Below, one piece after another: positions 1-64,000 of a DNA stretch of 64,000 nt; positions within the stretch are counted from its first letter, which is position 1, and the number at the start of each line of letters is the position of its first letter. Source of the stretch: an uncultured virus (IMG/VR IMGVR_UViG_3300002835_000031) (taxonomy: Duplodnaviria > Heunggongvirae > Uroviricota > Caudoviricetes); IMG/VR virus record IMGVR_UViG_3300002835_000031. The stretch is one strand, 5' to 3'. The translations under genes and the position numbers were made by a program. The notes beneath the pieces are model-generated. The model saw nothing but the letters and a program-made list of their open reading frames with translations, made no database searches and was not told the DNA's origin.

Positions 1-246
1 GTTTAACTGCTGGCGAATAAGTTCCTTTGTAGCCTTGCTGTTTATATCCGCAGCGTGCTGGTACGCAGTAAGTTCTTGCACATCTGACAGAATGCCAGCA
101 ACCACCATCTCTAAGCCCGTCATGCGACCGATGGCCATGTACTCCACTTTGATCTGGTCTGTGGTCATACCGTACATTGCGATCTCACGCTTGTATTTTT
201 CGTTGCTTGTAATCATCTCACCCATTGCTTTGTAATTGATAGTCAT
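1..246 (-). CDS. hypothetical early protein, 3' end runs off the window (MTINYKAMGEM...)
   Basis: Hand-translated open frame from ATG at 246 to the window edge; lies downstream of a sigma70 promoter cassette. Confidence 0.7.
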   Translation of the reverse strand, partial: MTINYKAMGEMITSNEKYKREIAMYGMTTDQIKVEYMAIGRMTGLEMVVAGILSDVQELTAYQHAADINSKATKELIRQQLN

Positions 247-248
247 GT

Positions 249-344
249 TCAAACCTTTGTCAAAATGTAGTAGAAAAACGGACCGAATGCAACTGCTACA
301 AACAGCGCTGCTTGGGATACTTCTATCGCTAGCTCTTTAATCAT
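249..344 (-). CDS. 31-aa hydrophobic peptide (MIKELAIEVSQAALFVAVAFGPFFYYILTKV)
   Basis: Hand-translated; AAGGA SD upstream; first ORF after promoter 369-397. Confidence 0.55.
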   Translation of the reverse strand: MIKELAIEVSQAALFVAVAFGPFFYYILTKV

Positions 345-368
345 CTGTGTTCCTTTGTTCATGCCTCA

Positions 369-397
369 ATTATAGCACGAAATGGCGATCCTGTCAA
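369..397 (-). promoter_or_regulatory. sigma70-type early promoter
   Basis: TTGACA-17bp-TATAAT with extended -10 TG. Confidence 0.85.
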
Positions 398-544
398 GCA
401 TTTTCTTAAAGACCATACGTAGGAATAGGGTATTTACCCCTACGGACGGCATCTTTTAGCATGTTTTTAGAAAAACGGCGTAAAAAAGCTAATGTTTTCA
501 TAGACTTATAACGCCGTTTTCTCACTTCTTAGCGCCAGCAAACA

Positions 545-805
545 TTAAAATACAGTGCCAGCATACTGTTCGTAGTCGTAAAATGCCACGAGTTTATTCT
601 CTTTGAAGAATACTGTGAGACCACCCAAATCATCTCGAGAATCCCACTTGCCAGCAACGAGTACTTCAAAGCGATGCTCGAGTTCGCGCTCATAGTCCCA
701 TTGTGCTCCAGACAAATGATCGTCAGTATCAATTTGATCAGACCAATCTACAGTGTATTCTGTAGTGTTGATCAGATTGGATTCAGCTTCAGTTAACATT
801 CTCAT
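545..805 (-). CDS. hypothetical acidic early protein
   Basis: 86-aa ORF, AAAGG SD, directly after promoter 838-866. Confidence 0.75.
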   Translation of the reverse strand: MRMLTEAESNLINTTEYTVDWSDQIDTDDHLSGAQWDYERELEHRFEVLVAGKWDSRDDLGGLTVFFKENKLVAFYDYEQYAGTVF

Positions 806-837
806 AGTATAGACCTTTCTGTGTTGCTACATAGAGT

Positions 838-866
838 ATTATAACACCGAATGGGATTCTTGTCAA
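838..866 (-). promoter_or_regulatory. sigma70-type early promoter
   Basis: TTGACA-17bp-TATAAT. Confidence 0.85.
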
Positions 867-1078
867 TAGCTTTTTGAGGGGAAACGGGCGGTTGGATCCG
901 CTCTGAGCTTCATGCCAGAGTTTGATTTGCCTTTGGCTGAAACCGGTTTTGGGTTCTTACGGCCTTTGAGTTCTTGAACGCTACCGCCCTGAGCTAGGAA
1001 CCTTGCGACTGCATCTTCTTGCATCTCGCGGGCGACTTCTTTCGGTACTGGTGCTAGTTCTCTTAGATCTTTATTCAT
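863..1078 (-). CDS. hypothetical basic protein (probable start MNKDL)
   Basis: ORF track 863..1093; ATG at 1078 overlaps the upstream stop (ATGA). Confidence 0.7.
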   Translation of the reverse strand: MNKDLRELAPVPKEVAREMQEDAVARFLAQGGSVQELKGRKNPKPVSAKGKSNSGMKLRADPTARFPSKSY

Positions 1079-1251
1079 GTTACTTTGTTCCATGCTTTTT
1101 TACTTTCGATTGCGAATACTGCATAAGCCTCAATGGTCTTTGCTGTCTGTGCCATGGGATTTGCTTTGACAAAAGCCACGAAGTCGAAAAACTCCATTCC
1201 CAAGAAATCTGCATCTGATTCCAAATGCTTGATTGCTGTTTCTATTTTCAT
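1075..1251 (-). CDS. 58-aa hypothetical protein (MKIETAIKHLESDADFLG...)
   Basis: Hand-translated; AAGGA SD; ATGA coupling to the next gene. Confidence 0.7.
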   Translation of the reverse strand: MKIETAIKHLESDADFLGMEFFDFVAFVKANPMAQTAKTIEAYAVFAIESKKAWNKVT

Positions 1252-1377
1252 ACTAGGTCCTTATATAGATTAACCGTTGCCCCATCTAAGTGCCCTAGTG
1301 CTCTGGGGCTTTACCGCTGTTCCTCAAGCGGGCTTAAATGCTCTTTACTTCAACAACCTTTTTCTTACTATGTGTCT

Positions 1378-1406
1378 ATTATAGCACATTTTGGATAACT
1401 TGTCAA
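1378..1406 (-). promoter_or_regulatory. sigma70-type early promoter (cassette copy)
   Basis: TTGACA-agttatccaaaatgtgc-TATAAT; inverted repeat AATACCCC/GGGGTATT just upstream. Confidence 0.9.
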
Positions 1407-1445
1407 GCAATACCCCAGATCTCTGAAGGGGTATTGATTTCTTAA

Positions 1446-1649
1446 TTAGACAAGATACTCAGCTTCTTTGGTGAATATAGATAATTGATAAACGACTTCG
1501 TCATAGGCGTCTGTAATATCCTCGTCTAGGTCATCCCAATTTTCTTTTATTGATTTTAGACCAGCAATTAAATCGGTTCCTAAACCTGATTCTTTTGTAT
1601 ATTTAGCAATGATATCAAATTCTGATAATGTACCGTATTGAATAGACAT
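1446..1649 (-). CDS. hypothetical protein
   Basis: 67-aa ORF with AAGGA SD. Confidence 0.7.
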   Translation of the reverse strand: MSIQYGTLSEFDIIAKYTKESGLGTDLIAGLKSIKENWDDLDEDITDAYDEVVYQLSIFTKEAEYLV

Positions 1650-1661
1650 AATGGTTCCTTA

Positions 1662-1850
1662 TTAAGAAAAATAATGAAGATGTGAGTAAGCTGTATTTTC
1701 AGCTGTTTCCAGAATTTCTAAGACTCCGAAAGCTAAAGGTCTTTCTGAAGCTTCAACATTTCCGATTGAGATTTGTTCGTCTAGAATCTGAAGCAGAAGA
1801 GCGATTTGTTGAGCATTTAGCTCGACTTTTACGGTAATTTCTTTTTGCAT
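1662..1850 (-). CDS. hypothetical protein (probable start MQKEI)
   Basis: AAGGA SD precedes the second Met of ORF 1662..1868. Confidence 0.7.
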   Translation of the reverse strand: MQKEITVKVELNAQQIALLLQILDEQISIGNVEASERPLAFGVLEILETAENTAYSHLHYFS

Positions 1851-1874
1851 TTTGTTTTCCTTTTTCATGCTTCA

Positions 1875-1903
1875 ATTATAGCACATTTTGGACAACTTGT
1901 CAA
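1875..1903 (-). promoter_or_regulatory. sigma70-type early promoter (cassette copy)
   Basis: TTGACA-agttgtccaaaatgtgc-TATAAT. Confidence 0.9.
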
Positions 1904-1941
1904 GCAATACAAAGTATCCAGGATGCTGAAAGGGTCTTTGC

Positions 1942-1970
1942 TTGACACCTCAATCAAAATGTGCTATAAT
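1942..1970 (+). promoter_or_regulatory. divergent sigma70 promoter with no downstream sense ORF
   Basis: TTGACA-cctcaatcaaaatgtgc-TATAAT. Confidence 0.8.
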
Positions 1971-2041
1971 AAAAGCATTCGAACAGTAGGGGGTGGACGG
2001 CGGAGCTGGCTATTATTAAAGTAATTATAGTCAAAAATAAT

Positions 2042-2057
2042 CGGCCACTATAGGCCG
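2042..2057. terminator. GC hairpin, probable (possibly bidirectional) terminator
   Basis: CGGCC-actata-GGCCG flanked by A/T-rich runs, just after the stop of 2068..2241. Confidence 0.5.
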
Positions 2058-2067
2058 TTATATTATA

Positions 2068-2241
2068 TTAGCAATTAGCAGTTTCTAATAAATCCACTGC
2101 TGACTGAATCGCGTATATAGCGTCATCATAATATATTGCATTATCTTCGCACGCTGAATTCATTTCCTCATTAATTTGCTCGATTATGTGATTCAATTTG
2201 CTGATAATGTCGTTTTTGGTATTTTCTTGTGTAACTGTCAT
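2068..2241 (-). CDS. 57-aa hypothetical protein (MTVTQENTKNDII...)
   Basis: Hand-translated; AAGGAG SD. Confidence 0.7.
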   Translation of the reverse strand: MTVTQENTKNDIISKLNHIIEQINEEMNSACEDNAIYYDDAIYAIQSAVDLLETANC

Positions 2242-2253
2242 TATATAAACTCC

Positions 2254-2481
2254 TTAAATGCACGCGAACATATAATCGGGTACTAAATCATTAGTTTCAA
2301 TATAACATAATGTATTATAAAAACTCTCTCTGACTACAGTATCATTATGTAAAATGCGCATATGCAACATCTGATAATCGCCTGTCTTAGTAAAACTATT
2401 AATAGCATATTCCATTTTACCATCTAAGTAACTATTATGATCTGATAATAGCAAACTAATAACATTCTCTTTATTTGTCAT
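2254..2481 (-). CDS. hypothetical protein
   Basis: 75-aa ORF with AAGGA SD. Confidence 0.7.
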   Translation of the reverse strand: MTNKENVISLLLSDHNSYLDGKMEYAINSFTKTGDYQMLHMRILHNDTVVRESFYNTLCYIETNDLVPDYMFACI

Positions 2482-2507
2482 TTTATATTTTCCTTTTTAT
2501 TATTTAA

Positions 2508-2705
2508 TTAAACATTATCGATTAAACCAGTTTCTGGATTAACGGGGGTCCAAACACATAATGGTTCATGTTGTTTATTAATTGCTTCGAGTAAATCTTC
2601 AATTATTTGTAATTTTTGCATACCACATGCATTATTAAACGCTTCAGTAAACATTATTGTAGTTTCATCTTTTTTGCTATTATAAGTAACTTTTAATACT
2701 TTCAT
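2508..2705 (-). CDS. hypothetical protein
   Basis: 65-aa ORF with AAGGA SD after promoter 2732-2760. Confidence 0.7.
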   Translation of the reverse strand: MKVLKVTYNSKKDETTIMFTEAFNNACGMQKLQIIEDLLEAINKQHEPLCVWTPVNPETGLIDNV

Positions 2706-2731
2706 TTATTTCCTTTTTTTGTTATATGCTT

Positions 2732-2760
2732 ATTATAGCACATTTTGGACAACTTGTCAA
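2732..2760 (-). promoter_or_regulatory. sigma70-type early promoter (cassette copy)
   Basis: TTGACA-agttgtccaaaatgtgc-TATAAT; ACCC-N11-GGGT upstream. Confidence 0.9.
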
Positions 2761-2799
2761 GCAAAAACCCTTTTTCCACAAGGGTCGTATGGTCTTCGG

Positions 2800-2828
2800 T
2801 TGACAGGCGATGCGTTTTGTGCTATAAT
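2800..2828 (+). promoter_or_regulatory. divergent sigma70 promoter firing into AT-rich non-coding DNA
   Basis: TTGACA-17bp-TATAAT with extended -10. Confidence 0.8.
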
Positions 2829-2879
2829 AAGGTTTGTCCGACTGCGTAGGTTGCGTTAAAAATCTGCAATCTCAGAACA

Positions 2880-3250
2880 GACATAATGCGATAATCAGTA
2901 AAAGGATTATCCGATAATCAGCGTAGATAATAGAGATAATCGGAGTTGTTGATTATGTTGATTATGTTCTAATAATAGATTTTAATAATGATTTAATTAA
3001 AACGATTATTATTAAGTATTATCTGATCGTATTCAATCATCTACAGCATTAAATAGCATTTATAAATAGGCTCGATTTATCGTCGATTTATTCTCTATTA
3101 TAGCATAGTTATACACAGGTTATCCCCCGATTTAGCCGCTCTATATAGAGTTCGTTATCGAGACGCAGTCGCTGGGTTTATCTTTTCGTATCTTAATGAG
3201 TCTATTGTACTATAAATACTATATCCCGAATGTATTAGATTAGGTTAATA
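2880..3250. other. candidate replication origin / AT-rich non-coding region
   Basis: Longest ORF-free stretch; GATAATC and GTTGATTAT repeats; DnaA-box-like TTATACACA (3109-3117). Confidence 0.35.
3211..3218 (+). promoter_or_regulatory. T4-type late promoter
   Basis: TATAAATA ~35 nt upstream of ORF 3252. Confidence 0.6.
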
Positions 3251-3251
3251 G

Positions 3252-3605
3252 ATGTATAATAACGATAATAACGATGATATTCAAGAGAAAATGTCCGGTC
3301 TACATAAAGCCGCGATTGCTTCCGCTCATCGTGGAACGCGTCAATCTCCTGAAACTAAAAAGAAAATATCAAAATCATTATCCGGGCAGAAATCAAATCA
3401 TTCTGGGAAGAAACACGATAATGACGCTAAGAATCGTATAAGTAATGCCCGTGGTCATTATGATCCGATTAAAGGTCGATCGTGGGTTGTTAACGCTGAT
3501 GACAAGACTTATCGCAAAGATCATGCTCCTCAGGGTTTTAAGAAACATAAACGCAAATTCAACGAAGATTATATGTCTTTTCGAGAGTTTATCGAGCGAG
3601 ATTAA
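3252..3605 (+). CDS. NUMOD3-like basic DNA-binding protein, no nuclease domain visible
   Basis: Repeats HRGTRQSPETKKKIS and HSGKKHDNDAKNRIS resemble the NUMOD3 motif. Confidence 0.6.
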   Translation: MYNNDNNDDIQEKMSGLHKAAIASAHRGTRQSPETKKKISKSLSGQKSNHSGKKHDNDAKNRISNARGHYDPIKGRSWVVNADDKTYRKDHAPQGFKKHKRKFNEDYMSFREFIERD

Positions 3606-3976
3606 TCTCGATTTCTCATAGAATCTATCATGCTATTATCACTTAATTGCTGAAGATCATGTGCATTATCTAATGTCGTTTCTAATGATTTCCATCTATA
3701 ATCTATTACGTGATTATTATCTAATGCTTTTACTGGTTCTGCAGTATATTCCGTATTAGTTTTATTCTTGCTCATTCTTATAACTTCTTTAATCGTTTCT
3801 ATATCAGATCTCTCGTTATAAGTACCAGTAAAATATCCTTCTATATTCCGCATTCCTTTTAGATCTCTTGTGGAGTTGACATATAGATAAATTACGTTAA
3901 TATCATCTTTATGCTTATCGAGAAATGCATAATATTCCCGCATATTACCCGCTACTACGAATTTTCTTTTAATCAT
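3602..3976 (-). CDS. hypothetical protein
   Basis: 124-aa ORF within the minus-strand early operon. Confidence 0.7.
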   Translation of the reverse strand: MIKRKFVVAGNMREYYAFLDKHKDDINVIYLYVNSTRDLKGMRNIEGYFTGTYNERSDIETIKEVIRMSKNKTNTEYTAEPVKALDNNHVIDYRWKSLETTLDNAHDLQQLSDNSMIDSMRNRD

Positions 3977-4049
3977 ATGGTGGACCTTTATCCGTGAGTA
4001 CGATTGCTATTACCAGAATCATTAATACAATAAACGCTAATTCTGGCAT

Positions 4050-4169
4050 TTAGTCTTTACCCAGGAGGATTGCCATAGAACATGCGATCAATGACAGAAT
4101 CAAATAGTAAACGTCGTTCGTGGATATTGCGTATGCTGAAAAGATTATAGCAATAACGTAGAATATCAT
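4050..4169 (-). CDS. 39-aa membrane peptide (MIFYVIAIIFSAYAIST...)
   Basis: Hand-translated; abuts its neighbours; a 26-aa hydrophobic ORF (3969..4049) follows. Confidence 0.45.
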   Translation of the reverse strand: MIFYVIAIIFSAYAISTNDVYYLILSLIACSMAILLGKD

Positions 4170-4170
4170 T

Positions 4171-4350
4171 TTAATCTATACCCAGATTGTGTTGCTTCTT
4201 ATAATAGTTGTTTTGACCAAGATCGTGACGAGTCAGTTCAATTACTTTATTCGCGAATTCTTGCAGAATAACATCAGTTGATTCCGAATGATCTAAAGGA
4301 TCTCGATCTAATATTGTGACATATTCGTCGATCAGATTATCAAGATTCAT
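4171..4350 (-). CDS. hypothetical protein (probable start MNLDNL)
   Basis: ORF track; GAGGA SD before internal Met. Confidence 0.6.
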   Translation of the reverse strand: MNLDNLIDEYVTILDRDPLDHSESTDVILQEFANKVIELTRHDLGQNNYYKKQHNLGID

Positions 4351-4510
4351 ATTCTTCCTCTTCCAGCATTGAGCAATAATCATTGTACATTACGTCGAGT
4401 CGAATTGGATCTAATTCTTTCAATGCATATCCAAAACTGTATTCAATGCCAGCTAGATTAACCGGCGGATATTCGTCGTTTAACATTTCTAAAAATTCGT
4501 ATTTGCTCAT
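4340..4510 (-). CDS. hypothetical protein
   Basis: ORF track 4340..4528, tightly packed operon; start uncertain. Confidence 0.65.
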   Translation of the reverse strand: MSKYEFLEMLNDEYPPVNLAGIEYSFGYALKELDPIRLDVMYNDYCSMLEEEEYES

Positions 4511-4511
4511 A

Positions 4512-4733
4512 TTATGGTCTGCTTTCATAAAATAGACATTCCCAAACTCGTTCGCGAACTACTGTATCTGTCGCTTCTTCGAAGCCTAAATCATTAGCCA
4601 ATTGCTCTAATAATCCCTTTACTTGTGACCAGGTCAGATTGGCTCTTTTAGCTAAATCAACAATGCGATATACTTCGTAATCACCTTTTTCGGTGAACAT
4701 TCCAAATTCTGGTACAACTATATTATTAACCAT
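4512..4733 (-). CDS. hypothetical protein
   Basis: 73-aa ORF, coupled to neighbours. Confidence 0.7.
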   Translation of the reverse strand: MVNNIVVPEFGMFTEKGDYEVYRIVDLAKRANLTWSQVKGLLEQLANDLGFEEATDTVVRERVWECLFYESRP

Positions 4734-5019
4734 AATGTTCCATTTCGTCTAAAAGATAAACACGTTTGACAAGCGAACTGATGCTTGATGCTGGGTGCCA
4801 GTAATGAGGCATATCTTCTACTGTTGCGTTATATATCTCAAATGCTGTTGGTCTTGTAATAACGGTGCCGTGTGCTCCGAATACGTGTGCCATAGAATCC
4901 CAGCGTACGTTCACTCTGTGAATAGCATCTTCTGGCTGATGCTCTCTGGAAATAAAATAAGTCTCAGAACCATCTTGCCAGGTCTCTTTAACTACGTAAT
5001 CTTTTCTATCGTCTCTCAT
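4726..5019 (-). CDS. hypothetical protein
   Basis: 97-aa ORF, coupled to neighbours. Confidence 0.7.
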   Translation of the reverse strand: MRDDRKDYVVKETWQDGSETYFISREHQPEDAIHRVNVRWDSMAHVFGAHGTVITRPTAFEIYNATVEDMPHYWHPASSISSLVKRVYLLDEMEHYG

Positions 5020-5020
5020 T

Positions 5021-5203
5021 TTAGCAATCCAATTCCAGCATTTCTATGTTAGTTGCGATATCAGTAAGCCCGTCGTCATGCGACTCACGAATTAGATTCT
5101 GTTCTGCATTTTGTGCAAATTCCAGTGTGCTATAAACGCCAGTGTTGTAAAATGCAAATTCGTTATCACCTAGACCCTGTGCTTGTAAAATGTATACTGT
5201 CAT
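5021..5203 (-). CDS. hypothetical protein (probable start MTVYIL)
   Basis: Same AAAAAGGAAAACAAA leader as 1662..1850. Confidence 0.7.
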   Translation of the reverse strand: MTVYILQAQGLGDNEFAFYNTGVYSTLEFAQNAEQNLIRESHDDGLTDIATNIEMLELDC

Positions 5204-5227
5204 TTTGTTTTCCTTTTTCATGTCTTA

Positions 5228-5256
5228 ATTATAGCACAATTTGGACAACCTGTCAA
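5228..5256 (-). promoter_or_regulatory. sigma70-type early promoter (cassette copy)
   Basis: TTGACA-ggttgtccaaattgtgc-TATAAT; AACCC-N11-GGGTT upstream. Confidence 0.9.
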
Positions 5257-5280
5257 GCAAAAACCCTTTGGAAACTAGGG

Positions 5281-5583
5281 TTACTGCGAGTTCAATGTTG
5301 GTGAGTACTCACCAATTAACTGGCGTTCTAAAGCGTGAGCTGGAGCTTTGCCTCTGACGATCGCAAGTTCTTGTGCAACAAACGCTGAGACCCCGTAGGA
5401 CCTGATAGCGTCGCATAGCGTCCAGGACTTGTGCTCAGTCAATGCCCGTCTAATGTGCTTTTGTACGCGGATTTTGAGGTCCTGCTTGCGAAAACCCTGA
5501 GTAATTCCGATGTAGAAATCTCCAGTTGCTACATTTTGTAGCATGTAAACGATATGACGTCTGTCTGATCTTTTCTTTCTCAT
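5281..5583 (-). CDS. small GIY-YIG family nuclease
   Basis: HIVYMLQN...FYIGIT...R..KH...E..LI....P.LN pattern. Confidence 0.8.
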   Translation of the reverse strand: MRKKRSDRRHIVYMLQNVATGDFYIGITQGFRKQDLKIRVQKHIRRALTEHKSWTLCDAIRSYGVSAFVAQELAIVRGKAPAHALERQLIGEYSPTLNSQ

Positions 5584-5589
5584 GCCCTA

Positions 5590-5618
5590 ATTATAGCACA
5601 TTTTGGCTAAAAGGACAA
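5590..5618 (-). promoter_or_regulatory. sigma70-type early promoter (cassette copy, variant -35)
   Basis: TTGTCC-ttttagccaaaatgtgc-TATAAT. Confidence 0.75.
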
Positions 5619-5645
5619 GCAATAACCCTTCAGACTTCTGGGGTA

Positions 5646-5674
5646 TTGACAAAACACTTAAAAGATGTTAAAAT
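5646..5674 (+). promoter_or_regulatory. divergent sigma70 promoter, antisense to gene 5678..5947
   Basis: TTGACA-17bp-TAAAAT. Confidence 0.7.
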
Positions 5675-5677
5675 GCA

Positions 5678-5947
5678 CTACTTGACACCAAAGTAATCCT
5701 TGATATCTTTGCGTGCATTAGCCAGCGCAGATACAACAACCGCCTGATCAAATGTCGTGAATGCAGATGATGTGCTGGCATTGGCAACGACACCTACCGC
5801 TTCATTAATCAAGTGATGCAAAAAGGCATCAAAGCATTTATTGTCAACTCCTTGCCAGTCCACATGTCCTGGCCCAGGTCCCCATGGCTCATCTTGCCAC
5901 ATAGGCATGTCTGCCTTTTCCATTATTCTTTTTATATTTTCATTCAT
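5678..5947 (-). CDS. hypothetical protein
   Basis: ORF track 5678..5959; ATGA coupling at 5944-5947. Confidence 0.7.
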   Translation of the reverse strand: MNENIKRIMEKADMPMWQDEPWGPGPGHVDWQGVDNKCFDAFLHHLINEAVGVVANASTSSAFTTFDQAVVVSALANARKDIKDYFGVK

Positions 5948-6255
5948 GCTGTTATCCATTTTTCTTGGTCTTTGAATATGATAGATTCTGCACCATCATA
6001 CTCATCTATTATAAATTCTGTACCGACTGGTACCCACACTACTGTGAGATCGCTAGCTCCGCCAAAATACTGATTGGGATACTTGGCCTCGCAATACAAT
6101 TCAATTGTATCAGGCCTTGTACCATCGCCAACCATTTGAACAATAGCTGGGTCAAATAGCAATTCTGGCACATCTCTATTCCAAGTAGACCAACCTGCAC
6201 CGAAACCCGGCGATACCAGTACAGCAACTCTGCCGTCTCTAATTACTTTTTCCAT
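5944..6255 (-). CDS. conserved phage hypothetical protein (VAVLVSPGFGAGWSTWN)
   Basis: 103-aa ORF; motif recalled from phage early regions. Confidence 0.8.
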   Translation of the reverse strand: MEKVIRDGRVAVLVSPGFGAGWSTWNRDVPELLFDPAIVQMVGDGTRPDTIELYCEAKYPNQYFGGASDLTVVWVPVGTEFIIDEYDGAESIIFKDQEKWITA

Positions 6256-6261
6256 ATCAAA

Positions 6262-6813
6262 TCACTCCTCGATATTATCTTTTTCATACTGATACATATT
6301 ATCGCTGATACCAAACTCGGCATCTAGCTCTTCGGGAATAGTGCGCTCGACATCTTCTGCTGACATTGTGCCGAGTTCATAGTAATCGTCTGAACCATTA
6401 GAATACATTCCAGCAAAGCACATACCGGACTCATAGTATTTTGCCTCAACCTGAAAACCCATACGTTCTAGCTTTTCATAAAACGGAACAGGTGGTGCCC
6501 ATGCTGTATCAAATACTGCCTCAAGCGTATCTGGGTATTCTTCATAGGTATCAACGCTATGGCATTCTGTATCCCATTTCGTTCCCCATTCATTTACGCA
6601 AAAATCATACCAGGATGCGTAACCAAACTTCTCGATGTTTGACTTTGTCAATTTTTCGTCTGTTTCTGACGATGCAATTGATTCGGATAATCCTTTCGGT
6701 ACTGGAACAAACTCATTAAAGAATGTACCATTTGTCAAAGCGTCGCGCGCTCGAATAATCATAGCGGGGTCTTCATGAGTGAGGCGAACTGTATTACTGC
6801 ACCAATTAGGCAT
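6262..6813 (-). CDS. DUF1281/YubB (Api92-like) ferredoxin-fold protein
   Basis: MPNWCSN start; WYDFCVNEWGTKWD and FDTAWAPP motifs. Confidence 0.8.
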   Translation of the reverse strand: MPNWCSNTVRLTHEDPAMIIRARDALTNGTFFNEFVPVPKGLSESIASSETDEKLTKSNIEKFGYASWYDFCVNEWGTKWDTECHSVDTYEEYPDTLEAVFDTAWAPPVPFYEKLERMGFQVEAKYYESGMCFAGMYSNGSDDYYELGTMSAEDVERTIPEELDAEFGISDNMYQYEKDNIEE

Positions 6814-6822
6814 ATCTATTCC

Positions 6823-7092
6823 TTAAATCAAATCAATTTGTACTTGCTTAGCAATCTGAGTAGTATTCATACTCTTTATGCTAACCATCGTTGGTAATTC
6901 TTTGTTTGCTCTTTCAGCAAAATAGCGATCGCTACTCAAACGCAACAACCCATCCCATGCTGCCTGCTTCAAGCTGTGATGAGCATATACATTGAATATA
7001 TTTCCGACCGTAGTATAGATTCCAAAGCCATCTATAATGACTCGGATCTTTTGTGAATTCTTTAAACCGTCAACCAATGTCTTTGTACGCAT
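6823..7092 (-). CDS. hypothetical protein
   Basis: 89-aa ORF with AAGGA SD. Confidence 0.7.
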   Translation of the reverse strand: MRTKTLVDGLKNSQKIRVIIDGFGIYTTVGNIFNVYAHHSLKQAAWDGLLRLSSDRYFAERANKELPTMVSIKSMNTTQIAKQVQIDLI

Positions 7093-7172
7093 TATAATTC
7101 CTTAGTCAATATAAAAAAGATGTATTGCTAGACCCAAACAAACACCAATACACATTCCTAATAAAATATTCA

Positions 7173-7487
7173 TTACCATGCCAACTCCTTGACGGGGAAA
7201 CGAATCTTGCCTTCGTAGTCAAGCTGTGACTGCTCGAACTCTGTCAAATAGTCGTCGCCGACAATGTTCCAGCTTAGGATATACTCACGATAGAACTCGT
7301 CGTCACTCTCAATCTTTGGACGTAAACAAAAGATTGCTTTGACAGCCTCTTCATCGCCACCTTTGAAGTTCTTAATAGCGTAATCGCTACCGCCTTTGGC
7401 TTTCCAGTATTGAGGACACTCGCCAGTACCATCCCAATCGTGAGCACCATAATTTTCGTATACTTGAGTTGATATAACTAATTTCAT
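7173..7487 (-). CDS. conserved phage hypothetical protein (TQVYENYGAHDWDG..CPQYWKAKGG)
   Basis: 104-aa ORF; SD; first gene after promoter 7512-7540. Confidence 0.8.
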   Translation of the reverse strand: MKLVISTQVYENYGAHDWDGTGECPQYWKAKGGSDYAIKNFKGGDEEAVKAIFCLRPKIESDDEFYREYILSWNIVGDDYLTEFEQSQLDYEGKIRFPVKELAW

Positions 7488-7511
7488 ATATTTCCTTCTT
7501 ACTATGCCTCA

Positions 7512-7540
7512 ATTATAGCACATTTTGGACAACCTGTCAA
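7512..7540 (-). promoter_or_regulatory. sigma70-type early promoter (cassette copy)
   Basis: TTGACA-ggttgtccaaaatgtgc-TATAAT. Confidence 0.9.
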
Positions 7541-7577
7541 GCATTCCCGAGCAATTTGTATGGGTACTATAAAACGC

Positions 7578-7606
7578 TTGACAGAACACTTGAACGATGT
7601 TATAAT
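7578..7606 (+). promoter_or_regulatory. divergent sigma70 promoter, antisense to gene 7616..7903
   Basis: TTGACA-gaacacttgaacgatgt-TATAAT. Confidence 0.8.
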
Positions 7607-7615
7607 GCAAACCGA

Positions 7616-7903
7616 TTATTCACCTCGATATATTACCAGAGTTTTAACATTAACTTTAACTCCAGTATATATTGGTTCATATATTTGCTGTTCACCATCC
7701 CATTGATCTTGGTCAAAATCATTATGAGTTTCTTTAATAGGTTTAAATGTTATCTGATTATTAGTATGATGTGATTTGACATATACTGTATTAGGAAAGA
7801 TAATCGAGCCAGCTATTTTCTCTGTAGAGATAGTTAATCGTTTGGCTTTAGGATGATAAACACAATCTTTAGTGTTTAATACTAATTCTCTATTATACGT
7901 CAT
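7616..7903 (-). CDS. hypothetical protein
   Basis: 95-aa ORF, coupled to the upstream gene. Confidence 0.7.
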   Translation of the reverse strand: MTYNRELVLNTKDCVYHPKAKRLTISTEKIAGSIIFPNTVYVKSHHTNNQITFKPIKETHNDFDQDQWDGEQQIYEPIYTGVKVNVKTLVIYRGE

Positions 7904-8147
7904 AATTGGTTAATCTTTTAATATCTTTGGGTTTGACAATAAGTATATGCTTGTATATTTCGTCTTCGATCTTGAAAGGTAAATCAAGATGAATAGTTAC
8001 TGTGGGGCCTTGTTGTTCGTTGATAACCCTGTCATTACCCACAGAGCCTACCCACCTAACACCTTTGTACACTCCAGTAACTCTATCACCTAATTGATAT
8101 TTACCAAAGTATCTAATAGATTCAAAATGATCTTTTAGACTAGCCAT
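7893..8147 (-). CDS. hypothetical protein
   Basis: 84-aa ORF, coupled. Confidence 0.7.
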   Translation of the reverse strand: MASLKDHFESIRYFGKYQLGDRVTGVYKGVRWVGSVGNDRVINEQQGPTVTIHLDLPFKIEDEIYKHILIVKPKDIKRLTNYDV

Positions 8148-8367
8148 TCTTGAGTTTATTACCTAATGTGAATTTACTTAGAACATCTTTAGCAAGAGAG
8201 AAATCATCGACATCTTCTTCTAGATATATTTTCTCTTTTCTATATGCAGTAATCAATTCATTTGCATATGCAATATCATCAAAACTACAATTTTCAAGCC
8301 AGTGTCTAAATGTCTCATCGTCTGCTTTCAATAAGAACATTAAATTTCCCATATCTCGGTCTGTCAT
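8140..8367 (-). CDS. hypothetical protein
   Basis: ORF track 8140..8376; probable start MTDRD. Confidence 0.7.
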   Translation of the reverse strand: MTDRDMGNLMFLLKADDETFRHWLENCSFDDIAYANELITAYRKEKIYLEEDVDDFSLAKDVLSKFTLGNKLKNG

Positions 8368-8368
8368 A

Positions 8369-9277
8369 TTAAGCACCTTGTGTCAATACATACTTAGCCA
8401 ATTGTTTCCAATCGCCACCTTCTGCACGAATCTTTGTCGTTGAGATTAACGAACGCAAACTCAAGTTCTCAATGCTGTTGCCAATTGTCTTGATGAATGC
8501 AATTGCGTCAGCTTTATGTGATGTTGCAAACTCTGGCATAAACTCTGAATCGCCAATCAACACTTCCATGCGCTCAATCTTTTGTGCTTGTGTCATGCTC
8601 AAGTCAACGCACATTGCACGACTCTTAACAGCTTGGTCTACACGATCAAGATCCATGTTCGAGATAAACACAATGCTACCTGTAAACTTGAAACTGCGGG
8701 GCAGATCGTCATCTTTCATATCTGCATTCCAGTTGATCCAGCGTTCGCCGTATGAGTCAAGTGCACCCTTGAGCAAGTTAAGAGCAACTGGGTCTTTGAG
8801 CACGCTATCGCAGTCATCAAATACTAATACTTGACCATTGCCTTCGAACAATGTGCGATACAGACCTTTAGCAGTACTGTAACCTTTTACAATGCGAAAA
8901 CTCTTTTCACTATTAATGCGAGCACCTTCTTCGAACTGTGCTAAGTCTGTGGTGTCAATCAAGTTCTGTGCTTTGAGTGATTTCAAAACAGTATGTGTCT
9001 TACCCAAGCCACCTTGGCCTGTGATAATTGCCGATGCGATAGTCTTTTTAGCAACCATTGAGACCATTTGTGCAACAAAGTCAAAACGCTTGTTGATACC
9101 AAATTCGTCAACCTTGGGCTGGGTATTTACAGTACCGCTTACTGGTTCTACTTGCAAACCTAATTTAGCAATCTGGTCGCGCACATAAGATTCGTGACGT
9201 GATCTTGAGACCATTTTGCCATCAACAAAACCTTCGAAACGATTCTTTGCTTTGTTGAAAATTACTTTTACACGCAT
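8369..9277 (-). CDS. AAA+/P-loop ATPase
   Basis: Walker A GQGGLGKT, Walker B VLVFDDCD, sensor FISN, putative Arg finger in AVKSR; AGGAG SD. Confidence 0.9.
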   Translation of the reverse strand: MRVKVIFNKAKNRFEGFVDGKMVSRSRHESYVRDQIAKLGLQVEPVSGTVNTQPKVDEFGINKRFDFVAQMVSMVAKKTIASAIITGQGGLGKTHTVLKSLKAQNLIDTTDLAQFEEGARINSEKSFRIVKGYSTAKGLYRTLFEGNGQVLVFDDCDSVLKDPVALNLLKGALDSYGERWINWNADMKDDDLPRSFKFTGSIVFISNMDLDRVDQAVKSRAMCVDLSMTQAQKIERMEVLIGDSEFMPEFATSHKADAIAFIKTIGNSIENLSLRSLISTTKIRAEGGDWKQLAKYVLTQGA

Positions 9278-9308
9278 ACTAACTCCTGTTTTTGTTTGCT
9301 ATATATCT

Positions 9309-9431
9309 ATTATAATTGCTTTTGCACATTTGCACAAGCAAAGACCCTTTTGGCTTTATGGGTTCTTTTGATTTGCACAAATTTACTTTTCATCATGTCA
9401 TAATTATATGTGCATTTGCACAGTTTGTCAA
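9309..9431 (-). promoter_or_regulatory. two tandem sigma70 promoters upstream of the ATPase
   Basis: TTGTGC-17-TATAAT (9309-9337) and TTGACA-17-TATAAT (9403-9431). Confidence 0.75.
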
Positions 9432-9474
9432 GCGTTTTTAGTCAAAAAGATTCGAATTTCTGCTAAAAAAGTGC

Positions 9475-9503
9475 TTGACAGGAGATCAAAAAGAATATAT
9501 AAT
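9475..9503 (+). promoter_or_regulatory. sigma70 promoter for the plus-strand operon 9538-10525
   Basis: TTGACA-17bp-TATAAT. Confidence 0.85.
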
Positions 9504-9537
9504 CGAGGTAATATTATCTACAATATAGGGATTCTAC

Positions 9538-9705
9538 ATGGATATTCAGCCAAAAGACATAAGTAAAGGTCATTTTTATATCAGTTTGATTAAAAGTGGA
9601 ATGCGAATTATAGCAGGTGCATACTTAATCACGGGTGATTTTGTTATTGCCGGTCTATTGTTAATTACTGCAGAACTATTGGGCATTCTTGAGGAGTTGG
9701 TATGA
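9538..9705 (+). CDS. 55-aa membrane protein (MDIQPKDISKGHFYISLIKS...)
   Basis: Hand-translated; ATGA coupling to 9702. Confidence 0.7.
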   Translation: MDIQPKDISKGHFYISLIKSGMRIIAGAYLITGDFVIAGLLLITAELLGILEELV

Positions 9706-9893
9706 ACAATAACGACACAACAAAACAACGCATGGAAGAATTAATGGCTCCTGTAGAACAACAGATTTTGATGTGCGATAATAGAGAAGATATACTAATG
9801 ATGGCATGTGCTATGATGCAACGTACTCATGAGATATTTGTAAATGAATTGGGTGAGGATGGTGCTAAAATAATGTATGAAGATTATGTATAA
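9702..9893 (+). CDS. hypothetical protein
   Basis: 63-aa ORF, GAGGAG SD. Confidence 0.75.
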   Translation: MNNNDTTKQRMEELMAPVEQQILMCDNREDILMMACAMMQRTHEIFVNELGEDGAKIMYEDYV

Positions 9894-10053
9894 AGATTCT
9901 AAATTTAGATTGTGGGTTTTTAGATTATGGCATGAAAATCTAGAAGAAAGATTCCTACACAAAGAAGAACAAATAACTATTCAAGAATATTGGGAAAAAT
10001 ATAAATGGTGGATAAAAAGAGAATATCGACATCAAACACGAAAGAACAAATAA
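9886..10053 (+). CDS. 55-aa Trp-rich hypothetical protein (MYKDSKFRLWVFRLWHEN...)
   Basis: Hand-translated; TAATG coupling to the next gene. Confidence 0.65.
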   Translation: MYKDSKFRLWVFRLWHENLEERFLHKEEQITIQEYWEKYKWWIKREYRHQTRKNK

Positions 10054-10256
10054 TGAGTTTTAGAAATCAAATCATCGATGCAACCGCAGCACGATACACC
10101 GCAGATATTGAACAGTTACGAATTGACGCTGAAGTATTATTACAACATACTGTGGGTGTGCCAGGTTCATCTAGCACCTGTGCATCATTCGATGCCATAG
10201 TAACACAGATTGCTTATTTGGAATCGAAGCTCGCATCTTTGTCATTATTTAAATGA
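10053..10256 (+). CDS. hypothetical protein (probable start MSFRNQ)
   Basis: ORF track 10005..10256; coupled ATG at 10053. Confidence 0.65.
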   Translation: MSFRNQIIDATAARYTADIEQLRIDAEVLLQHTVGVPGSSSTCASFDAIVTQIAYLESKLASLSLFK

Positions 10257-10525
10257 AAATCAAAGACGGAGAGACATTTGAACAATGGTCTGAAAGAGTC
10301 AGACAATTTGAATTCGGTTATGCCATGCAAGCATTGGCACACGGAACGCCCGCTGACACAATACTAGAACAGATGTCTATTCGCATCACAAATAAAATGA
10401 AACATTATATTCTCATTTGCATCAAAGTACCTTACAGTTATGATGTGAATAAAAATAAACTTGAATACGAACAAATAATGAAACTGATATCTCCGGTTGC
10501 GGATCATGTCACTTGGGATAATTAA
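10253..10525 (+). CDS. hypothetical protein
   Basis: 90-aa ORF, ATGA coupling. Confidence 0.7.
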   Translation: MKIKDGETFEQWSERVRQFEFGYAMQALAHGTPADTILEQMSIRITNKMKHYILICIKVPYSYDVNKNKLEYEQIMKLISPVADHVTWDN

Positions 10526-10602
10526 AAATGAAACACACAATTTATTACGTTTTAATCGTGGCAGTATCCACAGCTGCTGTCGCAGTGCAGATACTTTATA
10601 AC

Positions 10603-10923
10603 TTACACAGAGTTTAGGCCTTCTAACTCTCGATCTGATTCTGTTATTACCAGAGTCGTGTTGGGCATTATCTTTAGCAATGCCTTTTGTATCTCATCTA
10701 AAGACTTGCCTTGAATTAAAAATGCTTCAGGGTTCAGAGTCCATAAGTATACTTGATCTCCGTGATGCTCAACTCGGCATTCTATATACTTTTCCTGTTC
10801 ACTGGGAGGAGTAATCATTTTATATTGTTGCATGTCTTTATTAGTTACCGCTCTAATAAAGCCAATTGCATTCCAAATTATCCACGCATAAAATATGCAT
10901 TCAAGTAGTTGTTGTATTGTCAT
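10603..10923 (-). CDS. hypothetical protein with N-terminal TM segment
   Basis: 106-aa ORF. Confidence 0.7.
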   Translation of the reverse strand: MTIQQLLECIFYAWIIWNAIGFIRAVTNKDMQQYKMITPPSEQEKYIECRVEHHGDQVYLWTLNPEAFLIQGKSLDEIQKALLKIMPNTTLVITESDRELEGLNSV

Positions 10924-10929
10924 ATGATA

Positions 10930-12066
10930 TTAATCACTGATGGCCATGGTGTGTTGACCACCTGCATCAACCGTTGACCAAGTTGTTAAAGCGCCAACCT
11001 GTACTGGACTAGATACATATACAGTTGCGCTATTACCTATACCTAATCGACCGGAGCTGCTGTTACCCCACGCCCACATGGTTCCATCTGTTTTAATAGC
11101 CATGTTGTGATAACTACCTGAAGCAATATTTAACCAATTAGTTAATGCGCCAACCTGTTTTGGGCTTGAATAGTTTGTGGTATTGCCTAATCCTAATTGC
11201 CCATTTGAATTGCGACCACCCAATCCCCACATGGTACCATCTGTTTTAATGGCCATGCTATGATAACTACCTGAAGCAATTGTTAACCAAGTTGTTAGGG
11301 CACCAACCTGTACAGGACTAGATCTATATGTTAGATTGCCTAATCCTAATTGCCCATGTGGATTCATACCCCACGACCACATGGTACCATCGGTTTTGAT
11401 GGCCAAGCTGTGATTATAACCTGCAGAAATTCGTAACCAAGTAGTTAAAGCACCAATCTGTACTGGACTAGATATATTTGTAGTATTTCCTAGACCCAGT
11501 TGTCCCTGTGCATTATATCCCCACGACCACATAGTACCATCTGTTTTGACGGCCATGCTGTATTGAAAACCTGCATCAATTTTTGACCATGTGGTTAATG
11601 CACCAACCTGTACTGGACTAGATATATTTGTAGTATTTCCTAGACCTAATTTACCGCTGCTACCATTACCCCATGACCACATGGTGCCATCTGTTTTAAT
11701 AGCCATGCTATGATAAGTGCCTCCAGCAATACTTGACCAAGTTGTTAGGGCACCAACCTGTACTGGACTAGATATATCTGTAGTATTACCTAAACCTAAT
11801 TGGCCGTTTCCGCCTGAACCCCATGACCACAAGGTACCATCTGTTTTGACTGCCATGGTGTGCTGGCTACCAGCAAAAACTGTTGACCATGTACCTAAAG
11901 CACCAACCTGTACTGGACTAGATATATCTGTAGTATTACCTAAACCCAATCTGCCATAGCTATTTCTACCCCATGACCACAAGTAAAATTCTGGTACAGG
12001 AACCGGAGGATCCCATGTCTGCACATTCATTCCACCAAGAGCAAAGTTAACATTTGTAATTTGCAT
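10930..12066 (-). CDS. RCC1/BLIP-II-type 7-bladed beta-propeller protein (displaced paralog)
   Basis: Seven ~50-aa repeats KTDGT(L/M)WSWG....G.LGLG.T...SSPVQVG.LT.W; N-terminal peptide + Pro linker. Confidence 0.92.
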   Translation of the reverse strand: MQITNVNFALGGMNVQTWDPPVPVPEFYLWSWGRNSYGRLGLGNTTDISSPVQVGALGTWSTVFAGSQHTMAVKTDGTLWSWGSGGNGQLGLGNTTDISSPVQVGALTTWSSIAGGTYHSMAIKTDGTMWSWGNGSSGKLGLGNTTNISSPVQVGALTTWSKIDAGFQYSMAVKTDGTMWSWGYNAQGQLGLGNTTNISSPVQIGALTTWLRISAGYNHSLAIKTDGTMWSWGMNPHGQLGLGNLTYRSSPVQVGALTTWLTIASGSYHSMAIKTDGTMWGLGGRNSNGQLGLGNTTNYSSPKQVGALTNWLNIASGSYHNMAIKTDGTMWAWGNSSSGRLGIGNSATVYVSSPVQVGALTTWSTVDAGGQHTMAISD

Positions 12067-12078
12067 TTTAATTCTTTC

Positions 12079-12975
12079 TTATACGTTTGCTGTGTTTGTT
12101 GATGGGAATGCTCGACCGGATCCCCAAATAATTCTTACTGCTCCAGTACCACCAGGGCCCGAGAAGTTAGGTCCATCTGTTGCGCCACCTGCACCCACTA
12201 CCACAGTATAACTTTGACCTGGCACAACTTCAATATTATTTTTCCAACCAAGGCCACCGCCGCCGCCATTGATAGTATAGGTGCCTGAGCCACCACCACC
12301 ATAGAAACCGCCAATCCCGCCATTAGTACCCGAACCATTTGGATATTGTACACCATTACCACCACCTGATCCGCCTCTAGCAAAACCGCTACCATTTACT
12401 GAACCAAGTGGCGACCCTATACCGCTTGTGCCTTGACCTAAGATGCCAACACCGCCTCCAGGTCCCCAAACACCTCCACCACCTCCACCGCCTTGGCCAT
12501 CGCCACCTGCAATAGTAGCAGTAGGTGCGGCCGTACCTTTACCCGCATCGCCACCGTTTCCTGAATATCCGCCAGCGCCACCGCCACCATAAAAATCAGT
12601 ACCTGACCCATTATAGCTATTACCACCATTGCCACCACCGTCACCTACATAACCACCACCAAAACCATAACCGGCACGCAGAGTACCCACTGCGCCACTA
12701 TAAGCTCCGCCTCGACCACCGCCTAATCCTGCCACTGTTACTTGGCTTATAAAATAACTATTGCCGCCATTGGTCACACTTGCTGCAGTACTTGAAGAAC
12801 GACACCCGCCACCCCCGCCACCAACCGCCACAACTGCGACGCTATATACTCCAGGTGGGGCAGTCCAACTGAATGTGCCTGCAGTAGTAAATTGAGCTTG
12901 ACCTGGCGGAGTCGGAGGAGGCGGAGTAGTAATAATTTGCATTCCGCCCAATAACTCTAATCCCGATAATCGCAT
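12079..12975 (-). CDS. glycine-rich virion/adhesin-like protein
   Basis: FTTAGTFSWTAP.GV..V.VVAVGGGGGG...YTVVVGAGG...GAVRIIW; N-terminal peptide + PPPPTPP. Confidence 0.8.
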   Translation of the reverse strand: MRLSGLELLGGMQIITTPPPPTPPGQAQFTTAGTFSWTAPPGVYSVAVVAVGGGGGGCRSSSTAASVTNGGNSYFISQVTVAGLGGGRGGAYSGAVGTLRAGYGFGGGYVGDGGGNGGNSYNGSGTDFYGGGGAGGYSGNGGDAGKGTAAPTATIAGGDGQGGGGGGGVWGPGGGVGILGQGTSGIGSPLGSVNGSGFARGGSGGGNGVQYPNGSGTNGGIGGFYGGGGSGTYTINGGGGGLGWKNNIEVVPGQSYTVVVGAGGATDGPNFSGPGGTGAVRIIWGSGRAFPSTNTANV

Positions 12976-12976
12976 C

Positions 12977-13378
12977 TTATACCTTTAAATTCTTGATATG
13001 AGTTTTATGTACGCGGCATTGCACTTGGCCGTTGTAATAATCTTCTGTTTCTAAAACTCGTCTATCCATTTGTTCTCTTGCTTCTAAATAATTGCACAAA
13101 CCTTTGTTTGGGCATATATGCAGTATCTCTCGTATAAACTTATCCGCACCATGCGTTTCAACATCAGCTTTAACTTCATCAGATGAAGACCAATAATCCC
13201 TCCAATCTGACTCAACCTTTAATCTTTTCTTCTTACCCTTAACTACCTTTGTTCTGCGAAACCAAAACAACTTTTTACCTATATACTTGCGATTCGTGGC
13301 AGTATTGGTAATCAAGTACACGTAACCATACGCGTCGTCTGGAATAAGTTCTAAAGGGTTTCCGTTATATAGCCACAT
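12977..13378 (-). CDS. GIY-YIG family endonuclease-like protein
   Basis: YGYVYLITN...RKYIGKK...E...YYN. Confidence 0.8.
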   Translation of the reverse strand: MWLYNGNPLELIPDDAYGYVYLITNTATNRKYIGKKLFWFRRTKVVKGKKKRLKVESDWRDYWSSSDEVKADVETHGADKFIREILHICPNKGLCNYLEAREQMDRRVLETEDYYNGQVQCRVHKTHIKNLKV

Positions 13379-13400
13379 CTAAATACCAATATTAAATTAG

Positions 13401-13408
13401 TATTTATA
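13401..13408 (-). promoter_or_regulatory. T4-type late promoter
   Basis: TATAAATA 23 nt upstream of the ATG at 13378. Confidence 0.7.
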
Positions 13409-13748
13409 CGGTTTCCCAATAGTCGTTTCCGTCTGAAAAGTTATCACCATCATCCCTAGGTGGAACAAAGAAGTAATCGTCGGGATTTGTCATTATATCT
13501 TCGGCGTCTTCAGCTAATCCGCCGGTTCCCATGATGCCGGCTCGTTGCAGCATTTGGGTTTGTATAGATTTCTTATATCTATGCTCTTCAGATTCTTCGC
13601 GTGCCATGTATGCCGCTTGCTTTTCTGAAAAGACTTTCTTTTGTTCCGCATTCCATTGTCTGGAATTGGCACAGGCGCGAGAACAGAACTTACCTGGTTT
13701 GGTATGCTCTGTGCTGCACTTAGGACAAGTCTTCGTCTTCGTACTCAT
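13404..13748 (-). CDS. Zn-ribbon-containing hypothetical protein
   Basis: CPKC...FCSRAC; start uncertain (13748 or 13763). Confidence 0.7.
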   Translation of the reverse strand: MSTKTKTCPKCSTEHTKPGKFCSRACANSRQWNAEQKKVFSEKQAAYMAREESEEHRYKKSIQTQMLQRAGIMGTGGLAEDAEDIMTNPDDYFFVPPRDDGDNFSDGNDYWETV

Positions 13749-13881
13749 CCTGTTGGTCTGCATCCATATGTGCTCCGCAGAATGGACAAAACTCTACTTT
13801 ATAATAGTCTTCGTCAAGATCAAAATTTATCTTGAAGACGCCATCACATTCGACACATTCGTGGTGTTGTTTTCTTGCCAT
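13720..13881 (-). CDS. 53-aa Zn-ribbon protein (MARKQHHECVEC...FCPFCG...acidic tail)
   Basis: Hand-translated; two CxxC pairs; GAGGA SD. Confidence 0.7.
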   Translation of the reverse strand: MARKQHHECVECDGVFKINFDLDEDYYKVEFCPFCGAHMDADQQDEYEDEDLS

Positions 13882-14321
13882 GATAATCCTCTCTTTTTAG
13901 TTTCTGCATCAAACACTCGTTGACGCAGGTCAGATGAACTAAAGAAATGATCTCGTTTATTGAAATACAATTCTATTCCTCTTTTCAAGCAAATGTCCTT
14001 GCCTGTATATTCTGTATCTTTATATTCTTCACCTAAGATTCTTACATCAATTGGCAATGCCATAAAGATATCCTCGAGCTCTTTCTCCGTTGAATATACT
14101 ATAATCTCATCAACATGCTTGCATGATGATACCTGAATTTGTCTCTCAATGATTGACTGCACAGGTCTGTTTTTAGATTTTCTATCTATTGTGGGATCGA
14201 TTTGAATCGCAGCAATTAGATAATCGCATTGACGCTTTGCCTCTTCCAACATAATCACATGACCTGCATGGAACAGATCAAATGTGGAACACGTAATTCC
14301 AATTTTTTTGTTTACACTCAT
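13827..14321 (-). CDS. TagD-like (glycerol-3-phosphate) cytidylyltransferase
   Basis: TFDLFHAGH (HxGH), ILGEEY, R.HFFSSSDLR. Confidence 0.85.
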   Translation of the reverse strand: MSVNKKIGITCSTFDLFHAGHVIMLEEAKRQCDYLIAAIQIDPTIDRKSKNRPVQSIIERQIQVSSCKHVDEIIVYSTEKELEDIFMALPIDVRILGEEYKDTEYTGKDICLKRGIELYFNKRDHFFSSSDLRQRVFDAETKKRGLSWQENNTTNVSNVMASSR

Positions 14322-14782
14322 ATTTTCTCCACTTCAATGTTACACTTATTTAAAAATTCTATACCTTCATCGCTTCTATATTGATTGCGATAAAACACTT
14401 TTTTAATCCCTGCTATATGTATAAGTTTAGCACATTCAAAGCAAGGTGCATGAGTGATATACATCGTAGCCCCTGCACCTGATTCATTTGATTGTGCCAA
14501 CTTGCCAATAGCATTCATTTCAGCATGAATAACTTCTTTCTTTGTTTCATACTTATATGTTCCCATGGTATGCCATGGACCACCTTCGTCAATTATATAT
14601 TGCGATTCTTCATATACTTCATTCTCACAATTATTATCCCAGCCCCTGGGTGTGCCGTTATAACCGATAGATATAATTCTGTTATCTTTCTCAACAACAG
14701 CACCAACCTTTAATCGTTTAGCCGATGACAATGTAGAATACGCCTCAGCAACAATCATATGCGTATTATCAAATTTACTCAT
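14318..14782 (-). CDS. cd: dCMP deaminase
   Basis: KVGAV...IGYNG, HAEMNAI, PCFEC Zn-binding motifs. Confidence 0.93.
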   Translation of the reverse strand: MSKFDNTHMIVAEAYSTLSSAKRLKVGAVVEKDNRIISIGYNGTPRGWDNNCENEVYEESQYIIDEGGPWHTMGTYKYETKKEVIHAEMNAIGKLAQSNESGAGATMYITHAPCFECAKLIHIAGIKKVFYRNQYRSDEGIEFLNKCNIEVEKI

Positions 14783-15417
14783 TTCCAACTCACCATTTTA
14801 AATCTTTCCTTAGGTACACCAAAGTATTTACATTTCCAATCACTTTGAGCAAAAAAGTCTAAATGATACCATTCATCTTTATGCTTAAGTATTTCTTTAG
14901 CAGCATTATCCCAATCTATAGTTGCAAACTCTGCTTGTACTAACAATTTACAGGCTTGCACTTCTTCACAATCAAACCCATCATATTCCCAATGTAATAC
15001 TTCAAAGCAATTGCCGTGCCTATCAACATAATCCATAGAGAAATCTAATCCCCATTTTGGACGTAATGATATAACTTTATGCACTAAAGGTAATTGTTTT
15101 GCCCAATATGTTAGTTCAGCTAATGCTTCACCTTCATACCCTTTTCGTTCAAATAACAAACTATGGTTTAGAACTGCACCTTCTATCTTAGGATATTGTG
15201 TAAACCAATCTTCTTTTAATGCTGAACGATGTGGTCTATGTTTTTTATCTTTTTGCCTATTACTATAAGCATAATGTCTTTCCAATTCAGTTAGATCATA
15301 ACCATTTTGGTCAAACAGTTCCACATCTTCCGGTGTGGGTGTGTATAATATTTTATCAATGGGTTTAGACCAATAACCATTTGTGTTAAAAGAATTATTG
15401 GTTAATTCAATTTTCAT
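14779..15417 (-). CDS. hypothetical protein
   Basis: 212-aa ORF, coupled on both sides. Confidence 0.8.
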   Translation of the reverse strand: MKIELTNNSFNTNGYWSKPIDKILYTPTPEDVELFDQNGYDLTELERHYAYSNRQKDKKHRPHRSALKEDWFTQYPKIEGAVLNHSLLFERKGYEGEALAELTYWAKQLPLVHKVISLRPKWGLDFSMDYVDRHGNCFEVLHWEYDGFDCEEVQACKLLVQAEFATIDWDNAAKEILKHKDEWYHLDFFAQSDWKCKYFGVPKERFKMVSWK

Positions 15418-15583
15418 CCCATTTTCCTTCAGGGCATTTTGCTCCAGGTATCATAGTCTTTGCCCATATAGAGCATCCACATTTATCGCACACCTTAGCA
15501 CCAATGATAGTAGTAAGATGTTCACACTTGTCGCAAATTTCTCTGCGTTTTAATGTGAAACTTATTTCATTATTACTATTCAT
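15407..15583 (-). CDS. 58-aa Cys-rich protein (DUF6171-like)
   Basis: Hand-translated: RREICDKC...VCDKCGC...K.....KCPEGKW. Confidence 0.75.
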   Translation of the reverse strand: MNSNNEISFTLKRREICDKCEHLTTIIGAKVCDKCGCSIWAKTMIPGAKCPEGKWDEN

Positions 15584-15584
15584 T

Positions 15585-15986
15585 TTATTTTATAATAGGT
15601 CCGCCTGTTATCCACAGTTCACAACTTCTAGTACCCGCACATTTAAAATGTAGTAAATTGCAATATCCTAAATCTGCAGATTCTCTAGTTTTCTCTGCTT
15701 CATATGCCTCTTTACCCATGCCGCCTTCTATACATTTATACATTGCGTCAGTTATATTGAACGCAGCGCAATTAGCACATTGCATAGTCTTGGCCGTTTT
15801 TTCACTAATACCCCATTGCTTAGCAGAAACTTTCCAGTAGTCTCCTGGTTCATCTGGATTAGCTGGTCCATAATGATGTTTATCTATAGCTATTTGTCTA
15901 TTCTTAACATTGATGTCTAAATTTTGAGTAGCTATAGGGCATCCGTTTTTAGATGCCTCCGATAATAGTTCTTTAAAAGTTTTCAT
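15585..15986 (-). CDS. Cys-rich protein with T4 internal-protein-like N-terminus (MKTFKELLSE)
   Basis: ATG at 15986 overlaps the nrdB stop; CANC, YC, KC...C. Confidence 0.75.
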   Translation of the reverse strand: MKTFKELLSEASKNGCPIATQNLDINVKNRQIAIDKHHYGPANPDEPGDYWKVSAKQWGISEKTAKTMQCANCAAFNITDAMYKCIEGGMGKEAYEAEKTRESADLGYCNLLHFKCAGTRSCELWITGGPIIK

Positions 15987-16975
15987 TTTTGTTTTGCCCA
16001 AACATCTTCCCAGTTACCTGTATGTGCTGCCTTAGCATAATCGGTTGCTCTATTCTCAAAGAAGTTAGTGTGAATAGGTGCATTAATCATTTCTTCAACC
16101 CAAGGTAGCGGATTCTTTTTGACCTTCATAATACCCTTAAGACCAAGACTAATAAGTCTACGATCAGTAATATAACGGATATACTGTTTGACATCGGCGG
16201 ATGTTAAATTTTCCATAGGACCCATGGCAAATGCCAAATCAATAAAGCTTTCTTCGAGCATTACCATTTGTTCGGCAATTGTATACAGTTGTCCTTTGAG
16301 GTCATCGTTCCATATTTCCGGATTCTCTTGTATATATGTTCTGAATAATTTAATCATAGACTCACAATGCTGAGTCTCATCTACAATAGACCAAGTAACA
16401 ATTTGTCCCATGCCCTTCATTTTGCCATGACGAGGGAAATTCAACAACATAATAAAGGAACTAAACAGTTGCATACCTTCTGTAAATGCTGAGAAGATAG
16501 CAATATGCTTTGCTGTATTTTCCTTTGTGGAATTCTGCAATGAAATGTTAGTAACATAATCATGCTTGGCTTTCATTTCTTCATAAGCCAAGAACTCATT
16601 ATACATTGTCTCAGGCAATCCTAATGTCTCAATTAAATGGGAATATGCTGCAATATGCAGAGCTTCACGCGCCGCAAAGCCCAATAACATCATTCGCACT
16701 TCAGGCTGTGGAAAGTATGGTAAGTAGTTATTAACATACCCACCTGCAACATCAATATCACCTTGAGTAAAAAATCTAAAGATGTGTGTGAGAAATTGTT
16801 TTTCTTCAGCAGTTAGTTTCTTTTTCCAATCCTTAACATCTTCTACCATTGGTACTTCAGTATGAAGCCAATGTGATTGCTCATGCTTCAACCATGCATC
16901 ATATGCCCATGGATAATTAAATGGCTTAAATGAATCTCGGGTATCTGTAAGATTCGATTTTGTTTTTTTAATCAT
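15983..16975 (-). CDS. nrdB: class I ribonucleotide reductase beta subunit
   Basis: FFTQGD, REALHIAAY, EGMQLFSSF, DETQH, NFFE. Confidence 0.97.
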   Translation of the reverse strand: MIKKTKSNLTDTRDSFKPFNYPWAYDAWLKHEQSHWLHTEVPMVEDVKDWKKKLTAEEKQFLTHIFRFFTQGDIDVAGGYVNNYLPYFPQPEVRMMLLGFAAREALHIAAYSHLIETLGLPETMYNEFLAYEEMKAKHDYVTNISLQNSTKENTAKHIAIFSAFTEGMQLFSSFIMLLNFPRHGKMKGMGQIVTWSIVDETQHCESMIKLFRTYIQENPEIWNDDLKGQLYTIAEQMVMLEESFIDLAFAMGPMENLTSADVKQYIRYITDRRLISLGLKGIMKVKKNPLPWVEEMINAPIHTNFFENRATDYAKAAHTGNWEDVWAKQK

Positions 16976-17222
16976 TGAGGAACTCTTCTACTAAATTTTT
17001 TGCTCTAACGCCTACTAGTCTACCAGCAACATTGCCATTTTCATCTATCTTAACAAGTGTAGGTACACTTCTAATTCCAAATTCAATTGCAACTTCTTGA
17101 TGCACATCAATGTCCACCACTTCAATAGGAATATTCATAGTAGTATTAACTTCTTCAAGTATACTGGCCATTGCTTTACATGGTTGGCACCATGATGCTG
17201 TAAATCTTATTACTTTTTTCAT
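16968..17222 (-). CDS. thioredoxin
   Basis: FTASWCQPCK, IRSVPTL. Confidence 0.93.
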   Translation of the reverse strand: MKKVIRFTASWCQPCKAMASILEEVNTTMNIPIEVVDIDVHQEVAIEFGIRSVPTLVKIDENGNVAGRLVGVRAKNLVEEFLND

Positions 17223-17224
17223 TT

Positions 17225-19036
17225 TTATCCTTCACACGCTAAACAAATGTCTTCGGTTGCTAATGCTTTCAAGTCAATCTCTTCCATGACTTGTCGCTCT
17301 ATTTTCTTTGATATCTTATCTGCTTTACCAATCTTTTCACTACGGCAATAGTACAATGTCTTTAGGCCTTGTTTCCATGCTTGAAAGTGAACCGCATGAA
17401 TATATTTAATATTGCTATCTGGTCTAAAGAATAGATTAACAGATTGTGCTTGATCTATATATTGCTGTCTGTCTGCAGAATGTTGTACTACCCAACGCTG
17501 GTCAATTTCCATAGATGTTTTAAATACATCTTTGGTCCAATCATCCATCCAGGTAAGGTGTTGCACCGAACCATCATTGGCAATAATGCTTGACCAAATT
17601 TCATTGTAATCATCTTGATTAACTATATCACCTTCGCCTGAAAGATGTTTTTCAATAACTCTATTCAACCATTTATTTTTGTTGAGCATTGATCCCGATA
17701 AAGTATCTTGTCTATATGCGTTCGCACGAAGCGGCTCAATAGAAGGGGAAGTATTACCCATAATAATAGAAGAAGAAGCGTTTGGAGCAATAGCAAGCAT
17801 ATGAGAGAAGCGGCGTCCAGTACCTGTCGCATCAGGTGCTTCACCTCGTTCTTTACCCAACTGAATGTTAGCATTATCTAGTTCCTTACGAATGTGTCCA
17901 AATATCTTATGGTTCAATCCGGTTGCCGATGCTGATTCCCACGGGAGGTTGTTCTTTTGTAAAAGAGCATGCCAACCGAGAGCACCAATACCAATAGACC
18001 GTTCGCGGCTAGCGCTAAATCGTGCGCGCGATATGCTGTCAGGAGCATTATCAATGAAATACTGCAAGACGTTATCGAGCATCTCCGCAACGTCCCGAAG
18101 AAAAAGTTTGTCATCTTTCCAATCATCATAATACTCCAAGTTCAAAGAAGATAAGCAACATACCGCAGTACGATCTTTATCCGTTGGTAAAATAATTTCA
18201 CTGCACAAATTAGATTGTTTAATACTCAGTCCCAACTTCTTTTGGAACTCCGGCATAGCTCTATTGCTACTGTCAATAAAATGTAAATAAGGCTCGCCCG
18301 TTTGCATGCGCATATCTAAAATACGTTGCCACAATTCTCTTGCTGATATTTTATCTTTGACTTCGCCGTTATGTGGATCTTTCAATTCCCAAGTATCATC
18401 CATCTCAGGATCAATCATAGCACGCTCGATTAGGTGCATAAAGTCATCGGTGATATTGATACCGTGATGCAAATTCAAACAACGCATATTGGGATCGCCC
18501 GTTGGCTTTCTCATCTCTAAAAAGATAAGAATATCGGGATGAGATATATCAAGATAAGCAGCATAAGACCCCCGCCTTGTCCGCCCCTGTCTGTATGCCA
18601 AACTACTAGCGTCATAAGTACGAAGATGAGGCATAACCCCAACGCTTTTATCATCTGAAGATCGAATGCCAATTCCAATTCCAACTCCTCCGCCCATCAT
18701 GGACAACCAGTTTACTTCGGCCAAACAATCGACCAACCCTTCTGCACTATCATGTAGATAAGGTAGAAAACATGATATAGGAAGGCCACGCTTACTACGC
18801 CCAAAGCTGAGAATAGGAGTAGAATATGACAACCAATGTCTACTGCTATATTCATACAACCTTTGCGAATGTTTTACATTAGTCCCGAACGTCTTGGAAA
18901 CATAGGCAAACCTTTCCTGAGGAGACACTTCATCCTCTTTCATGTAGCTTTCTTTTAATCTCTTAATACCTAACTCGTCGAATAGACTATCTCTAGTATA
19001 ATCGACTTTAATCCCATGCACAATTTCTTGCGTCAT
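17225..19036 (-). CDS. nrdA: class I ribonucleotide reductase alpha subunit, no ATP cone
   Basis: PISCF, SNLCSEI, VCCLSS, APNASSS, KTLYY, C-terminal CLACEG; GGAG SD before MTQEI at 19036. Confidence 0.97.
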   Translation of the reverse strand: MTQEIVHGIKVDYTRDSLFDELGIKRLKESYMKEDEVSPQERFAYVSKTFGTNVKHSQRLYEYSSRHWLSYSTPILSFGRSKRGLPISCFLPYLHDSAEGLVDCLAEVNWLSMMGGGVGIGIGIRSSDDKSVGVMPHLRTYDASSLAYRQGRTRRGSYAAYLDISHPDILIFLEMRKPTGDPNMRCLNLHHGINITDDFMHLIERAMIDPEMDDTWELKDPHNGEVKDKISARELWQRILDMRMQTGEPYLHFIDSSNRAMPEFQKKLGLSIKQSNLCSEIILPTDKDRTAVCCLSSLNLEYYDDWKDDKLFLRDVAEMLDNVLQYFIDNAPDSISRARFSASRERSIGIGALGWHALLQKNNLPWESASATGLNHKIFGHIRKELDNANIQLGKERGEAPDATGTGRRFSHMLAIAPNASSSIIMGNTSPSIEPLRANAYRQDTLSGSMLNKNKWLNRVIEKHLSGEGDIVNQDDYNEIWSSIIANDGSVQHLTWMDDWTKDVFKTSMEIDQRWVVQHSADRQQYIDQAQSVNLFFRPDSNIKYIHAVHFQAWKQGLKTLYYCRSEKIGKADKISKKIERQVMEEIDLKALATEDICLACEG

Positions 19037-19050
19037 CTTTACTCCAATTT

Positions 19051-19305
19051 TTATTTTACTGTTTCGAATATTTTCTTTTGTATCTGATACCATTCAATCC
19101 ACGCATCCAATTTCACTCCACATTCGTAGTATGTGGTATAATTTAATGTGACAGTCTTTGCAACATCACTCAATTTTGCGTCATCTTTTAATTGTGCTAG
19201 GTCAGGGCACTTAACCATGATTGCTTCCGGTGCTTCAGGAAATTTGGCAACAACTGGCACTGCCTTGCATCCTGTTAGTAACAATAATAGTAATAGGTAT
19301 CTCAT
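19051..19305 (-). CDS. o-spanin (Rz1-like lipoprotein)
   Basis: Lipobox LLLTGC, Pro-rich, NY..YYEC; overlaps the i-spanin end. Confidence 0.8.
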   Translation of the reverse strand: MRYLLLLLLLTGCKAVPVVAKFPEAPEAIMVKCPDLAQLKDDAKLSDVAKTVTLNYTTYYECGVKLDAWIEWYQIQKKIFETVK

Positions 19306-19727
19306 TCTCTTTTCGCCGCTTTGTTGTGAGTATCGATTACTTCTTTAGGTATGATGCAAGAATTATCATACTTAACTATTTCTCGATCTATATATCTCAC
19401 AATGTCTTCGCCTTTTTCACGAATAACTTTTTCTTGTACTACAACCTTTTGTTGAATCTTAATAGTTTCTTTTTTGCCCGCAACTTCAGCTGCAGCAACT
19501 TTTGCTTCCATTTCTTTTACCTTGGCGACCCATTGCTCTTCATTGGCAAGCCCGCCTTCAAAGTAAATACCAAATGTGAATACTACAAATCCAATTATTC
19601 TCATTGGGATATAATACTTATCCACAAATGGAATCTTCTTTAATACCATACTGCCAAGAACAGCAAGCAATCCTGCTATAACAATAGCATGAAAGAAAGC
19701 ATTAGGTAATAGAGATAGATACCACAT
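19302..19727 (-). CDS. i-spanin (Rz-like)
   Basis: N-terminal TM segments, coiled coil, C-terminal CIIP; paired with the lipoprotein. Confidence 0.8.
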   Translation of the reverse strand: MWYLSLLPNAFFHAIVIAGLLAVLGSMVLKKIPFVDKYYIPMRIIGFVVFTFGIYFEGGLANEEQWVAKVKEMEAKVAAAEVAGKKETIKIQQKVVVQEKVIREKGEDIVRYIDREIVKYDNSCIIPKEVIDTHNKAAKRE

Positions 19728-19751
19728 TTTTATTTGGGAAGTTTGTAATTA

Positions 19752-20441
19752 TCACTTGGGTTCATTTATCAAGTCTTTAGTCATTGGGAATATTTCCGCA
19801 ATAACTTCAGCACAAGCCAGAGCAATCTCAGCATGTTCTTTCTGAGTTCCATTGCCGGCTCTTAGCATTATATAGTGGATGTAACTTCTTAAGGTTCCAT
19901 TCATATAGAGTCTACTTACTGTCAATCCCTCAGGCAGCACTGCTCTTGCTTGTTCTTTGGCAATGCCTTTAGAAACAGCCCAAGTATACACGTCTCGAGT
20001 CTTATTAATTAGATCTCGTTGTAGATTCTGCCACTGATAAGCAATTTGTCGTTGTTCATCATTTTGCAAATCTATATCAACAGAATTTTGACGATTCTTT
20101 GTATCTTGTAAGCGTGCGTCACGAATAACAAAATCTAAATCCTGTGTAGGATCCGCATATCGTTGACTAAACTCTTGAAATGAAAAACTTCTATGACGAA
20201 GAATTTGCCTGGCAATATCTCTTGTTGTTTCAATCTCAACACAAACAGAAACCATTTCAAGCGGTGACCAGTGCTGATGCTTAATCAAATACTTAATCAA
20301 CTTCTCGGATGTTTCTGTGTTATATTGATTTGCGGGATTTGAAACTCTCGCACAAAACGCTACTAGGTCCTGTACATCATACAATCCATCCGACACCAAT
20401 TCGCGTGTGGGTTTGCTGTAACTAATTAATTTCACCTTCAT
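19752..20441 (-). CDS. thyX: flavin-dependent thymidylate synthase
   Basis: HWSPLE, RQILRHRSFSFQEFSQRY, EQARAVLP, TQKEH. Confidence 0.97.
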   Translation of the reverse strand: MKVKLISYSKPTRELVSDGLYDVQDLVAFCARVSNPANQYNTETSEKLIKYLIKHQHWSPLEMVSVCVEIETTRDIARQILRHRSFSFQEFSQRYADPTQDLDFVIRDARLQDTKNRQNSVDIDLQNDEQRQIAYQWQNLQRDLINKTRDVYTWAVSKGIAKEQARAVLPEGLTVSRLYMNGTLRSYIHYIMLRAGNGTQKEHAEIALACAEVIAEIFPMTKDLINEPK

Positions 20442-20442
20442 G

Positions 20443-21459
20443 CTAACACCTTTTCCATGCAGTAAATTTCATTTTTGCTTCTAGACCATTATATATGTTC
20501 TTGGAAATAATCTTTGCTGGGTCTTTATCCGCTAGTATCATATCATTAATATCTTTTTCTTGTAGAGTTTGTGGCCAGATAACAACATTATAATTGCTAT
20601 TTACCGCTTTGTCTATAATTTTTGAGACTTCTTTATTTCTAGGTTGATTGTCAAATATAACAACCAACTTGTCTTTTGGTATGCCTAAAGTATCAAGTTT
20701 ACCAAATGCTGTACCTGCAACAGCAATACAATTATCAATGAACAAACTATCAATAGGGCCTTCAACCACATATATCTTTTTATTACGATTAACTTTATCA
20801 AGACCAAATATAAATGGTCGGTCTTCCGATATCTTAATAGTAACATAGCGCAATGATTCGCCACGCAATGCTCTACAAGTAACACCGGTTAATACGCCTT
20901 CAGCATCATAAAAAGGAATAACAAGTCTTGGTTCATCGGTCTTTAATGTACCTTTATACTTGTCAGATAATTGCTCGATCTTTCTAATGTCATCGATATA
21001 ATATAATCCATCAAACTTTTCTCTTGGGATTTTTCTATCAAGGCAAAATTTAACTGCTTCATTATCATCCGGTAATTTATCTAAACGATTAAGCAACTCA
21101 TCAAGAATGTTTTTCTTTTCAAATACAGGGGCTGCCATTTTAAATGCAGGCTCGGCTTTTTGATGAGGCTTATTCATTGGCATGCCTTCGCTATAACGCT
21201 CTAAGACATATTGACTGTACTGCAATGAATCTAATTGTTTTAAGAATGTACCAAAATGCATTGAAACATTACAGTTGTGACACTTGTAAAACAATTCATT
21301 TTTTACTGCATAGAAGTAGCCGCGGGTTTTATTCTTCTTAACTGAAGAATCACCGCAGATAACACATCGGCAATTATATAAACGGTCATTCTTTTGTTTG
21401 AACAACGGTAAACGATTACTGATTAGTTTAAGATATTTAAGATCAACGAATAAAGACAT
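20443..21459 (-). CDS. gp61: T4 gp61-type DNA primase
   Basis: Zn finger RCVICGDS...KCHNC; RLVIPF; TOPRIM VVEGPIDS, FDNQPRN, KDINDM. Confidence 0.95.
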   Translation of the reverse strand: MSLFVDLKYLKLISNRLPLFKQKNDRLYNCRCVICGDSSVKKNKTRGYFYAVKNELFYKCHNCNVSMHFGTFLKQLDSLQYSQYVLERYSEGMPMNKPHQKAEPAFKMAAPVFEKKNILDELLNRLDKLPDDNEAVKFCLDRKIPREKFDGLYYIDDIRKIEQLSDKYKGTLKTDEPRLVIPFYDAEGVLTGVTCRALRGESLRYVTIKISEDRPFIFGLDKVNRNKKIYVVEGPIDSLFIDNCIAVAGTAFGKLDTLGIPKDKLVVIFDNQPRNKEVSKIIDKAVNSNYNVVIWPQTLQEKDINDMILADKDPAKIISKNIYNGLEAKMKFTAWKRC

Positions 21460-21481
21460 AAAAAGGCTCCAGGAGAGCCTT
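21460..21481 (-). terminator. hairpin + U-run overlapping the primase ribosome-binding site
   Basis: AAGGCTC-tcctg-GAGCCTT-TTT immediately before the ATG. Confidence 0.55.
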
Positions 21482-21510
21482 ATTATAATATAGCTAGGCT
21501 ATAAGGTCAA
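21482..21510 (-). promoter_or_regulatory. sigma70-type promoter for the primase/ThyX/RNR block
   Basis: TTGACC-17bp-TATAAT. Confidence 0.75.
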
Positions 21511-21812
21511 TTAAAAAGATGAGCTATTTTATCAATATGGCCAGATAGGAAGCCAATTACGGCTAACCCACCCCATGCCATATAAGTCCATTTATCTTTT
21601 ATTTTTTCAATAGATTCGATTTTGTCGTTTAATGCGGTATGCTGAGAGCAAGAAGCATCGTACATCTTATCGAGTTTAGCGCTAAGATCATCACGTGTTT
21701 TATCCAAACAGTCGTGCATCTCCTTAACATCAGCTTTTAAAGTATCCATTTTTTCATTGATACCCTCAACCCGGGTCTCTAAGACTCCGATTCTTTCTTG
21801 CGAAGTAGCCAT
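21507..21812 (-). CDS. coiled-coil protein with C-terminal TM (holin/XhlA-like candidate)
   Basis: Heptad pattern followed by KWTYMAWGGLAVIGFL. Confidence 0.6.
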   Translation of the reverse strand: MATSQERIGVLETRVEGINEKMDTLKADVKEMHDCLDKTRDDLSAKLDKMYDASCSQHTALNDKIESIEKIKDKWTYMAWGGLAVIGFLSGHIDKIAHLFN

Positions 21813-22105
21813 TATTTTTTCTTCTTGGCTCGTGGAGTAGAAGATTTAACTTTAGCAACAGTTTGTGCAACTGCTTCTTTGGCGTCGTCTAAATCAACTT
21901 TACCATCTTTGTTGATATCTAATACGGTTGCAACTGTTACAGGCTCAGGTGCTTTTTCCTCAACAGGCTCAGGTGCTTTTTCAGCAACAGGAGTATCCGC
22001 GACAACCGCTGTTTCTTTCAAATCAGTAGTGCCAGTCTTAAAAAATCTCACGTAGCCATAATATAAAATTGCAACGATTGCAGCTAACCCTAAAAATATT
22101 TCCAT
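21812..22105 (-). CDS. membrane-anchored protein with an EF-hand-like loop
   Basis: N-terminal TM; DINKDGKVDLDD; basic tail. Confidence 0.7.
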   Translation of the reverse strand: MEIFLGLAAIVAILYYGYVRFFKTGTTDLKETAVVADTPVAEKAPEPVEEKAPEPVTVATVLDINKDGKVDLDDAKEAVAQTVAKVKSSTPRAKKKK

Positions 22106-22659
22106 TATTTTCTCCTAATAATACTGTTTTTATTTGTCCAACGTTTCTGTGCTTTTTTGCTAACAGGTGGTTCGCCGGTCAAACCCTTTATACCTAAAGT
22201 AACTGCGGCATTGTTTGCAGGTGCTGCTGCCGCCATTCCTTCGCCTTCTTCACTAAATTGTTTAAATGTAAACAACTTTTTCTCATACAGGAATTCTTCA
22301 ACAATCATCATTTCAGATTGTAATTCCTCGTTTAATTTATTTATATACTGTGTTTCTAGGTCAATTGGCTCAATGTTTTGATCCAAATTTTCTTTAATAA
22401 GAGCATAGGCTGCAGCTAAAGACAACAATTTTTTGTTATCTATGGGCACTTTTTCAATGATTTTCTTCAATCTAAAAACTAAGCGATGCAATAAAGTATA
22501 TGCATCTCTTTCGTTGACAGAATTTAAATCCTGCATTCTTTTTAACTCTTTGCCCTTTGCATCAATGATACCTAATTTATAAGCATCTGTTTGATCAAAT
22601 GGTGTTACCAAGAGTTTTAAAATTCTATATGCGATAATGGAATCTACAAATTTTCCCAT
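22105..22659 (-). CDS. conserved T4-like phage hypothetical protein
   Basis: YRILKLLVTPF..TDAYKLGIID..G motif recalled from T4-like cyanomyoviruses. Confidence 0.8.
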   Translation of the reverse strand: MGKFVDSIIAYRILKLLVTPFDQTDAYKLGIIDAKGKELKRMQDLNSVNERDAYTLLHRLVFRLKKIIEKVPIDNKKLLSLAAAYALIKENLDQNIEPIDLETQYINKLNEELQSEMMIVEEFLYEKKLFTFKQFSEEGEGMAAAAPANNAAVTLGIKGLTGEPPVSKKAQKRWTNKNSIIRRK

Positions 22660-22660
22660 T

Positions 22661-23050
22661 TTATACTTTTCTTAATACGTTTGCTATGGTTGAATCTATT
22701 GGAATATCGGCATCTAAAATAATTTGACTGCTTGATATAACAACCTTTTCAGGCATATAATTTAAAAATACCAAAAATGTTTTTAACTGAGGCCAGAATC
22801 TTTCTTCTGTTTTAAAGAACAACATCTTTGTTGCCGCCTCAACTCCAAACAAATTGTTTATGACAATGATATGATTAATTATCAATCTTTCTTTTAGGCC
22901 TTTATCACTATGATACTTGCCCAATAGACGTTTAATATATTTAAATCGTTTAATGTCATCTAAGAATTCTGCCATACCTTTACAGTAGGGGTTATCATAG
23001 TGTTTCATTGCATACATAATAAAACTTTCTTCAGTCAAATCAAAAACCAT
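22661..23050 (-). CDS. conserved T4-like phage hypothetical protein
   Basis: YAMKHYDNP.C....EF.DD.KRFKYIKRL...ERLIINHII..N.FG motif. Confidence 0.85.
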   Translation of the reverse strand: MVFDLTEESFIMYAMKHYDNPYCKGMAEFLDDIKRFKYIKRLLGKYHSDKGLKERLIINHIIVINNLFGVEAATKMLFFKTEERFWPQLKTFLVFLNYMPEKVVISSSQIILDADIPIDSTIANVLRKV

Positions 23051-23056
23051 TCTGTG

Positions 23057-23584
23057 TTATTCTAGTGGATTCGTCGGCCAAGTAACATCACTTATTGTTT
23101 TAATTTTAGTAGTGCCCTCAACATAACCATTCACATCTAGATCTCTAAGTGCTTGTCTGTATGCCAATACATCTGCGAATTGTTGATCTGTTAGTTTATG
23201 GGAAATATTTAACAAAGTCTCTTCTTGATGTCTTTGTAAAATGTAATCAGTATTATATATCAACATTTCTCGTTGAGCAGATGCAGGAACTCTTGCAGTA
23301 TTCATTGCCAAGTCTGCAATAGCCGCCTGTTCGATATTTGCCAAGTGTTCTGCGATCCAAACAATTGCGGGCAAACTTGAACCGGAAGAAACGACACCAT
23401 TTAGTTCTTCAACCGCATAAAGGTTTCTGTCTGGTTCATATGAAACTCTACGGACAGTATCTGTAAATGGAAAATTTGTGTGTTCTATAAACACAGATGG
23501 GGCAGAAAATAAATAACCCGTACCATTGAATCTACAAGATACTGTTCCATTATAAAAATCTATTGAGACATAGTTATGTAACAT
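23057..23584 (-). CDS. tail fibre assembly chaperone-like protein
   Basis: C-terminal YRQALRDL...VTWPTNP; directly follows a fibre gene. Confidence 0.75.
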   Translation of the reverse strand: MLHNYVSIDFYNGTVSCRFNGTGYLFSAPSVFIEHTNFPFTDTVRRVSYEPDRNLYAVEELNGVVSSGSSLPAIVWIAEHLANIEQAAIADLAMNTARVPASAQREMLIYNTDYILQRHQEETLLNISHKLTDQQFADVLAYRQALRDLDVNGYVEGTTKIKTISDVTWPTNPLE

Positions 23585-23596
23585 TATGTTTCCTTG

Positions 23597-25024
23597 TTAT
23601 ACTAATTGAATAAACGCAACACGATATGTTCCGGGGTCGTGTGTTGCTGTACCACCCGCAACCGTAACTGTGTGCGTATGACTTACGCCTACACTTTGAT
23701 GGCCGGTTTGGGTTGTTCTAACTCCACTACCTACTACTTGCGCAGTAGCATGTTGGTGAACCCAATCCCCATACGCTCCGCTTGATGAAAAAGTAAGCGT
23801 ATTCGAAGTCTCAACCGCTTGGTCCGACGCTGATGTGGAATATCCTAAAAAATATCCTCGCATGTCGACAGTATTATTCGCGCCATCACACAATTTCCAA
23901 TAAGAAGGCAATTCAGATAATGTGCCGTCATACATAACCATAGTACTTCCAAATGCAGGATCTGCAGTTGCGGCCACCCACATTTTCATTAGTTTACCTT
24001 TTATTGAATCTGGGGTAAATGTGCATGTTACATCGTGGTTATGATTTTGTCCTGTTCCTGAAGCTACATTATTTACACCCGATCCGGCACTAGAAGAACT
24101 TCTTACTCCGCCCTGTATGTGATCGTGTTGACCGTTTGTTCCCGTTGTCCCGGATACGCTCGCAGGAACTGCGGCCACCTCTGCCACCCCTGTAGAAACT
24201 CCGCGAACATATCGGTTATATGTTGTTCCAAGTTTCTGGGTCCAACCATTTTTATTTGAAGAATTAATATGTATTGTATTGGATGGGAATGTTGTTTGAT
24301 TACTGGATGCTCTTAACAATGTAACATTGCCGGTATGTGGTCTGGCATTGGTAACAGTTGCGGGGGCAATCGTTAAATCATGACTATGTTCTCCTGCAGG
24401 ATTAGCAGCTATACCGGTTATTGCCCCAGCATTTATACTTGAATTAAATTCATACCCAGATGTTTGTGTATGTGACCCAGCTAGCCCCAATGAAAATGTA
24501 TACGATACATTTGTAGCTGGGGAAGTACTTGTTCCTATTTCTGCTTGCGTAGTTGTACCTTGTAGATATAAATTATCTGCTGCGGAATATCTAGGCCATG
24601 ACGCATTGCTTGGATCGGACCCATTGTATAAAATAATTGTGCCGGCAGGTATAGTTGGATTTAATGTTGTAACTTGATTACTCACAACTCCGGTTTTTGA
24701 TCTACCTAATTTATTATATGAATAAACAGTAAAAGTATAAGTTGATGCTGGAGTTAAATTCTCCATAGTGATTGTTGCGCTTGCAATAGTTGTTACAATA
24801 CTTACATTTGACCCAGTATTAGATGTTGCAGATATTTCAAACCCTTCGGAGAAAGTATATCCGTCGATATTTGTAACACTATAACTTAAAACTACATTAG
24901 ATAAAGCAGGCGAACTTGCAGTAATAGTACCAGTTATGCTAGGCAAACCAATCTCATTGGGATCACCCATTAACTGAGCTTTGCCCGTTATACTTATATT
25001 CGATGACGTAATTTGTAACGACAT
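23597..25024 (-). CDS. tail fibre protein: FN3-like domain + two collar-like domains with HxH motifs
   Basis: LTPASTYTFTVYSYN (FN3); IPAGTIILYNG and LPSYWKLCDGANNTVDMRG (collar); HSH/HDH/HNH/HQH/HTH. Confidence 0.8.
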   Translation of the reverse strand: MSLQITSSNISITGKAQLMGDPNEIGLPSITGTITASSPALSNVVLSYSVTNIDGYTFSEGFEISATSNTGSNVSIVTTIASATITMENLTPASTYTFTVYSYNKLGRSKTGVVSNQVTTLNPTIPAGTIILYNGSDPSNASWPRYSAADNLYLQGTTTQAEIGTSTSPATNVSYTFSLGLAGSHTQTSGYEFNSSINAGAITGIAANPAGEHSHDLTIAPATVTNARPHTGNVTLLRASSNQTTFPSNTIHINSSNKNGWTQKLGTTYNRYVRGVSTGVAEVAAVPASVSGTTGTNGQHDHIQGGVRSSSSAGSGVNNVASGTGQNHNHDVTCTFTPDSIKGKLMKMWVAATADPAFGSTMVMYDGTLSELPSYWKLCDGANNTVDMRGYFLGYSTSASDQAVETSNTLTFSSSGAYGDWVHQHATAQVVGSGVRTTQTGHQSVGVSHTHTVTVAGGTATHDPGTYRVAFIQLV

Positions 25025-25069
25025 TATTCTATCTTTATTGTTTTCTAAAATTCATGAGTATAACAATTA

Positions 25070-25969
25070 TCATAACTTAGTTAATCGCACTGCACCCTGC
25101 GCCCAGGTTGTTACCAACGTGCCAGTATTTTCTCTCACAATATTAGATGCGATTGGATTAACATAAGAATTGGGTGAGCTGGTATTTAAACTATCGTATC
25201 CACCTGCAGGACCAACCGAATCATCTGTACCATTTCCACCACCGAACCCACCATATGTGGTTTGGTTGTTATACCCTGCTCCCGTGCCATTTATACTTTG
25301 ATTTTTCCAATTAGTATTGAATCCTGTTCCGACTGTTCCATCTGCTGAGCTTGAAGCAGTTGCAGGAGTTGAAAATCTTCCTTCACGTTGTCCTAGACCG
25401 CCAGCTGCAACTAATAATGCTGTCATATCACCAGCTGAAAAGGTCGAACTTCCGCTAGATGATTTTGCAACAACAGTAAATCCTCCGCCAGCCCCGCCCG
25501 CAAAATCCAAGCTACCCGAATTTCCACTTGCGCCCGCGCCTCCTATTGTTATCCAAAGTACATCTCCAGAGTTTAACGTAAAATCTCCTTGTACCGCAGA
25601 TCCTACGACAGACGGTTTATCAGTCGGTCCCCCGGATCCACCTTGCGATTTTATACGCCAGGTACCGGTTTCTGGAATTGTAAAATATATGTAACCAGCC
25701 GCGGAAGGTATTTTAATATATGTGGCAGCAACCATTGCATCATATGCTCCGGTTTGAGATGTTGAATTAAAATACCCATATATCTCTGCAGCAGTTTGTC
25801 CGGAAATAGGAGTAGTATCATTTGGACCGGAAGTTGTCCTACTTGAAGATACTGTTATTGGACTAGAATAAACGTATAAACCTGAGGGTGCAGGTGCTCC
25901 TGGCGGAGGCGTCTCACCGGAGGTTATTCTTCCGGAAAAACTAACATTATTTAAAGTAAATCTTGCCAT
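25070..25969 (-). CDS. glycine-rich virion/adhesin-like protein
   Basis: FTIPETGTWRIKSQGGSGG...GGAGGGFT..LLVAAGG..GGFGGG; N-terminal peptide + PPP. Confidence 0.75.
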   Translation of the reverse strand: MARFTLNNVSFSGRITSGETPPPGAPAPSGLYVYSSPITVSSSRTTSGPNDTTPISGQTAAEIYGYFNSTSQTGAYDAMVAATYIKIPSAAGYIYFTIPETGTWRIKSQGGSGGPTDKPSVVGSAVQGDFTLNSGDVLWITIGGAGASGNSGSLDFAGGAGGGFTVVAKSSSGSSTFSAGDMTALLVAAGGLGQREGRFSTPATASSSADGTVGTGFNTNWKNQSINGTGAGYNNQTTYGGFGGGNGTDDSVGPAGGYDSLNTSSPNSYVNPIASNIVRENTGTLVTTWAQGAVRLTKL

Positions 25970-25970
25970 G

Positions 25971-26411
25971 TTATGCTACCCGAGCAGTCCCGCCTATCAT
26001 AAACCATTTGTTGTCGGTATACAATAATGTTGCGCTATCACCCACATTGCTAAAAATAATGTTTGCGTTGTTGGCAACATTGGTATTTAAAATAAACGAA
26101 CCGTTGGCAGTGGATGTTGTTAACAATACTTTAACTTGACCATTGGCACCGTTGGGAATAGCTATAGTACTTTGAGAAGAACCTACTCCCAAGTATGTTA
26201 TGGGAGTGGTTATGTTAACAGTGCTGGCAGAAGTCATATCCTGAGGAGTTCCGCCAAGTACAATATTACCTTTTATTGTGGGATCAGTAATCCCGGCAAA
26301 TAAAATAGATGTGGTGACTTGTTTGCTTACACCGCTTTGAACCAGATACATTGCATCGGGTTTGTTAACTTGTGTTGCTGCGGTTAATTCTGATAATTTT
26401 GATTTTGCCAT
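25971..26411 (-). CDS. small virion structural protein
   Basis: KLSELTAA N-terminus typical of fibre anchors; beta-rich C-terminus GDSATLLY...WF; late promoter upstream. Confidence 0.7.
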   Translation of the reverse strand: MAKSKLSELTAATQVNKPDAMYLVQSGVSKQVTTSILFAGITDPTIKGNIVLGGTPQDMTSASTVNITTPITYLGVGSSQSTIAIPNGANGQVKVLLTTSTANGSFILNTNVANNANIIFSNVGDSATLLYTDNKWFMIGGTARVA

Positions 26412-26436
26412 TCTGGTACCAATTGCGTCTGTTAGT

Positions 26437-26444
26437 TATTTATA
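26437..26444 (-). promoter_or_regulatory. T4-type late promoter
   Basis: TATAAATA upstream of 26411. Confidence 0.75.
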
Positions 26445-26456
26445 ACGTGTAAAACA

Positions 26457-27248
26457 TTATTTAAGTCCCAATTCTTTACGAATCTTTGTGGCAGAGATTG
26501 AATGTGTGGCATCATCAAACACTTCTTGTTCAATTTTATATCCAACATCTCGACCATATGTAATGTTTACAATATTTGGAACAACCTGAATCTCATATTG
26601 TCCCTGATATAATGTATCAAGATCTCGTCTAATGTAGCTCTTAACCTGTTCGATAGCAAAGGGATTGGAACCATTCCAACCTTGGCAATCTCTGATCTGA
26701 ATAACAACCTGTCCGGTCTTGGCAATTGATCTTTCGAACAATGCTCGGTGTCCAGGGTGCCAAGGTTGCCAACGACCTAGCATCTGTACTGTTTCTTTTT
26801 GCCAGTCAAATACTGGTCTGCGTCTGTTATCATAAATGTGAGCCACAATAAACTCTGCCCACTTCTCTGCATTTTGTTCTGTTATTCTAAAGTCATATAC
26901 ATCTGGCGGCACAAATGCCTTGTTGGTATCTTCAAAGCGGCCTTTTTCAATAGTATCAACCCAGACAGTCCAGTCTGCTTTGAAATTGTTTCGCATCTCG
27001 GCCAAAGGTGCAACGAAATCGCAAATAACATAATCAGTTGTCATGCCATCAGCAAGTTCTCGCATACGCAAACTTTGACGAATACGACCTTCTCGACTGA
27101 AATCCCAATCATTGTATTTTTTACGAACATCATCAGCATTGAGCCAAGAAACTGTTTTCTTTTCTCTTTGCAGGTATTCTAAAATATATTGGGAAAGATA
27201 TGTCTTGCCCGCACCTGGTAAACCCATTACTAAAATTCTCTGTGTCAT
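26457..27248 (-). CDS. cysC: adenylylsulfate (APS) kinase fused to an HxGH nucleotidyltransferase domain
   Basis: N-term GLPGAGKT, LNADDVR, DFSREGR, VICDFVAP, FVPP; C-term GRWQPWHPGH...ISATKIR; AATAAATA at 27280-27287. Confidence 0.85.
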   Translation of the reverse strand: MTQRILVMGLPGAGKTYLSQYILEYLQREKKTVSWLNADDVRKKYNDWDFSREGRIRQSLRMRELADGMTTDYVICDFVAPLAEMRNNFKADWTVWVDTIEKGRFEDTNKAFVPPDVYDFRITEQNAEKWAEFIVAHIYDNRRRPVFDWQKETVQMLGRWQPWHPGHRALFERSIAKTGQVVIQIRDCQGWNGSNPFAIEQVKSYIRRDLDTLYQGQYEIQVVPNIVNITYGRDVGYKIEQEVFDDATHSISATKIRKELGLK

Positions 27249-27308
27249 AATTTAATCACTCCATGTTAAAATTGTTTATTATTTATTGCCTGTTAAAAAC
27301 TAAAATTT

Positions 27309-28460
27309 TTAATTTGTAATAGATAGCATATTTGCTCCGGCTGCAACACTGTACCATGTTGTAGACGAACCAACTTGTACTGGACTGGATCTATGTGTAG
27401 TATTGCCTAAACCAAGTGAGCCGGATCCATTTGCGCCCCATGTCCATAATGTACCATCGGTTTTGATTGCAGCACTAGTAAGATTACCAGCGGAAACCAT
27501 TGACCAATTTGTTAGTGCGCCAACCTGTACTGGGCTAGATTTGCTGATAGTAGTGCCGTCACCTAAATTGCCGTAAGTAGTATTATATCCCCATGACCAT
27601 AACGTTCCATCTGTTTTTATTGCTAAGGTATAACCGTCACCACCATCAATACTTGACCACGTAGTCAATGCGCCAATTTGTACTGGACTGGATCTATATA
27701 TAGTAGTGCCGTCACCTACATTGCCGTAATAATTGTAGCCCCAGCTCCATAAGGTGCCGTCTGTTTTAATGGCCGCGCTGGTGGACGACGCCGCGGCTAT
27801 CTTTGACCAAGTTGTTAGTGCACCAATTTGTTTTGGACTTGAATAATCTGTGGTATTACCCAAGCCTAATCGGCCAGAGCCACCACTACCCCAAGCCCAC
27901 ATGGTACCATCTGTTTTGACGGCTATGGTATGCAGAGAGCCGCCAGCAATTTTTGACCATGTGGTTAAAGCACCAATCTGTACTGGACTTGATCTGAATG
28001 CGGTATCACCTAACCCCAATTGCCCCATGCCAGTGCCATAATTTCCGCCCCATGACCACAAGGTACCATCTGTTTTAATGGCCAGGCTGTGACTATAGCC
28101 TGCAGCAATACTCAACCAAGTAGTTAAAGCACCAACTTGTACTGGGCTAGATACTCTACCAGATGGATATGTGCCAACTGGTTCGCCATTGCCCAATTGC
28201 CCAAATTGATTATATCCCCAGGTCCACAAGGTGCCATCAATTTTTGTTGCCATGCTGTACTGACCGCCTGTGGCAATCTGTGACCATGTGGTTAGTGCGC
28301 CAATCTGCACAGGACTAGATCTATCAATAGTAGATCCGTCACCAACTGCGCCGTAGGCATTATACCCCCATCCCTGTAGGTAATATACTGGCGGAATTGG
28401 AAAGACTGCTTGCGCGCTAACGTCGCCGACGAAATTTAAGCCTGAAAAAGTAAATGCCAT
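27309..28460 (-). CDS. RCC1-type beta-propeller protein
   Basis: Seven KTDGTLW.WG repeats; MAFTFSG...PIPP leader. Confidence 0.92.
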   Translation of the reverse strand: MAFTFSGLNFVGDVSAQAVFPIPPVYYLQGWGYNAYGAVGDGSTIDRSSPVQIGALTTWSQIATGGQYSMATKIDGTLWTWGYNQFGQLGNGEPVGTYPSGRVSSPVQVGALTTWLSIAAGYSHSLAIKTDGTLWSWGGNYGTGMGQLGLGDTAFRSSPVQIGALTTWSKIAGGSLHTIAVKTDGTMWAWGSGGSGRLGLGNTTDYSSPKQIGALTTWSKIAAASSTSAAIKTDGTLWSWGYNYYGNVGDGTTIYRSSPVQIGALTTWSSIDGGDGYTLAIKTDGTLWSWGYNTTYGNLGDGTTISKSSPVQVGALTNWSMVSAGNLTSAAIKTDGTLWTWGANGSGSLGLGNTTHRSSPVQVGSSTTWYSVAAGANMLSITN

Positions 28461-28472
28461 TTTGTTGTTCTT

Positions 28473-29594
28473 TTAATTTGAGATTGCCAGGATCACGTAG
28501 TCTGTGTTCGTAACACTAATCCACGTAGTGCGTGCGCCAATTTGTTTAGGGCTTGAATATGCTGTAGTATTACCTAAACCCAATGTGCTATTGCCACCGG
28601 TACCCCATGACCACAATGTACCATCTGTTTTAATTGCGTGGGCGGTGTAGCCTTTACTACTAACACTTGACCAAGTAGTCAATGCACCAATTTGAACCGG
28701 ACTAGATCTACTTGTAGTATCTCCTACCCCAAGGGCACCTTGATAATTTCTTCCCCACGACCACATTGTGCCATCGGTTTTAATGGCATATCCGCTTTCT
28801 GAACCTGCATTAATCGTTGACCAATTAGTTAGAGCACCAATTTGTTTTGGGCTTGAATATGCTGTAGTATTTCCTAAACCAAGTCTACCATGTGCATTTG
28901 TTCCCCACGACCACATGGTACCATCTGTTTTAATGGCCATGCTGTAGTATAATGCAGAAACATTTAACCAAGCTGTTAGAGCACCAACTTGTACTGGACT
29001 AGATCTGTTATTAGTATCTCCTAAGCCCAACTGACCGTTAGTATTGCTTCCCCACGACCATAAGGTACCATCTGTTTTAACGGCCAGGCAATGATATGTT
29101 CCACCAGAAATATTTAGCCAATTGGTTAATGCACCAATCTGTACTGGACTGGATCTGTTATTAGTATCTCCTAAGCCTAATGATCCTTGACCATTTCCGC
29201 CCCAAGCCCACAATGCGCCGTTTGTGTTAATAGCAACACCACCATTAAATCTAGCGGATATCTTTGCCCATGTAGTTAGAGCACCAATTTGTTTAGGACT
29301 AGAATACCGTGTGGTATTACCTAGGCCTAAATGTCCCGAATCGTTGTAACCCCATGTCCACATGGTACCATCGGTTTTAAGGGCTAGACTGTAAAGATAT
29401 TGCCCAGCAGTACTACTCCAATTAGTCAATGCCCCAACCTGATTCGGACTAGATCTACTTGCGGTATCGCCTAGCCCAAGTTGCCCAAAGTTCTGGTATC
29501 CCCATGACCATAAGTAAAATTCTGGAGGAGCGGGATGAGTAGTTGTGAGGTTAAGACCGGTTATTCCGCTTATGCCAGATAAAGTAAATGCCAT
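28473..29594 (-). CDS. RCC1-type beta-propeller protein
   Basis: Seven repeats; MAFTLSG...PAPP leader. Confidence 0.92.
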   Translation of the reverse strand: MAFTLSGISGITGLNLTTTHPAPPEFYLWSWGYQNFGQLGLGDTASRSSPNQVGALTNWSSTAGQYLYSLALKTDGTMWTWGYNDSGHLGLGNTTRYSSPKQIGALTTWAKISARFNGGVAINTNGALWAWGGNGQGSLGLGDTNNRSSPVQIGALTNWLNISGGTYHCLAVKTDGTLWSWGSNTNGQLGLGDTNNRSSPVQVGALTAWLNVSALYYSMAIKTDGTMWSWGTNAHGRLGLGNTTAYSSPKQIGALTNWSTINAGSESGYAIKTDGTMWSWGRNYQGALGVGDTTSRSSPVQIGALTTWSSVSSKGYTAHAIKTDGTLWSWGTGGNSTLGLGNTTAYSSPKQIGARTTWISVTNTDYVILAISN

Positions 29595-29610
29595 TTTGTT
29601 TTTCTTTTAA

Positions 29611-30759
29611 TTAATAGTAACCGATTGCTGCAGAGTGATAAAAAGTACCGGCAGCGGCATTTGTCCAAGCTGATAATGAACCTACTTGTGTTGGACTAGA
29701 TCTATCTAAAGTATCTCCTAGCCCAAGATTACCTGTACTTTGATATGTATCACCCCAAGACCATAGTGTGCCATCTGTTTTAATTGCCAACGTAAAATAC
29801 GAGCCCGAGTAAACGTTTCCCCAATTAGTTAATGCACCAACCTGTACTGGACTAGATCTATCTGTAGTATTGCCTAACCCTAATCGTCCATCTGCACCGT
29901 AACCCCATGACCACATGGTACCATCTGTTTTAATGGCCATATGATAATAATTACCAGCAGAAACCTTAGACCAATTTGTAAGGGAACCTACCTGTACTGG
30001 GCTAGATCTATGTGTAGTATCACCTTGGCCGAGTTCTCCATAAAAATTACTTCCAGTTGTCCATAATGTACCGTCTGTTTTAATTGCGGCCAGATGATAT
30101 GGACCTGCAGAAACTGTTGACCAAGTTGTTAAAGCACCAATCTGTACTGGACTAGATCTATCTGTAGTATTACCTTGACCTAATTGTCCGTAGGTATTTT
30201 TACCCCATCCCCACATTGTACCATTGGTTTTAATTGCATGAACGGTTCTATAATTGCCAGCTGAAACTTTTAACCAATTTGTAAGGGAACCTACCTGTAC
30301 TGGGCTGTCTCTATTTGATTCATCTCCTAATCCCAATGCACCTTTATAATTATTTCCCCATGCCCACAATGTTCCGTCTGTTTTAACTGCGGCAGTGTGA
30401 TAACCTCCACCGTCAAAACTATCAGCATTGCCGGCCCAATTAGTTAATGCACCAACTTGTTTTGGACTTGAATAAGTTGTAGTATTACCCAGCCCCAATA
30501 TTCCAGATACACCGTATCCCCATGTCCATAATGTACCATCGGTTTTAACCGATATTTTATGATAACCTCCGGCAGCAACTCTTAACCAATTAGACAATGC
30601 GCCAATTTGCACTGGGGTAGATTTATCAATTGTAGTTCCGTCACCTAGTGCACCATATCCACCATCACCCCAACTCCAAAGGTAATACCCCGGAGGAGTG
30701 GGTTGAATTATGTTAATTGTTACCCCTGCGTATCCGCCGCCTGAAAATGTAACTGCCAT
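29611..30759 (-). CDS. RCC1-type beta-propeller protein
   Basis: Seven repeats; MAVTFSG...PTPP leader. Confidence 0.92.
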   Translation of the reverse strand: MAVTFSGGGYAGVTINIIQPTPPGYYLWSWGDGGYGALGDGTTIDKSTPVQIGALSNWLRVAAGGYHKISVKTDGTLWTWGYGVSGILGLGNTTTYSSPKQVGALTNWAGNADSFDGGGYHTAAVKTDGTLWAWGNNYKGALGLGDESNRDSPVQVGSLTNWLKVSAGNYRTVHAIKTNGTMWGWGKNTYGQLGQGNTTDRSSPVQIGALTTWSTVSAGPYHLAAIKTDGTLWTTGSNFYGELGQGDTTHRSSPVQVGSLTNWSKVSAGNYYHMAIKTDGTMWSWGYGADGRLGLGNTTDRSSPVQVGALTNWGNVYSGSYFTLAIKTDGTLWSWGDTYQSTGNLGLGDTLDRSSPTQVGSLSAWTNAAAGTFYHSAAIGYY

Positions 30760-30786
30760 TTTTTGTTCTTTTCTTTTTTTTAATTT

Positions 30787-31914
30787 TTAGTTACTGATGG
30801 CCATGCTGTGAAAATAACCTGCGGCAACACTTGACCAATTAGTTAAAGCCCCAATTTGCACCGGACTAGATCTATCTGTAGTATTTCCTAAACCCAATTG
30901 ACCCGTATTATTAAAACCCCATGACCACATGGTACCGTCTGTTTTGATGGATAGGTTGTGATATTCACCGGCATCAACACTTGACCAAGTGGTTAACGCG
31001 CCAATTTGTGTTGGACTAGATCTATTTGCGGTATCGCCTAAACCCAATCGCCCCGCATAATTTCTACCCCATACCCACATGGTACCATCTGTTTTAATGG
31101 CCAAGTTATGATATTGACCAGCAGCAATATTTAACCAATTAGTTAAAGATCCAACTTGTTTTGGACTAGAATAGTATGTCGTATTACCTACCCCCAATTG
31201 CCCAAAATTATTTTTACCCCATAACCACATGGTTCCATCTGTTTTAATTGCCGATGTGTGCTCATAACCTGCAGCAATATTTAACCAATTAGTTAAAGAT
31301 CCAACTTGTTTTGGACTAGAATAGTATGTCGTATTACCTAGGCCTAATTGCCCTTTACCCCCAATACCCCATACCCACATGGTACCATCTGTTTTAATGG
31401 CCAAGTTATGATATTGACCAGCAACAATATTTGACCATGTGTTTAATGCACCAACCTGTACTGGACTAGATACAGATGTAGTATTACCTAGGCCTAATCG
31501 CCCGGCGGACCCGTTACCCCATACCCACATAGTACCATCTGTTTTGAGCGCCAGATTGTGTTGACCACCTGCACCAATTTTTGCCCAGGTAGTTAATGCA
31601 CCAATTTGTACTGGATTTGAATAATTTGTGGTATTACCTAAACCTAATTGACCAAGGCTACCCGATCCCCAAGACCATAGTGTACCATCTGTTTTAATGG
31701 CCAAGTTATGATATTGACCAGCAGCAATATTTAACCAATTAGTTAAAGCCCCAACTTGTACAGGACTAGATCTATCGGTAGTATTGCCTAATCCTAATTG
31801 ACCTGAATTATTTCTGCCCCATGACCACAGGTATTGCGGAGGAGGTGGCGGCGGAGCTGGGCATACTAGATTAAACCCGCCCCTTGTTGAAAAACCTGAA
31901 AAGGTAAATGCCAT
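30787..31914 (-). CDS. RCC1-type beta-propeller protein
   Basis: Seven repeats; start reassigned to MAFTFSG at 31914 by analogy with paralogs. Confidence 0.92.
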   Translation of the reverse strand: MAFTFSGFSTRGGFNLVCPAPPPPPPQYLWSWGRNNSGQLGLGNTTDRSSPVQVGALTNWLNIAAGQYHNLAIKTDGTLWSWGSGSLGQLGLGNTTNYSNPVQIGALTTWAKIGAGGQHNLALKTDGTMWVWGNGSAGRLGLGNTTSVSSPVQVGALNTWSNIVAGQYHNLAIKTDGTMWVWGIGGKGQLGLGNTTYYSSPKQVGSLTNWLNIAAGYEHTSAIKTDGTMWLWGKNNFGQLGVGNTTYYSSPKQVGSLTNWLNIAAGQYHNLAIKTDGTMWVWGRNYAGRLGLGDTANRSSPTQIGALTTWSSVDAGEYHNLSIKTDGTMWSWGFNNTGQLGLGNTTDRSSPVQIGALTNWSSVAAGYFHSMAISN

Positions 31915-31927
31915 TTTGTTTTTCTTT

Positions 31928-33058
31928 TTATCCGATAGCCAGGCTGAAAGAACCACCTGCAGAAACATTTGCCCAATTTGTTAATGATCCAATCTGCACT
32001 GGACTAGATCTATTTGTGATATCGCCTATACCCAATCGACCAGATTGATTATCGCCCCATGACCACATGGTACCATCTGTTTTAATGGCCAGATTGTGTT
32101 CAACACCCCCTGAAATATTTAACCAAGTAGTTAATGCACCAACTTGTACTGGACTAGATCTATTTGTAGTATCTCCTAACCCCAATGAGCCTACTGCATT
32201 TCTTCCCCAAGACCATAAAGTACCATCTGTTTTTACAGCCAGGCCGTGATAATACCCAGCGGAAACACTTTGCCAAGTAGTTAATGCGCCAATCTGTACA
32301 GGACTAGATCTATTTGTAGTATCGCCCAATCCAAGTTCGCCGTAACCATTAGCGCCCCATGTCCATAAAGTTCCATCTGTTTTAGTTGCGAGGGCACCAA
32401 ATCTAATATTAGTAATATTTGACCAAGTGGTTAAAGCGCCAATTTGTTGTGGGCTAGATGTATTTGTAGTATTACCCAATCCCAATTGCCCGTTAGACCC
32501 TTGTCCCCATGACCACATAGTACCATTGGTTTTAATTGCTGCAGCACCGTTTCCAGCAAGTGAAATTATAATTGCCCAATCAGTTAAGGAACCTACTTGT
32601 ACTGGACTAGAATATGATGTAGTATTGCCCAATCCTAACTTGTAACCATAATTACCACCCCACGCCCATAAGGTACCATTGGTTTTTATAGCAAACATAT
32701 TAGACGCTTTCCCTGTACTAATATTTGCCCAAGTAGTTAAAGCTCCAATCTGTTTTGGAGAAGAATAATATGTAGTATTACCTAAGCCTAATTGACCTGC
32801 ATAATTTCTGCCCCAAGACCACATTGTGCCATCTGTTTTTAGAGCCATTGCCCAACCTTCTGCTGCAGCAATACTTGACCAAGTGGTCAATGCACCAATC
32901 TGTTTTGGAGAAGAATAATCTGTAGTATTACCTAACCCCAATCGACCACTAATACCTTGACCCCATGACCAAAGATAATATATCGGAGGTGGTGGTGGTT
33001 GAGTAGTGGTAAATGATATACCCGAATAATTGCCGATACCTGAAATAGTAAATGCCAT
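31928..33058 (-). CDS. RCC1-type beta-propeller protein
   Basis: Seven repeats; MAFTISG...PPPPP leader. Confidence 0.92.
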   Translation of the reverse strand: MAFTISGIGNYSGISFTTTQPPPPPIYYLWSWGQGISGRLGLGNTTDYSSPKQIGALTTWSSIAAAEGWAMALKTDGTMWSWGRNYAGQLGLGNTTYYSSPKQIGALTTWANISTGKASNMFAIKTNGTLWAWGGNYGYKLGLGNTTSYSSPVQVGSLTDWAIIISLAGNGAAAIKTNGTMWSWGQGSNGQLGLGNTTNTSSPQQIGALTTWSNITNIRFGALATKTDGTLWTWGANGYGELGLGDTTNRSSPVQIGALTTWQSVSAGYYHGLAVKTDGTLWSWGRNAVGSLGLGDTTNRSSPVQVGALTTWLNISGGVEHNLAIKTDGTMWSWGDNQSGRLGIGDITNRSSPVQIGSLTNWANVSAGGSFSLAIG

Positions 33059-33073
33059 TTTGTTCTCTTTTTA

Positions 33074-34207
33074 TTAATAGCTAATAGCCAAAGTGAACGT
33101 ACCAACTGCATCAATCTTTGACCAATTAGTTGATGAACCAATCTGTGTTGGGCTTGATCTATTTGTGGTATCACCTAACCCCAATCGACCGGATCCATTT
33201 CCACCCCAAGCCCACATGGTACCATCTGTTTTAATGGCCACGCTGTGACTTCTACCGGCATCAATACTTGACCAATTGGTTAAAGCACCAACTTGAACTG
33301 GGCTTATATATTGAGTGGTACCACCTAAACCTAACATTCCTATATAATTGCGACCCCATCCCCACAAGGTGCCATTATTTTTCAGGGCCACGCTGTGAGC
33401 ATATTTACCCCCAGCAACACTTAACCAATTGGTTAGACCCCCTACCTGTTTTGGGCTAGAATAATATGTATAATTATTTAATCCTAACTGACCAAAAGCA
33501 TTCATCCCCCATGACCATAACGTACCATCTGTTTTGACGGCCATACTGGCCCTATACCCTCCAGCAATATTTAACCAAGTAGTTAATGAACCAATTTGTA
33601 CTGGACTAGATCTATTTGAGGTATCGCCTAGCCCCAGTGAACCGTGTTGATTAACTCCCCATGCCCACATGGTACCATCTGTTTTAATGGCCATGGTATG
33701 CTGACCACCTGCATTAATCTTTGACCAAGTAGTTAATGCACCAATTTGTACTGGACTAGATATACTTGTAGTATTGCCTAACCCCAATCGACCGCTATTA
33801 TTATAACCCCATGACCACATGGTACCATCTGTTTTAATGGCTATGTTGTAGAAGAAACTTCCTTCAATTGTTGCCCAATTGGTTCCTGCGCCAATCTGTA
33901 CTGGACTAGATCTATCTGTAAGATCCCCCAAACCTAACTGCCCCGTATCATTGTAACCCCATGACCATAAGGTACCATCTGTTTTGAGGGCCATGCCGTG
34001 ATTATACCCGGCAGCAATATTCAACCAAGAGCCTAGCGAACCAATTTGTTTTGGACTTGAATAACTTGTAGTATTACCTAAACCTAGTCGACCGTCGCTT
34101 CCACTACCCCACGACCATAGATAAGATGTTGGTTCGGGAGGTGGAGGTGGAGTATACACCATGTCGAAACTACCTTTTGTGGTTATACCCGAAAAAATTA
34201 ATGGCAT
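33074..34207 (-). CDS. RCC1-type beta-propeller protein
   Basis: Seven repeats; MPLIFSG...PPPPPEP leader. Confidence 0.92.
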   Translation of the reverse strand: MPLIFSGITTKGSFDMVYTPPPPPEPTSYLWSWGSGSDGRLGLGNTTSYSSPKQIGSLGSWLNIAAGYNHGMALKTDGTLWSWGYNDTGQLGLGDLTDRSSPVQIGAGTNWATIEGSFFYNIAIKTDGTMWSWGYNNSGRLGLGNTTSISSPVQIGALTTWSKINAGGQHTMAIKTDGTMWAWGVNQHGSLGLGDTSNRSSPVQIGSLTTWLNIAGGYRASMAVKTDGTLWSWGMNAFGQLGLNNYTYYSSPKQVGGLTNWLSVAGGKYAHSVALKNNGTLWGWGRNYIGMLGLGGTTQYISPVQVGALTNWSSIDAGRSHSVAIKTDGTMWAWGGNGSGRLGLGDTTNRSSPTQIGSSTNWSKIDAVGTFTLAISY

Positions 34208-34225
34208 TTTTTTTTATTCTTTTTA

Positions 34226-35332
34226 TTAATTACTGATGGCATGGCTAAAATAACTACCTGCAGCAACACTTAACCATTTTGTTAATGCGCCAATCTGTAC
34301 TGGACTAGATCTATTGGTAGTAGTGCTGTCGCCTACTTGACCATTTCCGTTACCGCCATGTCCCCATAATGTGCCATCTGTTTTAATAGCCAATACATGT
34401 CGAGGACCTGCAGTAACATTTGACCAAGTTGTTAAAGCGCCAATTTGTACTGGATTAGATCTGTCTGTAGCATCACCTAAACCCAATTGTCCTTCATCAT
34501 TGTTACCCCATGACCACATGGTACCATCTGTTTTGATTGCAACACTGCCAGCAGAATGAACAGCAACCTTTGACCAAGTAGTTAAGGCACCGATCTGTGT
34601 TGGGTTAACTGCGTTAGAGGTATTACCTAATCCCAATCTGTTATTTTGACCGCTACCCCATGTCCACAAGGTACCATTTGTTTTAACTGCCACGGCGTGA
34701 TACCACGAAATTGCAAATGTTGACCAATTGGTATCTGTACCAACTTGTACTGGACTAGAACCGGCTCTACCTTGCGTTGCTTCGCCTCCACCAGAGCCTA
34801 TCGACCACAACGTACCATCAGTTTTGCCGGCAAGGGTAAAGTACCTACCTGCAGAAACATTCAACCAAGTTGTTAGTGCACCTACTTGTTTTGGACTTGA
34901 ATATGGTGAAGTATTACCTACACCTAATTGCCCGTAGCTATTACCACCCCATGCCCACATGGTACCATCCGTTTTAACTGCCATGGTGTGATTTCTACCT
35001 CCAGAAACTCGTGACCAAGTTGTTAGTGCACCTACTTGTTTGGGACTTGAATAGTTTGTAGTATTACCTACACCCAATTGACCAACATTGTTTATACCCC
35101 AAGACCATAGACTACCATCGGCTTTGATAGCCATGCCATGATAACCTCCTGCGGCAACACTTAACCAAGTAGTTAAAGCACCAATTTGTACTGGACTAGA
35201 TCTATTTGTGGTATCGCCTAACCCCAATCGACCAGAGCTATTACCGCCCCATGACCATAAGTAAAATTCTGGTGGTGGTGGAGGAGGCTGAATATTGACT
35301 CCGCCTAATATAGTTATTCCGATTAGATCCAT
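34226..35332 (-). CDS. RCC1-type beta-propeller protein
   Basis: Seven repeats; MDLIG...PPPPPP leader. Confidence 0.92.
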   Translation of the reverse strand: MDLIGITILGGVNIQPPPPPPEFYLWSWGGNSSGRLGLGDTTNRSSPVQIGALTTWLSVAAGGYHGMAIKADGSLWSWGINNVGQLGVGNTTNYSSPKQVGALTTWSRVSGGRNHTMAVKTDGTMWAWGGNSYGQLGVGNTSPYSSPKQVGALTTWLNVSAGRYFTLAGKTDGTLWSIGSGGGEATQGRAGSSPVQVGTDTNWSTFAISWYHAVAVKTNGTLWTWGSGQNNRLGLGNTSNAVNPTQIGALTTWSKVAVHSAGSVAIKTDGTMWSWGNNDEGQLGLGDATDRSNPVQIGALTTWSNVTAGPRHVLAIKTDGTLWGHGGNGNGQVGDSTTTNRSSPVQIGALTKWLSVAAGSYFSHAISN

Positions 35333-35361
35333 TTTGTTTTCTTATTATCTTTTACAATTTA

Positions 35362-36240
35362 TTAAAATGTTATTGAACCAGAACTGGTCCATTTATATAT
35401 TCTATATCCGCCGGATACTATTACGTTGGGAGATCCTGTTGTATTTGATGCGGCCGGATTAATATCTTCGTAACGAAGTATAACTATACCGGAACCACCA
35501 GCTCCGGAACCGCTACCGTTGCCTACTTGATTACCGCCGCCGCCACCGCCGGTATTTACATTGCCGGCAGCATTACCGGCACCGCCGCCGTATCCTATAC
35601 TAGCTGTGATATCGGATCCGCCACCAACGCCACCGGATCCGCCTCCGGCATATCCAACACTTGTACCGGATATAGAGGAGTTTATACCTGCTCCACCAAA
35701 ACCGCCGGCGGTGGTGGTGGCTGCTGCTCCAACTGCGCCAGCGCCACCACCACCGCCACCGCCACCAGTTTCTTGGCCACCACCAGCTCCGCCATTATAG
35801 CCTTGTCTTGGTGGTCCAGCAGTTCCAGAACCGCCGCCACTTGCTAGTCTACCACCTTGACCACCACCCGATCCACCGTTATTTATAGAACCTATGCTGC
35901 CGCCGGCGGCATTACCTGCACCACCGCCGATTGCTGTTGCAGTTCCGCTTATTGATGAATTTGCCCCAACACCGCCATTTAGTCCGTTGTTATTTCCTGT
36001 AGCAGTGCCGCCGGCACCTACTGTAATAGTAAGTGTAGAGCTACTAACTAACAAGGCTGTTCCTGTTAATAATCCGCCGGCGCCACCACCGCCACCACCG
36101 CCCCGCTGGTTATCAGCTGATCCACCACCTGCACCGCCCGCGACTACAAGGTATTCTATAGTAGGAGTCACCGGCGGTGTTGGAATATGCACCGCAGTCA
36201 ATGCTCCGTTTATTCTTACGCCTGAAATTGTTAGTGCCAT
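35362..36240 (-). CDS. glycine-rich virion/adhesin-like protein
   Basis: IEYLVVAGGAGGG...NTGGGGGG...GGSGIVILRY...YRIYKWTSSGSITF. Confidence 0.85.
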   Translation of the reverse strand: MALTISGVRINGALTAVHIPTPPVTPTIEYLVVAGGAGGGSADNQRGGGGGGGAGGLLTGTALLVSSSTLTITVGAGGTATGNNNGLNGGVGANSSISGTATAIGGGAGNAAGGSIGSINNGGSGGGQGGRLASGGGSGTAGPPRQGYNGGAGGGQETGGGGGGGGAGAVGAAATTTAGGFGGAGINSSISGTSVGYAGGGSGGVGGGSDITASIGYGGGAGNAAGNVNTGGGGGGNQVGNGSGSGAGGSGIVILRYEDINPAASNTTGSPNVIVSGGYRIYKWTSSGSITF

Positions 36241-36256
36241 TTTGTTCTTTTAATTT

Positions 36257-37399
36257 TTAGCTACTGATGGCTAAAGACCATCGTTGACCTGCGGCAACAC
36301 TTGACCAATTAGTCAATGAACCCACTTGAATCGGACTAACTACCGGTGTAGTAGTAGTGCCATCACCTACTTCACCATATGAATTCCTGCCCCAAGACCA
36401 CAAGGTACTGTTAGTTTTAATTGCCAAATTATGATATCTACCCGCGGAAATCTTTAACCAATTGGTTAACGCGCCAATTTGGGTTGGACTAGATCTACGT
36501 TCTTGATCACCTAATCCCAATCTACCGGCGCCAGTGTTACTATTATCACCCCATGACCACATGGTGCCATCTGTTTTAATGGCCACGCAGTGACTACTAC
36601 CTCCAGCAATACTTGCCCAAGTAGTACCTGCACCAACTTGTGTTGGACTAGAATAATCTGTAGTATTGCCTAGTCCCAACATGCCATAAGCATTTCTACC
36701 CCAAGTCCATATGGTACCATCTGTTTTAACTGCAATACCGTGATAAGAACCCCCAGAAACTCTTAACCAATTGGTTAATGCGCCAATTTGTACTGGGCTA
36801 GATACATTTGTAACATTACCTAAGCCTAGTGCACCAAAAGTATCATTTCTACCCCAAGACCATATGGTACCATCTGTTTTAATTGCAGCGGTCCAACTTC
36901 CCGAACCTGCAGAAACACTTGCCCAAGTGGTGCCTGCACCAATTTGTACTGGACTAGATACACTTGTGGTATTGCCTAAACCCAATTGACCATAATTATT
37001 TTTACCCCATGACCACAAGGTGCCATCTGTTTTAACGGCCATGCTGTGATACCTACCTGCACTAACATTTAACCAAGTAGTTAATGCACCAACCTGTACT
37101 GGACTAGATGTATTTGTAGTATTGCCAAGGCCTAATTGACCATCGCCATTGAGACCCCATGCCCACATGGTACCATCTGTTTTAGTCGATAAACTGTGAT
37201 AGCCCGCCGCAATATTTAACCAAGTAGTTAATGCGCCGACTTGTGTTGGACTAGCTACATTTGTAGTATTGCCTAACCCTAATTGACCGGCATTGTTTCT
37301 GCCAAAACTCCATAGGTAATATATTGGTGGAGGAGGAGGTGGAATATGCACCGCATTAAGATTACCGGTTATAGTAAAACCGGAGATGGTCAGGGCCAT
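36257..37399 (-). CDS. RCC1-type beta-propeller protein
   Basis: Seven repeats; MALTISG...PPPPPP leader. Confidence 0.92.
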   Translation of the reverse strand: MALTISGFTITGNLNAVHIPPPPPPIYYLWSFGRNNAGQLGLGNTTNVASPTQVGALTTWLNIAAGYHSLSTKTDGTMWAWGLNGDGQLGLGNTTNTSSPVQVGALTTWLNVSAGRYHSMAVKTDGTLWSWGKNNYGQLGLGNTTSVSSPVQIGAGTTWASVSAGSGSWTAAIKTDGTIWSWGRNDTFGALGLGNVTNVSSPVQIGALTNWLRVSGGSYHGIAVKTDGTIWTWGRNAYGMLGLGNTTDYSSPTQVGAGTTWASIAGGSSHCVAIKTDGTMWSWGDNSNTGAGRLGLGDQERRSSPTQIGALTNWLKISAGRYHNLAIKTNSTLWSWGRNSYGEVGDGTTTTPVVSPIQVGSLTNWSSVAAGQRWSLAISS

Positions 37400-37419
37400 A
37401 TTACACCTCTTCTTTTAAA

Positions 37420-37806
37420 TTAAACTAACGCGTCTAATTCGTCGTGTGTTGTTGCGGCGGTAACTGCTGCAACTTTAGAGTCTGCTGTAGCTTGTGCTGC
37501 AGCAATTGCTTCTGCGGTATGAGTTCCAGGTGTCATCTCATTTTGCATATTCATGCGAGCAACCGCAAAATTAGCATTAGAAATCATGCTGTTTTTACGA
37601 TCTTCAACTGTGATATCTACTGCATCCCAGATGATTTGAACTGGATCTACGTTTAGATCATAGCGGTGAGCCGCAAACTGTTGACGATGTGCAACTAGTT
37701 CAGCACGAACTTCTACTGCATTTCTCCAGCCTTCTTGGCCTTCGGGTGGTGCAGAGTCCCAAACTTGTTTAACTTCGCCGTCTAATACTTGTACAAATAA
37801 TGCCAT
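37420..37806 (-). CDS. small late protein, possible fibre/adhesin chaperone
   Basis: 128-aa ORF, AGGAG SD, own late promoter, first gene of the propeller array. Confidence 0.65.
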   Translation of the reverse strand: MALFVQVLDGEVKQVWDSAPPEGQEGWRNAVEVRAELVAHRQQFAAHRYDLNVDPVQIIWDAVDITVEDRKNSMISNANFAVARMNMQNEMTPGTHTAEAIAAAQATADSKVAAVTAATTHDELDALV

Positions 37807-37840
37807 TTTTAATCTCCTAATGTTAAATGGGTGTCTGTTA

Positions 37841-37848
37841 TATTTATA
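37841..37848 (-). promoter_or_regulatory. T4-type late promoter heading the 27.3-37.8 kb array
   Basis: TATAAATA. Confidence 0.75.
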
Positions 37849-37873
37849 ATATAAGATATTCCAAATTTTCGGT

Positions 37874-38500
37874 TTAACCCGGTTGTAGGAATATAAGGTG
37901 TGTCAATCTACTGTTGTTAACGTCTGTTCCAAAATGTTGGCCCATATGGTGCCATAACCAGGGCCTGAACAGCACTGCCCGATTAAACTTAATGTCTACA
38001 TTCAATTCGGTTTTCCATAAATCAGTATTTATACCCTCAGTTTCAAAGAAATTTCGCATATCTTCAAATGTTTTTACTCCAATTGCGTCACTTTCGGTGT
38101 AATCTTTAGGGGCAATAGTCATACCGGTTCTTTTATGGGAAACAATTTTTGTCCCGGCATCTCTACCTTCATAATGCTCGGGCAGACTTAAATAAACTAC
38201 TCCTGCCCATGTTTGCCCGGGGGTTGGATCAAAATGCACAATTTGTTTTGCAATGTCTTTTTCTCTAGTATGTCTGAAATATCCGTTGGCTGAAGGCTTT
38301 GCAGGCTTTACGGTTTCGCCAGTTGCTTTACATAACATTTTTGTAATGGTTGTATCCCAATACGATCTCGTGGTGTTTAGCCCTGGATAGTTGGGTGTCA
38401 GGCCTTCTGGCTCATACTCCGCGTTCAATGCCATATCCCGCATCATATAAGGATCGGAATAAAAATCATCTATAACTATTACTTTTTTATCAAATTCCAT
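37874..38500 (-). CDS. 2OG-Fe(II) oxygenase (DUF6445-like)
   Basis: VIVIDDFYSDP, YPG, HFD (HxD), WAGVVYL, FNRAVLF...WHH, SRL; probable start MEFDK at 38500. Confidence 0.8.
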   Translation of the reverse strand: MEFDKKVIVIDDFYSDPYMMRDMALNAEYEPEGLTPNYPGLNTTRSYWDTTITKMLCKATGETVKPAKPSANGYFRHTREKDIAKQIVHFDPTPGQTWAGVVYLSLPEHYEGRDAGTKIVSHKRTGMTIAPKDYTESDAIGVKTFEDMRNFFETEGINTDLWKTELNVDIKFNRAVLFRPWLWHHMGQHFGTDVNNSRLTHLIFLQPG

Positions 38501-39272
38501 TTTTAATATCAAACTGTGAAAAATATTTACATAAACTCTCACCAAGTACTTCTTGTGCAGAATCACTGGTCTTTTCTAATTTACCTCTGATTGTATGCAG
38601 ATCTTTCAATCCCCATGCAGTATCTTTGGCTTCACCGCAAGTATTTGTGATACTATCGAACTTGTGGTCATATCTATTTATTTCCAAGAAATCGTATATC
38701 TTATTAATTGTGTCTTGAGGTGTTTGTACTAGATCATCATACTGCACAAAATATAAATTTTCTTTATAATTTTTCATGCCTATCTGTAAACTTTCCCACG
38801 GATCTCTAATATAGGATTCCCACAGTTCCATTGCTCTTGTGTTTGTATTTATCGGCTTGCGCTTTTTTTTCAATGCTGCATCAATAAAATTGTTTGGATC
38901 TTTATTAAGTAGCTTGATGAAACTTGTGACAACTTCCGCAACCGGTCTGTTGGTACAAATGACCTTGGGGTTTTCAGAAATGTGTAGCTTTGCTGGCATA
39001 ACATTCCTTGCCCAAGCTCTGTGCTTGTCTATAATATGAGGCTTCTTTATGCTCTCATAATATGCTTTGGGTAACGCAGTGTATATGGATGCAGATTGAT
39101 TTTCAACATCAAAGGTATATTGCTGAGTAACTCTATTGAGTGCCTCATTTTGCAGGCATAACAAATCCAATAAAGGACTTGTGGGGGAAACATATACCTC
39201 TGGATTTTGATTTAAAATTGATCCAAGCAATGTTGAACCTGATCTAGGTAAGCCGCTTAAAAAGTATATCAT
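38490..39272 (-). CDS. sulfotransferase
   Basis: PAPS-binding FLSGLPRSGSTLL..ILNQNP; IDKHRAW; R....V..SF; YDDLV..P. Confidence 0.9.
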   Translation of the reverse strand: MIYFLSGLPRSGSTLLGSILNQNPEVYVSPTSPLLDLLCLQNEALNRVTQQYTFDVENQSASIYTALPKAYYESIKKPHIIDKHRAWARNVMPAKLHISENPKVICTNRPVAEVVTSFIKLLNKDPNNFIDAALKKKRKPINTNTRAMELWESYIRDPWESLQIGMKNYKENLYFVQYDDLVQTPQDTINKIYDFLEINRYDHKFDSITNTCGEAKDTAWGLKDLHTIRGKLEKTSDSAQEVLGESLCKYFSQFDIKNGI

Positions 39273-41026
39273 TGTATATTCATTCCCAAAAGTTTTTCTC
39301 TAACTTTCACAAAAGGTGCTTCCCAATCTCCGTATTTTTCTTGGCGCATCAAGGTAAAGCAATCATAATAGGGAGTACGATCTCCATCTAATGCATATAA
39401 GAAGTATGGCATAATTGGAGTAACAACCCAGGTATCAACACCCATAGCACCAGCAAGGTGACTGACAGATGTGCATGAACTAATTACCAGATCACATTCG
39501 GCAACTGCTTTACGAGTATCTTCCCATGTATTTAATGGAACTTTTCTAACCCAGAATGGACATTCATCTTCGCCCTCATCTCTTTGCAAGCTAATAAACT
39601 CTGCATTGATACCTCGAAGTGCCTCAAACATTAATTCTGATGGGAACTTCTTATGATGCTCATGCTCAAATTGTGGGTTGCCTTGCCATCTCAATCCAAT
39701 ACGCATCTTTTTGCCTTTGATTGAGAATGGCTTTCTAATGTAAGGTGCGCCGGATATGTCGTCAAGTTCTAATCCCAACGGAACAGCTGCAGACATACCT
39801 GCTACCCAGAAATCATGATATACTCCATAGATTGATTCGTGTTGCACAACTGCGGATACACCCTCAACATCTATAAACAAAGATGCCAACATACCAGTAC
39901 AACATACCATGACTTTACATCCTCGATCTGCAATAACTTTTGCATAACGAACTTGGTGTATTTGATCTCCCAATCCACCTTCAAGGTATAGCATTACGAT
40001 ACCTTTTGTTTTTCCATCCCACATAGGCATAGGTGTATCTGGTCTACTGTTTCCAAACACACCAACAATCCGACCACGATCCATTAGGCTATAACCTTTT
40101 TGGATTTCACCTTGACGCAAATAATACCAACCTCTGTTATAAGCTGCTCTATGGTTAAGTGGTTCAGCTGCTTCTATTTTTTGAGAAAGTCTCCAACCTT
40201 CATCGAAGTCTCCTCGGGTACTTGCTTCGAGTTGAAAATCAAGATCGTGTTTTTCTTGTACTGTTCTTGGAGTTTTTAACCAGAACTCACCCTGACAGAA
40301 TGTGGGATAATGATGCTTTAATAATTCTCTCGGGTCTTGATTATGCTGACGCTGTAGTACAGGTTTAATATCATGCATACCTGCATACCCGTGAATGTTC
40401 TCATCGTCTTCTGATACTGTAGAACCATCAATATTCCCAAAGTCATAATTAAAATCTGGTAGACCCAAGAACTCATGAATACGTTTTAGTTCTTTCTTGG
40501 GATCTTTAACTAAATCCTCATACTCAACAAACAGGAAATTTTCTGGGGCAAATTTATACCCTTCTTGCAATGAGATATAAGCTGCCTTCAAGTGATCCAT
40601 TAACTGACCTGAATAGATAAGTTGATCTAAGTCTGTGGGTTTTGCCACACGAACAAAAGATGCAGCACAATCGGGCACGGAACGAACCGTTGCAATAACT
40701 TTAGGTCTTCTTTCAAGAACCGCAGACATGGCTGCCATAATTTGTGGAATAGGCCATCCGCGAGATTTATCTATAACAACGGGCTTGTCTACATCTGAGT
40801 AAAACGCATCAATAGTCCCTCGCATTGTTGCCGCCAATTTAGAACGATCCGCATCGTTCTCATTTAATAACCCAGCACTATGCCAAGTATTTGCCAAGCC
40901 ATCTAAGGCATGGACCAACCCAGATGTTGTACTAACATGGGTCATTGGATTTTGATTTAAAATGGCTGCCAGAACTGTAGAACCAGAGCGGGGAATGCCT
41001 GCAAGAAAATGTAGTTGTTTATTCAT
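39269..41026 (-). CDS. sulfotransferase + TPR + GT9-like (GT-B) glycosyltransferase fusion
   Basis: FLAGIPRSGSTVL; AAYNRGW helix; EGGLGDQI, IGLRWQGNP, ISLQ, DLVISSCTSVSHLAGAMG. Confidence 0.85.
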   Translation of the reverse strand: MNKQLHFLAGIPRSGSTVLAAILNQNPMTHVSTTSGLVHALDGLANTWHSAGLLNENDADRSKLAATMRGTIDAFYSDVDKPVVIDKSRGWPIPQIMAAMSAVLERRPKVIATVRSVPDCAASFVRVAKPTDLDQLIYSGQLMDHLKAAYISLQEGYKFAPENFLFVEYEDLVKDPKKELKRIHEFLGLPDFNYDFGNIDGSTVSEDDENIHGYAGMHDIKPVLQRQHNQDPRELLKHHYPTFCQGEFWLKTPRTVQEKHDLDFQLEASTRGDFDEGWRLSQKIEAAEPLNHRAAYNRGWYYLRQGEIQKGYSLMDRGRIVGVFGNSRPDTPMPMWDGKTKGIVMLYLEGGLGDQIHQVRYAKVIADRGCKVMVCCTGMLASLFIDVEGVSAVVQHESIYGVYHDFWVAGMSAAVPLGLELDDISGAPYIRKPFSIKGKKMRIGLRWQGNPQFEHEHHKKFPSELMFEALRGINAEFISLQRDEGEDECPFWVRKVPLNTWEDTRKAVAECDLVISSCTSVSHLAGAMGVDTWVVTPIMPYFLYALDGDRTPYYDCFTLMRQEKYGDWEAPFVKVREKLLGMNIQ

Positions 41027-41083
41027 AAAATCACCTAATTATTGTGGTATATACTAATATTTTATCGGATTTAAGATATTTTG

Positions 41084-41860
41084 TCAATACTTATCCCACC
41101 ATTCTCTCCAATTTATAAATGGATCCTTTTCGGTATCGAATTGCATATGTAGTGCAAGACTTGGAATCGGTATAAGCAAAAAATATCCGCGTGTTTTAAA
41201 CAACTGATTAATGGATTCATCTTCCATTGTTGGGGATACTTTACTTGTTCCCATTTTATAAAACAAATCCCATTCGTTTTTTATAATGCTAATGTGCGTC
41301 ATAAAACAACTTGAAGTCAAGATGTTTGTTCTCCAATGTCTACCTGAAGATTGTACTACGTATGAGGGAATTTGTGTATTTACCGGAATGTAATGATAGG
41401 GATCATTGAATGGGAAAATACTAACAGGTTTATTTAATCTGGTGCTGGCATCTACCCAGGTGTTGACCATATCACGAATTGCGTTTATTTCATATAGGTA
41501 ATCATCTTGAACAAAGTATACTAGGTCTTTACCAAATTGTTTGCCGTGTTCGTAACATCTAAGAATTGAGGGCATAATGCCTCTTGTTTCCAATTGCGTA
41601 ATGTTATATGGTACATTGCATTTAGATGCAATACTTATTAGTTTATCGAATGAAGCCTCATCCGAATGATCGTCAAATACTTGCAGGGAAATATCAACGT
41701 GCGGTAATAGATCAGATGCATAGTTAATCGATTCAACAAGACTTGTAACGCATCTGCGCATAATTTCAGCTTTGTCTGTACCGCAGTATCTTTGTTTTGT
41801 AGTATCTCTGCTTTTTACGGAATGTGTCTGCAATACTACTAATAGATTCAATTTATTCAT
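41084..41860 (-). CDS. GT2-like (GT-A) glycosyltransferase
   Basis: FDDHS, VYFVQDDYL (DxD-like), IPSLALH. Confidence 0.75.
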   Translation of the reverse strand: MNKLNLLVVLQTHSVKSRDTTKQRYCGTDKAEIMRRCVTSLVESINYASDLLPHVDISLQVFDDHSDEASFDKLISIASKCNVPYNITQLETRGIMPSILRCYEHGKQFGKDLVYFVQDDYLYEINAIRDMVNTWVDASTRLNKPVSIFPFNDPYHYIPVNTQIPSYVVQSSGRHWRTNILTSSCFMTHISIIKNEWDLFYKMGTSKVSPTMEDESINQLFKTRGYFLLIPIPSLALHMQFDTEKDPFINWREWWDKY

Positions 41861-42402
41861 TCTTTAATTACCTTCAATTTAATATTAACTTCCATGATAA
41901 TGTTATTGTGTTCTTGCACATATCTTTCAACTTCTTCTTCGGGTCTGCCGTTGAATATTTTATAATATCTTTGATCAGGAATATTTTCCACTTCTGCAAG
42001 CTCAAAGTCTACATTGTAATAATGCGCCAATCTAGAAGCAGATTCTCCTCGTTGTTTGCATAGATCATTGTATTTTTTACTAAAAAGCCCTAATCCTTCA
42101 GCAGTTATTGGTCTACGATGTGTTGGATCATTTGCAAAATATTCATGTCTATGATGTGGTACTACAATATCAATTATAGCATCATGCTTACAAACACGAT
42201 ATAGTTCTTTGATTGCGTGAAAATACCCTTCGCCCATGTGCTCTAACACATGATGCGCAATTACTTCTTCTACGGAGTTATCTTCAAACGGCCATGTGTC
42301 GTTTTCGAGATCAAATTTAAAATCAGGATTACAATTATCATCGTAATCACAATTTAAAAATCCATCATATTGTTTATCACCTGCTCCAATATTTAATTTC
42401 AT
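41857..42402 (-). CDS. class I SAM-dependent methyltransferase
   Basis: KLNIGAG, WPFEDNSV, HVLEH, ELYRVCK, DPTH. Confidence 0.88.
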   Translation of the reverse strand: MKLNIGAGDKQYDGFLNCDYDDNCNPDFKFDLENDTWPFEDNSVEEVIAHHVLEHMGEGYFHAIKELYRVCKHDAIIDIVVPHHRHEYFANDPTHRRPITAEGLGLFSKKYNDLCKQRGESASRLAHYYNVDFELAEVENIPDQRYYKIFNGRPEEEVERYVQEHNNIIMEVNIKLKVIKE

Positions 42403-42417
42403 AATATTTCCAATAAT

Positions 42418-42909
42418 TTACTTTTCTATTAATCTAAAAATTTGCACAATTCCACTATCAAATGAATGGAATAACCAAGGCCTGAAAAATACAGCTTGCC
42501 CCGGTTTCAACTGATGGTTAACCATTAGATCCCATTCAAATAAATTTCTATAATTGTGTTGGTATCCGTCTAATGCAGTTAATGCGCCGGATTTGTGTTC
42601 AAAGATGTTAAATGTAGATTGATCTATTGCGACTACAAGTAACCATTCCTTTAAAGAATCAAATCCTTCGAAGTGTATCAGTAATTCGGGGAATCGAAAC
42701 ACGCCCGACTTTTCTCTATCAACTGTAACATCTTTACCAAGTACGGTTGAGAATAGTTTATCTGCGTCTGCAGGGATGTGATTGAAATTTAATATTTCTT
42801 TACCAAACTCAGTTGATTGAAAGTTTAAACCTCTAACCACATTATGTAAATTGGTTGCGCTTTCTACATTATAAAATTCATCAACCGTCATTGTTTTAAT
42901 TAATGCCAT
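42418..42909 (-). CDS. 2OG-Fe(II) oxygenase-like protein (short paralog of 37874..38500)
   Basis: VDEFY, IHFE (HxE), FEHKSG, VFFRPWLFH; GATAAATA at 42944-42951. Confidence 0.7.
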   Translation of the reverse strand: MALIKTMTVDEFYNVESATNLHNVVRGLNFQSTEFGKEILNFNHIPADADKLFSTVLGKDVTVDREKSGVFRFPELLIHFEGFDSLKEWLLVVAIDQSTFNIFEHKSGALTALDGYQHNYRNLFEWDLMVNHQLKPGQAVFFRPWLFHSFDSGIVQIFRLIEK

Positions 42910-42949
42910 ACTAAAATATTCCCGTTATAATTTAATTATATATTATTTA

Positions 42950-44143
42950 TCATCCTAATCCTATACTATGGCTGTATCCAGTAGCTACAGTAAGCCAATT
43001 TGTTAAGGATCCGACCTGGTTTGGCTCACTTCTACCAAAAGTATCTCCAAGACCAAGTTTACCGTTAAAGTTATCTCCCCAAGACCACAATGTACCGTCG
43101 GTTTTAGTTATTATGCACTGAGTGTTCAAAGCTCCAGTCCCAGCATTTGACCAAGTTGTTAATGCACCAACTTGTTTTGGACTAGAATAACTTGTGGTAT
43201 TACCTAAACCCAATTGTCCAGATGATCCTCTACCCCATGTCCACAATGTACCATCAGTTTTAATTGCCGCGCAGCTATTATACATCGCACGAATTTTTGA
43301 CCAATTTGTTAATGCCCCAATTTGTACTGGGCTTGAAAAGTATGTAATATTACTTAGACCTAATTGACCATAACCATTATTTCCCCAGCTCCACATAGTA
43401 CCATCAGTTTTAATAGCAATCGAAAAATTGGATTGTCCCCCGCAACTACCACGTGCCCAAGTTGTTAATGCACCAATCTGTACTGGACTAGATCTATGCG
43501 CAGTATCGCCTAGTCCTAATTTGCCATGATGGTTCGCGCCCCATGACCACATAGTACCATCTGTTTTAATGGCTATGGAGTGATCAACACCGGAGGAAAC
43601 ACTTGACCAATTTGTTAATGCCCCAATTTGTACTGGACTAGATATATTTGTAGTATTACCTAAACCAAGCTGACCTAAGTTATTTTTACCCCACGACCAA
43701 ATAGTACCATCTGTTTTGATGGCCATGCTGCAACCGAAGCCTGAACTAACACGAGACCAAGTGGTTAATGCACCAATCTGCACTGGACTAGATCTATTTG
43801 TAGTATCACCTAAGCCCAATACGCCTTGATAATTTTCACCCCATGCCCATAAGGTGCCGTCGGTTTTAATTGCTTGACTATTTGAGTATCCTGCACCTAC
43901 AACAGACCAATTCAAAGACCCAACTTGTTTTGGACTTGAATAATTTGTCGTATTGCCTATACCTATTTGACCACTGCTACCGCTCCCCCATGAATATATT
44001 TTATATACTACCGGAGGCGCAGGCCAAATGCCTGCTCGTTTTGCCTGCATTTGATCTGCAGGATTAAAAATTCCAGAAGCAGATGAAGTATTAACTACTG
44101 TGGGTGTTGCAGATATTAATCCGCCGTAATACTTTTTAACCAT
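42950..44143 (-). CDS. RCC1-type beta-propeller protein with YYGGLIS...SGIF...WP leader
   Basis: Seven repeats; distinct 45-aa N-terminus. Confidence 0.92.
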   Translation of the reverse strand: MVKKYYGGLISATPTVVNTSSASGIFNPADQMQAKRAGIWPAPPVVYKIYSWGSGSSGQIGIGNTTNYSSPKQVGSLNWSVVGAGYSNSQAIKTDGTLWAWGENYQGVLGLGDTTNRSSPVQIGALTTWSRVSSGFGCSMAIKTDGTIWSWGKNNLGQLGLGNTTNISSPVQIGALTNWSSVSSGVDHSIAIKTDGTMWSWGANHHGKLGLGDTAHRSSPVQIGALTTWARGSCGGQSNFSIAIKTDGTMWSWGNNGYGQLGLSNITYFSSPVQIGALTNWSKIRAMYNSCAAIKTDGTLWTWGRGSSGQLGLGNTTSYSSPKQVGALTTWSNAGTGALNTQCIITKTDGTLWSWGDNFNGKLGLGDTFGRSEPNQVGSLTNWLTVATGYSHSIGLG

Positions 44144-44161
44144 ATTAATTTATATTGTTAT

Positions 44162-45373
44162 TTATTGCTTAGTAGCCAACACGAATCGATGGGAATTTCC
44201 TGCAACAACATCTATCCAGGTAGTCAACGATCCAACTTGATTTGGACTAGTATTATTAAAAATATAGCCTTGTGCCAGGACTCCACCCTGATCACTTCCC
44301 CATGCCCATAATGTACCATTTGTTTTAATTGCGGTGGTGAAATAATTACCTGCAGAAACTTTTAACCAATTAGTTAAAGCTCCAACTTGGTTCCAAACGT
44401 ATGTACTCGAAGTTCCGTTATTTCCCAGTTCTCCATATGAATTCTGGCCAATAGTCCATAATGTACCATCAGTTTTAGTTGCTGCATTGTGGTTGCGGTT
44501 AGCAGCAACCGACGCCCAATTTGTGCCTGAGCCAACTTGTGTTGGCTCAGATCTTTTTACAGTATCCCCAAATCCTAATCTGCCCTGAAAACCACTTCCA
44601 TTAGTCCCCCAGGCATACAACGTACCATCTGTTTTAATTGCAAAACTTGTATTATAACCTGCAGAAATCTTTAGCCAAGTGGTTAGAGCACCAATCTGTT
44701 TTGGACTCGAATATGCTGTAGTATTACCTAAACCCAATTGACCGTCATTAGCAGATCCCCAACTCCACAATGTACCATCGGTTTTAACTGCCAAACAATG
44801 AAATTGAACAACTGAAGTAGTTTTCCAATTGGTTAAAGCGCCAATTTGTTTAGGAGAAGAATAATAAGTACTATTACCTAGACCCAGTACTCCGGCGTTA
44901 TTAGCACCACAACTCCACATCGTGCCATCGGTTTTAACTGCAATAAAGCATTGTAAACCTGCGCTAACACTTTCCCAATTAGCTAATGCACCTACTTGCG
45001 TTGGACTAGAAACTGGTGTGGTATTACCAAGACCCAAACGACCATACCCATTTCTTCCCCAGGCCCAAAATGTTCCGTCAGTTTTAATAGAATATCCTGA
45101 GTGTCCTCCGGCTGCTATAGTTTTCCAATTGGTTAAAGATCCAACTTGTTTAGGTGAGGAATAAAGGTTAGTATTACCTAAGCCAAGGTTACCATATGAA
45201 TTTTGCCCCCAAGACCAAAGATTGTATGGGATAGGAGGTGCTGCAGGCGTAGGCCAATTGCCTGCTCGTTTTGCCTGCATTTGTTGAGTAGGATTGAATA
45301 TTCCAGAAGCGGATGAAGTATTAACTACCGTTTTGGTGGCAGATATTAGTCCTCCATAATACCTTCTTTTCAT
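44162..45373 (-). CDS. RCC1-type beta-propeller protein with YYGGLIS...SGIF...WP leader
   Basis: Seven repeats; N-terminus nearly identical to 42950..44143. Confidence 0.92.
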   Translation of the reverse strand: MKRRYYGGLISATKTVVNTSSASGIFNPTQQMQAKRAGNWPTPAAPPIPYNLWSWGQNSYGNLGLGNTNLYSSPKQVGSLTNWKTIAAGGHSGYSIKTDGTFWAWGRNGYGRLGLGNTTPVSSPTQVGALANWESVSAGLQCFIAVKTDGTMWSCGANNAGVLGLGNSTYYSSPKQIGALTNWKTTSVVQFHCLAVKTDGTLWSWGSANDGQLGLGNTTAYSSPKQIGALTTWLKISAGYNTSFAIKTDGTLYAWGTNGSGFQGRLGFGDTVKRSEPTQVGSGTNWASVAANRNHNAATKTDGTLWTIGQNSYGELGNNGTSSTYVWNQVGALTNWLKVSAGNYFTTAIKTNGTLWAWGSDQGGVLAQGYIFNNTSPNQVGSLTTWIDVVAGNSHRFVLATKQ

Positions 45374-45374
45374 A

Positions 45375-45746
45375 TTAGCTTATATCCTCATAACTGCAAG
45401 TTACGTGAAGAACATTTCCAGTATCTGCAGTTGCCCCTAAACTTGTATTTTCTTCCAAGTAATATTGACTGCTTTTATCTATAACATTTAATGTACTGTT
45501 TCCAGGAACCGTTGTCCGGCCAACAATATTAAATGCATTGCCACTCAAGCTAGCTGCAGAATAATAACTTATTGTTACATTTGCAGACGTTGAAGTGTAA
45601 TTTGAAACGTTCAATACATTTATCTTTAAACATTTGCCAGAACTAGCGGCATTGTTTAGTATAGAAGTTGCAGTTATAGTTGTTAAGTTTGCTCCCGCTG
45701 TTTTACCATTGATTATTGTTGCGCCGATTATGTTTGGTGCTGCCAT
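45375..45746 (-). CDS. small beta-rich fibre-associated adaptor-like protein (MAAPNI type)
   Basis: 123 aa; directly follows the 1787-aa fibre. Confidence 0.7.
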   Translation of the reverse strand: MAAPNIIGATIINGKTAGANLTTITATSILNNAASSGKCLKINVLNVSNYTSTSANVTISYYSAASLSGNAFNIVGRTTVPGNSTLNVIDKSSQYYLEENTSLGATADTGNVLHVTCSYEDIS

Positions 45747-45747
45747 G

Positions 45748-48700
45748 TTATCCTCCGAATATTAATGAATAGCCCACTGCTGCAGCTGCGCTTCCGCCTG
45801 CGCCTCCGCTACCAACAGTAGTCCAACCTGATGAAGTGTATACAACCAACGCGTTTGCGGTTGTGTTATAAACTGTATCGCCTTGTAATGCAGTTGCTAA
45901 AGCATTAGTATTAGAATAATTTGCAAATCTTATTGGCGTTGAAGCCTGTACTCTGCCGGTCGATTGTGGCGATAATAAAATATTACCAGATGTTGATATT
46001 GTTAAATCACCAAATCCATTAATAATTCCTGCAGTATTGCCAGAACTTAATGTTACAACAGATGAATTTGCACCTGTTGCAAGAATAATATTTCCGCCGG
46101 ATGTAATATTAACATTACCCGCGGAGAAAATTGTTCCACCAGCTGCGCCTGTACCATTGGCATAGAATGCGTTTGCTATTACGTTACCGGTGTTAATGTT
46201 GCCGGTATAAGTTATTAGGAACGCGGCAACATTGGCATTGGCAAATTGACTACCTTGTGGGTTTGCTGCAAGATAAGCAATAACATTTGAAACAACTCTT
46301 GCATTTGTATAATATAAGTTACCACTTGAAGCAAGTTCTGCAACATTGGCAGTTGTTAAATTAGCCTGCGTAACTGACCCACCGGCTGATATACCAGTAA
46401 CCGTTCCTCTAAATGTTATCGGACTGTTGACAAAAATGTTACCGCCAGCCAAATTCAAATTACCTGTAGCACTTAACAATAAGTTACTAGATGTCGATAA
46501 TTCTGCAGAGCCTGTACCTGTAGCAATAAATGTATTTGCAATTATGTTTCCGCTTGCAAGAACATTTGAAGCTGTTAAATTAATGGTATTATTTTGAGCA
46601 ATAATGTTCAAATTACCGGTTGAATTTAATGTGCCGGACGTTGCTGAAGGTGAAATAACTGTGTTAGCTATAACATTACCTGCGGAAATATTACCGGTAT
46701 ATGTTGTTAAGAATGCACTCACATTTGCATTACTATAACTTCCGCTTGTAGGATTTGTTAATAGATATGCTGCAACATTGGCATTACCATATGTACCGCC
46801 TTGTGGGTTTGCCGCAAGATAAGCAATAACATTTGAAACAACTCTTGCATTGGTGTAATATAGGTTGTTTAATTCTGTTACATTTGCCGTTGTTAAATTA
46901 GCCTGAGTAACCGATGCACTTGCAATACCCGTAACCGTTCCTCTGAATGTTATAGGGCTATTGACAAAAATGTTACCACCTGCCAAATTTAAATTGCCGG
47001 TCGCGCTTAATAACAAATTGCTTGAAGTTGAAAGTTCTGCGGAACCTGTACCTGTAGCAGTGAATGTGTTAGCAACAATATTGCCAGATGCAAGAACAGT
47101 ATTTGCAGTTAAATTAATTGTGTCACCGGAAACAATGTTCAAATTACCAGTTGAATTTAATGTGCCAGATGTTGCAAACGGTGAAATAACTGTGTTAGCA
47201 ATAACATTGCCAGCATTAATATTGCCGGTATATGTTGTCAGGAATGCGCCGACATTAGCATTACCAAAATTACTTATTATTGGATTTGCCGTTAAATAAG
47301 CAGTAACATTAGATAACACACGAGCATTTGTGTAATATAAATTGCCACTTGCGGCATTTTCATTTACATTTGCAGTGTTTAAATTAGCAGTTAATGCATA
47401 AGATGATAGTACTCCAATAACATTAGAATAAACTCTTGCATTTGTGTAGTATAGATTTGAACCTTCAGCAATACTAGAAGTCGTTAAGGTTAACCCTGTT
47501 AATCCTCCTCTTAATACCAGATTACCATTAACAAAAACATTTGGAGCAGTTAAGTTCAAATTACCGGCTGCACTTAATAATAAATTACTTGTGGATACTA
47601 TTTCACCGGAACCTGCACCTGCTGATATAAATGTATTTGCAACAATGTTGCCTGATACCAATACGTTGGGCGTGGTTAAATTAATTGTACCCACCGCAGT
47701 AATATTTAAATTGCCAGTAGATGTTAGTGTAGCTGATGTTGCCGTAGGAGAAACAAAGCTGTTAGAAATTATATTTCCTGCAGAAAGATTGCCCGTATAT
47801 GTTGTTAAGAATGAAGCAACATTGGCATTACTAAATGATGAAGATGCTGTAGGAGCAGCCCAGAATAAATTGCCTGTGCCATTTGTTTGCAGTATATACC
47901 CGGTCACCCCATCGGTCTTTGGCCATGCTTGCCCATCTAATATAATTCTACCTGTGCCGTTTGCAACCAATTCTATGTTGGAATTTCCGGTAGTTGATAT
48001 AGATAGAACACCCACGTTGTCTATTATGCCGCCGGTTAAAATTAAGTTACCTGCAGCAATGTTACCAGTGTATGTTGGCAATGCCGCTTCAATATTTGAT
48101 AATACTCGAGCATTGGTATAATATAAGTTTGAACCTTCGGCAATGCTTGATGTTGTTAGTGTTAATCCAGTTATTCCGCCTCTTAGTACTAAATTGCCGT
48201 TAACAAAAACATTCGATGATGTTAAGTTAAGATTACCGGCTGCACTTAATAACAAGTTACTTGTGGATGCAACTTCGCCTGAGCCTGCACCGGTCGATAT
48301 AAAATTATTTGCTACAACATTACCTGACACCAATACGTTTGGTGTTGTTAAATTAATTGTTCCGGCCGCAGTAATATTCAAATTACCCGTTGATGTCAAT
48401 GTTGCTGAAGTTGCGGTTGGCGATACAAAACTATTGGCAATTACATTACCGGCACTTAGATTGCCAGTATAAGTTGTTAAGAAAGAACTCACATTGGCAT
48501 TGCCAAAACTAACAGTCGCAGGATTTGCTGCTAAATATGCAATAACATTTGATACTACTCTGGCATTGGTATAATATAAGTTTGAACCTTCAGCAATGTT
48601 TGAAGTAGACAATGCTGATAATGCGCTTATAACATTAGAGTAAACTCTTGCATTCGTGTAGTATAAGTTTGAACCTTCAGCAATGCTTGATGTTGTTAAA

Positions 48701-51111
48701 GTTAAGCCTGACAGAGCACCTCGTAATACTAAATTGCCATTAACAAATACATTTGAAGATGTTAAGTTTAAATTACCAGCTGCGCTTAATAATATATTGC
48801 TTGTGGATGTAAGTTCTGCAGAGCCTGAGCCGGTTGCAATAAATGTATTTGCTACAATATTGCCTGACACCAACACATTGGTTGTTGTTAAATTAATTGC
48901 ACCTGCCGCAGTAATATTCAAATTGCCGGTAGATGTTATTGTTGCCGCTATTGCAGTAGGTGACAGAATTGTATTTGCAATTACATTACCTGCACTAATG
49001 TTACCGGTGTATGTTGTTAGGAATGAAGCAACATTGGCATTGGCAAATGATGATGCAGGTGCTGCCCAAAATAAGTTGCCTGTACCATTTGTTTGTAGTA
49101 CATAACCATTAATGCCATCGGTATGTGGCCATGCCTGCCCATCTAATAAAATTCTGCCATTACCTGCCGCAGATAATTCTATGTTGGAATTTGAAGTGGT
49201 TGCAATTGTCAATACACCAACATTATCTATTATTCCACCTGTCAATATTAAATTACCTGCAGCAAGATTGCCGGTGTATGTTGATAGGAATGATGCAACA
49301 TTGGCGTTACTAAAACTACCACTTACCGGATTTGCCGCAAGGTAAGCAGTAATATTTGATAAAACTCTGGCATTGGTATAGAAAATGCTATTGCCGGATT
49401 CAATTACGTTGGCCGTATATAGATTCAACCAAGTTGTTGCAGAAATATTACCCGCACTAATTAAATTGGCGCCTGTAAACGAACCACCGGAACCACTGCC
49501 TGTTATAATGTTATTGGCAACAATATTGCCCGATGCAATAACATTCGGAGATGTCAAATTAATTGCACCTAACGCAGTAATATTCAAATTACCTGTTGAT
49601 GTTATTGTTGCAGCTATTGCTGTAGGTGAAATAATTGTATTGGCAATAACATTGCCTGCAGTAATATTACCGGTGTATGTTGTTAGAAACGCACCTACAT
49701 TTGCGTTACCATATGTACTAATTGCGGGATTTGCTGCCAAATATGCAATAACATTTGATACTACTCTGGCGTTGGTGTAATATAAATTGTTTAATTCCGC
49801 AACATTGGCTGTGGTTAAATCTACTACATTGGCTTTTAATCTTAAATTAGACTCAACTTGAGCATTAACTCTGGCATTTGTATAGAATAGATTGTTTGTA
49901 CCTTCAGTAATACCATTTGTATTGCCTGAGAATGATGATGCACCTACTCCCGTTAGAGAAGAACCATCACCAAAGAATTTTGTTGCGATTACATTACCAG
50001 ATGCAATAACATTGCCGGAATTTAATGTAATATTTCCAGTGCCCGTGATATTAACATTACCGGTAGAAGATAATGTAGCAGAGCCTGTACCTACTGATAT
50101 AAATGTATTTGCAATTAAATTACCGCTTGCAATAACATTTGTGGAATTGATATTGACTGCACCTGCGGCAGTCATTGTAATGTTTCCAGTAGATGTAATC
50201 AACCCAGCAGATGCGCTTGCTGATATAAATCCATTTGCTATTACATTACCAGTAACATTTAGATTGCCTGTGATATTATTAACATTTACGGAAACGCCAG
50301 TCAAATTAGCAGAGATTTGACCATTAGCAGCGATAATAATGTTATTACCCTGTAATGACGGCATTAATGCTATAACATTGGATGCTACTCTGGCATTTGT
50401 ATAGTATAAATTATTACCTTCAGCAACATTGGCAGTTGTTAAATCAACTACATTGGCCTTGGCAGCCAATAATGATACCACATTGGCAAAAACTCTGGCA
50501 TTGGTAAAATAAAGATTACTTGCAGATTCTGTTACATTTGCAGTAAAAATTCCAGAATAACTATTTGCTGTTAAAGGTCCGTTAACAACAATACTTGATC
50601 CAGTTAAAGTAACGACGCCGGTTGCGGATATTGATACGTTGCCGGTGGATGATAATAATCCAGAGCCTGGGCCGGTTGATATAAAAGTGTTGGCAATAAC
50701 ATTGCCAGTTGCGATAACATTTGTAGAGTTGATATTGACTGCACCCGCAGCAGTCATGGTGATGTTGCCAGAGGATGAAATTAAGCCAGCAGAAGCACTT
50801 GTGGAAACGAAACCATTGGCAATTACATTGCCGCTAACATTCAAGTTGCCAGTAACAGAAGAAACACTTACCGCAGACAGGTTTGCTGAAATAAGACCAT
50901 TTGCTGCAATAGAGATATTATCGCCGGCAACAAGAGCGCCGATTGCCCTGGCGTTACTGAAATATACATTACCAGAACTTGTGTTTCCCGATTCAATAAC
51001 ATTACCGGTAAATATACTTTGGAAGGAAACATTGCCGGTGTTGGCACCCAGCAATTGGCCGTTACTTCCTCCATTTCCACTGATTAAACTTACATCTATT
51101 TTGCGAGCCAT
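45748..51111 (-). CDS. long Asn/Thr/Gly-rich repeat fibre protein (1787 aa)
   Basis: ~13 TANV.E..NLYYTNARV modules; ends AAAAVGYSLIFGG; AATAAATA at 51140-51147. Confidence 0.85.
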   Translation of the reverse strand: MARKIDVSLISGNGGSNGQLLGANTGNVSFQSIFTGNVIESGNTSSGNVYFSNARAIGALVAGDNISIAANGLISANLSAVSVSSVTGNLNVSGNVIANGFVSTSASAGLISSSGNITMTAAGAVNINSTNVIATGNVIANTFISTGPGSGLLSSTGNVSISATGVVTLTGSSIVVNGPLTANSYSGIFTANVTESASNLYFTNARVFANVVSLLAAKANVVDLTTANVAEGNNLYYTNARVASNVIALMPSLQGNNIIIAANGQISANLTGVSVNVNNITGNLNVTGNVIANGFISASASAGLITSTGNITMTAAGAVNINSTNVIASGNLIANTFISVGTGSATLSSTGNVNITGTGNITLNSGNVIASGNVIATKFFGDGSSLTGVGASSFSGNTNGITEGTNNLFYTNARVNAQVESNLRLKANVVDLTTANVAELNNLYYTNARVVSNVIAYLAANPAISTYGNANVGAFLTTYTGNITAGNVIANTIISPTAIAATITSTGNLNITALGAINLTSPNVIASGNIVANNIITGSGSGGSFTGANLISAGNISATTWLNLYTANVIESGNSIFYTNARVLSNITAYLAANPVSGSFSNANVASFLSTYTGNLAAGNLILTGGIIDNVGVLTIATTSNSNIELSAAGNGRILLDGQAWPHTDGINGYVLQTNGTGNLFWAAPASSFANANVASFLTTYTGNISAGNVIANTILSPTAIAATITSTGNLNITAAGAINLTTTNVLVSGNIVANTFIATGSGSAELTSTSNILLSAAGNLNLTSSNVFVNGNLVLRGALSGLTLTTSSIAEGSNLYYTNARVYSNVISALSALSTSNIAEGSNLYYTNARVVSNVIAYLAANPATVSFGNANVSSFLTTYTGNLSAGNVIANSFVSPTATSATLTSTGNLNITAAGTINLTTPNVLVSGNVVANNFISTGAGSGEVASTSNLLLSAAGNLNLTSSNVFVNGNLVLRGGITGLTLTTSSIAEGSNLYYTNARVLSNIEAALPTYTGNIAAGNLILTGGIIDNVGVLSISTTGNSNIELVANGTGRIILDGQAWPKTDGVTGYILQTNGTGNLFWAAPTASSSFSNANVASFLTTYTGNLSAGNIISNSFVSPTATSATLTSTGNLNITAVGTINLTTPNVLVSGNIVANTFISAGAGSGEIVSTSNLLLSAAGNLNLTAPNVFVNGNLVLRGGLTGLTLTTSSIAEGSNLYYTNARVYSNVIGVLSSYALTANLNTANVNENAASGNLYYTNARVLSNVTAYLTANPIISNFGNANVGAFLTTYTGNINAGNVIANTVISPFATSGTLNSTGNLNIVSGDTINLTANTVLASGNIVANTFTATGTGSAELSTSSNLLLSATGNLNLAGGNIFVNSPITFRGTVTGIASASVTQANLTTANVTELNNLYYTNARVVSNVIAYLAANPQGGTYGNANVAAYLLTNPTSGSYSNANVSAFLTTYTGNISAGNVIANTVISPSATSGTLNSTGNLNIIAQNNTINLTASNVLASGNIIANTFIATGTGSAELSTSSNLLLSATGNLNLAGGNIFVNSPITFRGTVTGISAGGSVTQANLTTANVAELASSGNLYYTNARVVSNVIAYLAANPQGSQFANANVAAFLITYTGNINTGNVIANAFYANGTGAAGGTIFSAGNVNITSGGNIILATGANSSVVTLSSGNTAGIINGFGDLTISTSGNILLSPQSTGRVQASTPIRFANYSNTNALATALQGDTVYNTTANALVVYTSSGWTTVGSGGAGGSAAAAVGYSLIFGG

Positions 51112-51164
51112 CTCTTGACCTTTTTATTGTTATCTACTATATTTATTGCCAACGATTATTCTAC

Positions 51165-52157
51165 TTAAAACGTAATGGATCCTGAACTGGTCCATTGATA
51201 TATTCTATATCCGCCGGATACTATTACGTTAGGTGACCCTGTTGTACTTGTTGCTGATGAAAATGTATCTGCATAGCGGATGATTACAGTACCAGAACCT
51301 CCGGAACCAGCTATACCAGTTGTCCATCCTAAACCTCCACCACCACCGCCGGTATTTACGTTGCCAGATGTTGCACTTGCTGTTCCACTAGCCGCCATAA
51401 CGCCTGCACCACCACCTCCGGAACCACCATTTCCAGCAGTAGAGCCACCTTCACCGCCACCGCCACCGCCACCAGCATAATAAGTTGCAGTCCCGGTAAT
51501 AGAACTAACTGCACCAATGCCGCCATTGCCACCTGTTCCCGGAGAAGTACCATTTCCGTTTGCACCGACACCTCCCGCTCCGCCACCGCCACCAGCAACA
51601 TAAATTGTATTAGGACTAGTTCCGCGTGTTCCCGAACCACCATTATTACCTTGTCCTGCAGTACCTGTTCCACCAGCAATAGTTGTAAAAGAAGCAGCAG
51701 AAGAACCACCGCCACCAGAACCGCCATTAGCGCCAACTGAAACATATGCGCCACCACCGCCGCCGCCTATTGCTGTTACCGTAGTAAATCCAGAACCAGA
51801 TATACTTGAGTTAGCACCAGAAGCGGCTCGATTATTTGTTTGAGTTTGTGTTCCTTGTATTCCAACACCACCTGCGCCAACTGTTATTGTGTATGTAACA
51901 CTAACGGCTACGTTTGCCGTATTAGTTAGTAATCCACCTGCTCCGCCGCCGCCTCCGTCTGCTGAACCTCCTGCTCCTCCGCCAGCAACTACTAGATATT
52001 CTACCGTTGAAGTTGGAACAGGTGGCGGGGGCGGTTCTCCTGCAACTAAAATATTAACACTGACTTTTTGTCTTGCAATGGCACGAAAATTGTTCGCAGA
52101 TGCAGAAAACTTTTGTGTAGTACTAACTTTTGCAGCACTATACTTCCGTAAGGTCAT
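51165..52157 (-). CDS. glycine-rich virion/adhesin-like protein
   Basis: VEYLVVAGGG...YYAGGGGG...YRIYQWTSSGSITF; basic leader + PPPPPVP. Confidence 0.85.
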   Translation of the reverse strand: MTLRKYSAAKVSTTQKFSASANNFRAIARQKVSVNILVAGEPPPPPVPTSTVEYLVVAGGGAGGSADGGGGGAGGLLTNTANVAVSVTYTITVGAGGVGIQGTQTQTNNRAASGANSSISGSGFTTVTAIGGGGGGAYVSVGANGGSGGGGSSAASFTTIAGGTGTAGQGNNGGSGTRGTSPNTIYVAGGGGGAGGVGANGNGTSPGTGGNGGIGAVSSITGTATYYAGGGGGGGEGGSTAGNGGSGGGGAGVMAASGTASATSGNVNTGGGGGGLGWTTGIAGSGGSGTVIIRYADTFSSATSTTGSPNVIVSGGYRIYQWTSSGSITF

Positions 52158-52486
52158 TAGGTAACCTCAGTGCCGAACAGATTAAAACTAATATTTGTGG
52201 TATTTGCATATACTGTTACAACGTCTGTGGCAGCCAATGTTACACCGATTGTTAGCGATATTGAATCCAAAGCAGGAACAGTTGCATCAAAGGCAATATA
52301 ATGTTTGTTTGCCAGCGTTTCACCTGCAGGTCTTACTGCAATGCGATATGCTGCTGCACTGGCATTTTGATTACAAACTGATATTGTAGAAGTAACTGCA
52401 CTTGTGCCCGACGGAACAGTATACAGTGTATTTGCTGTACCTGCTGAAGGACTGATCTGTCCCAATACTTTATATGTTATCGCCAT
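52157..52486 (-). CDS. small adaptor-like protein (YKVLGQ type)
   Basis: 109 aa; paralog of 54989..55318. Confidence 0.75.
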   Translation of the reverse strand: MAITYKVLGQISPSAGTANTLYTVPSGTSAVTSTISVCNQNASAAAYRIAVRPAGETLANKHYIAFDATVPALDSISLTIGVTLAATDVVTVYANTTNISFNLFGTEVT

Positions 52487-52495
52487 TTTTATCTC

Positions 52496-52855
52496 TTATT
52501 CTGTTGTTGTAACAACTTCTACCCAATTTTGAACTTCTTCGTTCCATGCATAAATTTTATCATCATCTGGTTTTGCTATAGGTGCTTCCCATAAGCAAGT
52601 ATTTTCATTTAATACCCAAGAATTAAATGGTGTTGGTGGTATAAATGCATCTCTTGTTGCATCATACCTATAACCAATACCAGCATAATTTTTTCGTAAT
52701 GGAGTACCCCCATTGATGTGAACGCCTGCATGAGTGTTATAGCTTGTTTGTACCCAGCTTGCGGGATCACCAAACAAACCAGTATCAATTACATCTTGCT
52801 CGACAACGATAACCTGTGTAACGATACCGTTTTCTACTTTTGCGAAATGGCTCAT
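52496..52855 (-). CDS. conserved small phage protein (MSHFAKVENG...LRKNYAGIG...DAFIPP.PF.SW), possible chaperone
   Basis: AGGAG SD; GATAAATA at 52880-52887; family recalled next to Gly-rich phage genes. Confidence 0.75.
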   Translation of the reverse strand: MSHFAKVENGIVTQVIVVEQDVIDTGLFGDPASWVQTSYNTHAGVHINGGTPLRKNYAGIGYRYDATRDAFIPPTPFNSWVLNENTCLWEAPIAKPDDDKIYAWNEEVQNWVEVVTTTE

Positions 52856-52885
52856 TTTAAAAAACTCCTATTTTCCTGTTATTTA

Positions 52886-53845
52886 TCAGAATGTTATTGA
52901 ACCGGATGAGGTAAATTGATATATTCTATATCCGCCAGATACTGTTACGTTAGGTGAACCTGTTGTAGCTGTTGCTGCATTATATGTATCTGCATAGCGA
53001 AGGATTACAATTCCAGAACCACCAGCACCGCCAGAAAATCTTGATCCTGAATAAGCACCGCCACCACCACCCCCACCTCCAGAATTAGTGCCGCCGGCGC
53101 CACCGGCGCCACCGGTTGTTCCACTTGCTCCTCCGTTACTTCCGCCTGCACCGGATAATCCTGAACCAGAAGAACCTCCCCCACCTCCCCCCCCACCGCC
53201 GCCGCCGCCAGCAGAAAGTCTATAACCGCTACCGCCACCGCCGCCAGCATAATATGTTGCAGTTCCGGAAATATCAGTTGATGTACCGGAACCGCCGGTA
53301 CCGCCAGTAGGGGATGCACTTGCAGGCCCCGCATTACCTCCAACAGTATTAGAGCCACCTCCACCTCCACCAGCACCATCGATAGAACCATTTAATCCAC
53401 CTCCACCATTATTGCCTTGACTAGGTGATGTTGATGGCGTGTTTCCTGCACCGCCTGTTGTTGGTATAGTAGGAGATAAACCGTAACCTGTACCACCACC
53501 GGATCCACCAGAAGCGCCATTTAATCCAACTGAGGTAGTTCCATAACCCCCGCCAGTTGAGGTAATATCTCCAAATACAGAATTTGATCCCGAAATACCG
53601 TTGCCTCCGCCAGAGCCACCGGACCCACCACCGCCAACGGTAACAGTAATAGCAGAACCAGATGTTACAGAGTAACCAGCCGCAGTTCTGTACCCACCAG
53701 CACCGCCACCGCCACCATCAGAGCCACCACCACCTCCACCAGCAACTACTAGATATTCAACTGTTGGGGTAGGAGAAGGAGGAGGCGGAGTAATTGTTAG
53801 GGCTACCCCTGATCCGATTGAGATACCATTGAATGAAATTGCCAT
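52886..53845 (-). CDS. glycine-rich virion/adhesin-like protein
   Basis: VEYLVVAGGGGGG...YRIYQFTSSGSITF; MAISFNG...PPPPSPTP leader. Confidence 0.85.
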   Translation of the reverse strand: MAISFNGISIGSGVALTITPPPPSPTPTVEYLVVAGGGGGGSDGGGGGAGGYRTAAGYSVTSGSAITVTVGGGGSGGSGGGNGISGSNSVFGDITSTGGGYGTTSVGLNGASGGSGGGTGYGLSPTIPTTGGAGNTPSTSPSQGNNGGGGLNGSIDGAGGGGGGSNTVGGNAGPASASPTGGTGGSGTSTDISGTATYYAGGGGGSGYRLSAGGGGGGGGGGGGSSGSGLSGAGGSNGGASGTTGGAGGAGGTNSGGGGGGGGAYSGSRFSGGAGGSGIVILRYADTYNAATATTGSPNVTVSGGYRIYQFTSSGSITF

Positions 53846-53860
53846 TTTTTTACTTTTAAT

Positions 53861-54979
53861 TTATGACGAGATTGCAGTTGAATGTCTATATCCTGCAGAA
53901 ACATTCAACCAATTAGTTAAAGCACCAATTTGTACTGGACTAGATCTATTTGTGGTATTACCTTGACCTAATTGACCGTAGCTATTACCGCCCCATGACC
54001 ACAGTGTACCGTCGGTTTTAACTGCCGTAGTATGGAATTGTCCCGCATCAATTTTTGACCAAGTAGTCAATGCTCCAACTTGTACAGGGCTAAATATATC
54101 AGTAGTATTACCTAAACCCAATCGGCCTGTCTCGCCTGAACCCCAAGCCCATAATGTACCATCTGTTTTAATGGCTACATTATGCTGATATGCTGCTTCT
54201 ATAATTGACCAATTGGTCAACGCACCAACTTGTGCTGGACTAGAACCACCGCCCGATCCTCCATCTTGTCCTGCATTGTTTCTACCCCAAGCCCACAATG
54301 TACCATTGGTTTTAATGGCAATCGTATGATGGTCTCCGCTAGTACAGCGCAACCAATTATTTAATGCGCCAACTTGCACAGGACTAGATCTATAAAATGT
54401 ATTGCCCTGGCCCAACTGCCCATAAAAATTATTTCCCCATGACCACAGGGTACCATCGGTTTTTACGGCAAACGACGATGAACCGCCGGTGCCAATACTC
54501 GCCCACGTGGTTAATGCGCCAACTTGTTTGGGACTTGAATATGCTGTAGTATTACCGAAGCCAAGTTGTCCCGAGCCATTGGTTCCCCATGCCCACATGG
54601 TGCCATCTGTTTTTATAGCCAAACTATGCTCGCGGCCGCTGGCCAGACTACTCCAACCGGTTAATGCGCCAACTTGTACTGGACTAGATCTTGCGGTTGT
54701 AGTATTATCCCCCAATTGTCCACTGGCGTTATTACCCCAACTCCATAATGTACCATCTGTTTTTATAGCTGTATTATGATACCCACCGCCAGCAACACTT
54801 AACCAATTACCCAGGGCACCAATTTGCGTGGGGCTCGATCTATTTGTGGTATCTCCCACGCCCAATCTCCCGTGGTAATTTACTCCCCATGACCATAAGT
54901 AAAATTCTGGTGGCGGAGGCAGATCAGGTGTCTCGTATGAAAATGTTCCACCAAATGTTAGATTTTGAAATGTGATCAT
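53861..54979 (-). CDS. RCC1-type beta-propeller protein
   Basis: Seven repeats; MITFQN...PPPP leader. Confidence 0.92.
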   Translation of the reverse strand: MITFQNLTFGGTFSYETPDLPPPPEFYLWSWGVNYHGRLGVGDTTNRSSPTQIGALGNWLSVAGGGYHNTAIKTDGTLWSWGNNASGQLGDNTTTARSSPVQVGALTGWSSLASGREHSLAIKTDGTMWAWGTNGSGQLGFGNTTAYSSPKQVGALTTWASIGTGGSSSFAVKTDGTLWSWGNNFYGQLGQGNTFYRSSPVQVGALNNWLRCTSGDHHTIAIKTNGTLWAWGRNNAGQDGGSGGGSSPAQVGALTNWSIIEAAYQHNVAIKTDGTLWAWGSGETGRLGLGNTTDIFSPVQVGALTTWSKIDAGQFHTTAVKTDGTLWSWGGNSYGQLGQGNTTNRSSPVQIGALTNWLNVSAGYRHSTAISS

Positions 54980-54988
54980 GTTTTTATA

Positions 54989-55318
54989 TTACTTATTCTC
55001 TGATCCAAATACGCTGAAACTAACATTGGATGTATTTGCAGAAACTGTTACCACATCCGTTGCAGCTAAAGTTATACCAGCAGTAATGCCCAATGATTCA
55101 TTTCCGGCAAGTGAAGTATTGAATGAGAAATAATGTTTGGAAGCCAGGGTCTCGCCAGCGGGTCTTATGGCAATACTAAATGTTGCAGACGAGGTTGAAT
55201 AGTTGCAAACATTTAGAGTAGATATTACTGCACTGGTATCAGAGGGAACCGAATACAATGTGGTATTTGTATTCCCTGCTGGATTTGATTGACCAAGAAC
55301 TTTAAATTGTAAAGCCAT
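54989..55318 (-). CDS. small adaptor-like protein (FKVLGQ type)
   Basis: 109 aa; directly follows the 1582-aa fibre. Confidence 0.75.
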   Translation of the reverse strand: MALQFKVLGQSNPAGNTNTTLYSVPSDTSAVISTLNVCNYSTSSATFSIAIRPAGETLASKHYFSFNTSLAGNESLGITAGITLAATDVVTVSANTSNVSFSVFGSENK

Positions 55319-55328
55319 ATTTTTATTC

Positions 55329-58300
55329 TCACAATCCTGCTAATAAGAACGGATTAAACGTCTGTGTTGTTATTGCCTCATTACCGAAGAATTTAACTTC
55401 AATTGTAGAGTTTGGTGATGGAGTGGGAATCAATGTTAATATTGTTCCTGATACTGTGTAGTCCGTAGTAGGAATCTGAACCAATCCGTCTATGGTAACA
55501 ATGATACGTCTTGCTAACGATACAGAAGTGCCCAATGTTATATTTGCATTACCACCTGCGAATGTTTGACTATCTGTAATAGCATGTACGCCACCGCTGA
55601 TTAAACCATTGGCTGCAAGAGTTATACCTTCACCTGCGGTCAACGCAGATACCACACGGGCATTTGTGAAATATAAGTTACTACCAACTTCTGCAACATT
55701 GGCAGTTGTCAGCCCAACAATAGCTGTTGCGAATACTGTTGCACTTACGTTGGCTGAAATTCTACCGTTCGCTTCAATTGTAATATTGTTTCCAGCCAAT
55801 GTTGGTAACAATGCAATAACATTAGAGTAAACTCTGGTGTTTGTGTAATATAAATTATTTGTGCCTTCAGTAATACCATTTGTATTACCTGTAAATGATG
55901 ATGCACCTACACCCGTTAAAGATGAACCATCACCAAAGAATTTTGTTGCAGTTACATTGCCAGTTGCTACAATATTGCTTGAATTTAAATTAATATTGGC
56001 CGCAGTTATGCTAACATTGCTTGCTGCATTGATATTAAAATTACTGGTAGACGTTATCGAACCTGTACCTGTAGCAGTTGATATGAATGTATTAGAATAT
56101 ACGTTGCCCGTTAATATAATATTTCCACCAGAAACAATATTAAAGTCACCGGTTGCCGTTAATGTACCTGTACCGGTTGCTGCAGCAATAAAGCTATTGG
56201 CAATAACGTTGCCTGCATTAATGTTACCGGTATATGTTGTTAGGAATGCACCTACATTTGCGTTACCATATGTGCTAATTACTGGATTGGCCGCAAGATA
56301 CGCAATAACATTAGATACCACGCGAGCATTTGAGTAATATAAATTGCCGCCAAATTCATTTACGTTGGCTGTGTTTAAGCCTGTAACCGAACTTGCGTTC
56401 AATGTCGTTGTAGATGAAATCTGACCATTTCCGCTGATTGATATACCAGAACCTGCGGACAATGCAGAAACAACTCTTGCATTTGTAAAATATAAATTAC
56501 CGCTTGTTTCAATAACATTAGCAGTATATAAACCAACCCAGTTTACAGCTGTAATGGTATTTGTGCTAATTAGGTTAGCCTCCGTAATAGAGCCACCTGT
56601 TCCGCCACCTACAATAGTGTTCGCAAAAATAACGCTAGCAGAAATATTATTTGCGCTAATTAAATTAGCACCCGTAATAGAACCGCCTAAGCCTTGGCCT
56701 GCAATAATCGCATTAGCATTAATATTGCCCGCATTAATATTGCCGGTATACGTTGTTAGGAATGCACCTACATTGGCATTACCAAATGTTCCGCCCTGTG
56801 GATTTGCTGCAAGATATGCCGTAACATTTGATAATACTCTGGCATTTGTGTAATATAAATTACTATTTGATTCGGATACGTTAGCAGTGGTCAAGCCAAC
56901 AATGGATAAAACATTTACTGTTGCACTAGCTGTAGCAGAAATTCTACCATTTGCGGCAATTGTAATATTATCGCCGGCCAAGGATGGTAAGAATCCTATA
57001 ACATTTGATTGAACTCTTGCATTTGTAAAATATAAATTACCACTTGTTTCAATTACGTTGGCTGTGTATAAACCAATCCAATTTACTGAAGAAATGTTAT
57101 TTGTGCTGATCAAATTAGCACCAGTAACAGAACCTCCAGAGCCACCACCAATAATGGTGTTTGCAGTAATAACACTTGCAGAAATATTATTTGCGCTAAT
57201 TAAATTAGCACCAGTAATAGAACCACCTAAACCAGTTCCCGAAATAATCGCATTAGCAATTACATTGCCTGCACTAATGTTACCAGTATATGTTGTTAGG
57301 AAAGCCCCAACATTGGCATTGCCATAAGTACTAATTACCGGATTTGCTGCAAGGTAAGCGGTAACATTTGACAATACTCTGGCATTTGAATAATATAAAT
57401 TGCCACCAAATTCATTTACGTTGGCTGTGTTTAAGCCTGTAACAGAACTTGCGTTTACTGTTGCTGTAGATGATATTTGGCCGTTTGCAGATAATGAAAT
57501 ACCTGAGCCTGCGGACAATGCAGAAACAACTCTGGCATTTGTAAAATATAAATTACCACTGGTTTCAATAACATTCGCAGTATATAAATTGTGCCATGTT
57601 GTTGATGAAATTCTTCCCGCAGTAACATTTCCAGTTGTTACGATATTGTTTGAATTTAAATTAATGTTACTTGCTGTTATATTAACATTGCCGGCAGCAT
57701 TAATATTAAAGTCGGATGTTGATGCAATTGATCCAGAGCCTGTTGCGGTAGATATAAATGTATTGGCAAAAACATTACCTGTTAATCTAATGTTGCCGCC
57801 GGAAACAATATTAAAATCGCCAGTGGCGTTTAATGTACCTGTACCTGGTGCAGTAGATATAAAACTATTTGCAATTACATTACCAGCACTAATATTACCG
57901 GTATACGTTGTTAGGAAAGCGCTCACATTAGCTGTGCCAAATGTGCCAACTTGCGGATTTGCTTCAAGATATGCAGTAACATTCGATAACACACGAGCAT
58001 TTGTATAATATAAATTGCTATTTGATTCTGATACGTTAGCTGTGTTCAAACCTACAACTGAACTTGCGTTTACTGTTGTTGTGGATGAAATTTGTCCGTT
58101 ACCGCTAATTGCAATACCGGAACCAGCTGACAATGCAGAAACAACTCTGGCATTTGTAAAATACAAATTACCACTGGTTTCAATTACATTTGCTGTGTAT
58201 AGTCCAAGCCAATTTACAGATGAAATATTATTTGTACTAATTAGGTTAGCACCTGTAAACGAACCGCCTGTTCCTGAACCAGTAATAATTGTGTTAGCAA

Positions 58301-60077
58301 TTACATTACCAGCACTAATGTTACCTGTATATGCAGATAACAGTGCAATAACATTAGCATATACTCTTGCGTTTGTATAATATAAATTGCCTGCAACTTC
58401 TGTTACGTTTGCAGTAGATAAATTGTTAACAGTTGTTTCAATTGTTGCTGTTACATTTGCCGTTGCACGAATCGTACCTGTAGCCGGGTCATAGATAATT
58501 GTAGAGTCGCCAGCGCTTAATGCCGCTCTTGCAAGAGCATTACTAAAATACTTGTTAGTGCCTTCGGTTAAATTACTTGTGGTGAAGTTGCTTAATGTTG
58601 ATACTGTACCTTGTACATTACCAAATAATGTGGTAGCCGATAAATTTGCCAATCTAAATGACGCGTGCGCAGTATTGATAAAGATGTTTGCATCGGGTGC
58701 AGGATCGTAGTTATCAAATACTTTAAATGTTCCGTCGGTTGCATCTCTAAAGAAACCGGCATTATGATATACGCCATCGTTATAGTTAAATGCAATACCT
58801 AGATCCGGATTTGCAGATGGTGAACCATTGTTCAAATAAATCATATTGTCCGATATGGACAAATTATTTGAGCTGTGAGTTGTTACATTACCGTAAAAAT
58901 TTACAGGCCCGGTAACATTTAATCCACCAAATGTAACATTTGAAGATGTGGATACATTTTGACCAATTGAAATACCGCCGGTTGTGTTATCATATGATAC
59001 GCCAGTATCGCCAGATAATGCAGATCTTACACGAGAATTTGTATAATAAAGATTGTTTAGTTCTGTAACATTGGCAGTTGTAATATTTGCTGTTAAAGGA
59101 CCGTTAATAACAACGCCATCACTACCGCTTAAAGTAACAATGCCGATCGCAGATACTGTTACGTTGCCAGTAGATGATATTAATCCTGAGCCTGGACCGG
59201 TTGATACAAAATTATTTGCAATTACATTGCCGCTAACATTCAAATTACCAACAACACTATTAACAGCTACCGCTAATAAATTAGCAGAAATTCTACCATT
59301 TGCAGCAATAATAATATTATCGCCGGCTAATGTGGGTAACAACGCAATAACATTAGATGCTACTCTTGCATTGGTATAATATAAATTGTTTAATTCTACA
59401 ACATTTGCAGTAGTAAGGTCCGTAACATTTGCTTTAAGATTTAATAGCGGAGTAACATTAGATACTACTCTTGCATTGGTGTAATATAAATTGTTTAATT
59501 CTACAACATTTGCGGTTGTTAAATCTGTAACATTTGCTTTAAGATTTAATAGCGGAGTAACATTCGCCAATACTCTTGCATTGGTAAAGTATAAATTTGT
59601 ACCTTCTGCTAAATCAGCAGTTGTAAAATTACTTAATGTTAAAACAGTATTTGCAACATTAGCAGTTAATGCAATATTTGCAAAATTAGCATTTGCAGCA
59701 AAAAATGCAGTATTAGCAACAAGCGAACTTTGAACTATTCCCAATATGGTATTGGCTACATTCGATAATTCGGTGGACGAAACAGTAATTATATTAGGAA
59801 CCCAATTTGTTCCGTCCCATATTAAACCATATCCAAGACCAGGGGCAAGCGTTACAGTATCTACATCTGCTAACGCATTAATACTTATTGCTGATAAATT
59901 TGCCGTAGGTAAAATCCAAGCTCGGTTACCATCTACATTCGCAGTTAATACATAACCATTGGCAGCAGGCAAGCCTAAGTCTGGTTCAGTTTCCTCTAGA
60001 CGTATAAATTCATAACGACTAGCGCTTACATTGGCGCTAGGTGTCTTTTTTACTCTACCCGATATTAGTTTAGTCAT
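55329..60077 (-). CDS. long Asn/Thr/Gly-rich repeat fibre protein (1582 aa)
   Basis: ~16 NLY(Y/F)(T/S)NAR modules; C-terminal IVTIDGLVQIPTTDYTVSG domain; ends FNPFLLAGL. Confidence 0.85.
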   Translation of the reverse strand: MTKLISGRVKKTPSANVSASRYEFIRLEETEPDLGLPAANGYVLTANVDGNRAWILPTANLSAISINALADVDTVTLAPGLGYGLIWDGTNWVPNIITVSSTELSNVANTILGIVQSSLVANTAFFAANANFANIALTANVANTVLTLSNFTTADLAEGTNLYFTNARVLANVTPLLNLKANVTDLTTANVVELNNLYYTNARVVSNVTPLLNLKANVTDLTTANVVELNNLYYTNARVASNVIALLPTLAGDNIIIAANGRISANLLAVAVNSVVGNLNVSGNVIANNFVSTGPGSGLISSTGNVTVSAIGIVTLSGSDGVVINGPLTANITTANVTELNNLYYTNSRVRSALSGDTGVSYDNTTGGISIGQNVSTSSNVTFGGLNVTGPVNFYGNVTTHSSNNLSISDNMIYLNNGSPSANPDLGIAFNYNDGVYHNAGFFRDATDGTFKVFDNYDPAPDANIFINTAHASFRLANLSATTLFGNVQGTVSTLSNFTTSNLTEGTNKYFSNALARAALSAGDSTIIYDPATGTIRATANVTATIETTVNNLSTANVTEVAGNLYYTNARVYANVIALLSAYTGNISAGNVIANTIITGSGTGGSFTGANLISTNNISSVNWLGLYTANVIETSGNLYFTNARVVSALSAGSGIAISGNGQISSTTTVNASSVVGLNTANVSESNSNLYYTNARVLSNVTAYLEANPQVGTFGTANVSAFLTTYTGNISAGNVIANSFISTAPGTGTLNATGDFNIVSGGNIRLTGNVFANTFISTATGSGSIASTSDFNINAAGNVNITASNINLNSNNIVTTGNVTAGRISSTTWHNLYTANVIETSGNLYFTNARVVSALSAGSGISLSANGQISSTATVNASSVTGLNTANVNEFGGNLYYSNARVLSNVTAYLAANPVISTYGNANVGAFLTTYTGNISAGNVIANAIISGTGLGGSITGANLISANNISASVITANTIIGGGSGGSVTGANLISTNNISSVNWIGLYTANVIETSGNLYFTNARVQSNVIGFLPSLAGDNITIAANGRISATASATVNVLSIVGLTTANVSESNSNLYYTNARVLSNVTAYLAANPQGGTFGNANVGAFLTTYTGNINAGNINANAIIAGQGLGGSITGANLISANNISASVIFANTIVGGGTGGSITEANLISTNTITAVNWVGLYTANVIETSGNLYFTNARVVSALSAGSGISISGNGQISSTTTLNASSVTGLNTANVNEFGGNLYYSNARVVSNVIAYLAANPVISTYGNANVGAFLTTYTGNINAGNVIANSFIAAATGTGTLTATGDFNIVSGGNIILTGNVYSNTFISTATGTGSITSTSNFNINAASNVSITAANINLNSSNIVATGNVTATKFFGDGSSLTGVGASSFTGNTNGITEGTNNLYYTNTRVYSNVIALLPTLAGNNITIEANGRISANVSATVFATAIVGLTTANVAEVGSNLYFTNARVVSALTAGEGITLAANGLISGGVHAITDSQTFAGGNANITLGTSVSLARRIIVTIDGLVQIPTTDYTVSGTILTLIPTPSPNSTIEVKFFGNEAITTQTFNPFLLAGL

Positions 60078-60405
60078 TTGCTGTTTCTAATAAACTCATA
60101 ACTAATTTTAGTGCGGTGTTTGCACTGGCAAAAGCTACCACCTTTTGTCCCGTCTCTAATACAAGCTTACCTGTTAAAACACTTGCAGAATCCTTTGTGG
60201 GAATCTCAAAATCTTTGGCCAATTCAATTTGTTGATTTGTTGCCGTACTATGTAATAGAGTAGTTGATACCGTATTATTACTCACATTAGTTACTTGCAA
60301 AGATAAGATAATAGATGTTTTTAACGCAGGTGCGGTATAAATTACATTAGATTGTGTTGTAAGATTTGATGTTATTGTTTTAAATACGTTTAATGCTGTT
60401 GCCAT
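60070..60405 (-). CDS. small adaptor-like virion protein (LNVFKT type)
   Basis: 111 aa; IYTAP...SIILSLQVTN...GKLVLETG; follows the 848-aa protein. Confidence 0.75.
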   Translation of the reverse strand: MATALNVFKTITSNLTTQSNVIYTAPALKTSIILSLQVTNVSNNTVSTTLLHSTATNQQIELAKDFEIPTKDSASVLTGKLVLETGQKVVAFASANTALKLVMSLLETAND

Positions 60406-60408
60406 TTA

Positions 60409-62955
60409 TTATCCTTCGATTGCTAGTATATACGGTGTCATAACTGCAAACAATGCCTTATTGAATGTTCTACCTGTAATTGTGCCGTCAACTCTATTTA
60501 TAACCAATCCTGTACCAATTCTAAAATCGCCAAGCTGGTCGGTACTAGTAAAGTATACTTTTCCTCCGCGCAATTCGGTAACTTCATTTTCCTGTATTGG
60601 TACGCCACCTAAATAGGGCAAAGCGGTTGCAATAGTAGTGCCGGAACCAACATATTCAAATGTGTGTCCGCTGGATGAAATATAACTTCCTTGATGGAAA
60701 GAAACTGTAGAATTGGCCAACAAAGACTCATTAACTACTTCTAAAAATGTAACTGTACTAGTGTTGCCAATTAATTCAGTTGCACCGCTAACGGTATAGA
60801 ATGTGCCAGCACCATTACTAATATTTGCCCAGTTTTGATTTACAAATCCTATCACTTCAGCAGTAATAAATTCTCGATTAGCTAAAACTAATTTTGTAGC
60901 ATTAATAATGTTGGTATTAGAACTAGGAGTAAATGTTATTGGAGTTTTTGCAGGTGCAGCATTGGGTCCTAGTGTGACAATATTTGCAATTAATGCCACA
61001 TCAGCTAATAATAGATTTGCTTCAGCCGACGTTGCGTATGATGCTGCTGTGGTATTTTGAGTTATAGCTGTTTGATAAACATTAGCAATTACGTTGCCTC
61101 TTACAATTTTATCAACAAGATTTCCAATAAAATAATATGCTGCTCCTGTTTGAACGACTTGATCATTAATTTGTGTATCAGTTGCGTCATATTGATAATA
61201 ATAAGTACCAGCAATAACAGATTGTTTATTGCCAGTATGTCGCAAATCAAACGTAACACTTTCTAGAATATACCCAACATCTCTGGAACACGTTGAAACT
61301 GCATTGGCATAATCTATAAAATTGGTGTTTGCCCAATATCCAGGATATGTGGAATCAATATATCCAATGACTTCAGCTGCTATAAATGCCTTATTTGCAA
61401 TGATTAAATTTGCAGCATTGTTTACATTTACATTTGTATTTGCAGGATACTGATTGGGTACAATTGTGTCTGTAACGCCAGCTGTACCATTTTGAATAAT
61501 GTTTGTAACCACATTAAAATTATTTTGTATTATTGTACTTTCAACTGCCGTGCCGCCTGTGCCATTTGAGGGTGATACATTTGACTGATACACTTGGCTA
61601 ACAGTAGTACCTTGTGCAAATTGAACTGCAATTTGTGCCGCAACATTAATTCCATTTAATGTTTCAGGAGTTTGATTTGGTATAGCGGAAGTAGGTTGTG
61701 ACCAATATTGTAATCCTGCAAATGTTGATTGAGTATTACTATTATATCCCAAATCAATTGCCAAAGAATCAACAATTAATCTAGTATCTCTTGCACATTT
61801 TGTTTGATTATAATTTGCAAATATTGCAGCATCACCATAATTTGGTTTAATTGGTAAATTATAAATCACTACACTATTAGTTGCTTCTACAGTTGCATTT
61901 GCTACTTTTCCAAAATATAAAGGTTCGCTTACTCCGTCTGCCCACAAACCATAATTACCAAAAGCCGCATTAGAATTTGTAACTGAGCAAAATCCACCAT
62001 TTTCACATTTAATTGCAATGCTACAACAAATTGTGAATACAGATACCAACTGAGTATACCCTCTATTTAGCATATGAATGCCGATGCCGCCTTCATTCGT
62101 TTGTGTGTACGCATCACACACCATAGAACGCAATCCGGTAACATACCTACCATCTACACGCATACCTGTACCGGTAGTTGTAATAGAAGAACAATTCTGT
62201 ATATATGGACTGGTTACAATAGTACCAGCAGATCCATTTGGATTATATGAGAATGCGGCCGCAGGCGATACGTGGTCTCTGAATGTAATACCTGTTACAT
62301 AAGAAGCATTCTCAACATAGAACATATCAACCGATGGTTGCGTTGGTCTAATTGTAGTTGTTCTTAGATTATCCCCTACTAATGCAACACGTCTAGGTAT
62401 TGTTACTGGTTGATTGTGTAGTCTGTAATCTCCGCTTCTTAAGAATACGGTTGTCCACTCTGTGGCCGCAGCCAATGCCACGTGGATATTGGCAAATGCG
62501 TTACCCGTTGTTTTGCCATCATTTGCATCGTTACCATTTTGTGCAACGTATAATACGTTAGAATTAAATCTTGAAACTAATGCTCTTAATTCCGCAACAG
62601 TTGGTTGAATTGCGGCCTCAACTCTTGCATTTGTGTAATATAAATTACTTGCAGATTCTTGCACATTAGCAGTTGTTAAATCTGTAACATTTGCTTTTGC
62701 GTTTAATAAACTAATTACATTAGCATAAACTTTTGCATTTGTAAAATATTGATTAGTGCCTTCTGCAAGATTTGATGTTGTTTGATTTGATAAACTGCTT
62801 ACAGTACCAGTTACATTACCAACAAGTGAACCATTGACAGTTAAATTGCCAAAGATACCATTATAGGTTACATTTATATTGTTTGCGGTCAGGTAATCTA
62901 CGCCATAGACGTTACCTGAAACTCTTAACCCTGATTTTACTCTAAAATCTTGCAT
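60409..62955 (-). CDS. virion protein with pectin-lyase-like beta-helix interrupted by two C.RD...DL repeats
   Basis: VLYVAQNGNDANDG...VGDNLRTTTIRP...SPYIQNCS; KCARDTRLIVDSLAIDL / CSRDVGYILESVTFDL; HTFEYVGSG. Confidence 0.8.
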   Translation of the reverse strand: MQDFRVKSGLRVSGNVYGVDYLTANNINVTYNGIFGNLTVNGSLVGNVTGTVSSLSNQTTSNLAEGTNQYFTNAKVYANVISLLNAKANVTDLTTANVQESASNLYYTNARVEAAIQPTVAELRALVSRFNSNVLYVAQNGNDANDGKTTGNAFANIHVALAAATEWTTVFLRSGDYRLHNQPVTIPRRVALVGDNLRTTTIRPTQPSVDMFYVENASYVTGITFRDHVSPAAAFSYNPNGSAGTIVTSPYIQNCSSITTTGTGMRVDGRYVTGLRSMVCDAYTQTNEGGIGIHMLNRGYTQLVSVFTICCSIAIKCENGGFCSVTNSNAAFGNYGLWADGVSEPLYFGKVANATVEATNSVVIYNLPIKPNYGDAAIFANYNQTKCARDTRLIVDSLAIDLGYNSNTQSTFAGLQYWSQPTSAIPNQTPETLNGINVAAQIAVQFAQGTTVSQVYQSNVSPSNGTGGTAVESTIIQNNFNVVTNIIQNGTAGVTDTIVPNQYPANTNVNVNNAANLIIANKAFIAAEVIGYIDSTYPGYWANTNFIDYANAVSTCSRDVGYILESVTFDLRHTGNKQSVIAGTYYYQYDATDTQINDQVVQTGAAYYFIGNLVDKIVRGNVIANVYQTAITQNTTAASYATSAEANLLLADVALIANIVTLGPNAAPAKTPITFTPSSNTNIINATKLVLANREFITAEVIGFVNQNWANISNGAGTFYTVSGATELIGNTSTVTFLEVVNESLLANSTVSFHQGSYISSSGHTFEYVGSGTTIATALPYLGGVPIQENEVTELRGGKVYFTSTDQLGDFRIGTGLVINRVDGTITGRTFNKALFAVMTPYILAIEG

Positions 62956-62984
62956 TACTAATCCTGTTGTATGCCATTATTTTT

Positions 62985-64000
62985 TTATTTTTCGGTATAT
63001 GTAGCGCCTGTCAATTTTACCGTAACTTGTATTGCTGGATCTGAAACATTACCATAAATTATAACATTACCAGTATTTATGTCTACCTGGAATGATAATA
63101 GATCTAAATTATTATCATTTGACAACATGGCATATTGAGTTATAAAACTACTAGTATCATCATGCATTACTAACAATTCACCTGAATTATATTTACCGGT
63201 GTATCCCGCACTTGTACCTTTTGCAGTATACACGTATTTTGCAGTTGAATATGTAGAAGTACTAAATCTTGTTATCTCTACATTTCCAGTTGTTGTAATA
63301 TTTGCAACTATTGCGTTGGATTGCCCAGCATTAGCTTTAATGAATTTTGTTCCATCCCATACCAATGTATCATTTGGTTGTATATTTGAAATATCAACAT
63401 CTGCAAACACATTAATGCTCATTTGTGCTACATTGGATAGTACGCGAGCATTAGAATAATAAAGATTATTTAATTCTACAACATTAGCAGTAGTTAAATC
63501 TACTACGTTAGCTTTTAATGCTAAATTCGGTGCTATTTGTGCGTTAACTCTTGCATTAGTATAGTAAAGATTGTTTAATTCTACAACATTTGCAGTGGTT
63601 AAATCTGTAACATTAGCTTTTAATCTTAAATTGGATTCAACTTGCGCATTAACTCTTGCATTTGTGTAGTAAAGATAATGAGGTCTTTCAATTATAGTAA
63701 TTGTACCTACCATTGAACCGTGGAATTGGCATATGTAATAATATGTTCCAGGAGCAATACCTGCAGTATCCCAGACTACCGTACCGATTTGCGCGCCATT
63801 ATTAGTTACACCGGTAGTTACTGCGGATCCTGTGCCAGTTGTTGCAACAGTCTTTATCCAAAACGGATGCCCTGATGCATTAACATTAAATGTTAAAACA
63901 GTCCCAGCTTCAGCTGTAATAGCTATATTATTTCCAGAACTGTACCCCGTAAACACATAGGCGCTGGAACCCGAAGCAGTTACACCATATGTTCTGTCTG
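62985..64000 (-). CDS. fibre/structural protein with cupredoxin-like domain, 5' end outside the window
   Basis: Frame stays open to the window edge; GHPFWI...YYYICQFHGSMVGTI; three LYY(T/S)NAR modules. Confidence 0.8.
   Translation of the reverse strand, partial: DRTYGVTASGSSAYVFTGYSSGNNIAITAEAGTVLTFNVNASGHPFWIKTVATTGTGSAVTTGVTNNGAQIGTVVWDTAGIAPGTYYYICQFHGSMVGTITIIERPHYLYYTNARVNAQVESNLRLKANVTDLTTANVVELNNLYYTNARVNAQIAPNLALKANVVDLTTANVVELNNLYYSNARVLSNVAQMSINVFADVDISNIQPNDTLVWDGTKFIKANAGQSNAIVANITTTGNVEITRFSTSTYSTAKYVYTAKGTSAGYTGKYNSGELLVMHDDTSSFITQYAMLSNDNNLDLLSFQVDINTGNVIIYGNVSDPAIQVTVKLTGATYTEK

Follow-up and report, generated by a model that had tools for sequence, protein, structure and literature searches.

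A short leader shared by unrelated head proteins of an uncultured tailed phage, a putative virion-docking tag

The docking peptides known so far join a single trimeric tailspike, or a few, to an adjacent partner. The gp38 adhesin has four hypervariable segments set apart by five glycine-rich motifs. In the sections of the work on Klebsiella phage KP32-type dual RBP systems drawn on here, deletion of a conserved 29-residue peptide stops incorporation, and the peptide is able to carry a foreign head (PMC13352976). For gp38 of T2, T6 and S16, the portion of the source used here describes attachment subtypes that fit the fibre C-terminus in a lock-and-key manner, with exchange near conserved motifs (PMC3157838), and the part of the HFTV1 report considered describes a jelly-roll ring that receives the N-termini of a glycan-binding head (bioRxiv 10.1101/2024.12.09.627619).

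The DNA analyzed here is a 64,000-nucleotide stretch of an uncultured Caudoviricetes virus (IMG/VR IMGVR_UViG_3300002835_000031), hereafter the window, with genes named by their first coordinate (Table 1). A preliminary description had listed 14 leaders, on ten RCC1 heads (10930, 27309, 28473, 29611, 30787, 31928, 33074, 34226, 36257 and 53861) and four glycine-rich heads (12079, 25070, 35362 and 52886), and the starts it gave were found to be correct, the true start of 30787 being the second Met (nt 31914). The leader, here called the A-tag, is a beta-patterned N-terminal segment of 15-20 residues, and the proline run reported behind it is present as a proline-rich stretch after residue 15-20 in all 14. 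Using leave-one-out profiles of the beta part alone, prolines excluded, we compared the leaders with the 63 other minus-strand genes of the window; 12 of the 14 outrank all of these except 23597, and 12079 and 10930 rank third and sixth of 64. Gene 23597, for which a similar start had been claimed, is every time the best-scoring of these other genes (7-10 bits), a likeness that stands as a weaker copy lacking the proline run. The same range also holds heads 42950 and 44162 with a leader of class B and 51165 with one of class C, which the earlier list did not include. The RCC1/glycine-rich array recurs in several independent IMG/VR contigs at 99.6-100% identity, and at least 78% of its words were found in at least 24 lake runs, four of which may be its source; it is no assembly artefact.

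Table 1. Genes and sequence features of the locus, all on the minus strand of the window
Feature	Coordinates	Strand	Remarks
A-tag + RCC1 propeller	10930..12066	-	displaced pair 10930-12975, among non-structural genes
A-tag + glycine-rich head	12079..12975	-	three-allele slot; retained tag nt 12937-12975; PF21722 below cut-off
Tail-fibre assembly chaperone-like protein	23057..23584	-	after fibre 23597; PHROG 8716/4912/188, Pfam Phage_tail_APC below cut-off
Fibre-like protein, fn3 domain, His-x-His repeats	23597..25024	-	weak A-tag start, no proline run
A-tag + ALK/LTK-type glycine-rich head	25070..25969	-	
Short protein, N-terminal KISEL-type fibre anchor	25971..26411	-	
Seven tandem A-tag + RCC1 genes (27309, 28473, 29611, 30787, 31928, 33074, 34226)	27309..35332	-	
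A-tag + Gly_rich_2 head	35362..36240	-	PF21722 E 3e-20
16-mer copy 1	36181..36196	-	final tag codons through first Pro codon of 35362
A-tag + RCC1	36257..37399	-	propeller model
16-mer copy 2	37340..37355	-	inside tag of 36257
128-aa protein ahead of array	37420..37806	-	no family match; possibly chaperone-like
Two RCC1 heads, class-B leader	42950..45373	-	
123-aa adaptor, MAAPN type	45375..45746	-	in many phages separates a fibre end from heads of class B
1787-aa fibre	45748..51111	-	C-terminal motif of type preceding MAAPN adaptors
Gly_rich_2 head, class-C leader	51165..52157	-	
109-aa jelly-roll adaptor	52157..52486	-	family of Pelagibacter phage 'virion structural protein'
119-aa phrog_7759 protein	52496..52855	-	often beside glycine-rich heads, several leader classes
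A-tag + Gly_rich_2 head	52886..53845	-	tag nearest widespread form; PF21722 above cut-off; no PDB sequence match
A-tag + RCC1	53861..54979	-	sole A head seen directly behind adaptor
109-aa adaptor	54989..55318	-	after fibre 55329
1582-aa fibre	55329..60077	-	C-terminal motif of type preceding 109-aa adaptors

The leader is a module separable from the head fold and selected at the protein level. In the model of 36257 (pLDDT 93.7) a seven-bladed propeller of 28 strands begins at residue 27, and residues 1-26, tag included, lie outside it and have no secondary structure in the monomer; the RCC1 assignment is borne out by seven matches to PF00415, PF25390 above cut-off and a ring of seven blades, each four-stranded, that strands from both termini close. 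The first seven residues of 35362 and 36257 are identical and their variable codons differ at all six of six, a synonymous saturation that indicates conservation of the peptide itself. It is barely credible that the leader serves as an export signal that is then cleaved off, or that it belongs to the head fold, despite its N-terminal position and moderate hydrophobicity, since the basic n-region and unbroken hydrophobic h-region of a Sec/Tat signal peptide are lacking, the longest hydrophobic run being 2-3 residues and a basic residue (K/R) occurring at positions 1-5 in only 2 of 15, and since the tag is found outside the propeller, on unrelated folds, at a C-terminus or with no head at all, as described below.

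At the 12079 slot, three sister phages (L053, L416 and the window) hardly differ in the upstream region or in codons 1-13, behind which they carry three unrelated heads: glycine-rich in the window, LamG (E 2e-15) in L053 and Lcl_C (E 1e-6, below cut-off) in L416. A stretch of the 3' part of the glycine-rich gene survives in L053 as non-coding sequence. Sister alleles of 10930 likewise keep the tag, and in L006, a relative of 25070, another head stands behind a tag of similar sequence. The tag has been kept while heads of unrelated folds were exchanged by recombination at its 3' end. Among the matches listed, contigs spanning the 12079 junction in four lake runs carry the window allele, so swapping does not appear to be frequent there; joining the contigs of these runs gave no junction among the rows listed.

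The GC-rich proline codon run had been proposed as the domain-swap junction, a role that the alleles do not bear out in general. The 35362 and 36257 genes do diverge as described, with a junction at or just inside the proline stretch, and the same holds for 10930, but the 12079-slot alleles part at codon 14, ahead of the prolines, and one of the three has no proline run. Proline codons are not required at the junction; 74 of 106 tagged heads (see below) have at most two prolines in residues 15-32, and the high GC of the stretch follows from the CCN codons. The 16-mer reported for 35362 and 36257 is an exact match with only two sites, 36181 and 37340, and is the longest exact match across 91 leader pairs. 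As the RCC1 bodies share longer ones (20-45 nt in 45 of 45 pairs), it marks recent shared ancestry and no special site.

A search with a leader profile, which the preliminary description had suggested, found a related tag on other head types in other phages. With a threshold of 8 bits the profile picked out 250 candidate starts, and reversed controls gave five; 106 distinct complete tagged heads in 30 BLAST clusters were recovered from myovirus and podovirus contigs, their folds including LamG, Gly_rich_2, ALK-GRD, RCC1, DUF285 and unnamed ones. Once the tag was found at a C-terminus, closing a 985-aa protein (17.7 bits). The outside set was gathered using canonical-motif patterns and is therefore biased toward the canonical form; a profile lacking window relatives placed 52886 (12.5 bits), 34226 (8.1), 33074 (6.9) and 31928 (2.8) as the top four of 82 window genes and the other ten leaders near zero, so that what is learned from the C-terminal copy and the mini-proteins extends to most leaders of the window through intermediates only. 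A profile of so short a tag cannot serve to count its occurrences: among 1.84 billion proteins, 14 matches at E<=0.001 comprised 12 N-terminal tags and two repeat artefacts. An Atlas search with the tag alone returned no named family (scores <0.9), records of cultured phages gave no useful tblastn match to a tag, a mini-protein or 52886, and no cultured host, proteomics or virion map came to light for any tagged protein. Searched against PDB sequences, the profiles of the tag, the adaptor, the KISEL anchor, the TE peptide and the hexads gave nothing significant, the tag profile's only match being a hexapeptide beta-helix at E 1.2. A full-text search of open-licence PMC and bioRxiv literature, judged by title and start of abstract, found no description of the tag.

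Many of the outside tagged genes are isolated among non-structural genes, as is the pair 10930-12975, which would fit a tag whose target is some structure of the infected cell, inside it or at its surface (for exclusion, anti-defence or as a scaffold), and not the virion. We regard this as very improbable, because other tagged genes have fibre, chaperone and hub genes as neighbours, those of podoviruses lying between fibre and hub genes, and because the same lectin-like, polyglycine and propeller families carry class B or C leaders in fibre-adaptor cassettes. In a cultured cyanophage, related RCC1 genes directly follow the distal tail-fibre gene.

The tag is also found in mini-proteins of 46-53 aa that consist of the tag and a TE peptide, with no head. 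Elsewhere the TE peptide precedes fibres with a KISEL-type anchor, and among 80 podovirus hub loci a mini-protein gene was found 0-25 nt ahead of a KISEL-type fibre gene in 13 of 13 such loci (11 recognized by profile and two by eye; two pairs are duplicates), an arrangement that also occurs in a jumbo phage. Genes ending in TE precede 18 of 79 KISEL genes, compared with 23 of 2604 background C-termini, and this gene order suggests a contact between TE and KISEL. No TE match was found in the nearest record, which is 40% complete, and a word search from one mini-protein recovered four close relatives only; Atlas clusters of 46-52-aa proteins have 219, 109 and 53 members.

These data bear on a further reading, in which the leader is preserved for its DNA alone, serving as a favourable start of translation and as homology arm when new heads come in, and has no function in the protein. 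Swaps retain the upstream region together with the first 13 codons, and the A-rich upstream regions are mutually similar across the array while the window leaders are quite diverged from each other, as this reading would have it. It is nevertheless quite unlikely, because synonymous positions are saturated while the residues persist, phage groups far apart have the peptide pattern in common, one copy is C-terminal and in the mini-proteins the tag makes up one third of the product. The head swaps, the 106 tagged heads, the C-terminal copy and the mini-proteins favour instead a putative virion-docking tag, which likely fastens any protein joined to it to a site that recurs on the phage particle.

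The preliminary reading is supported in part: the tag is a separable module, kept through head exchange and used as a connector in other phages, but the proposed sockets do not hold up. The 109-123-aa adaptors were rejected as an A-tag socket on gene order, because they are followed by class B and C heads and by an A head in only one case of 34; tagged heads also occur in podoviruses without these adaptors. They probably serve classes B and C, not the A-tag. The other candidates, 25971, 37420 and 52496, have no fixed association with tagged heads in gene order. Upstream of 111 tagged heads no fixed partner was found, 76 having no recognisable partner, 32 another tagged head and one an adaptor. 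The socket may be encoded outside the window.

An internal hexad segment of podovirus post-hub fibres was likewise discarded as the socket in general. Segment and tag tend to occur in the same subfamilies, but L225 has tags without the segment and L226-228 and L276 the segment without a tag; the segment was found neither in the fibres of the window nor in those of the nearest record. The hexad pattern, which runs in these fibres over lengths that vary by whole hexads, could also mean that the tag serves for self-assembly, a short triple beta-helix of three tags holding homotrimers or mixed trimers of heads, any attachment being separate. The weak tag at the start of the fibre-like and probably trimeric 23597, and the hexapeptide beta-helix as the sole PDB match of the tag profile, agree with this. 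However, the segment was not found in three of five myovirus records (G001, G005 and G006) and weak in the other two (G002 and G003), and head-less tag-TE proteins ahead of fibre genes are left unexplained unless the trimer also docks, so we consider self-assembly unlikely. A predicted complex of three 52886 tags (32 aa, 106-row alignment) scored 0.02, which counts neither way. Self-assembly and docking are compatible and do not exclude each other.

Under the docking reading, the heads (RCC1 propeller, polyglycine sandwich, LamG and Lcl) would for the most part be monomers that bind receptors or surfaces, each carried by a spacer of proline or glycine. With about 2.5 hexapeptide-like units, the tag would fold only upon binding, adding two or three short beta strands to a virion protein, at a beta-edge or where a beta-helix ends; for such beta-strand addition we see the case as evenly balanced. 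The tag-TE mini-protein would hang a whole KISEL-anchored fibre from the same site. More tentatively, and with somewhat more doubt than confidence, uncultured aquatic phages of unrelated morphotypes might share an orthogonal set of peptide plugs and their sockets (the A-tag; leaders B and C, each with a jelly-roll adaptor; TE with KISEL; direct fibre-end/leader pairs). In this set the A-tag would be the universal plug, completing from either terminus a beta-helix or beta-edge at a repeated virion site, so that a single particle bears a mixed coat of a dozen unrelated binding folds, and the 46-53-residue mini-proteins would be adapters between two kinds of plug.

If docking is true, a tag of fewer than 20 residues takes propellers, lectins, polyglycine heads and whole fibres, and large lake phages could gain or reshuffle binding proteins from a shared pool by one crossover. 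It would also explain why tagged genes can sit anywhere in the genome, give a function to unannotated families such as the Atlas mini-protein clusters, and predict partner pairs; the socket, once found, would make the tag a compact protein-display handle.

Among known systems, gp38 joins an attachment part to a glycine-rich head, to which the four glycine-rich heads of the window may be comparable, and its pairing rule matches the fibre-end/leader pairs of classes B, C and podovirus leaders seen here; in the portion of the source used, however, gp38 has a folded attachment domain and a single head fold, and its one gene follows gp37 directly (PMC3157838). In contrast, the A-tag has fewer than 20 residues, no matching fibre end and many folds, with 10 of the 14 window heads being RCC1. 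The 109-aa adaptor was modelled as an eight-stranded jelly-roll similar to the HFTV1 turret base protein (Z 9.4, rmsd 2.8, 96 aligned) and the KHP40 cement protein (Z 10.2, rmsd 2.6, 102 aligned), matches with which nucleoplasmin is tied (Z 10.1), the jelly-roll being a common fold; the comparison bears on leaders of classes B and C and not on the A-tag. The widespread form of the tag, about 2.5 hexads each opened by Ile-Gly, recalls the hexapeptide left-handed beta-helix, but it amounts to less than one full coil, stands alone and in the window often has five-residue spacing; Pfam Hexapep had no match on the window heads scanned. For a T4 gp10-like branching domain, the only PF23618 match was below cut-off, on 62985.

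The KP32 conserved peptide is likewise short, N-terminal, separable and common to RBPs with different specificity domains. As the consulted sections describe it, that peptide serves one secondary trimeric depolymerase, whose partner is the neighbouring primary RBP (PMC13352976). The A-tag differs in occurring on 14-15 genes per genome, on unrelated and probably monomeric heads with no fixed neighbour, in having a C-terminal copy and head-less adaptor forms, and in its presence in both myovirus- and podovirus-type genomes; the KP32 head is a beta-helical depolymerase tailspike, whereas tagged heads are RCC1, glycine-rich, LamG, Lcl or DUF285. By analogy of design, the A-tag would work in the manner of KP32 docking, but it appears to form a distinct, as yet unnamed family.

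The beta-patterned leader of 15-20 residues, here called the A-tag (the labels A, B, C, TE and KISEL were coined in this analysis), opens ten RCC1 and four glycine-rich proteins of the window, and these 14 shared starts with their proline stretches were found as the preliminary description gave them. Leave-one-out profiling restricted to the beta part ranks 12 of the 14 leaders above every other window gene except the collar fibre 23597 (genes are named by start coordinate), which was always the best-scoring outsider, in agreement with the similar start reported for it. The identical 16-mer of 35362 and 36257 was likewise recovered and stops at the first proline codon. Of 91 leader-pair matches this is the longest, but paralogue bodies have longer ones in common. 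The two proteins share their first seven residues exactly yet use a different codon at each of the six variable positions, which shows selection on the peptide. In an AlphaFold2 model of 36257 (pLDDT 93.7) the propeller begins at residue 27 and residues 1-26 lack secondary structure, so the leader lies outside the head fold and the tag is, as modelled, separable from the head (the domain behind it). A signal peptide would be another reading of such a leader, but none of the leaders has a hydrophobic run of more than three residues. The ORF listed at 30787-31968 starts 18 codons too early, its true start being nt 31914, as indicated by the tag and by the A-rich sequence ahead of it. Window A-head genes are mostly A-rich upstream, without a Shine-Dalgarno motif; several neighbouring genes differ.

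Elsewhere, homologues of the LamG head have leaders of many classes, among them a regular I-x-I-G-x-G-I-T-I-G-x-G-I form. Pattern scans for this form gave 28 and 111 IMG/VR stretches, a set biased to that form, and a joint tag profile found 250 candidate starts vs. 5 reversed controls. The 106 distinct complete tagged heads fall into 30 clusters, the glycine-rich ones being over-split, and include LamG, Gly_rich_2, ALK-GRD, RCC1, DUF285 and unnamed 100-aa domains; a related leader thus occurs on other head types in other phages. Ten large records, picked for bearing a tag, have 1-7 matches each at E<=1. A profile built without window relatives recognises only 3-4 window leaders, and the remainder connect to the family via intermediates (e.g. 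in stretches L110 and L136).

The stretch L053 shares 97.6% identity with the window across 3955 bases and then diverges, keeping the first 13 codons of 12079 ahead of a LamG domain. This head is the newcomer, because the end of the glycine-rich gene persists 3' of its stop as a non-coding remnant. In the metagenome contig L416 the same 13 codons precede an Lcl-type head of 130 aa that lacks a proline run. Exchange of heads behind a common leader, as first proposed, is seen here: one 12079 tag, three heads (glycine-rich, LamG and Lcl-type). All three alleles diverge at codon 14, and therefore the crossover uses the tag's own coding sequence; in the adjacent gene the tag is kept and divergence begins just inside the proline stretch. 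The suggestion that the GC-rich proline run is the domain-swap junction fails on the split at codon 14 and on L416, where the proline codons are dispensed with; their GC richness arises by construction. Listed contigs crossing the 12079 junction in four other lake runs carry the window allele, so the swaps lie between strains and are not frequent within those samples.

A 985-aa protein in L144 bears the tag at its C-terminal end. Two S8 peptidases adjoining KISEL fibres and tagged heads (L008 6303-7901; L166 10908-12455) have, by eye, a looser tag-like C-terminus. Among 80 podovirus loci retrieved via the hub gene, tagged heads and second fibres with the KISEL N-terminal anchor seemed mutually exclusive, an appearance explained by a small ORF directly before the fibre in each of the 13 KISEL-fibre loci (11 were detected by profile and 2 by eye, and two pairs are duplicates). 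This ORF, of 46-49 aa, joins the tag to three short hydrophobic-Thr-Glu (TE) units; the arrangement recurs in a jumbo phage. The mini-proteins are smaller than usual gene-calling size and their Atlas clusters are unnamed.

Mini-protein ORFs combining the tag with TE units
Feature	Location	Position
Tag + TE mini-protein ORF (46-53 aa)	L212 7057-7203	directly before KISEL-anchored fibre gene
Tag + TE mini-protein ORF (46-53 aa)	L169 9989-10150	directly before KISEL-anchored fibre gene
Tag + TE mini-protein ORFs (46-53 aa)	L207, L210, L213, L214, L218-L220, L222-L224, L274, L278, L139	directly before KISEL-anchored fibre genes

In a separate scan (L285-L409), a TE-ending gene precedes 18 of 79 KISEL genes, compared with 23 among 2604 background ends (by profile, 10 and 3 respectively); by this gene order, TE and the KISEL anchor would form a second, general peptide-anchor pair. 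The N-terminal parts of these TE-ending genes are of many kinds. On the simplest reading of gene order, TE would bind the fibre anchor and the tag would hang the pair on the particle. The C-terminal copy and the mini-proteins argue for a connector role. The second podovirus subfamily, to which the post-hub gene assigns 45 of the 80 loci (many of which have little DNA upstream), showed no tag above 6 bits, nor was one present in seven first-subfamily loci with upstream DNA (L206, L215, L226-228, L230, L276).

The tag is separable, under selection, a site of exchange at its end and used on many folds; that it serves virion attachment is likely. The tag may bind by extending an edge or a beta-helix end with short beta strands, a mode proposed because of the hexad pattern and the use of the tag at either terminus. 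Rival readings to virion attachment are that the tag trimerises with itself, acts as DNA only, directs proteins to a non-virion target or is a signal peptide.

The 109-123-aa adaptors align as one family with a modelled jelly-roll fold that resembles those of KHP40 cement and the HFTV1 turret; they also match a 'virion structural protein' of a Pelagibacter phage. By gene order they would link specific fibre C-termini to heads of the other leader classes, B (in the window 42950 and 44162) or C (in the window 51165), and 15 of 56 class-B heads directly follow an adaptor of the MAAPN type. They had also been put forward as partners of the A-tag. Only one of 34 distinct adaptors, window 54989, has an A head after it, and podoviruses without such an adaptor still bear tagged heads, for which reason the A-tag socket probably lies elsewhere. 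The class-B leader is in one piece in the window (42950-45373) and split over two adjoining head genes in many phages (L026, L028, L029, L035, L039, L059), which suggests two different heads on one adaptor. In one podovirus family (L204-L282) each fibre C-terminal motif has a head leader of its own, whether or not an adaptor is present, and at least four such pairings occur. Internal hexad segments of post-hub fibres (L124 12514-14940 and kin) vary by whole six-residue units from 30 to 54 residues, and are much longer in L276.

The window is a portion of a T4-like phage, with genes for ribonucleotide reductase, primase and thymidylate synthase; a long block on its minus strand encodes fibres, chaperones and heads. 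Its closest record, G001 (82.5 kb, 40% complete), adds ~21 kb, and every run that contains the array comes from freshwater or a lake. G001 shows ORF 62985 (62985-63956) to be the C-terminal part of a fibre of 2065 aa (L283 2287-8484) encoded just after a phrog_613 'head protein' gene. The N-terminus of this fibre resembles the whole of 25971 (KISEL anchor and following domain). The fibre tree may be capsid-linked. Modification genes lie among the window heads (37874-42909; 26457-27248): two sulfotransferase-domain genes, a methyltransferase, genes of glycosyltransferase-like and DUF6445 type, and an APS kinase. In S-SRM01, a cultured cyanophage, related RCC1 genes follow the distal fibre, and a similar modification cassette is present. 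A close relative has an additional gene, of 184 aa, between its homologues of 25070 and 23597 (L005 1704-2258), and in L008 (3238-5214) the homologue of 25971 is a collagen fibre of 658 aa that carries an S74 chaperone. We take 37420 and 52496 to be chaperone-like; the His-x-His fibres are presumably trimeric.

The A-tag is a real, unnamed modular tag. It works like the conserved peptide of KP32 (PMC13352976), it shares a lock-and-key logic with gp38 (PMC3157838; PMC7289586), and the HFTV1 turrets (bioRxiv 10.1101/2024.12.09.627619) offer a fold analogy for the adaptors. It stands outside the KP32-peptide and gp38 families, differing from them in head type or gene position.

Follow-up and report, generated by a model that had tools for sequence, protein, structure and literature searches.

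Swappable RCC1 propeller heads behind slot-specific leaders in an uncultured T4-like lake phage

Why should a tailed phage devote a large share of a locus to many copies of one beta-propeller? An earlier note, made from the letters of the window (the whole 64,000-nucleotide stretch analyzed here), had described an "antibody-like library" of RCC1 paralogs with a constant scaffold and hypervariable loops. This uncultured T4-like lake phage indeed carries 12 genes for seven-bladed RCC1 propellers, all on the minus strand at the positions listed below. Each of the 12 ORFs matches Pfam RCC1 (PF00415; E-values 1e-61 to 1e-89) and was cut into seven repeats of about 50 residues above the Pfam cut-off, giving 84 blades. 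The proteins are 46–66% identical to each other, none of the copies is broken, and the summed gene length of 13.7 kb agrees with the note; the start of the gene that ends at 30787 lies at 31914, and not at 31968 as had been read. In the structure prediction, made for one of the 12 proteins (that of 30787, 375 aa), four-stranded blades form a closed propeller with a pLDDT of 88.7. The nearest solved folds among the matches listed are the RCC1-like domains of UVR8 and HERC (TM 0.85–0.88), and BLIP-II, which had been named as the fold relative, is absent among these matches.

The range highlighted in the note, 27309–37399, contains eight of the RCC1 genes and, overlooked there, one Gly-rich gene with the same kind of leader. 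Each gene is built of a leader of about 20 residues, followed by a polyproline linker and then the head. The nine-gene array and its companions are, in the direction of transcription:

37874..42909, minus: block of enzyme genes lying between head genes (DUF6445, sulfotransferase, sulfotransferase-TPR fusion, methyltransferase, two genes without assignment)
37841..37848, minus: T4-type late promoter consensus TATAAATA, heading gene 37420 and the nine-gene array
37420..37806, minus: companion gene, 128 aa, with a homolog in 22 of 68 RCC1 loci
36257..37399, minus: array slot 1, leader and RCC1 propeller
35362..36240, minus: array slot 2, leader and Gly-rich head (Gly_rich_2); sister phage L254 has the same leader with an RCC1 head
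34226..35332, minus: array slot 3, leader and RCC1; in L254 the same leader with an Lcl_C (PF07603) head
33074..34207, minus: array slot 4, leader and RCC1
31928..33058, minus: array slot 5, leader and RCC1; in L254 the leader stands two places further down
30787..31914, minus: array slot 6, leader and RCC1 (modeled protein)
29611..30759, minus: array slot 7, leader and RCC1; in L254 the leader is followed by a head most similar to the 53861 head
28473..29594, minus: array slot 8, leader and RCC1; in L254 the slot-8 head stands behind the slot-9 leader
27309..28460, minus: array slot 9, leader and RCC1
26457..27248, minus: APS-kinase-like/nucleotidyltransferase fusion, closing the array

Gene 37420 matches no Pfam, PHROG or NCBIfam family and possibly encodes a fibre-assembly chaperone. 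Homologs of the sulfotransferase-TPR fusion occur in 42 of 68 RCC1 loci; the APS kinase proved a poor locus anchor, as 61 of 80 loci retrieved with it lacked RCC1.

Alignment of the 84 blades confirmed a nearly invariant framework, with an entropy below 1 bit in 23 of the 50 repeat columns. The five most variable columns (3.1–3.6 bits) fall into the two segments per blade that had been singled out as variable, but variation extends to a third patch directly before SSP (3.0 and 2.3 bits) as well as to four positions in strands (2.4–2.9 bits). Likewise, the reported richness in Y/N/S/G/H/R holds for four of these residues: Tyr (19%), Ser (16%), Gly (11%), and Asn (10%) are raised in the five top columns over the baseline of eight enzyme genes from the window (4, 6, 5, and 5%, respectively), whereas His is not enriched (1.9 versus 2.7%) and Arg is barely raised (6.5 versus 5.5%). 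Lys accounts for 1.9% of the variable face. An enrichment of N-x-S/T in the propellers follows the repeat consensus, is absent from the fibres and was set aside. One face of the propeller has loop entropies of 2.6 and 1.8 bits, the opposite one 0.6 and 0.6 bits, and the variable columns align with the GWRHT interface residues of UVR8; judged from this alignment, the variation is concentrated on what is, in UVR8, the binding face. Topology, the UVR8 interface and gene context thus support a repertoire of binding-type heads that vary on one face. The earlier note had also called for dN/dS. On the variable face pN/pS equals 1.0 in seven pairs at 78–88% identity and 0.1–0.2 in five closer pairs, so that relaxed constraint on this face is possible; values above 1 as a sign of positive selection were not found, the close pairs reaching 1.0 at most. 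The opposite-face loops are constrained (0.18), and between paralogs the face columns are saturated (pN 0.63, pS 0.62).

Exact tracts of at least 30 nt are more frequent than expected both within genes (10 versus a null mean of 0.9) and between genes (30 versus 7), neither count being reached in 300 shuffles, and blades of slot 6 have exact patches of 59–70 nt in common. These tracts show, at the level of sequence, that the propeller blades exchange short patches of DNA. Blade identity by position is 0.591 versus 0.587 (p = 0.04 for the variable columns), a slight but present effect, so that position still matters somewhat for a blade. The X24 patch was compared with its 14 best-flanked matches in the window, and none of these blades proved to be the exact source. 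The claim that the window holds no reverse transcriptase or invertase was borne out by family, motif and inverted-repeat searches alike: neither family searches nor a motif search detected a reverse transcriptase, there were no template/variable repeat pairs with adenine bias, and neither a long perfect inverted pair nor a match to a recombinase family was present. All head genes share one orientation, which is not the arrangement of an invertible fibre cassette. As the array is, moreover, almost uniform across lake samples, ordinary recombination rather than a diversity machine appears to have shaped it. The term "antibody-like library" is therefore overstated, given this near-uniform population, the lack of pN/pS above 1 and the arrays of such size already published for Rak2-like phages.

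The main point missed by the earlier note is that the genes are cassettes of leader, linker and head, whose heads are swapped. The array was compared with that of L254, the single sister genome covering it, whose core genes are mostly 93–98% identical. Nine intact slots with slot-specific leaders are retained in both sister phages. In all eight L254 array slots that are visible the leader is kept (75–100% identity; next-best 35–70%), and DNA identity between the two arrays ends at the linker. Behind it, the own-slot head ranked first of 12 in one of the six slots with RCC1 heads in both phages; slot 30787 kept its best match in L254 (66%). A quick DNA tree of the heads joins different slots in all four well-supported forks, and three leaders carry different folds across sister phages, the folds found behind leaders being the RCC1 propeller, Gly-rich, Lcl lectin-type and LamG-like. 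These comparisons show that between sister phages the leader stays while the head is replaced via recombination at or near the CCN-rich linker, and that the replacement heads come from other slots or other folds. The same design extends to head genes outside the array:

53861..54979, minus: leader and RCC1, directly after adaptor 54989
52886..53845, minus: leader and Gly-rich head
51165..52157, minus: Gly-rich head with a longer, different N-terminus
44162..45373, minus: RCC1 behind a leader of a second class (about 45 aa, SG(I/V)W/F...WP type); follows adaptor 45375
42950..44143, minus: RCC1 with the second leader class
25070..25969, minus: leader and Gly-rich head (weakly ALK/LTK-like); head retained in L254 (73%)
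23597..25024, minus: leader, Fn3-like domain and further domain; retained in L254 (81%)
12079..12975, minus: leader and Gly-rich head; L043 has the same leader with a LamG-like head
10930..12066, minus: outlying leader and RCC1; in L016 and L043 the leader is kept, the head 59–69% identical

The first 27 residues of gene 10930 are 85–89% identical among sisters, and its synonymous distance is 0.85–1.07 versus 0.13–0.59 in 11 neighbor comparisons. At the 12079 slot L016 has a different leader (best match 40%). Among the fetched loci, 242 of 265 distinct RCC1 ORFs have a short N-terminus, which indicates a common design in lake phages.

The surroundings of the head genes point to late expression and to the particle:

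60409..62955, minus: tail fibre protein, 848 aa (PHROG 17885)
60070..60405, minus: small adaptor-like protein (PHROG 1276)
55329..60077, minus: repetitive fibre-like structural protein, 1582 aa (PHROG 697, 2952)
54989..55318, minus: small adaptor-like protein with a predicted jelly roll resembling trimeric cement/turret proteins
52157..52486, minus: small adaptor-like protein (PHROG 1276)
45748..51111, minus: repetitive fibre-like structural protein, 1787 aa (PHROG 697)
45375..45746, minus: small adaptor-like protein, encoded between fibre 45748 and heads
26437..26444, minus: late promoter consensus ahead of 25971-25070-23597, conserved in L174, L254 and L255
23057..23584, minus: tail fibre assembly chaperone-like gene (PHROG 8716, 4912, 188)
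13401..13408, minus: late promoter consensus ahead of 12977-12079-10930, conserved in L016, L043 and L044

The gene order fibre-adaptor-head recurs. Three of the seven minus-strand copies of the promoter consensus sit 15–60 nt before a start, zones that make up 4.8% of the window, and two of these three sites are conserved in relatives. A Shine-Dalgarno motif precedes 3 of 18 head genes versus 18 of 49, a difference that is not significant (p = 0.15). The adaptor model resembles the KHP40 cement (Z 10.1) and HFTV1 turret proteins (Z 9.1), middling scores with which nucleoplasmin folds tie; Foldseek returned no match at E 0.001, sequence searches gave ubiquitin-like noise only, and the paralog 52157 belongs to no named Atlas cluster.

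Taken together, these genes are probably the cassettes of a plug-and-head display system with swappable binding heads. That the heads are displayed on the particle likewise seems a good deal more probable than the contrary, judging by the late promoters, the fibre and adaptor neighbors and the virion detection of distantly related proteins in phAPEC6. The head genes would be expressed late, the leader would anchor its head to the virion, probably at the ends of fibres and by way of the small jelly-roll adaptors, and the variable face would point outward and bind surface ligands. With outward faces and docked heads, a virion could bear up to about 18 different heads, a set that turns over between lineages. 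Counter-points to this reading are the distant kinship to phAPEC6 with its unrelated leader, the heads that L254 keeps, the different leader of L016 at the 12079 slot, the pN/pS of the variable face, the middling adaptor scores, and the total count of the consensus in the window, which is not above chance.

As a sub-case of the display system, sharing its probability, the heads might be accessory adhesins that attach to slime, particles or non-host cells and not determinants of infection, a reading to which we give a minor though appreciable share. In the T4 architecture a baseplate has fewer fibre tips than 18, so that the heads outnumber them, and the fold predicted for the adaptor is similar to that of capsid cement and turret proteins; hairy Rak2-like phages are reported to bear fibres on sheath and capsid (PMC7247149, PMC5259590). 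The position of the head genes after tail fibre genes, here and in S-SRM01, speaks against this, and the fast turnover of heads fits a host-driven race. The propellers could instead act inside the cell, for example as BLIP-II-like inhibitors of host defence proteins, the leader then serving as a localization or scaffold tag. RCC1/BLIP-II propellers do bind proteins, and BLIP-II is a tight enzyme inhibitor, but the same leaders bear lectin-type and Gly-rich adhesin-type heads, the promoters are of late type in a fibre context, and distant homologs were detected in virions; we regard intracellular binding as unlikely.

Somewhat less probable still is a near-neutral gene accordion, in which tandem duplication and repeat recombination let surface loops drift freely. 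It would accommodate a face pN/pS of about 1 and not above, repeats recombine readily, and repeat propellers are known to amplify continually (PMC9218822); yet nine intact slots keep their specific leaders in both sister phages, all 12 copies are unbroken, the opposite face is constrained and the variable one is rich in Tyr. A role in DNA organization or as inner-body proteins was proposed by the authors of the phAPEC6 report for its array (PMC7247149), whose available text does not mention leaders or head swapping. The low Lys content of the variable face, its differences among paralogs and the interchange of heads with lectin-type folds make such a role very improbable here, even though eukaryotic RCC1 is a nucleosome binder. 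Equally remote is the idea that a diversity-generating retroelement, or an inversion system, works on these genes from a site in the genome outside the window. The Lcl heads, which we take to be C-type-lectin-like, would suit it, as such retroelements often target this fold, but the window has neither an adenine-biased template pair nor a reverse transcriptase motif, synonymous sites diverged as much as between paralogs, and all seven blades vary in a nearly uniform population. A C-type-lectin-like target fold has also been noted for the FGS domain (PMC7824862).

Returning to the display system, each of the 15 array-type leaders has three short strand-like runs parted by Gly/Asn, about one beta-helix coil. 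We tentatively suggest, as a rather doubtful extension, that the leaders form an address code with heads displayed at fixed addresses, a natural plug-and-display system; the leaders might stack in a fixed order, building a beta-helical stalk of mixed composition, or each might occupy a socket of its own. If so, one virion would be a programmed bouquet of at least 15 different heads, and whatever fold recombination placed behind a leader would appear at the address of that leader. If a leader of 20 residues suffices to mount an arbitrary domain, many adhesins could be refreshed at once without a retroelement, and the locus would provide both a tag for display and a natural collection of propeller binders built on a single stable scaffold. 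For RCC1 paralog arrays, left unexplained or tied to DNA packing in the available parts of the literature, this reading means a testable function.

RCC1 arrays as such are already known from Rak2-like jumbo phages (phAPEC6 with 11 genes, 121Q with 13, PBECO4 with 6, and GAP32 gp1), and their proteins are reported from virions (PMC7247149, PMC5259590). The phAPEC6 virion proteome includes eight proteins of the array with 1–5 peptides each, in a list that also has enzymes, thymidylate synthase among them. No description of slot-specific leaders with cross-fold swapping was found in the main texts of a largely open-access literature. Like the window array, those arrays are tandem series of many stand-alone RCC1 genes of about 380 aa with a short N-terminal leader. 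They have, however, one shared leader of MLPF type instead of a leader per slot, that of phAPEC6 being unrelated to the leaders here, and divergent blades with 25–34% local identity to those of the window, which are about 59% alike and exchange DNA; over part of their length, the phAPEC6 proteins are only 25–30% identical to the window propellers. In Serratia phage BF (KY630187) a single leader type precedes both RCC1 and Gly-rich heads, one of the Gly-rich heads being homologous to 12079 at the C-terminus, and pEa_SNUABM_49 has a LamG head in an RCC1-type array; the LamG-like head of L043 does not align with BF_0548. Cyanophage S-SRM01 (NC_070963) also has RCC1 genes (44% identity) after a tail fibre gene and among TPR, sulfotransferase, oxygenase and glycosyltransferase genes, but three copies with other leaders; the main text of its description does not mention them. 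Diversity-generating retroelements likewise vary a binding surface on a fixed scaffold in phage, but by a reverse transcriptase, template repeat and adenine bias, none of which was found in the window. UVR8 and HERC share the seven-bladed fold but are eukaryotic and single-copy, and BLIP-II is a secreted protein of about 28 kDa with three-stranded blades (PMC6121496), unlike the four-stranded model of 375 aa. A further parallel is seen in the gp38 adhesins of T-even phages, with conserved N-terminal attachment, variable loops and recombination at conserved motifs (PMC12032242; for a haloarchaeal case PMC8651126). Here, too, the binding part is exchanged by recombination at conserved motifs, and Gly-rich heads occur among the cassettes, although 12079 has no sequence match to a solved gp38. 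The RCC1 heads, as modeled, appear to lack the attachment domain, beta-helix and polyglycine sandwich that gp38 unites in one monomer. Whereas gp38 is one gene per genome with one fold and a folded attachment domain on gp37, the window has about 18 genes, four folds and a leader of 20 residues.

The window belongs to the genome of a T4-like phage and is read on the minus strand, as judged by family matches to the following gene set:

Window, minus strand: primase, class Ia ribonucleotide reductase, ThyX, spanin-like genes and long fibre genes

The primase has its best identity (43%) to Methylophilales phage Melnitz and cyanophages. The nine-gene array at 27309–37399 was present in all 24 freshwater or lake metagenome runs among the matches listed (0.78–0.98 of sampled words), four of which may be the window's own source. 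Because 72 other loci anchored on 37420, which encodes a 128-aa companion beside the array, hold 0–4 RCC1 copies within up to 20 kb, the copy number found here is high for its family. Two GIY-YIG endonuclease-like small genes lie at 5281–5583 and 12977–13378, the second directly preceding the 12079–10930 pair, and a Cys-rich 138-aa ORF without family match (15585–16001) overlaps the nrdB end.

The RCC1 family was matched by 12 ORFs of 368–403 aa in the window, whose proteins are pairwise 46–66% identical and yielded 84 repeats, bearing out the earlier note's description of 12 propeller paralogs with seven blades each. The 30787 protein (slot 6 of the array), modelled with AlphaFold2 at pLDDT 88.7, builds each blade from four strands and resembles UVR8 and HERC domains (TM 0.85–0.88). 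With propeller faces assigned by strand order in the blade rather than by model coordinates, the loops at G-x-x-H and after WG form one end of the four-stranded meander, and KTDGT and GALTxW the opposite end. Mean loop entropy is 2.6 and 1.8 bits at the former and 0.6 and 0.6 bits at the latter, so that variability clusters on one face, as had been anticipated of a blade alignment. Both variable segments described previously for each blade were recovered, but a third patch and four strand positions that also vary had been overlooked. Tyr, Ser, Gly and Asn abound in the five most variable blade columns, as they do in antibody binding sites. In a sequence alignment, two of these columns coincide with the Trp and Arg of the UVR8 GWRHT motifs, which build the dimer interface of that protein (PMC4501546).

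While the RCC1 heads are real, treating them as a propeller family missed the anatomy of short leader, polyproline linker and head, and the presence of the same leaders on non-RCC1 genes. In ten of the 12 propellers the N-terminal 18–20 residues show an alternating hydrophobic pattern and lead into prolines, and five non-RCC1 genes (35362, 52886, 12079, 25070, and 23597) carry this leader type as well, making 15 array-type leaders in the window. A second class of leader, longer than the first, stands on the propellers 42950 and 44162, and the Gly-rich 51165 has a third type of N-terminus. A profile of the array-type leader found 17 matches among 1.84 billion representatives: 13 leader-plus-head proteins of this kind and four unrelated repeats. 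Elsewhere among phages, 128 distinct ORFs carry this second class before RCC1 (118), Lcl-type (8), or other heads (2), with head types called by motif rules and one of the two others looking Lcl-type by eye. The leader has a pLDDT of about 50 in the monomer model of the 30787 protein, as would be expected if it needed a partner. An A-rich stretch before the ATG, without clear Shine-Dalgarno motif, is common to the array genes (27309–36240) and kept in the sister phage L254; it might facilitate reordering or reduce expression. Relatives can have 14 or 21 blades, equivalent to a single chain of two or three propellers, behind the same leader classes (L005:5323–13153, L006, L065), and five database proteins (P0123, P0127, P0129, P0131, P0133) consist of a leader and 1–4 blades with a natural-looking C-terminus, owing either to blade deletions or to assembly collapse of repeats.

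Comparison with L254, most of whose flanking genes are 93–98% identical to the window, revealed that heads are swapped behind retained leaders. Its array has the same nine slots, and each of the eight leaders with visible starts matches one window leader at 75–100% (next best, 35–70%); DNA identity ends in the proline codons after the leader. At the six slots where both phages have RCC1, paired heads are 53–66% identical, and the own-slot window head ranks 9, 1, 11, 4, 8, and 8 among the 12. In L254, the slot-9 leader is followed by a head with 74% identity to that of window slot 8, and the slot-7 leader by one with 68% identity to 53861, 24 kb away. A tree of 21 heads has only four well-supported forks, every one joining different slots. 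Even the fold can differ: slot 2 has a Gly-rich head in the window but RCC1 in L254, slot 3 has RCC1 in the window but Lcl_C in L254, and in the sister phage L043 a LamG-like head stands behind the leader of 12079, which is Gly-rich in the window. For 10930, the first 27 residues are 85–89% identical in L043 and a further sister, L016, whereas synonymous distance across the gene is 0.85–1.07 against 0.13–0.59 in its neighbours; this retention of the leader at excess synonymous distance points to a head that was replaced rather than point-changed. Some cases speak against swapping as a general rule: the 25070 and 23597 heads are retained in L254 (73 and 81%) and its slot 6 head still matches its own slot best. 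Furthermore, L016 has a different leader at the 12079 position, and one leader is shifted two places in gene order between the window and L254. A 2OG-Fe(II) oxygenase-like gene, which the window lacks, lies between the 25070 and 23597 orthologs in L254 (11342–11896) and L174 (1704–2258).

This head turnover happens between lineages, not within a sample. Three viral contigs, which may share a source, are 100% identical to the window over 15.9–21.1 kb, and other viral contigs differ from it solely in an nrdB patch. This patch (16121–16553) contains all 47 differences from the contigs L017–L019 and L173, whose 12–18 kb otherwise match exactly, bar Ns and contig ends, and looks like a recombined patch. 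Four runs gave 32 listed contig pieces, not counting 743 shorter ones; of these 32, 28 had no difference, two had one and two had more. A piece from run X24 carries 19 changes, at least 17 of them within 31030–31065, the variable loop of blade 6 in slot 6, and one from X19 has five changes and six missing bases at the slot 2 leader-linker end (36162–36204). As each is a single low-depth contig, these variants are a hint only; an exact donor for them was not found within the window, where the 14 best-flanked matches were compared with the X24 patch. No RT family match or motif, adenine-biased repeat pair or inverted cassette was found within the window, in agreement with the earlier note, which had reported neither RT nor invertase there.

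Blades occupying equivalent positions in different genes are barely more similar than any two blades (0.591 against 0.587). Exact DNA tracts of at least 30 nt are shared by blades 10 times within and 30 times between genes, against 0.9 and 7 after within-column shuffling of synonymous codons, and none of 300 shuffles reached either count; measures of longer between-gene tracts are weaker, being reached by 15 and 4 of the 300. In 12 independent close pairs taken from 228 seven-blade genes, pN/pS was 1.03 on the variable and 0.18 on the other face for seven pairs at 78–88% identity, and 0.1–0.2 on the variable face for the five closer pairs; these values do not show positive selection (pN/pS above 1) on the variable face.

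Several features suggest where the heads act. The T4 late-promoter consensus stands just before three leader-gene operons, and two of these sites are retained in the sisters where covered. Head genes come after fibre genes and small adaptor-like genes (45375, 52157, 54989, 60070). In nine of 16 non-redundant adaptor homologs, the gene before closes with a hydrophobic tail of AIA(M/F/Y)- or LILALG-like type, and in most of these nine a leader-bearing or fibre-type gene comes next. The modelled adaptor (54989; pLDDT 90.5) is a small jelly roll that best matches the trimeric KHP40 cement (Z 10.1, rmsd 2.6, 102 aligned), followed by a plant nucleoplasmin-type domain (Z 9.6) and the HFTV1 turret (Z 9.1). 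It is fairly probable that the heads are displayed on the virion; that the array-type leaders are an address code for displayed heads seems rather unlikely. A sulfotransferase-TPR fusion, whose C-terminal part may, going by its motif, be a glycosyltransferase, lies alongside RCC1 genes in 42 of 68 loci. It belongs to a set of enzyme genes (37874–42909 and 26457–27248: sulfotransferases, TPR fusion, methyltransferase, DUF6445, APS-kinase-like fusion) that accompany RCC1 genes in many phages, three of them in 42, 10, and 15 of the 68 loci, and that possibly decorate heads or fibres.

The feature is real and is a member of the RCC1-like family. Phage phAPEC6 encodes eleven RCC1-like proteins, for which its authors suggested DNA ordering, and eight of them are in its virion proteome with 1–5 peptides each (PMC7247149); 121Q has 13 and PBECO4 six copies, and GAP32 gp1 was detected by mass spectrometry (PMC5259590). 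According to sequence records, one leader is common to all ten translated phAPEC6 RCC1 genes (for one of them, read from an internal Met); in Serratia phage BF, a related leader precedes RCC1, Gly-rich and further heads. An ORF of 32 aa in BF consists of the leader alone, and pEa_SNUABM_49 carries a copy of 85 aa with an internal deletion. In Rak2-like jumbo phages (L266:9302–18837, L268, L269, L270), a single short leader is common to RCC1, Gly-rich and LamG heads; the window's array resembles these arrays but is not a member. Cultured S-SRM01 has three RCC1 genes after a tail fibre gene (sequence record). The literature searched does not, in its main texts, describe leaders specific to a slot in combination with head swapping across folds (further related work: PMC9218822, PMC6121496, PMC7824862, PMC8557907, PMC10928387). 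The functional model is provided by gp38 adhesins, in which the attachment part is fixed, the loops are variable and recombination occurs at conserved motifs (PMC12032242, PMC8651126), and the cassettes of the window would work like a multi-gene version of gp38 shuffling.

Follow-up and report, generated by a model that had tools for sequence, protein, structure and literature searches.

The window, a stretch of 64,000 nucleotides from a record of a T4-like phage, carries a run of fibre, adaptor and tip genes that all lie on the minus strand. In transcription order, the run opens with a proximal fibre of 848 residues (F848; 60409..62955), which matches PHROG tail-fibre families (phrog_17885, E 2e-82) and whose conserved C-terminal domain terminates, as seen in the alignment, in the class C tail LFAVMTPYILAIEG (60409..60453). 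After a gap of 3 nt comes the class C adaptor 60070 (60070..60405; 111 aa, start MATALNVFKT, phrog_1276), which overlaps by 8 nt the gene of a distal fibre of 1582 residues with 16 [LK]Y[YF][TS]N shaft repeats (F1582; 55329..60077; phrog_697). The class C leader, defined by alignment as MTKLISGRVKK..RYEF..EPDLG..W, occupies about 55 aa (59913..60077). F1582 ends in the class B tail FNPFLLAGL (55329..55358) and is separated by 10 nt from the class B adaptor 54989 (54989..55318; 109 aa, start MALQFKVLGQ), identified by the family profile. The next gene encodes an RCC1 propeller (Pfam RCC1) of 372 aa (53861..54979) with a non-cognate, Pro-ending leader, MITFQNLTFGG..PPPP, followed by a Gly-rich protein of 319 aa with the same Pro-ending leader type (52886..53845; PF21722) and a conserved 119-aa protein that accompanies tip genes (52496..52855; phrog_7759).

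The second class B adaptor, 52157 (52157..52486; 109 aa, start MAITYKVLGQ, family profile), is predicted as an 8-stranded jelly roll; it is preceded by the 119-aa gene and has no fibre tail upstream. Its stop overlaps the start codon of a Gly-rich tip of 330 aa with an MTLRKYS start (51165..52157; PF21722, E 2e-22). The third fibre, of 1787 residues with 10 shaft repeats (F1787; 45748..51111; assigned by sequence and PHROG), has no adaptor immediately upstream in the window. It ends in the class A tail AVGYSLIFGG (45748..45780), and 1 nt separates it from the class A adaptor 45375 (45375..45746; 123 aa, start MAAPNI), assigned by the family profile and class profile comparison. Two RCC1 propellers (Pfam RCC1) follow, one of 403 aa with a class A leader in its first ~41 aa (44162..45373) and one of 397 aa with a second class A leader (42950..44143); both leaders read YYGGLIS..SGIF..WP. 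The original prediction had described three long fibres ending in short hydrophobic tails, each followed by a small adaptor gene, and this arrangement was confirmed, as were the pairing of the MAAPNI adaptor with two propellers and that of the LNVFKT adaptor with a fibre bearing the MTKLISGRVK leader. The proposed succession of a YKVLGQ adaptor and an MTLRKYS gene holds for 52157 and fails for 54989, and the MTLRKYS start is lineage-specific.

The four small window genes are one protein family. One iterated profile matches all of them (E 1e-29 to 1e-39), the adaptor class profiles match each other with HH probabilities of 89 and 96, and 52157 is, as predicted, a paralog of 54989 (57% identity). 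A fourth class, D, occurs across other contigs. The adaptor is predicted to adopt a jelly-roll fold (pLDDT 95), and no solved homologue of the family was found: Foldseek against the PDB gave no match at E <= 0.001 (top match Ena3A, E 1.4e-3), the PDB sequence search returned nothing under E 0.25 for 60070 and no match for the family profile, and the tail-domain profile found nothing in the PDB under E 0.15. A xylanase chain matched 52157 at E 0.004 only and was rejected as unconvincing. The best VIA matches to the adaptor model (Z 8-10) are general jelly rolls; those listed include a trimeric capsid cement protein (Z 9.9, rmsd 2.8, 102 aligned) and a turret protein (Z 9.2, rmsd 2.7, 94 aligned).

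Relatives of the adaptor are numerous. Nearly all scored candidates (7989/7998) are relatives, and the IMG/VR stretches carrying an adaptor are estimated at about 980 and 2200 for two classes; a search with 54989 retrieved two identical copies, one 33-residue partial match and nothing else, and the ESM Atlas returned unnamed viral clusters only. PHROG 1276, of unknown function, matches 25 of 39 adaptors and, at E <= 0.001, three of the four in the window (not 45375), and the N-terminus of PHROG 693 (tail fibre) matches 9/39; class A adaptors lie mostly outside these two unannotated sequence families. Class C relatives occur in S-SKS1 and S-SCSM1, and class A relatives in S-SKS1, Bellamy, HTVC033P and DSL-LC04. 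Cultured phages with adaptor parts include S-SKS1, S-SCSM1, HTVC033P and phiPsal1, and the tail-adaptor-leader pattern extends to cultured myo-, podo- and siphoviruses. Some relatives bear the JGI label 'OpcA', which was discarded, as neither Pfam nor NCBIfam backed it. A literature search, which covered few subscription papers and bioRxiv supplements, found the family nowhere described; the P-SCSP1u and A1002 papers were considered and set aside, as the structures described in them differ.

The association between tail and adaptor was quantified over 3198 unique gene junctions from 407 loci. Strict tail patterns, which were drawn from the same junction data and miss 159 adaptors, match 132 junctions; a same-class adaptor follows in 129 (class A 29/29, class B 56/58, class C 44/45) and an adaptor of another class in none, so that tails lacking an adaptor are nearly absent (3/132). 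No adaptor follows 2907 of the 3066 junctions that do not match. Viewed from the adaptor, only 80/105 in class B and 24/49 in class D have a tail directly upstream. Tail conservation resides at the protein level; in classes A, B and D it fades out within ~6-13 residues on the upstream side. A DNA-level cause, such as a promoter or RNA, was rejected, as synonymous codons vary and Rfam gave no matches; sigma-70-like sites and TATAAATA occur at chance frequency only. The class C tail is inseparable from the homologous fibre body that carries it, with 0/44 assignments correct once homologous bodies were excluded.

Downstream of the adaptor, a conserved N-terminal peptide precedes exchangeable domains in classes A, C and D and is weak in B. 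The class A leader heads unrelated folds (n=33: Gly-rich 23, LamG 3, RCC1 2, fn3 2, Lcl_C 1, DUF5122 1, none 1), and at two loci (L409, L413) a sulfotransferase-like gene follows the class A adaptor. The class C leader was correctly classified in 45/45 cases. The class B start fits a loose pattern, M[AGST][IVLFY][KRSTNQ], in 74/96 genes against 324/1717 in the background and 25/45 in class D, with a mean pairwise similarity of 1.0, where a control peptide scores 0.0. A leader motif is hardly discernible in class B, and the YKVLGQ-class pairing is weak. The expectation that each adaptor class owns a leader class is borne out for A and C and only weakly for B.

Covariation was measured over 235 adaptor clusters in four classes. 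Adaptor class was predicted correctly from the upstream tail in 188/215 cases (adaptors >= 70% identical excluded) and agreed with the downstream leader in 183/221 (homologous bodies also excluded), against a shuffled-label accuracy of 0.33 on average and 0.45 at most. On held-out loci the tails gave 41/45 and the leaders 48/52, in a set that is class A for 52/53 and in which L409 and L413 counted as correct by default. The covariation of adaptor and leader that the original prediction anticipated in other genomes is thus found for classes A, C and D, and it extends beyond that claim to the upstream tail. Strict one-to-one matching fails: second adaptors without a tail are common, as are additional genes that bear a leader. 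A natural swap is provided by 45 fibres with a class C leader: four carry B tails followed by B adaptors, three carry A tails followed by A adaptors, and among the 38 with neither tail, 36 are followed by no adaptor.

The adaptor classes are clades, with three label changes on the tree, so that independent events are few. Because the DNA of tail, adaptor and leader is adjacent as well, part of the covariation stems from linkage and the shuffles overstate significance. Adjacent DNA, the small number of class-level events and the cement and turret proteins among the nearest folds would also suit a reading in which the three elements touch nowhere and are co-inherited as one DNA block, the adaptor being a decoration or cement protein bound elsewhere on the particle. 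Linkage alone leaves unexplained the sharp-edged conservation at the protein level, the scarcity of adaptor-less tails and the loss of leaders in fusions, and we regard this reading as quite improbable.

Fused genes bear further on the role of the adaptor. Adaptor-tip fusions with no visible leader are found at L169 and L089 and in 10 of 48 long class A matches, and fibre-adaptor fusions with no tail at L173/L174 and in P0122, P0123 and P0169; several of these are known from single contigs. In L169, a relative of 54989, the class B adaptor is fused to a Gly-rich tip; folded as a single sequence, the fusion gave a low-confidence model (pLDDT 38.6), which was discarded. Five long matches retain the leader and are probably gene-calling artefacts; the leader profile missed these five, and that the other ten lack one was judged by eye. 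The loss of leader or tail upon fusion is consistent with a bridging role of the adaptor. Adaptor-tip fusions outnumber fibre-adaptor fusions, which would suit one-sided binding. Under that reading, the adaptor belongs permanently with the gene after it, the two being in effect a tip protein split over two genes, and the hydrophobic tail serves as a general plug, or as a trimerisation end, that fits several sockets. The commonness of tail-less second adaptors, the one tail type common to classes B and D, and similar hydrophobic ends before other types of gene (L206, L403, L165) point the same way. We nevertheless consider one-sided binding unlikely, since the A, B/D and C tails are class-specific and tail and adaptor change together behind homologous fibres.

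Another possibility is that the adaptor serves in assembly, as a chaperone of the kind of Tfa, T4 gp38 or Pam3 gp25: it would cover the hydrophobic end of the fibre and then leave, and tail and leader would bind each other directly. Such chaperones also sit directly after fibre genes, according to PMC9608196 and PMC9603124, and direct contact between tail and leader would likewise yield a three-way covariation. However, 0/39 adaptors match chaperone families. The adaptor is also found joined to tips and to fibres within one protein, and some copies are interrupted by other domains: an insertion of ~230 aa splits it in 13/48 long matches, as expected of an exposed structural part. In P0128 the adaptor stands at the N-terminal end of a protein that also contains an S74 chaperone domain, a domain typical of trimeric fibres. 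T4 gp38 and Pam3 gp25 are absent from the mature virion. Several adaptor relatives, including the class C relative in S-SCSM1 (GenBank), are labelled as virion proteins in GenBank and UniProt. A separate gene, 52496, is itself a possible, if weak, candidate tip chaperone, matching the Pam3 fibre chaperone 7ypx_a at E 0.93 only, a match lost with the profile. Taken with these points, a chaperone role appears improbable.

Several known systems resemble parts of this arrangement. In the T4 long tail fibre, consecutive genes gp34-gp35-gp36-gp37 build one fibre, and a separate connector joins a trimer C-terminus to the next N-terminus; gp35 is a 372-aa monomer present once (PMC9603124). The class C adaptor gene, between F848 and F1582, occupies the gp35 position, but the adaptors have 100-125 aa and several classes per genome, against 372 / 221 aa for gp35/gp36, and the T4 hinge connector is a monomeric joint of 3:1:3 stoichiometry. 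Comparison of the adaptor by hhalign with single-sequence templates of T4 gp35, gp36 and gp38 gave probabilities of 0.15, 0.31 and 0.08 and no profile match. In the Klebsiella phages KP32/K11/KP34 (PMC13352976), a second receptor-binding protein is attached through a conserved N-terminal peptide to a cognate domain, which allows swapping. What the two arrangements have in common is the peptide ahead of exchangeable binding domains. They differ in the socket, which in those phages is a domain within the first fibre; the adaptor has a gene of its own, exists in several classes and is matched by a further motif, carried by the fibre upstream. The KP32/CBA120-type socket is a gp10-like domain, and no adaptor (0/39) matches the gp9/10 families. 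By analogy, the adaptor likely works like T4 gp35 or the KP32 pair of branching domain and peptide, while being a member of neither.

A glycine-rich tip on a trimeric fibre with a small companion gene recalls S16/T2 gp37-gp38 and Pam3 gp24 with its chaperone gp25; according to PMC9608196 and PMC9942802, gp38 sits directly on gp37 as its cap, and a single chain makes up Pam3 gp24. In T2/S16 the tip gene directly follows the fibre gene, whereas here an adaptor gene intervenes. The T2/S16 tip is marked by a polyglycine-sandwich binding domain; the tips here carry PF21722, and an adaptor-tip fusion used as sequence query against the PDB found neither gp38 nor Pam3 gp24, and the latter is not among the best 50 VIA matches listed for the adaptor model. 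In Bacillus endospores, PMC11362473 describes Ena1/Ena3A as a jelly roll of ~110 aa into which the N-terminus of the L-BclA tip is proposed to dock. The predicted adaptor jelly roll scores Z 8.2-8.6 to Ena chains (Ena1 Z 8.6, rmsd 2.8, 94 aligned), but Ena subunits polymerise into disulfide-linked rings, as stated in the same text, and the DUF3992 profile matches 0/39 adaptors. The fold score to Ena is close to what a common arrangement gives.

The class match to the tail before and the leader after suggests that the adaptor is likely a snap-on joint through which fibres could be chained and the tips, which presumably bind the host, exchanged. In sum, we consider it likely, from sequence comparison, that the small proteins are virion connectors bridging a fibre tail and the leader of the next module; the original interpretation is partly supported, the capping and recruitment themselves being putative. 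The adaptors would remain on the virion, bound to the tail on one side and to the leader on the other, with presumably three of them seated on the three tails that a trimeric fibre presents. Class C would form a fibre-to-fibre joint from F848 to F1582. Class B would cap F1582 and carry the Gly-rich tip 51165, probably via 52157 or a mixture of 54989 and 52157, and class A would cap F1787 and accept one or both RCC1 propellers. Recombination inside the conserved tail-adaptor-leader block may allow shafts and tips to be swapped independently, and extra leader-bearing genes may supply alternative or mixed tips. More speculatively, and to us possible rather than probable, the family could be a set of peptide sockets, two-sided and mutually orthogonal, shared as an address code by myo-, podo- and siphoviruses that infect aquatic bacteria and are unrelated to one another. 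By this code a phage would set the sequence of its fibre segments and place mixed tips on one trimeric end; several leader-bearing genes would then compete for one adaptor, and several adaptors would share one tail.

The claim is directly testable, given the small size of the parts and their presence in several cultured phages. If it is true, annotators could read fibre architecture from tail and leader motifs in the sequence, and orthogonal peptide-socket pairs could also become tools for protein assembly. A very common unannotated phage protein would gain a function, and there would also be an explanation for the reshuffling of host-binding modules by aquatic phages between virion types that are unrelated.

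The window occupies positions 62001-126000 of a 127,885-base contig, whose whole ORF list resembles that of a T4-like phage, given presumed identities for the genes outside the window; among cultured phages, the primase of Methylophilales phage Melnitz is the nearest (43%). Pfam and PHROG assign the long genes to fibres and the downstream genes to RCC1 propellers and glycine-rich proteins. Gene order, short hydrophobic C-terminal tails, sizes and N-terminal leaders agree with the original prediction, which left out two exceptions. Adaptor 54989, behind the FNPFLLAGL tail, has an RCC1 gene downstream whose leader is of another, Pro-ending type, and the upstream neighbour of adaptor 52157 is a 119-aa gene and no fibre. 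The Pro-ending leader (hydrophobic strands, then a Pro run) occurs on about a dozen RCC1 or Gly-rich genes with no adjoining adaptor, at 10930-12975, 25070-25969, 27309-37399 and 52886-54979; long arrays in two other loci, L089 and L092, resemble these genes.

The four small proteins of the window form one family by profile comparison. From 121 sequences, AlphaFold2 models 52157 with pLDDT 95.2 and pTM 0.86 as a beta sandwich of eight strands, a predicted jelly roll. Its nearest folds are general jelly rolls, namely nucleoplasmin (Z 10.1, rmsd 2.4, 92 aligned), the KHP40 trimeric cement protein (Z 9.9), the HFTV1 turret (Z 9.2) and Ena1 (Z 8.6), and structure and family-profile searches of the PDB found no solved homologue. 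Nearly all of the 105 BFVD matches at E <= 0.001 are uncharacterised phage proteins; a few are labelled virion proteins, and two are tail-fibre-like proteins from S-CAM1 and P-SSM2. GenBank labels the S-SCSM1 relative 'virion protein', and the available text of the S-SCSM1 study gives 45 virion proteins (PMC9602691).

Adaptor loci were collected from six scans of IMG/VR and from ten regions of cultured phages, 407 in all (copies of the window's phage included); they contain 362 distinct adaptor contexts, which group into 242 clusters at 90% identity. Classes A (MAAPN), B (YKVLGQ), C (MATALNVF) and D (MATTTK) were assigned from adaptor sequence alone; removal of seven unassigned clusters left 235, of which 215 (tails) and 221 (leaders) had a usable neighbour. 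The last 14 upstream residues predicted adaptor class in 197/215 clusters, and in 188/215 once adaptors sharing 70% identity or more were left out. With homologous bodies excluded too, tails scored 32/35 in A, 87/93 in B, 22/43 in D (19/43 being called B) and 0/44 in C, because nearly all class C bodies are homologous. Under both exclusions, downstream residues 2-25 predicted 183/221 correctly (A 33/35, B 69/96, C 45/45, D 36/45). The proposed co-variation of adaptor and leader class extends to other genomes for A, C and D; the leaders of class B hardly amount to a motif. Accuracy with shuffled labels was about 0.33 and at most 0.45, a baseline that overstates significance since the classes are clades with three changes on the tree. 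New GTDB and metagenome loci contained 94 adaptors, of which 53 (52 of them class A) remained after redundant sequences and any with 90% or more identity to the training set were removed; for these, 41/45 tails and 48/52 leaders were correct, two of the latter being sulfotransferase-like genes scored correct by default.

Several controls bear on mere linkage. The class C leader is found on 45 distinct fibres, four with B tails followed by B adaptors and three with A tails followed by A adaptors; the remaining 38 comprise 36 without an adaptor (three with no next gene found) and two with a tail-less adaptor. Strict tail patterns, which were derived from the same data and missed 159 adaptors, match 132 of 3198 junctions, followed by the same class in 129, no adaptor in three and another class in none. 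Synonymous codons vary at conserved tail residues, and tail conservation tapers off within about 6-13 residues upstream in classes A, B and D. Against a neighbouring control peptide, for adaptor pairs <70% identical, similarity was 24.3 vs 3.3 (A), 14.9 vs 1.7 (B), 11.5 vs 5.9 (D) and 36.6 vs 33.5 (C) for tails, and 18.0 vs 3.4 (A), 32.5 vs -2.7 (C), 15.9 vs 4.3 (D) and 1.0 vs 0.0 (B) for leaders. Six Pfam body types lie behind the class A leader (33 proteins). The same pattern appears in cultured phages S-SKS1 (a C-then-A chain, as in the window), S-SCSM1, Bellamy, HTVC033P, DSL-LC04 and phiPsal1, with S-CBWM1 as an exception.

Natural fusions were also identified. L169 has a protein in which a short linker, and no leader, connects the 54989 counterpart to a Gly-rich tip, and L089 has a similar fusion. 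Fibres of L173, L174 and L045 lack a tail and have adaptor-like domains close to their C-terminal ends (E 1e-5 to 1e-9); a pairwise HH check of the L174 domain was weak (probability 14). These fibres (L173/L174:8335-9426, L174:11238-13880, L045:1-522 and 2388-4124) end in ..YY[ST]IE; the next gene in each case is Gly-rich and has a MATIFPKNF or MPLTPSKF start of its own. The arrangement may be a fused version of the joint. Among 48 long class A matches, 10 join adaptor to body (LamG, Gly-rich, S74-chaperone fibre) with the leader absent by eye, two join fibre to adaptor without a tail, 13 are split by an insertion, 13 have about 100 extra residues, two seem chimeric or frameshifted, and three were unscored by the profile used. 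Five retain the leader behind a QEV..M linker, probably TAG read as Gln across the ribosome-binding site, judging from the HTVC033P intergenic sequence. One of three long class C matches is a tail-less fibre-adaptor fusion. Class A adaptors P0127-P0155 contain a repeat-rich insertion of about 230 aa or a YYVCQ.H domain of about 100 aa, the latter resembling one in the window's 62985 gene.

That gene (62985-63956, or as far as 65804 when the window's numbering is continued; 939 aa) precedes the 848-aa fibre F848. Its product has a weak T4 gp9/10 C-terminal-like domain (PF23618, E 0.002; phrog_677) at its end, and the start of F848, MQDFRVKSGL, resembles MANDKKFVVKNGL starts at other loci. From these termini, a further socket/leader pair is possible. 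Just upstream of the 1787-aa fibre F1787, AATAAATA (51141-51148, - strand) nearly matches the T4 late promoter consensus TATAAATA; a transcription unit of its own may begin there. Two sulfotransferases, a methyltransferase, a DUF6445 gene and an APS-kinase-like gene (37874-42909, 26457-27248) flank the appendage genes and may modify the fibres; the 585-aa sulfotransferase of the window has a homologue immediately behind a class A adaptor in both L409 and L413.

A tail lies directly upstream of the adaptor in 31/36 (A), 80/105 (B), 39/45 (C) and 24/49 (D) cases, and two classes occur together in 44 loci. Leader-bearing genes outnumber adaptors in 15 of 138 class A loci, the window among them; 126 of 130 class A leader genes have a class A adaptor in the same locus, these loci having been chosen largely by their adaptors. 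Surplus leader genes and tail-less adaptors make it likely that tails and adaptors are shared, which may give mixed or alternative tips. Some phages have at least four consecutive stub-adaptor-tip triplets (L105:3381-15359, L048, L087, L403), with stubs down to 66-160 aa and recurring N-terminal motifs MATQLQFRRGT, MSFPT.P.NG and MTTK... Other hydrophobic tails, ..AIAFAIAL, ..DIALGM and ..LAILGASN (L206:15096-16329, L403:9399-11483, L165:3-7997), precede genes that start MKKLLHYYEF, MARKAILDTYY and MAISDSQK; these differ from the present adaptor and may be further socket families. A class A tail-adaptor-leader set also lies in an apparently prophage-like region of the closed Hyphomicrobium sp. 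1Nfss2.1 chromosome (L415, 5423-7172).

In a connector model, the adaptors would reside on the virion as trimers binding on two sides, and the window would encode the chains F848-C-F1582 (the 1582-aa fibre)-B-Gly330 (the Gly-rich tip at 51165) and F1787-A-RCC1. The adaptors would work in the manner of the T4 gp35 joint (PMC9603124) and the KP32 branching-domain/peptide pair (PMC13352976), but profile comparisons place them in neither system, and literature searches found no account of the adaptor family. We consider the connector model of the adaptor fairly likely. The system is real and widespread, a variant of modular fibre joints that seems not to have been described before.
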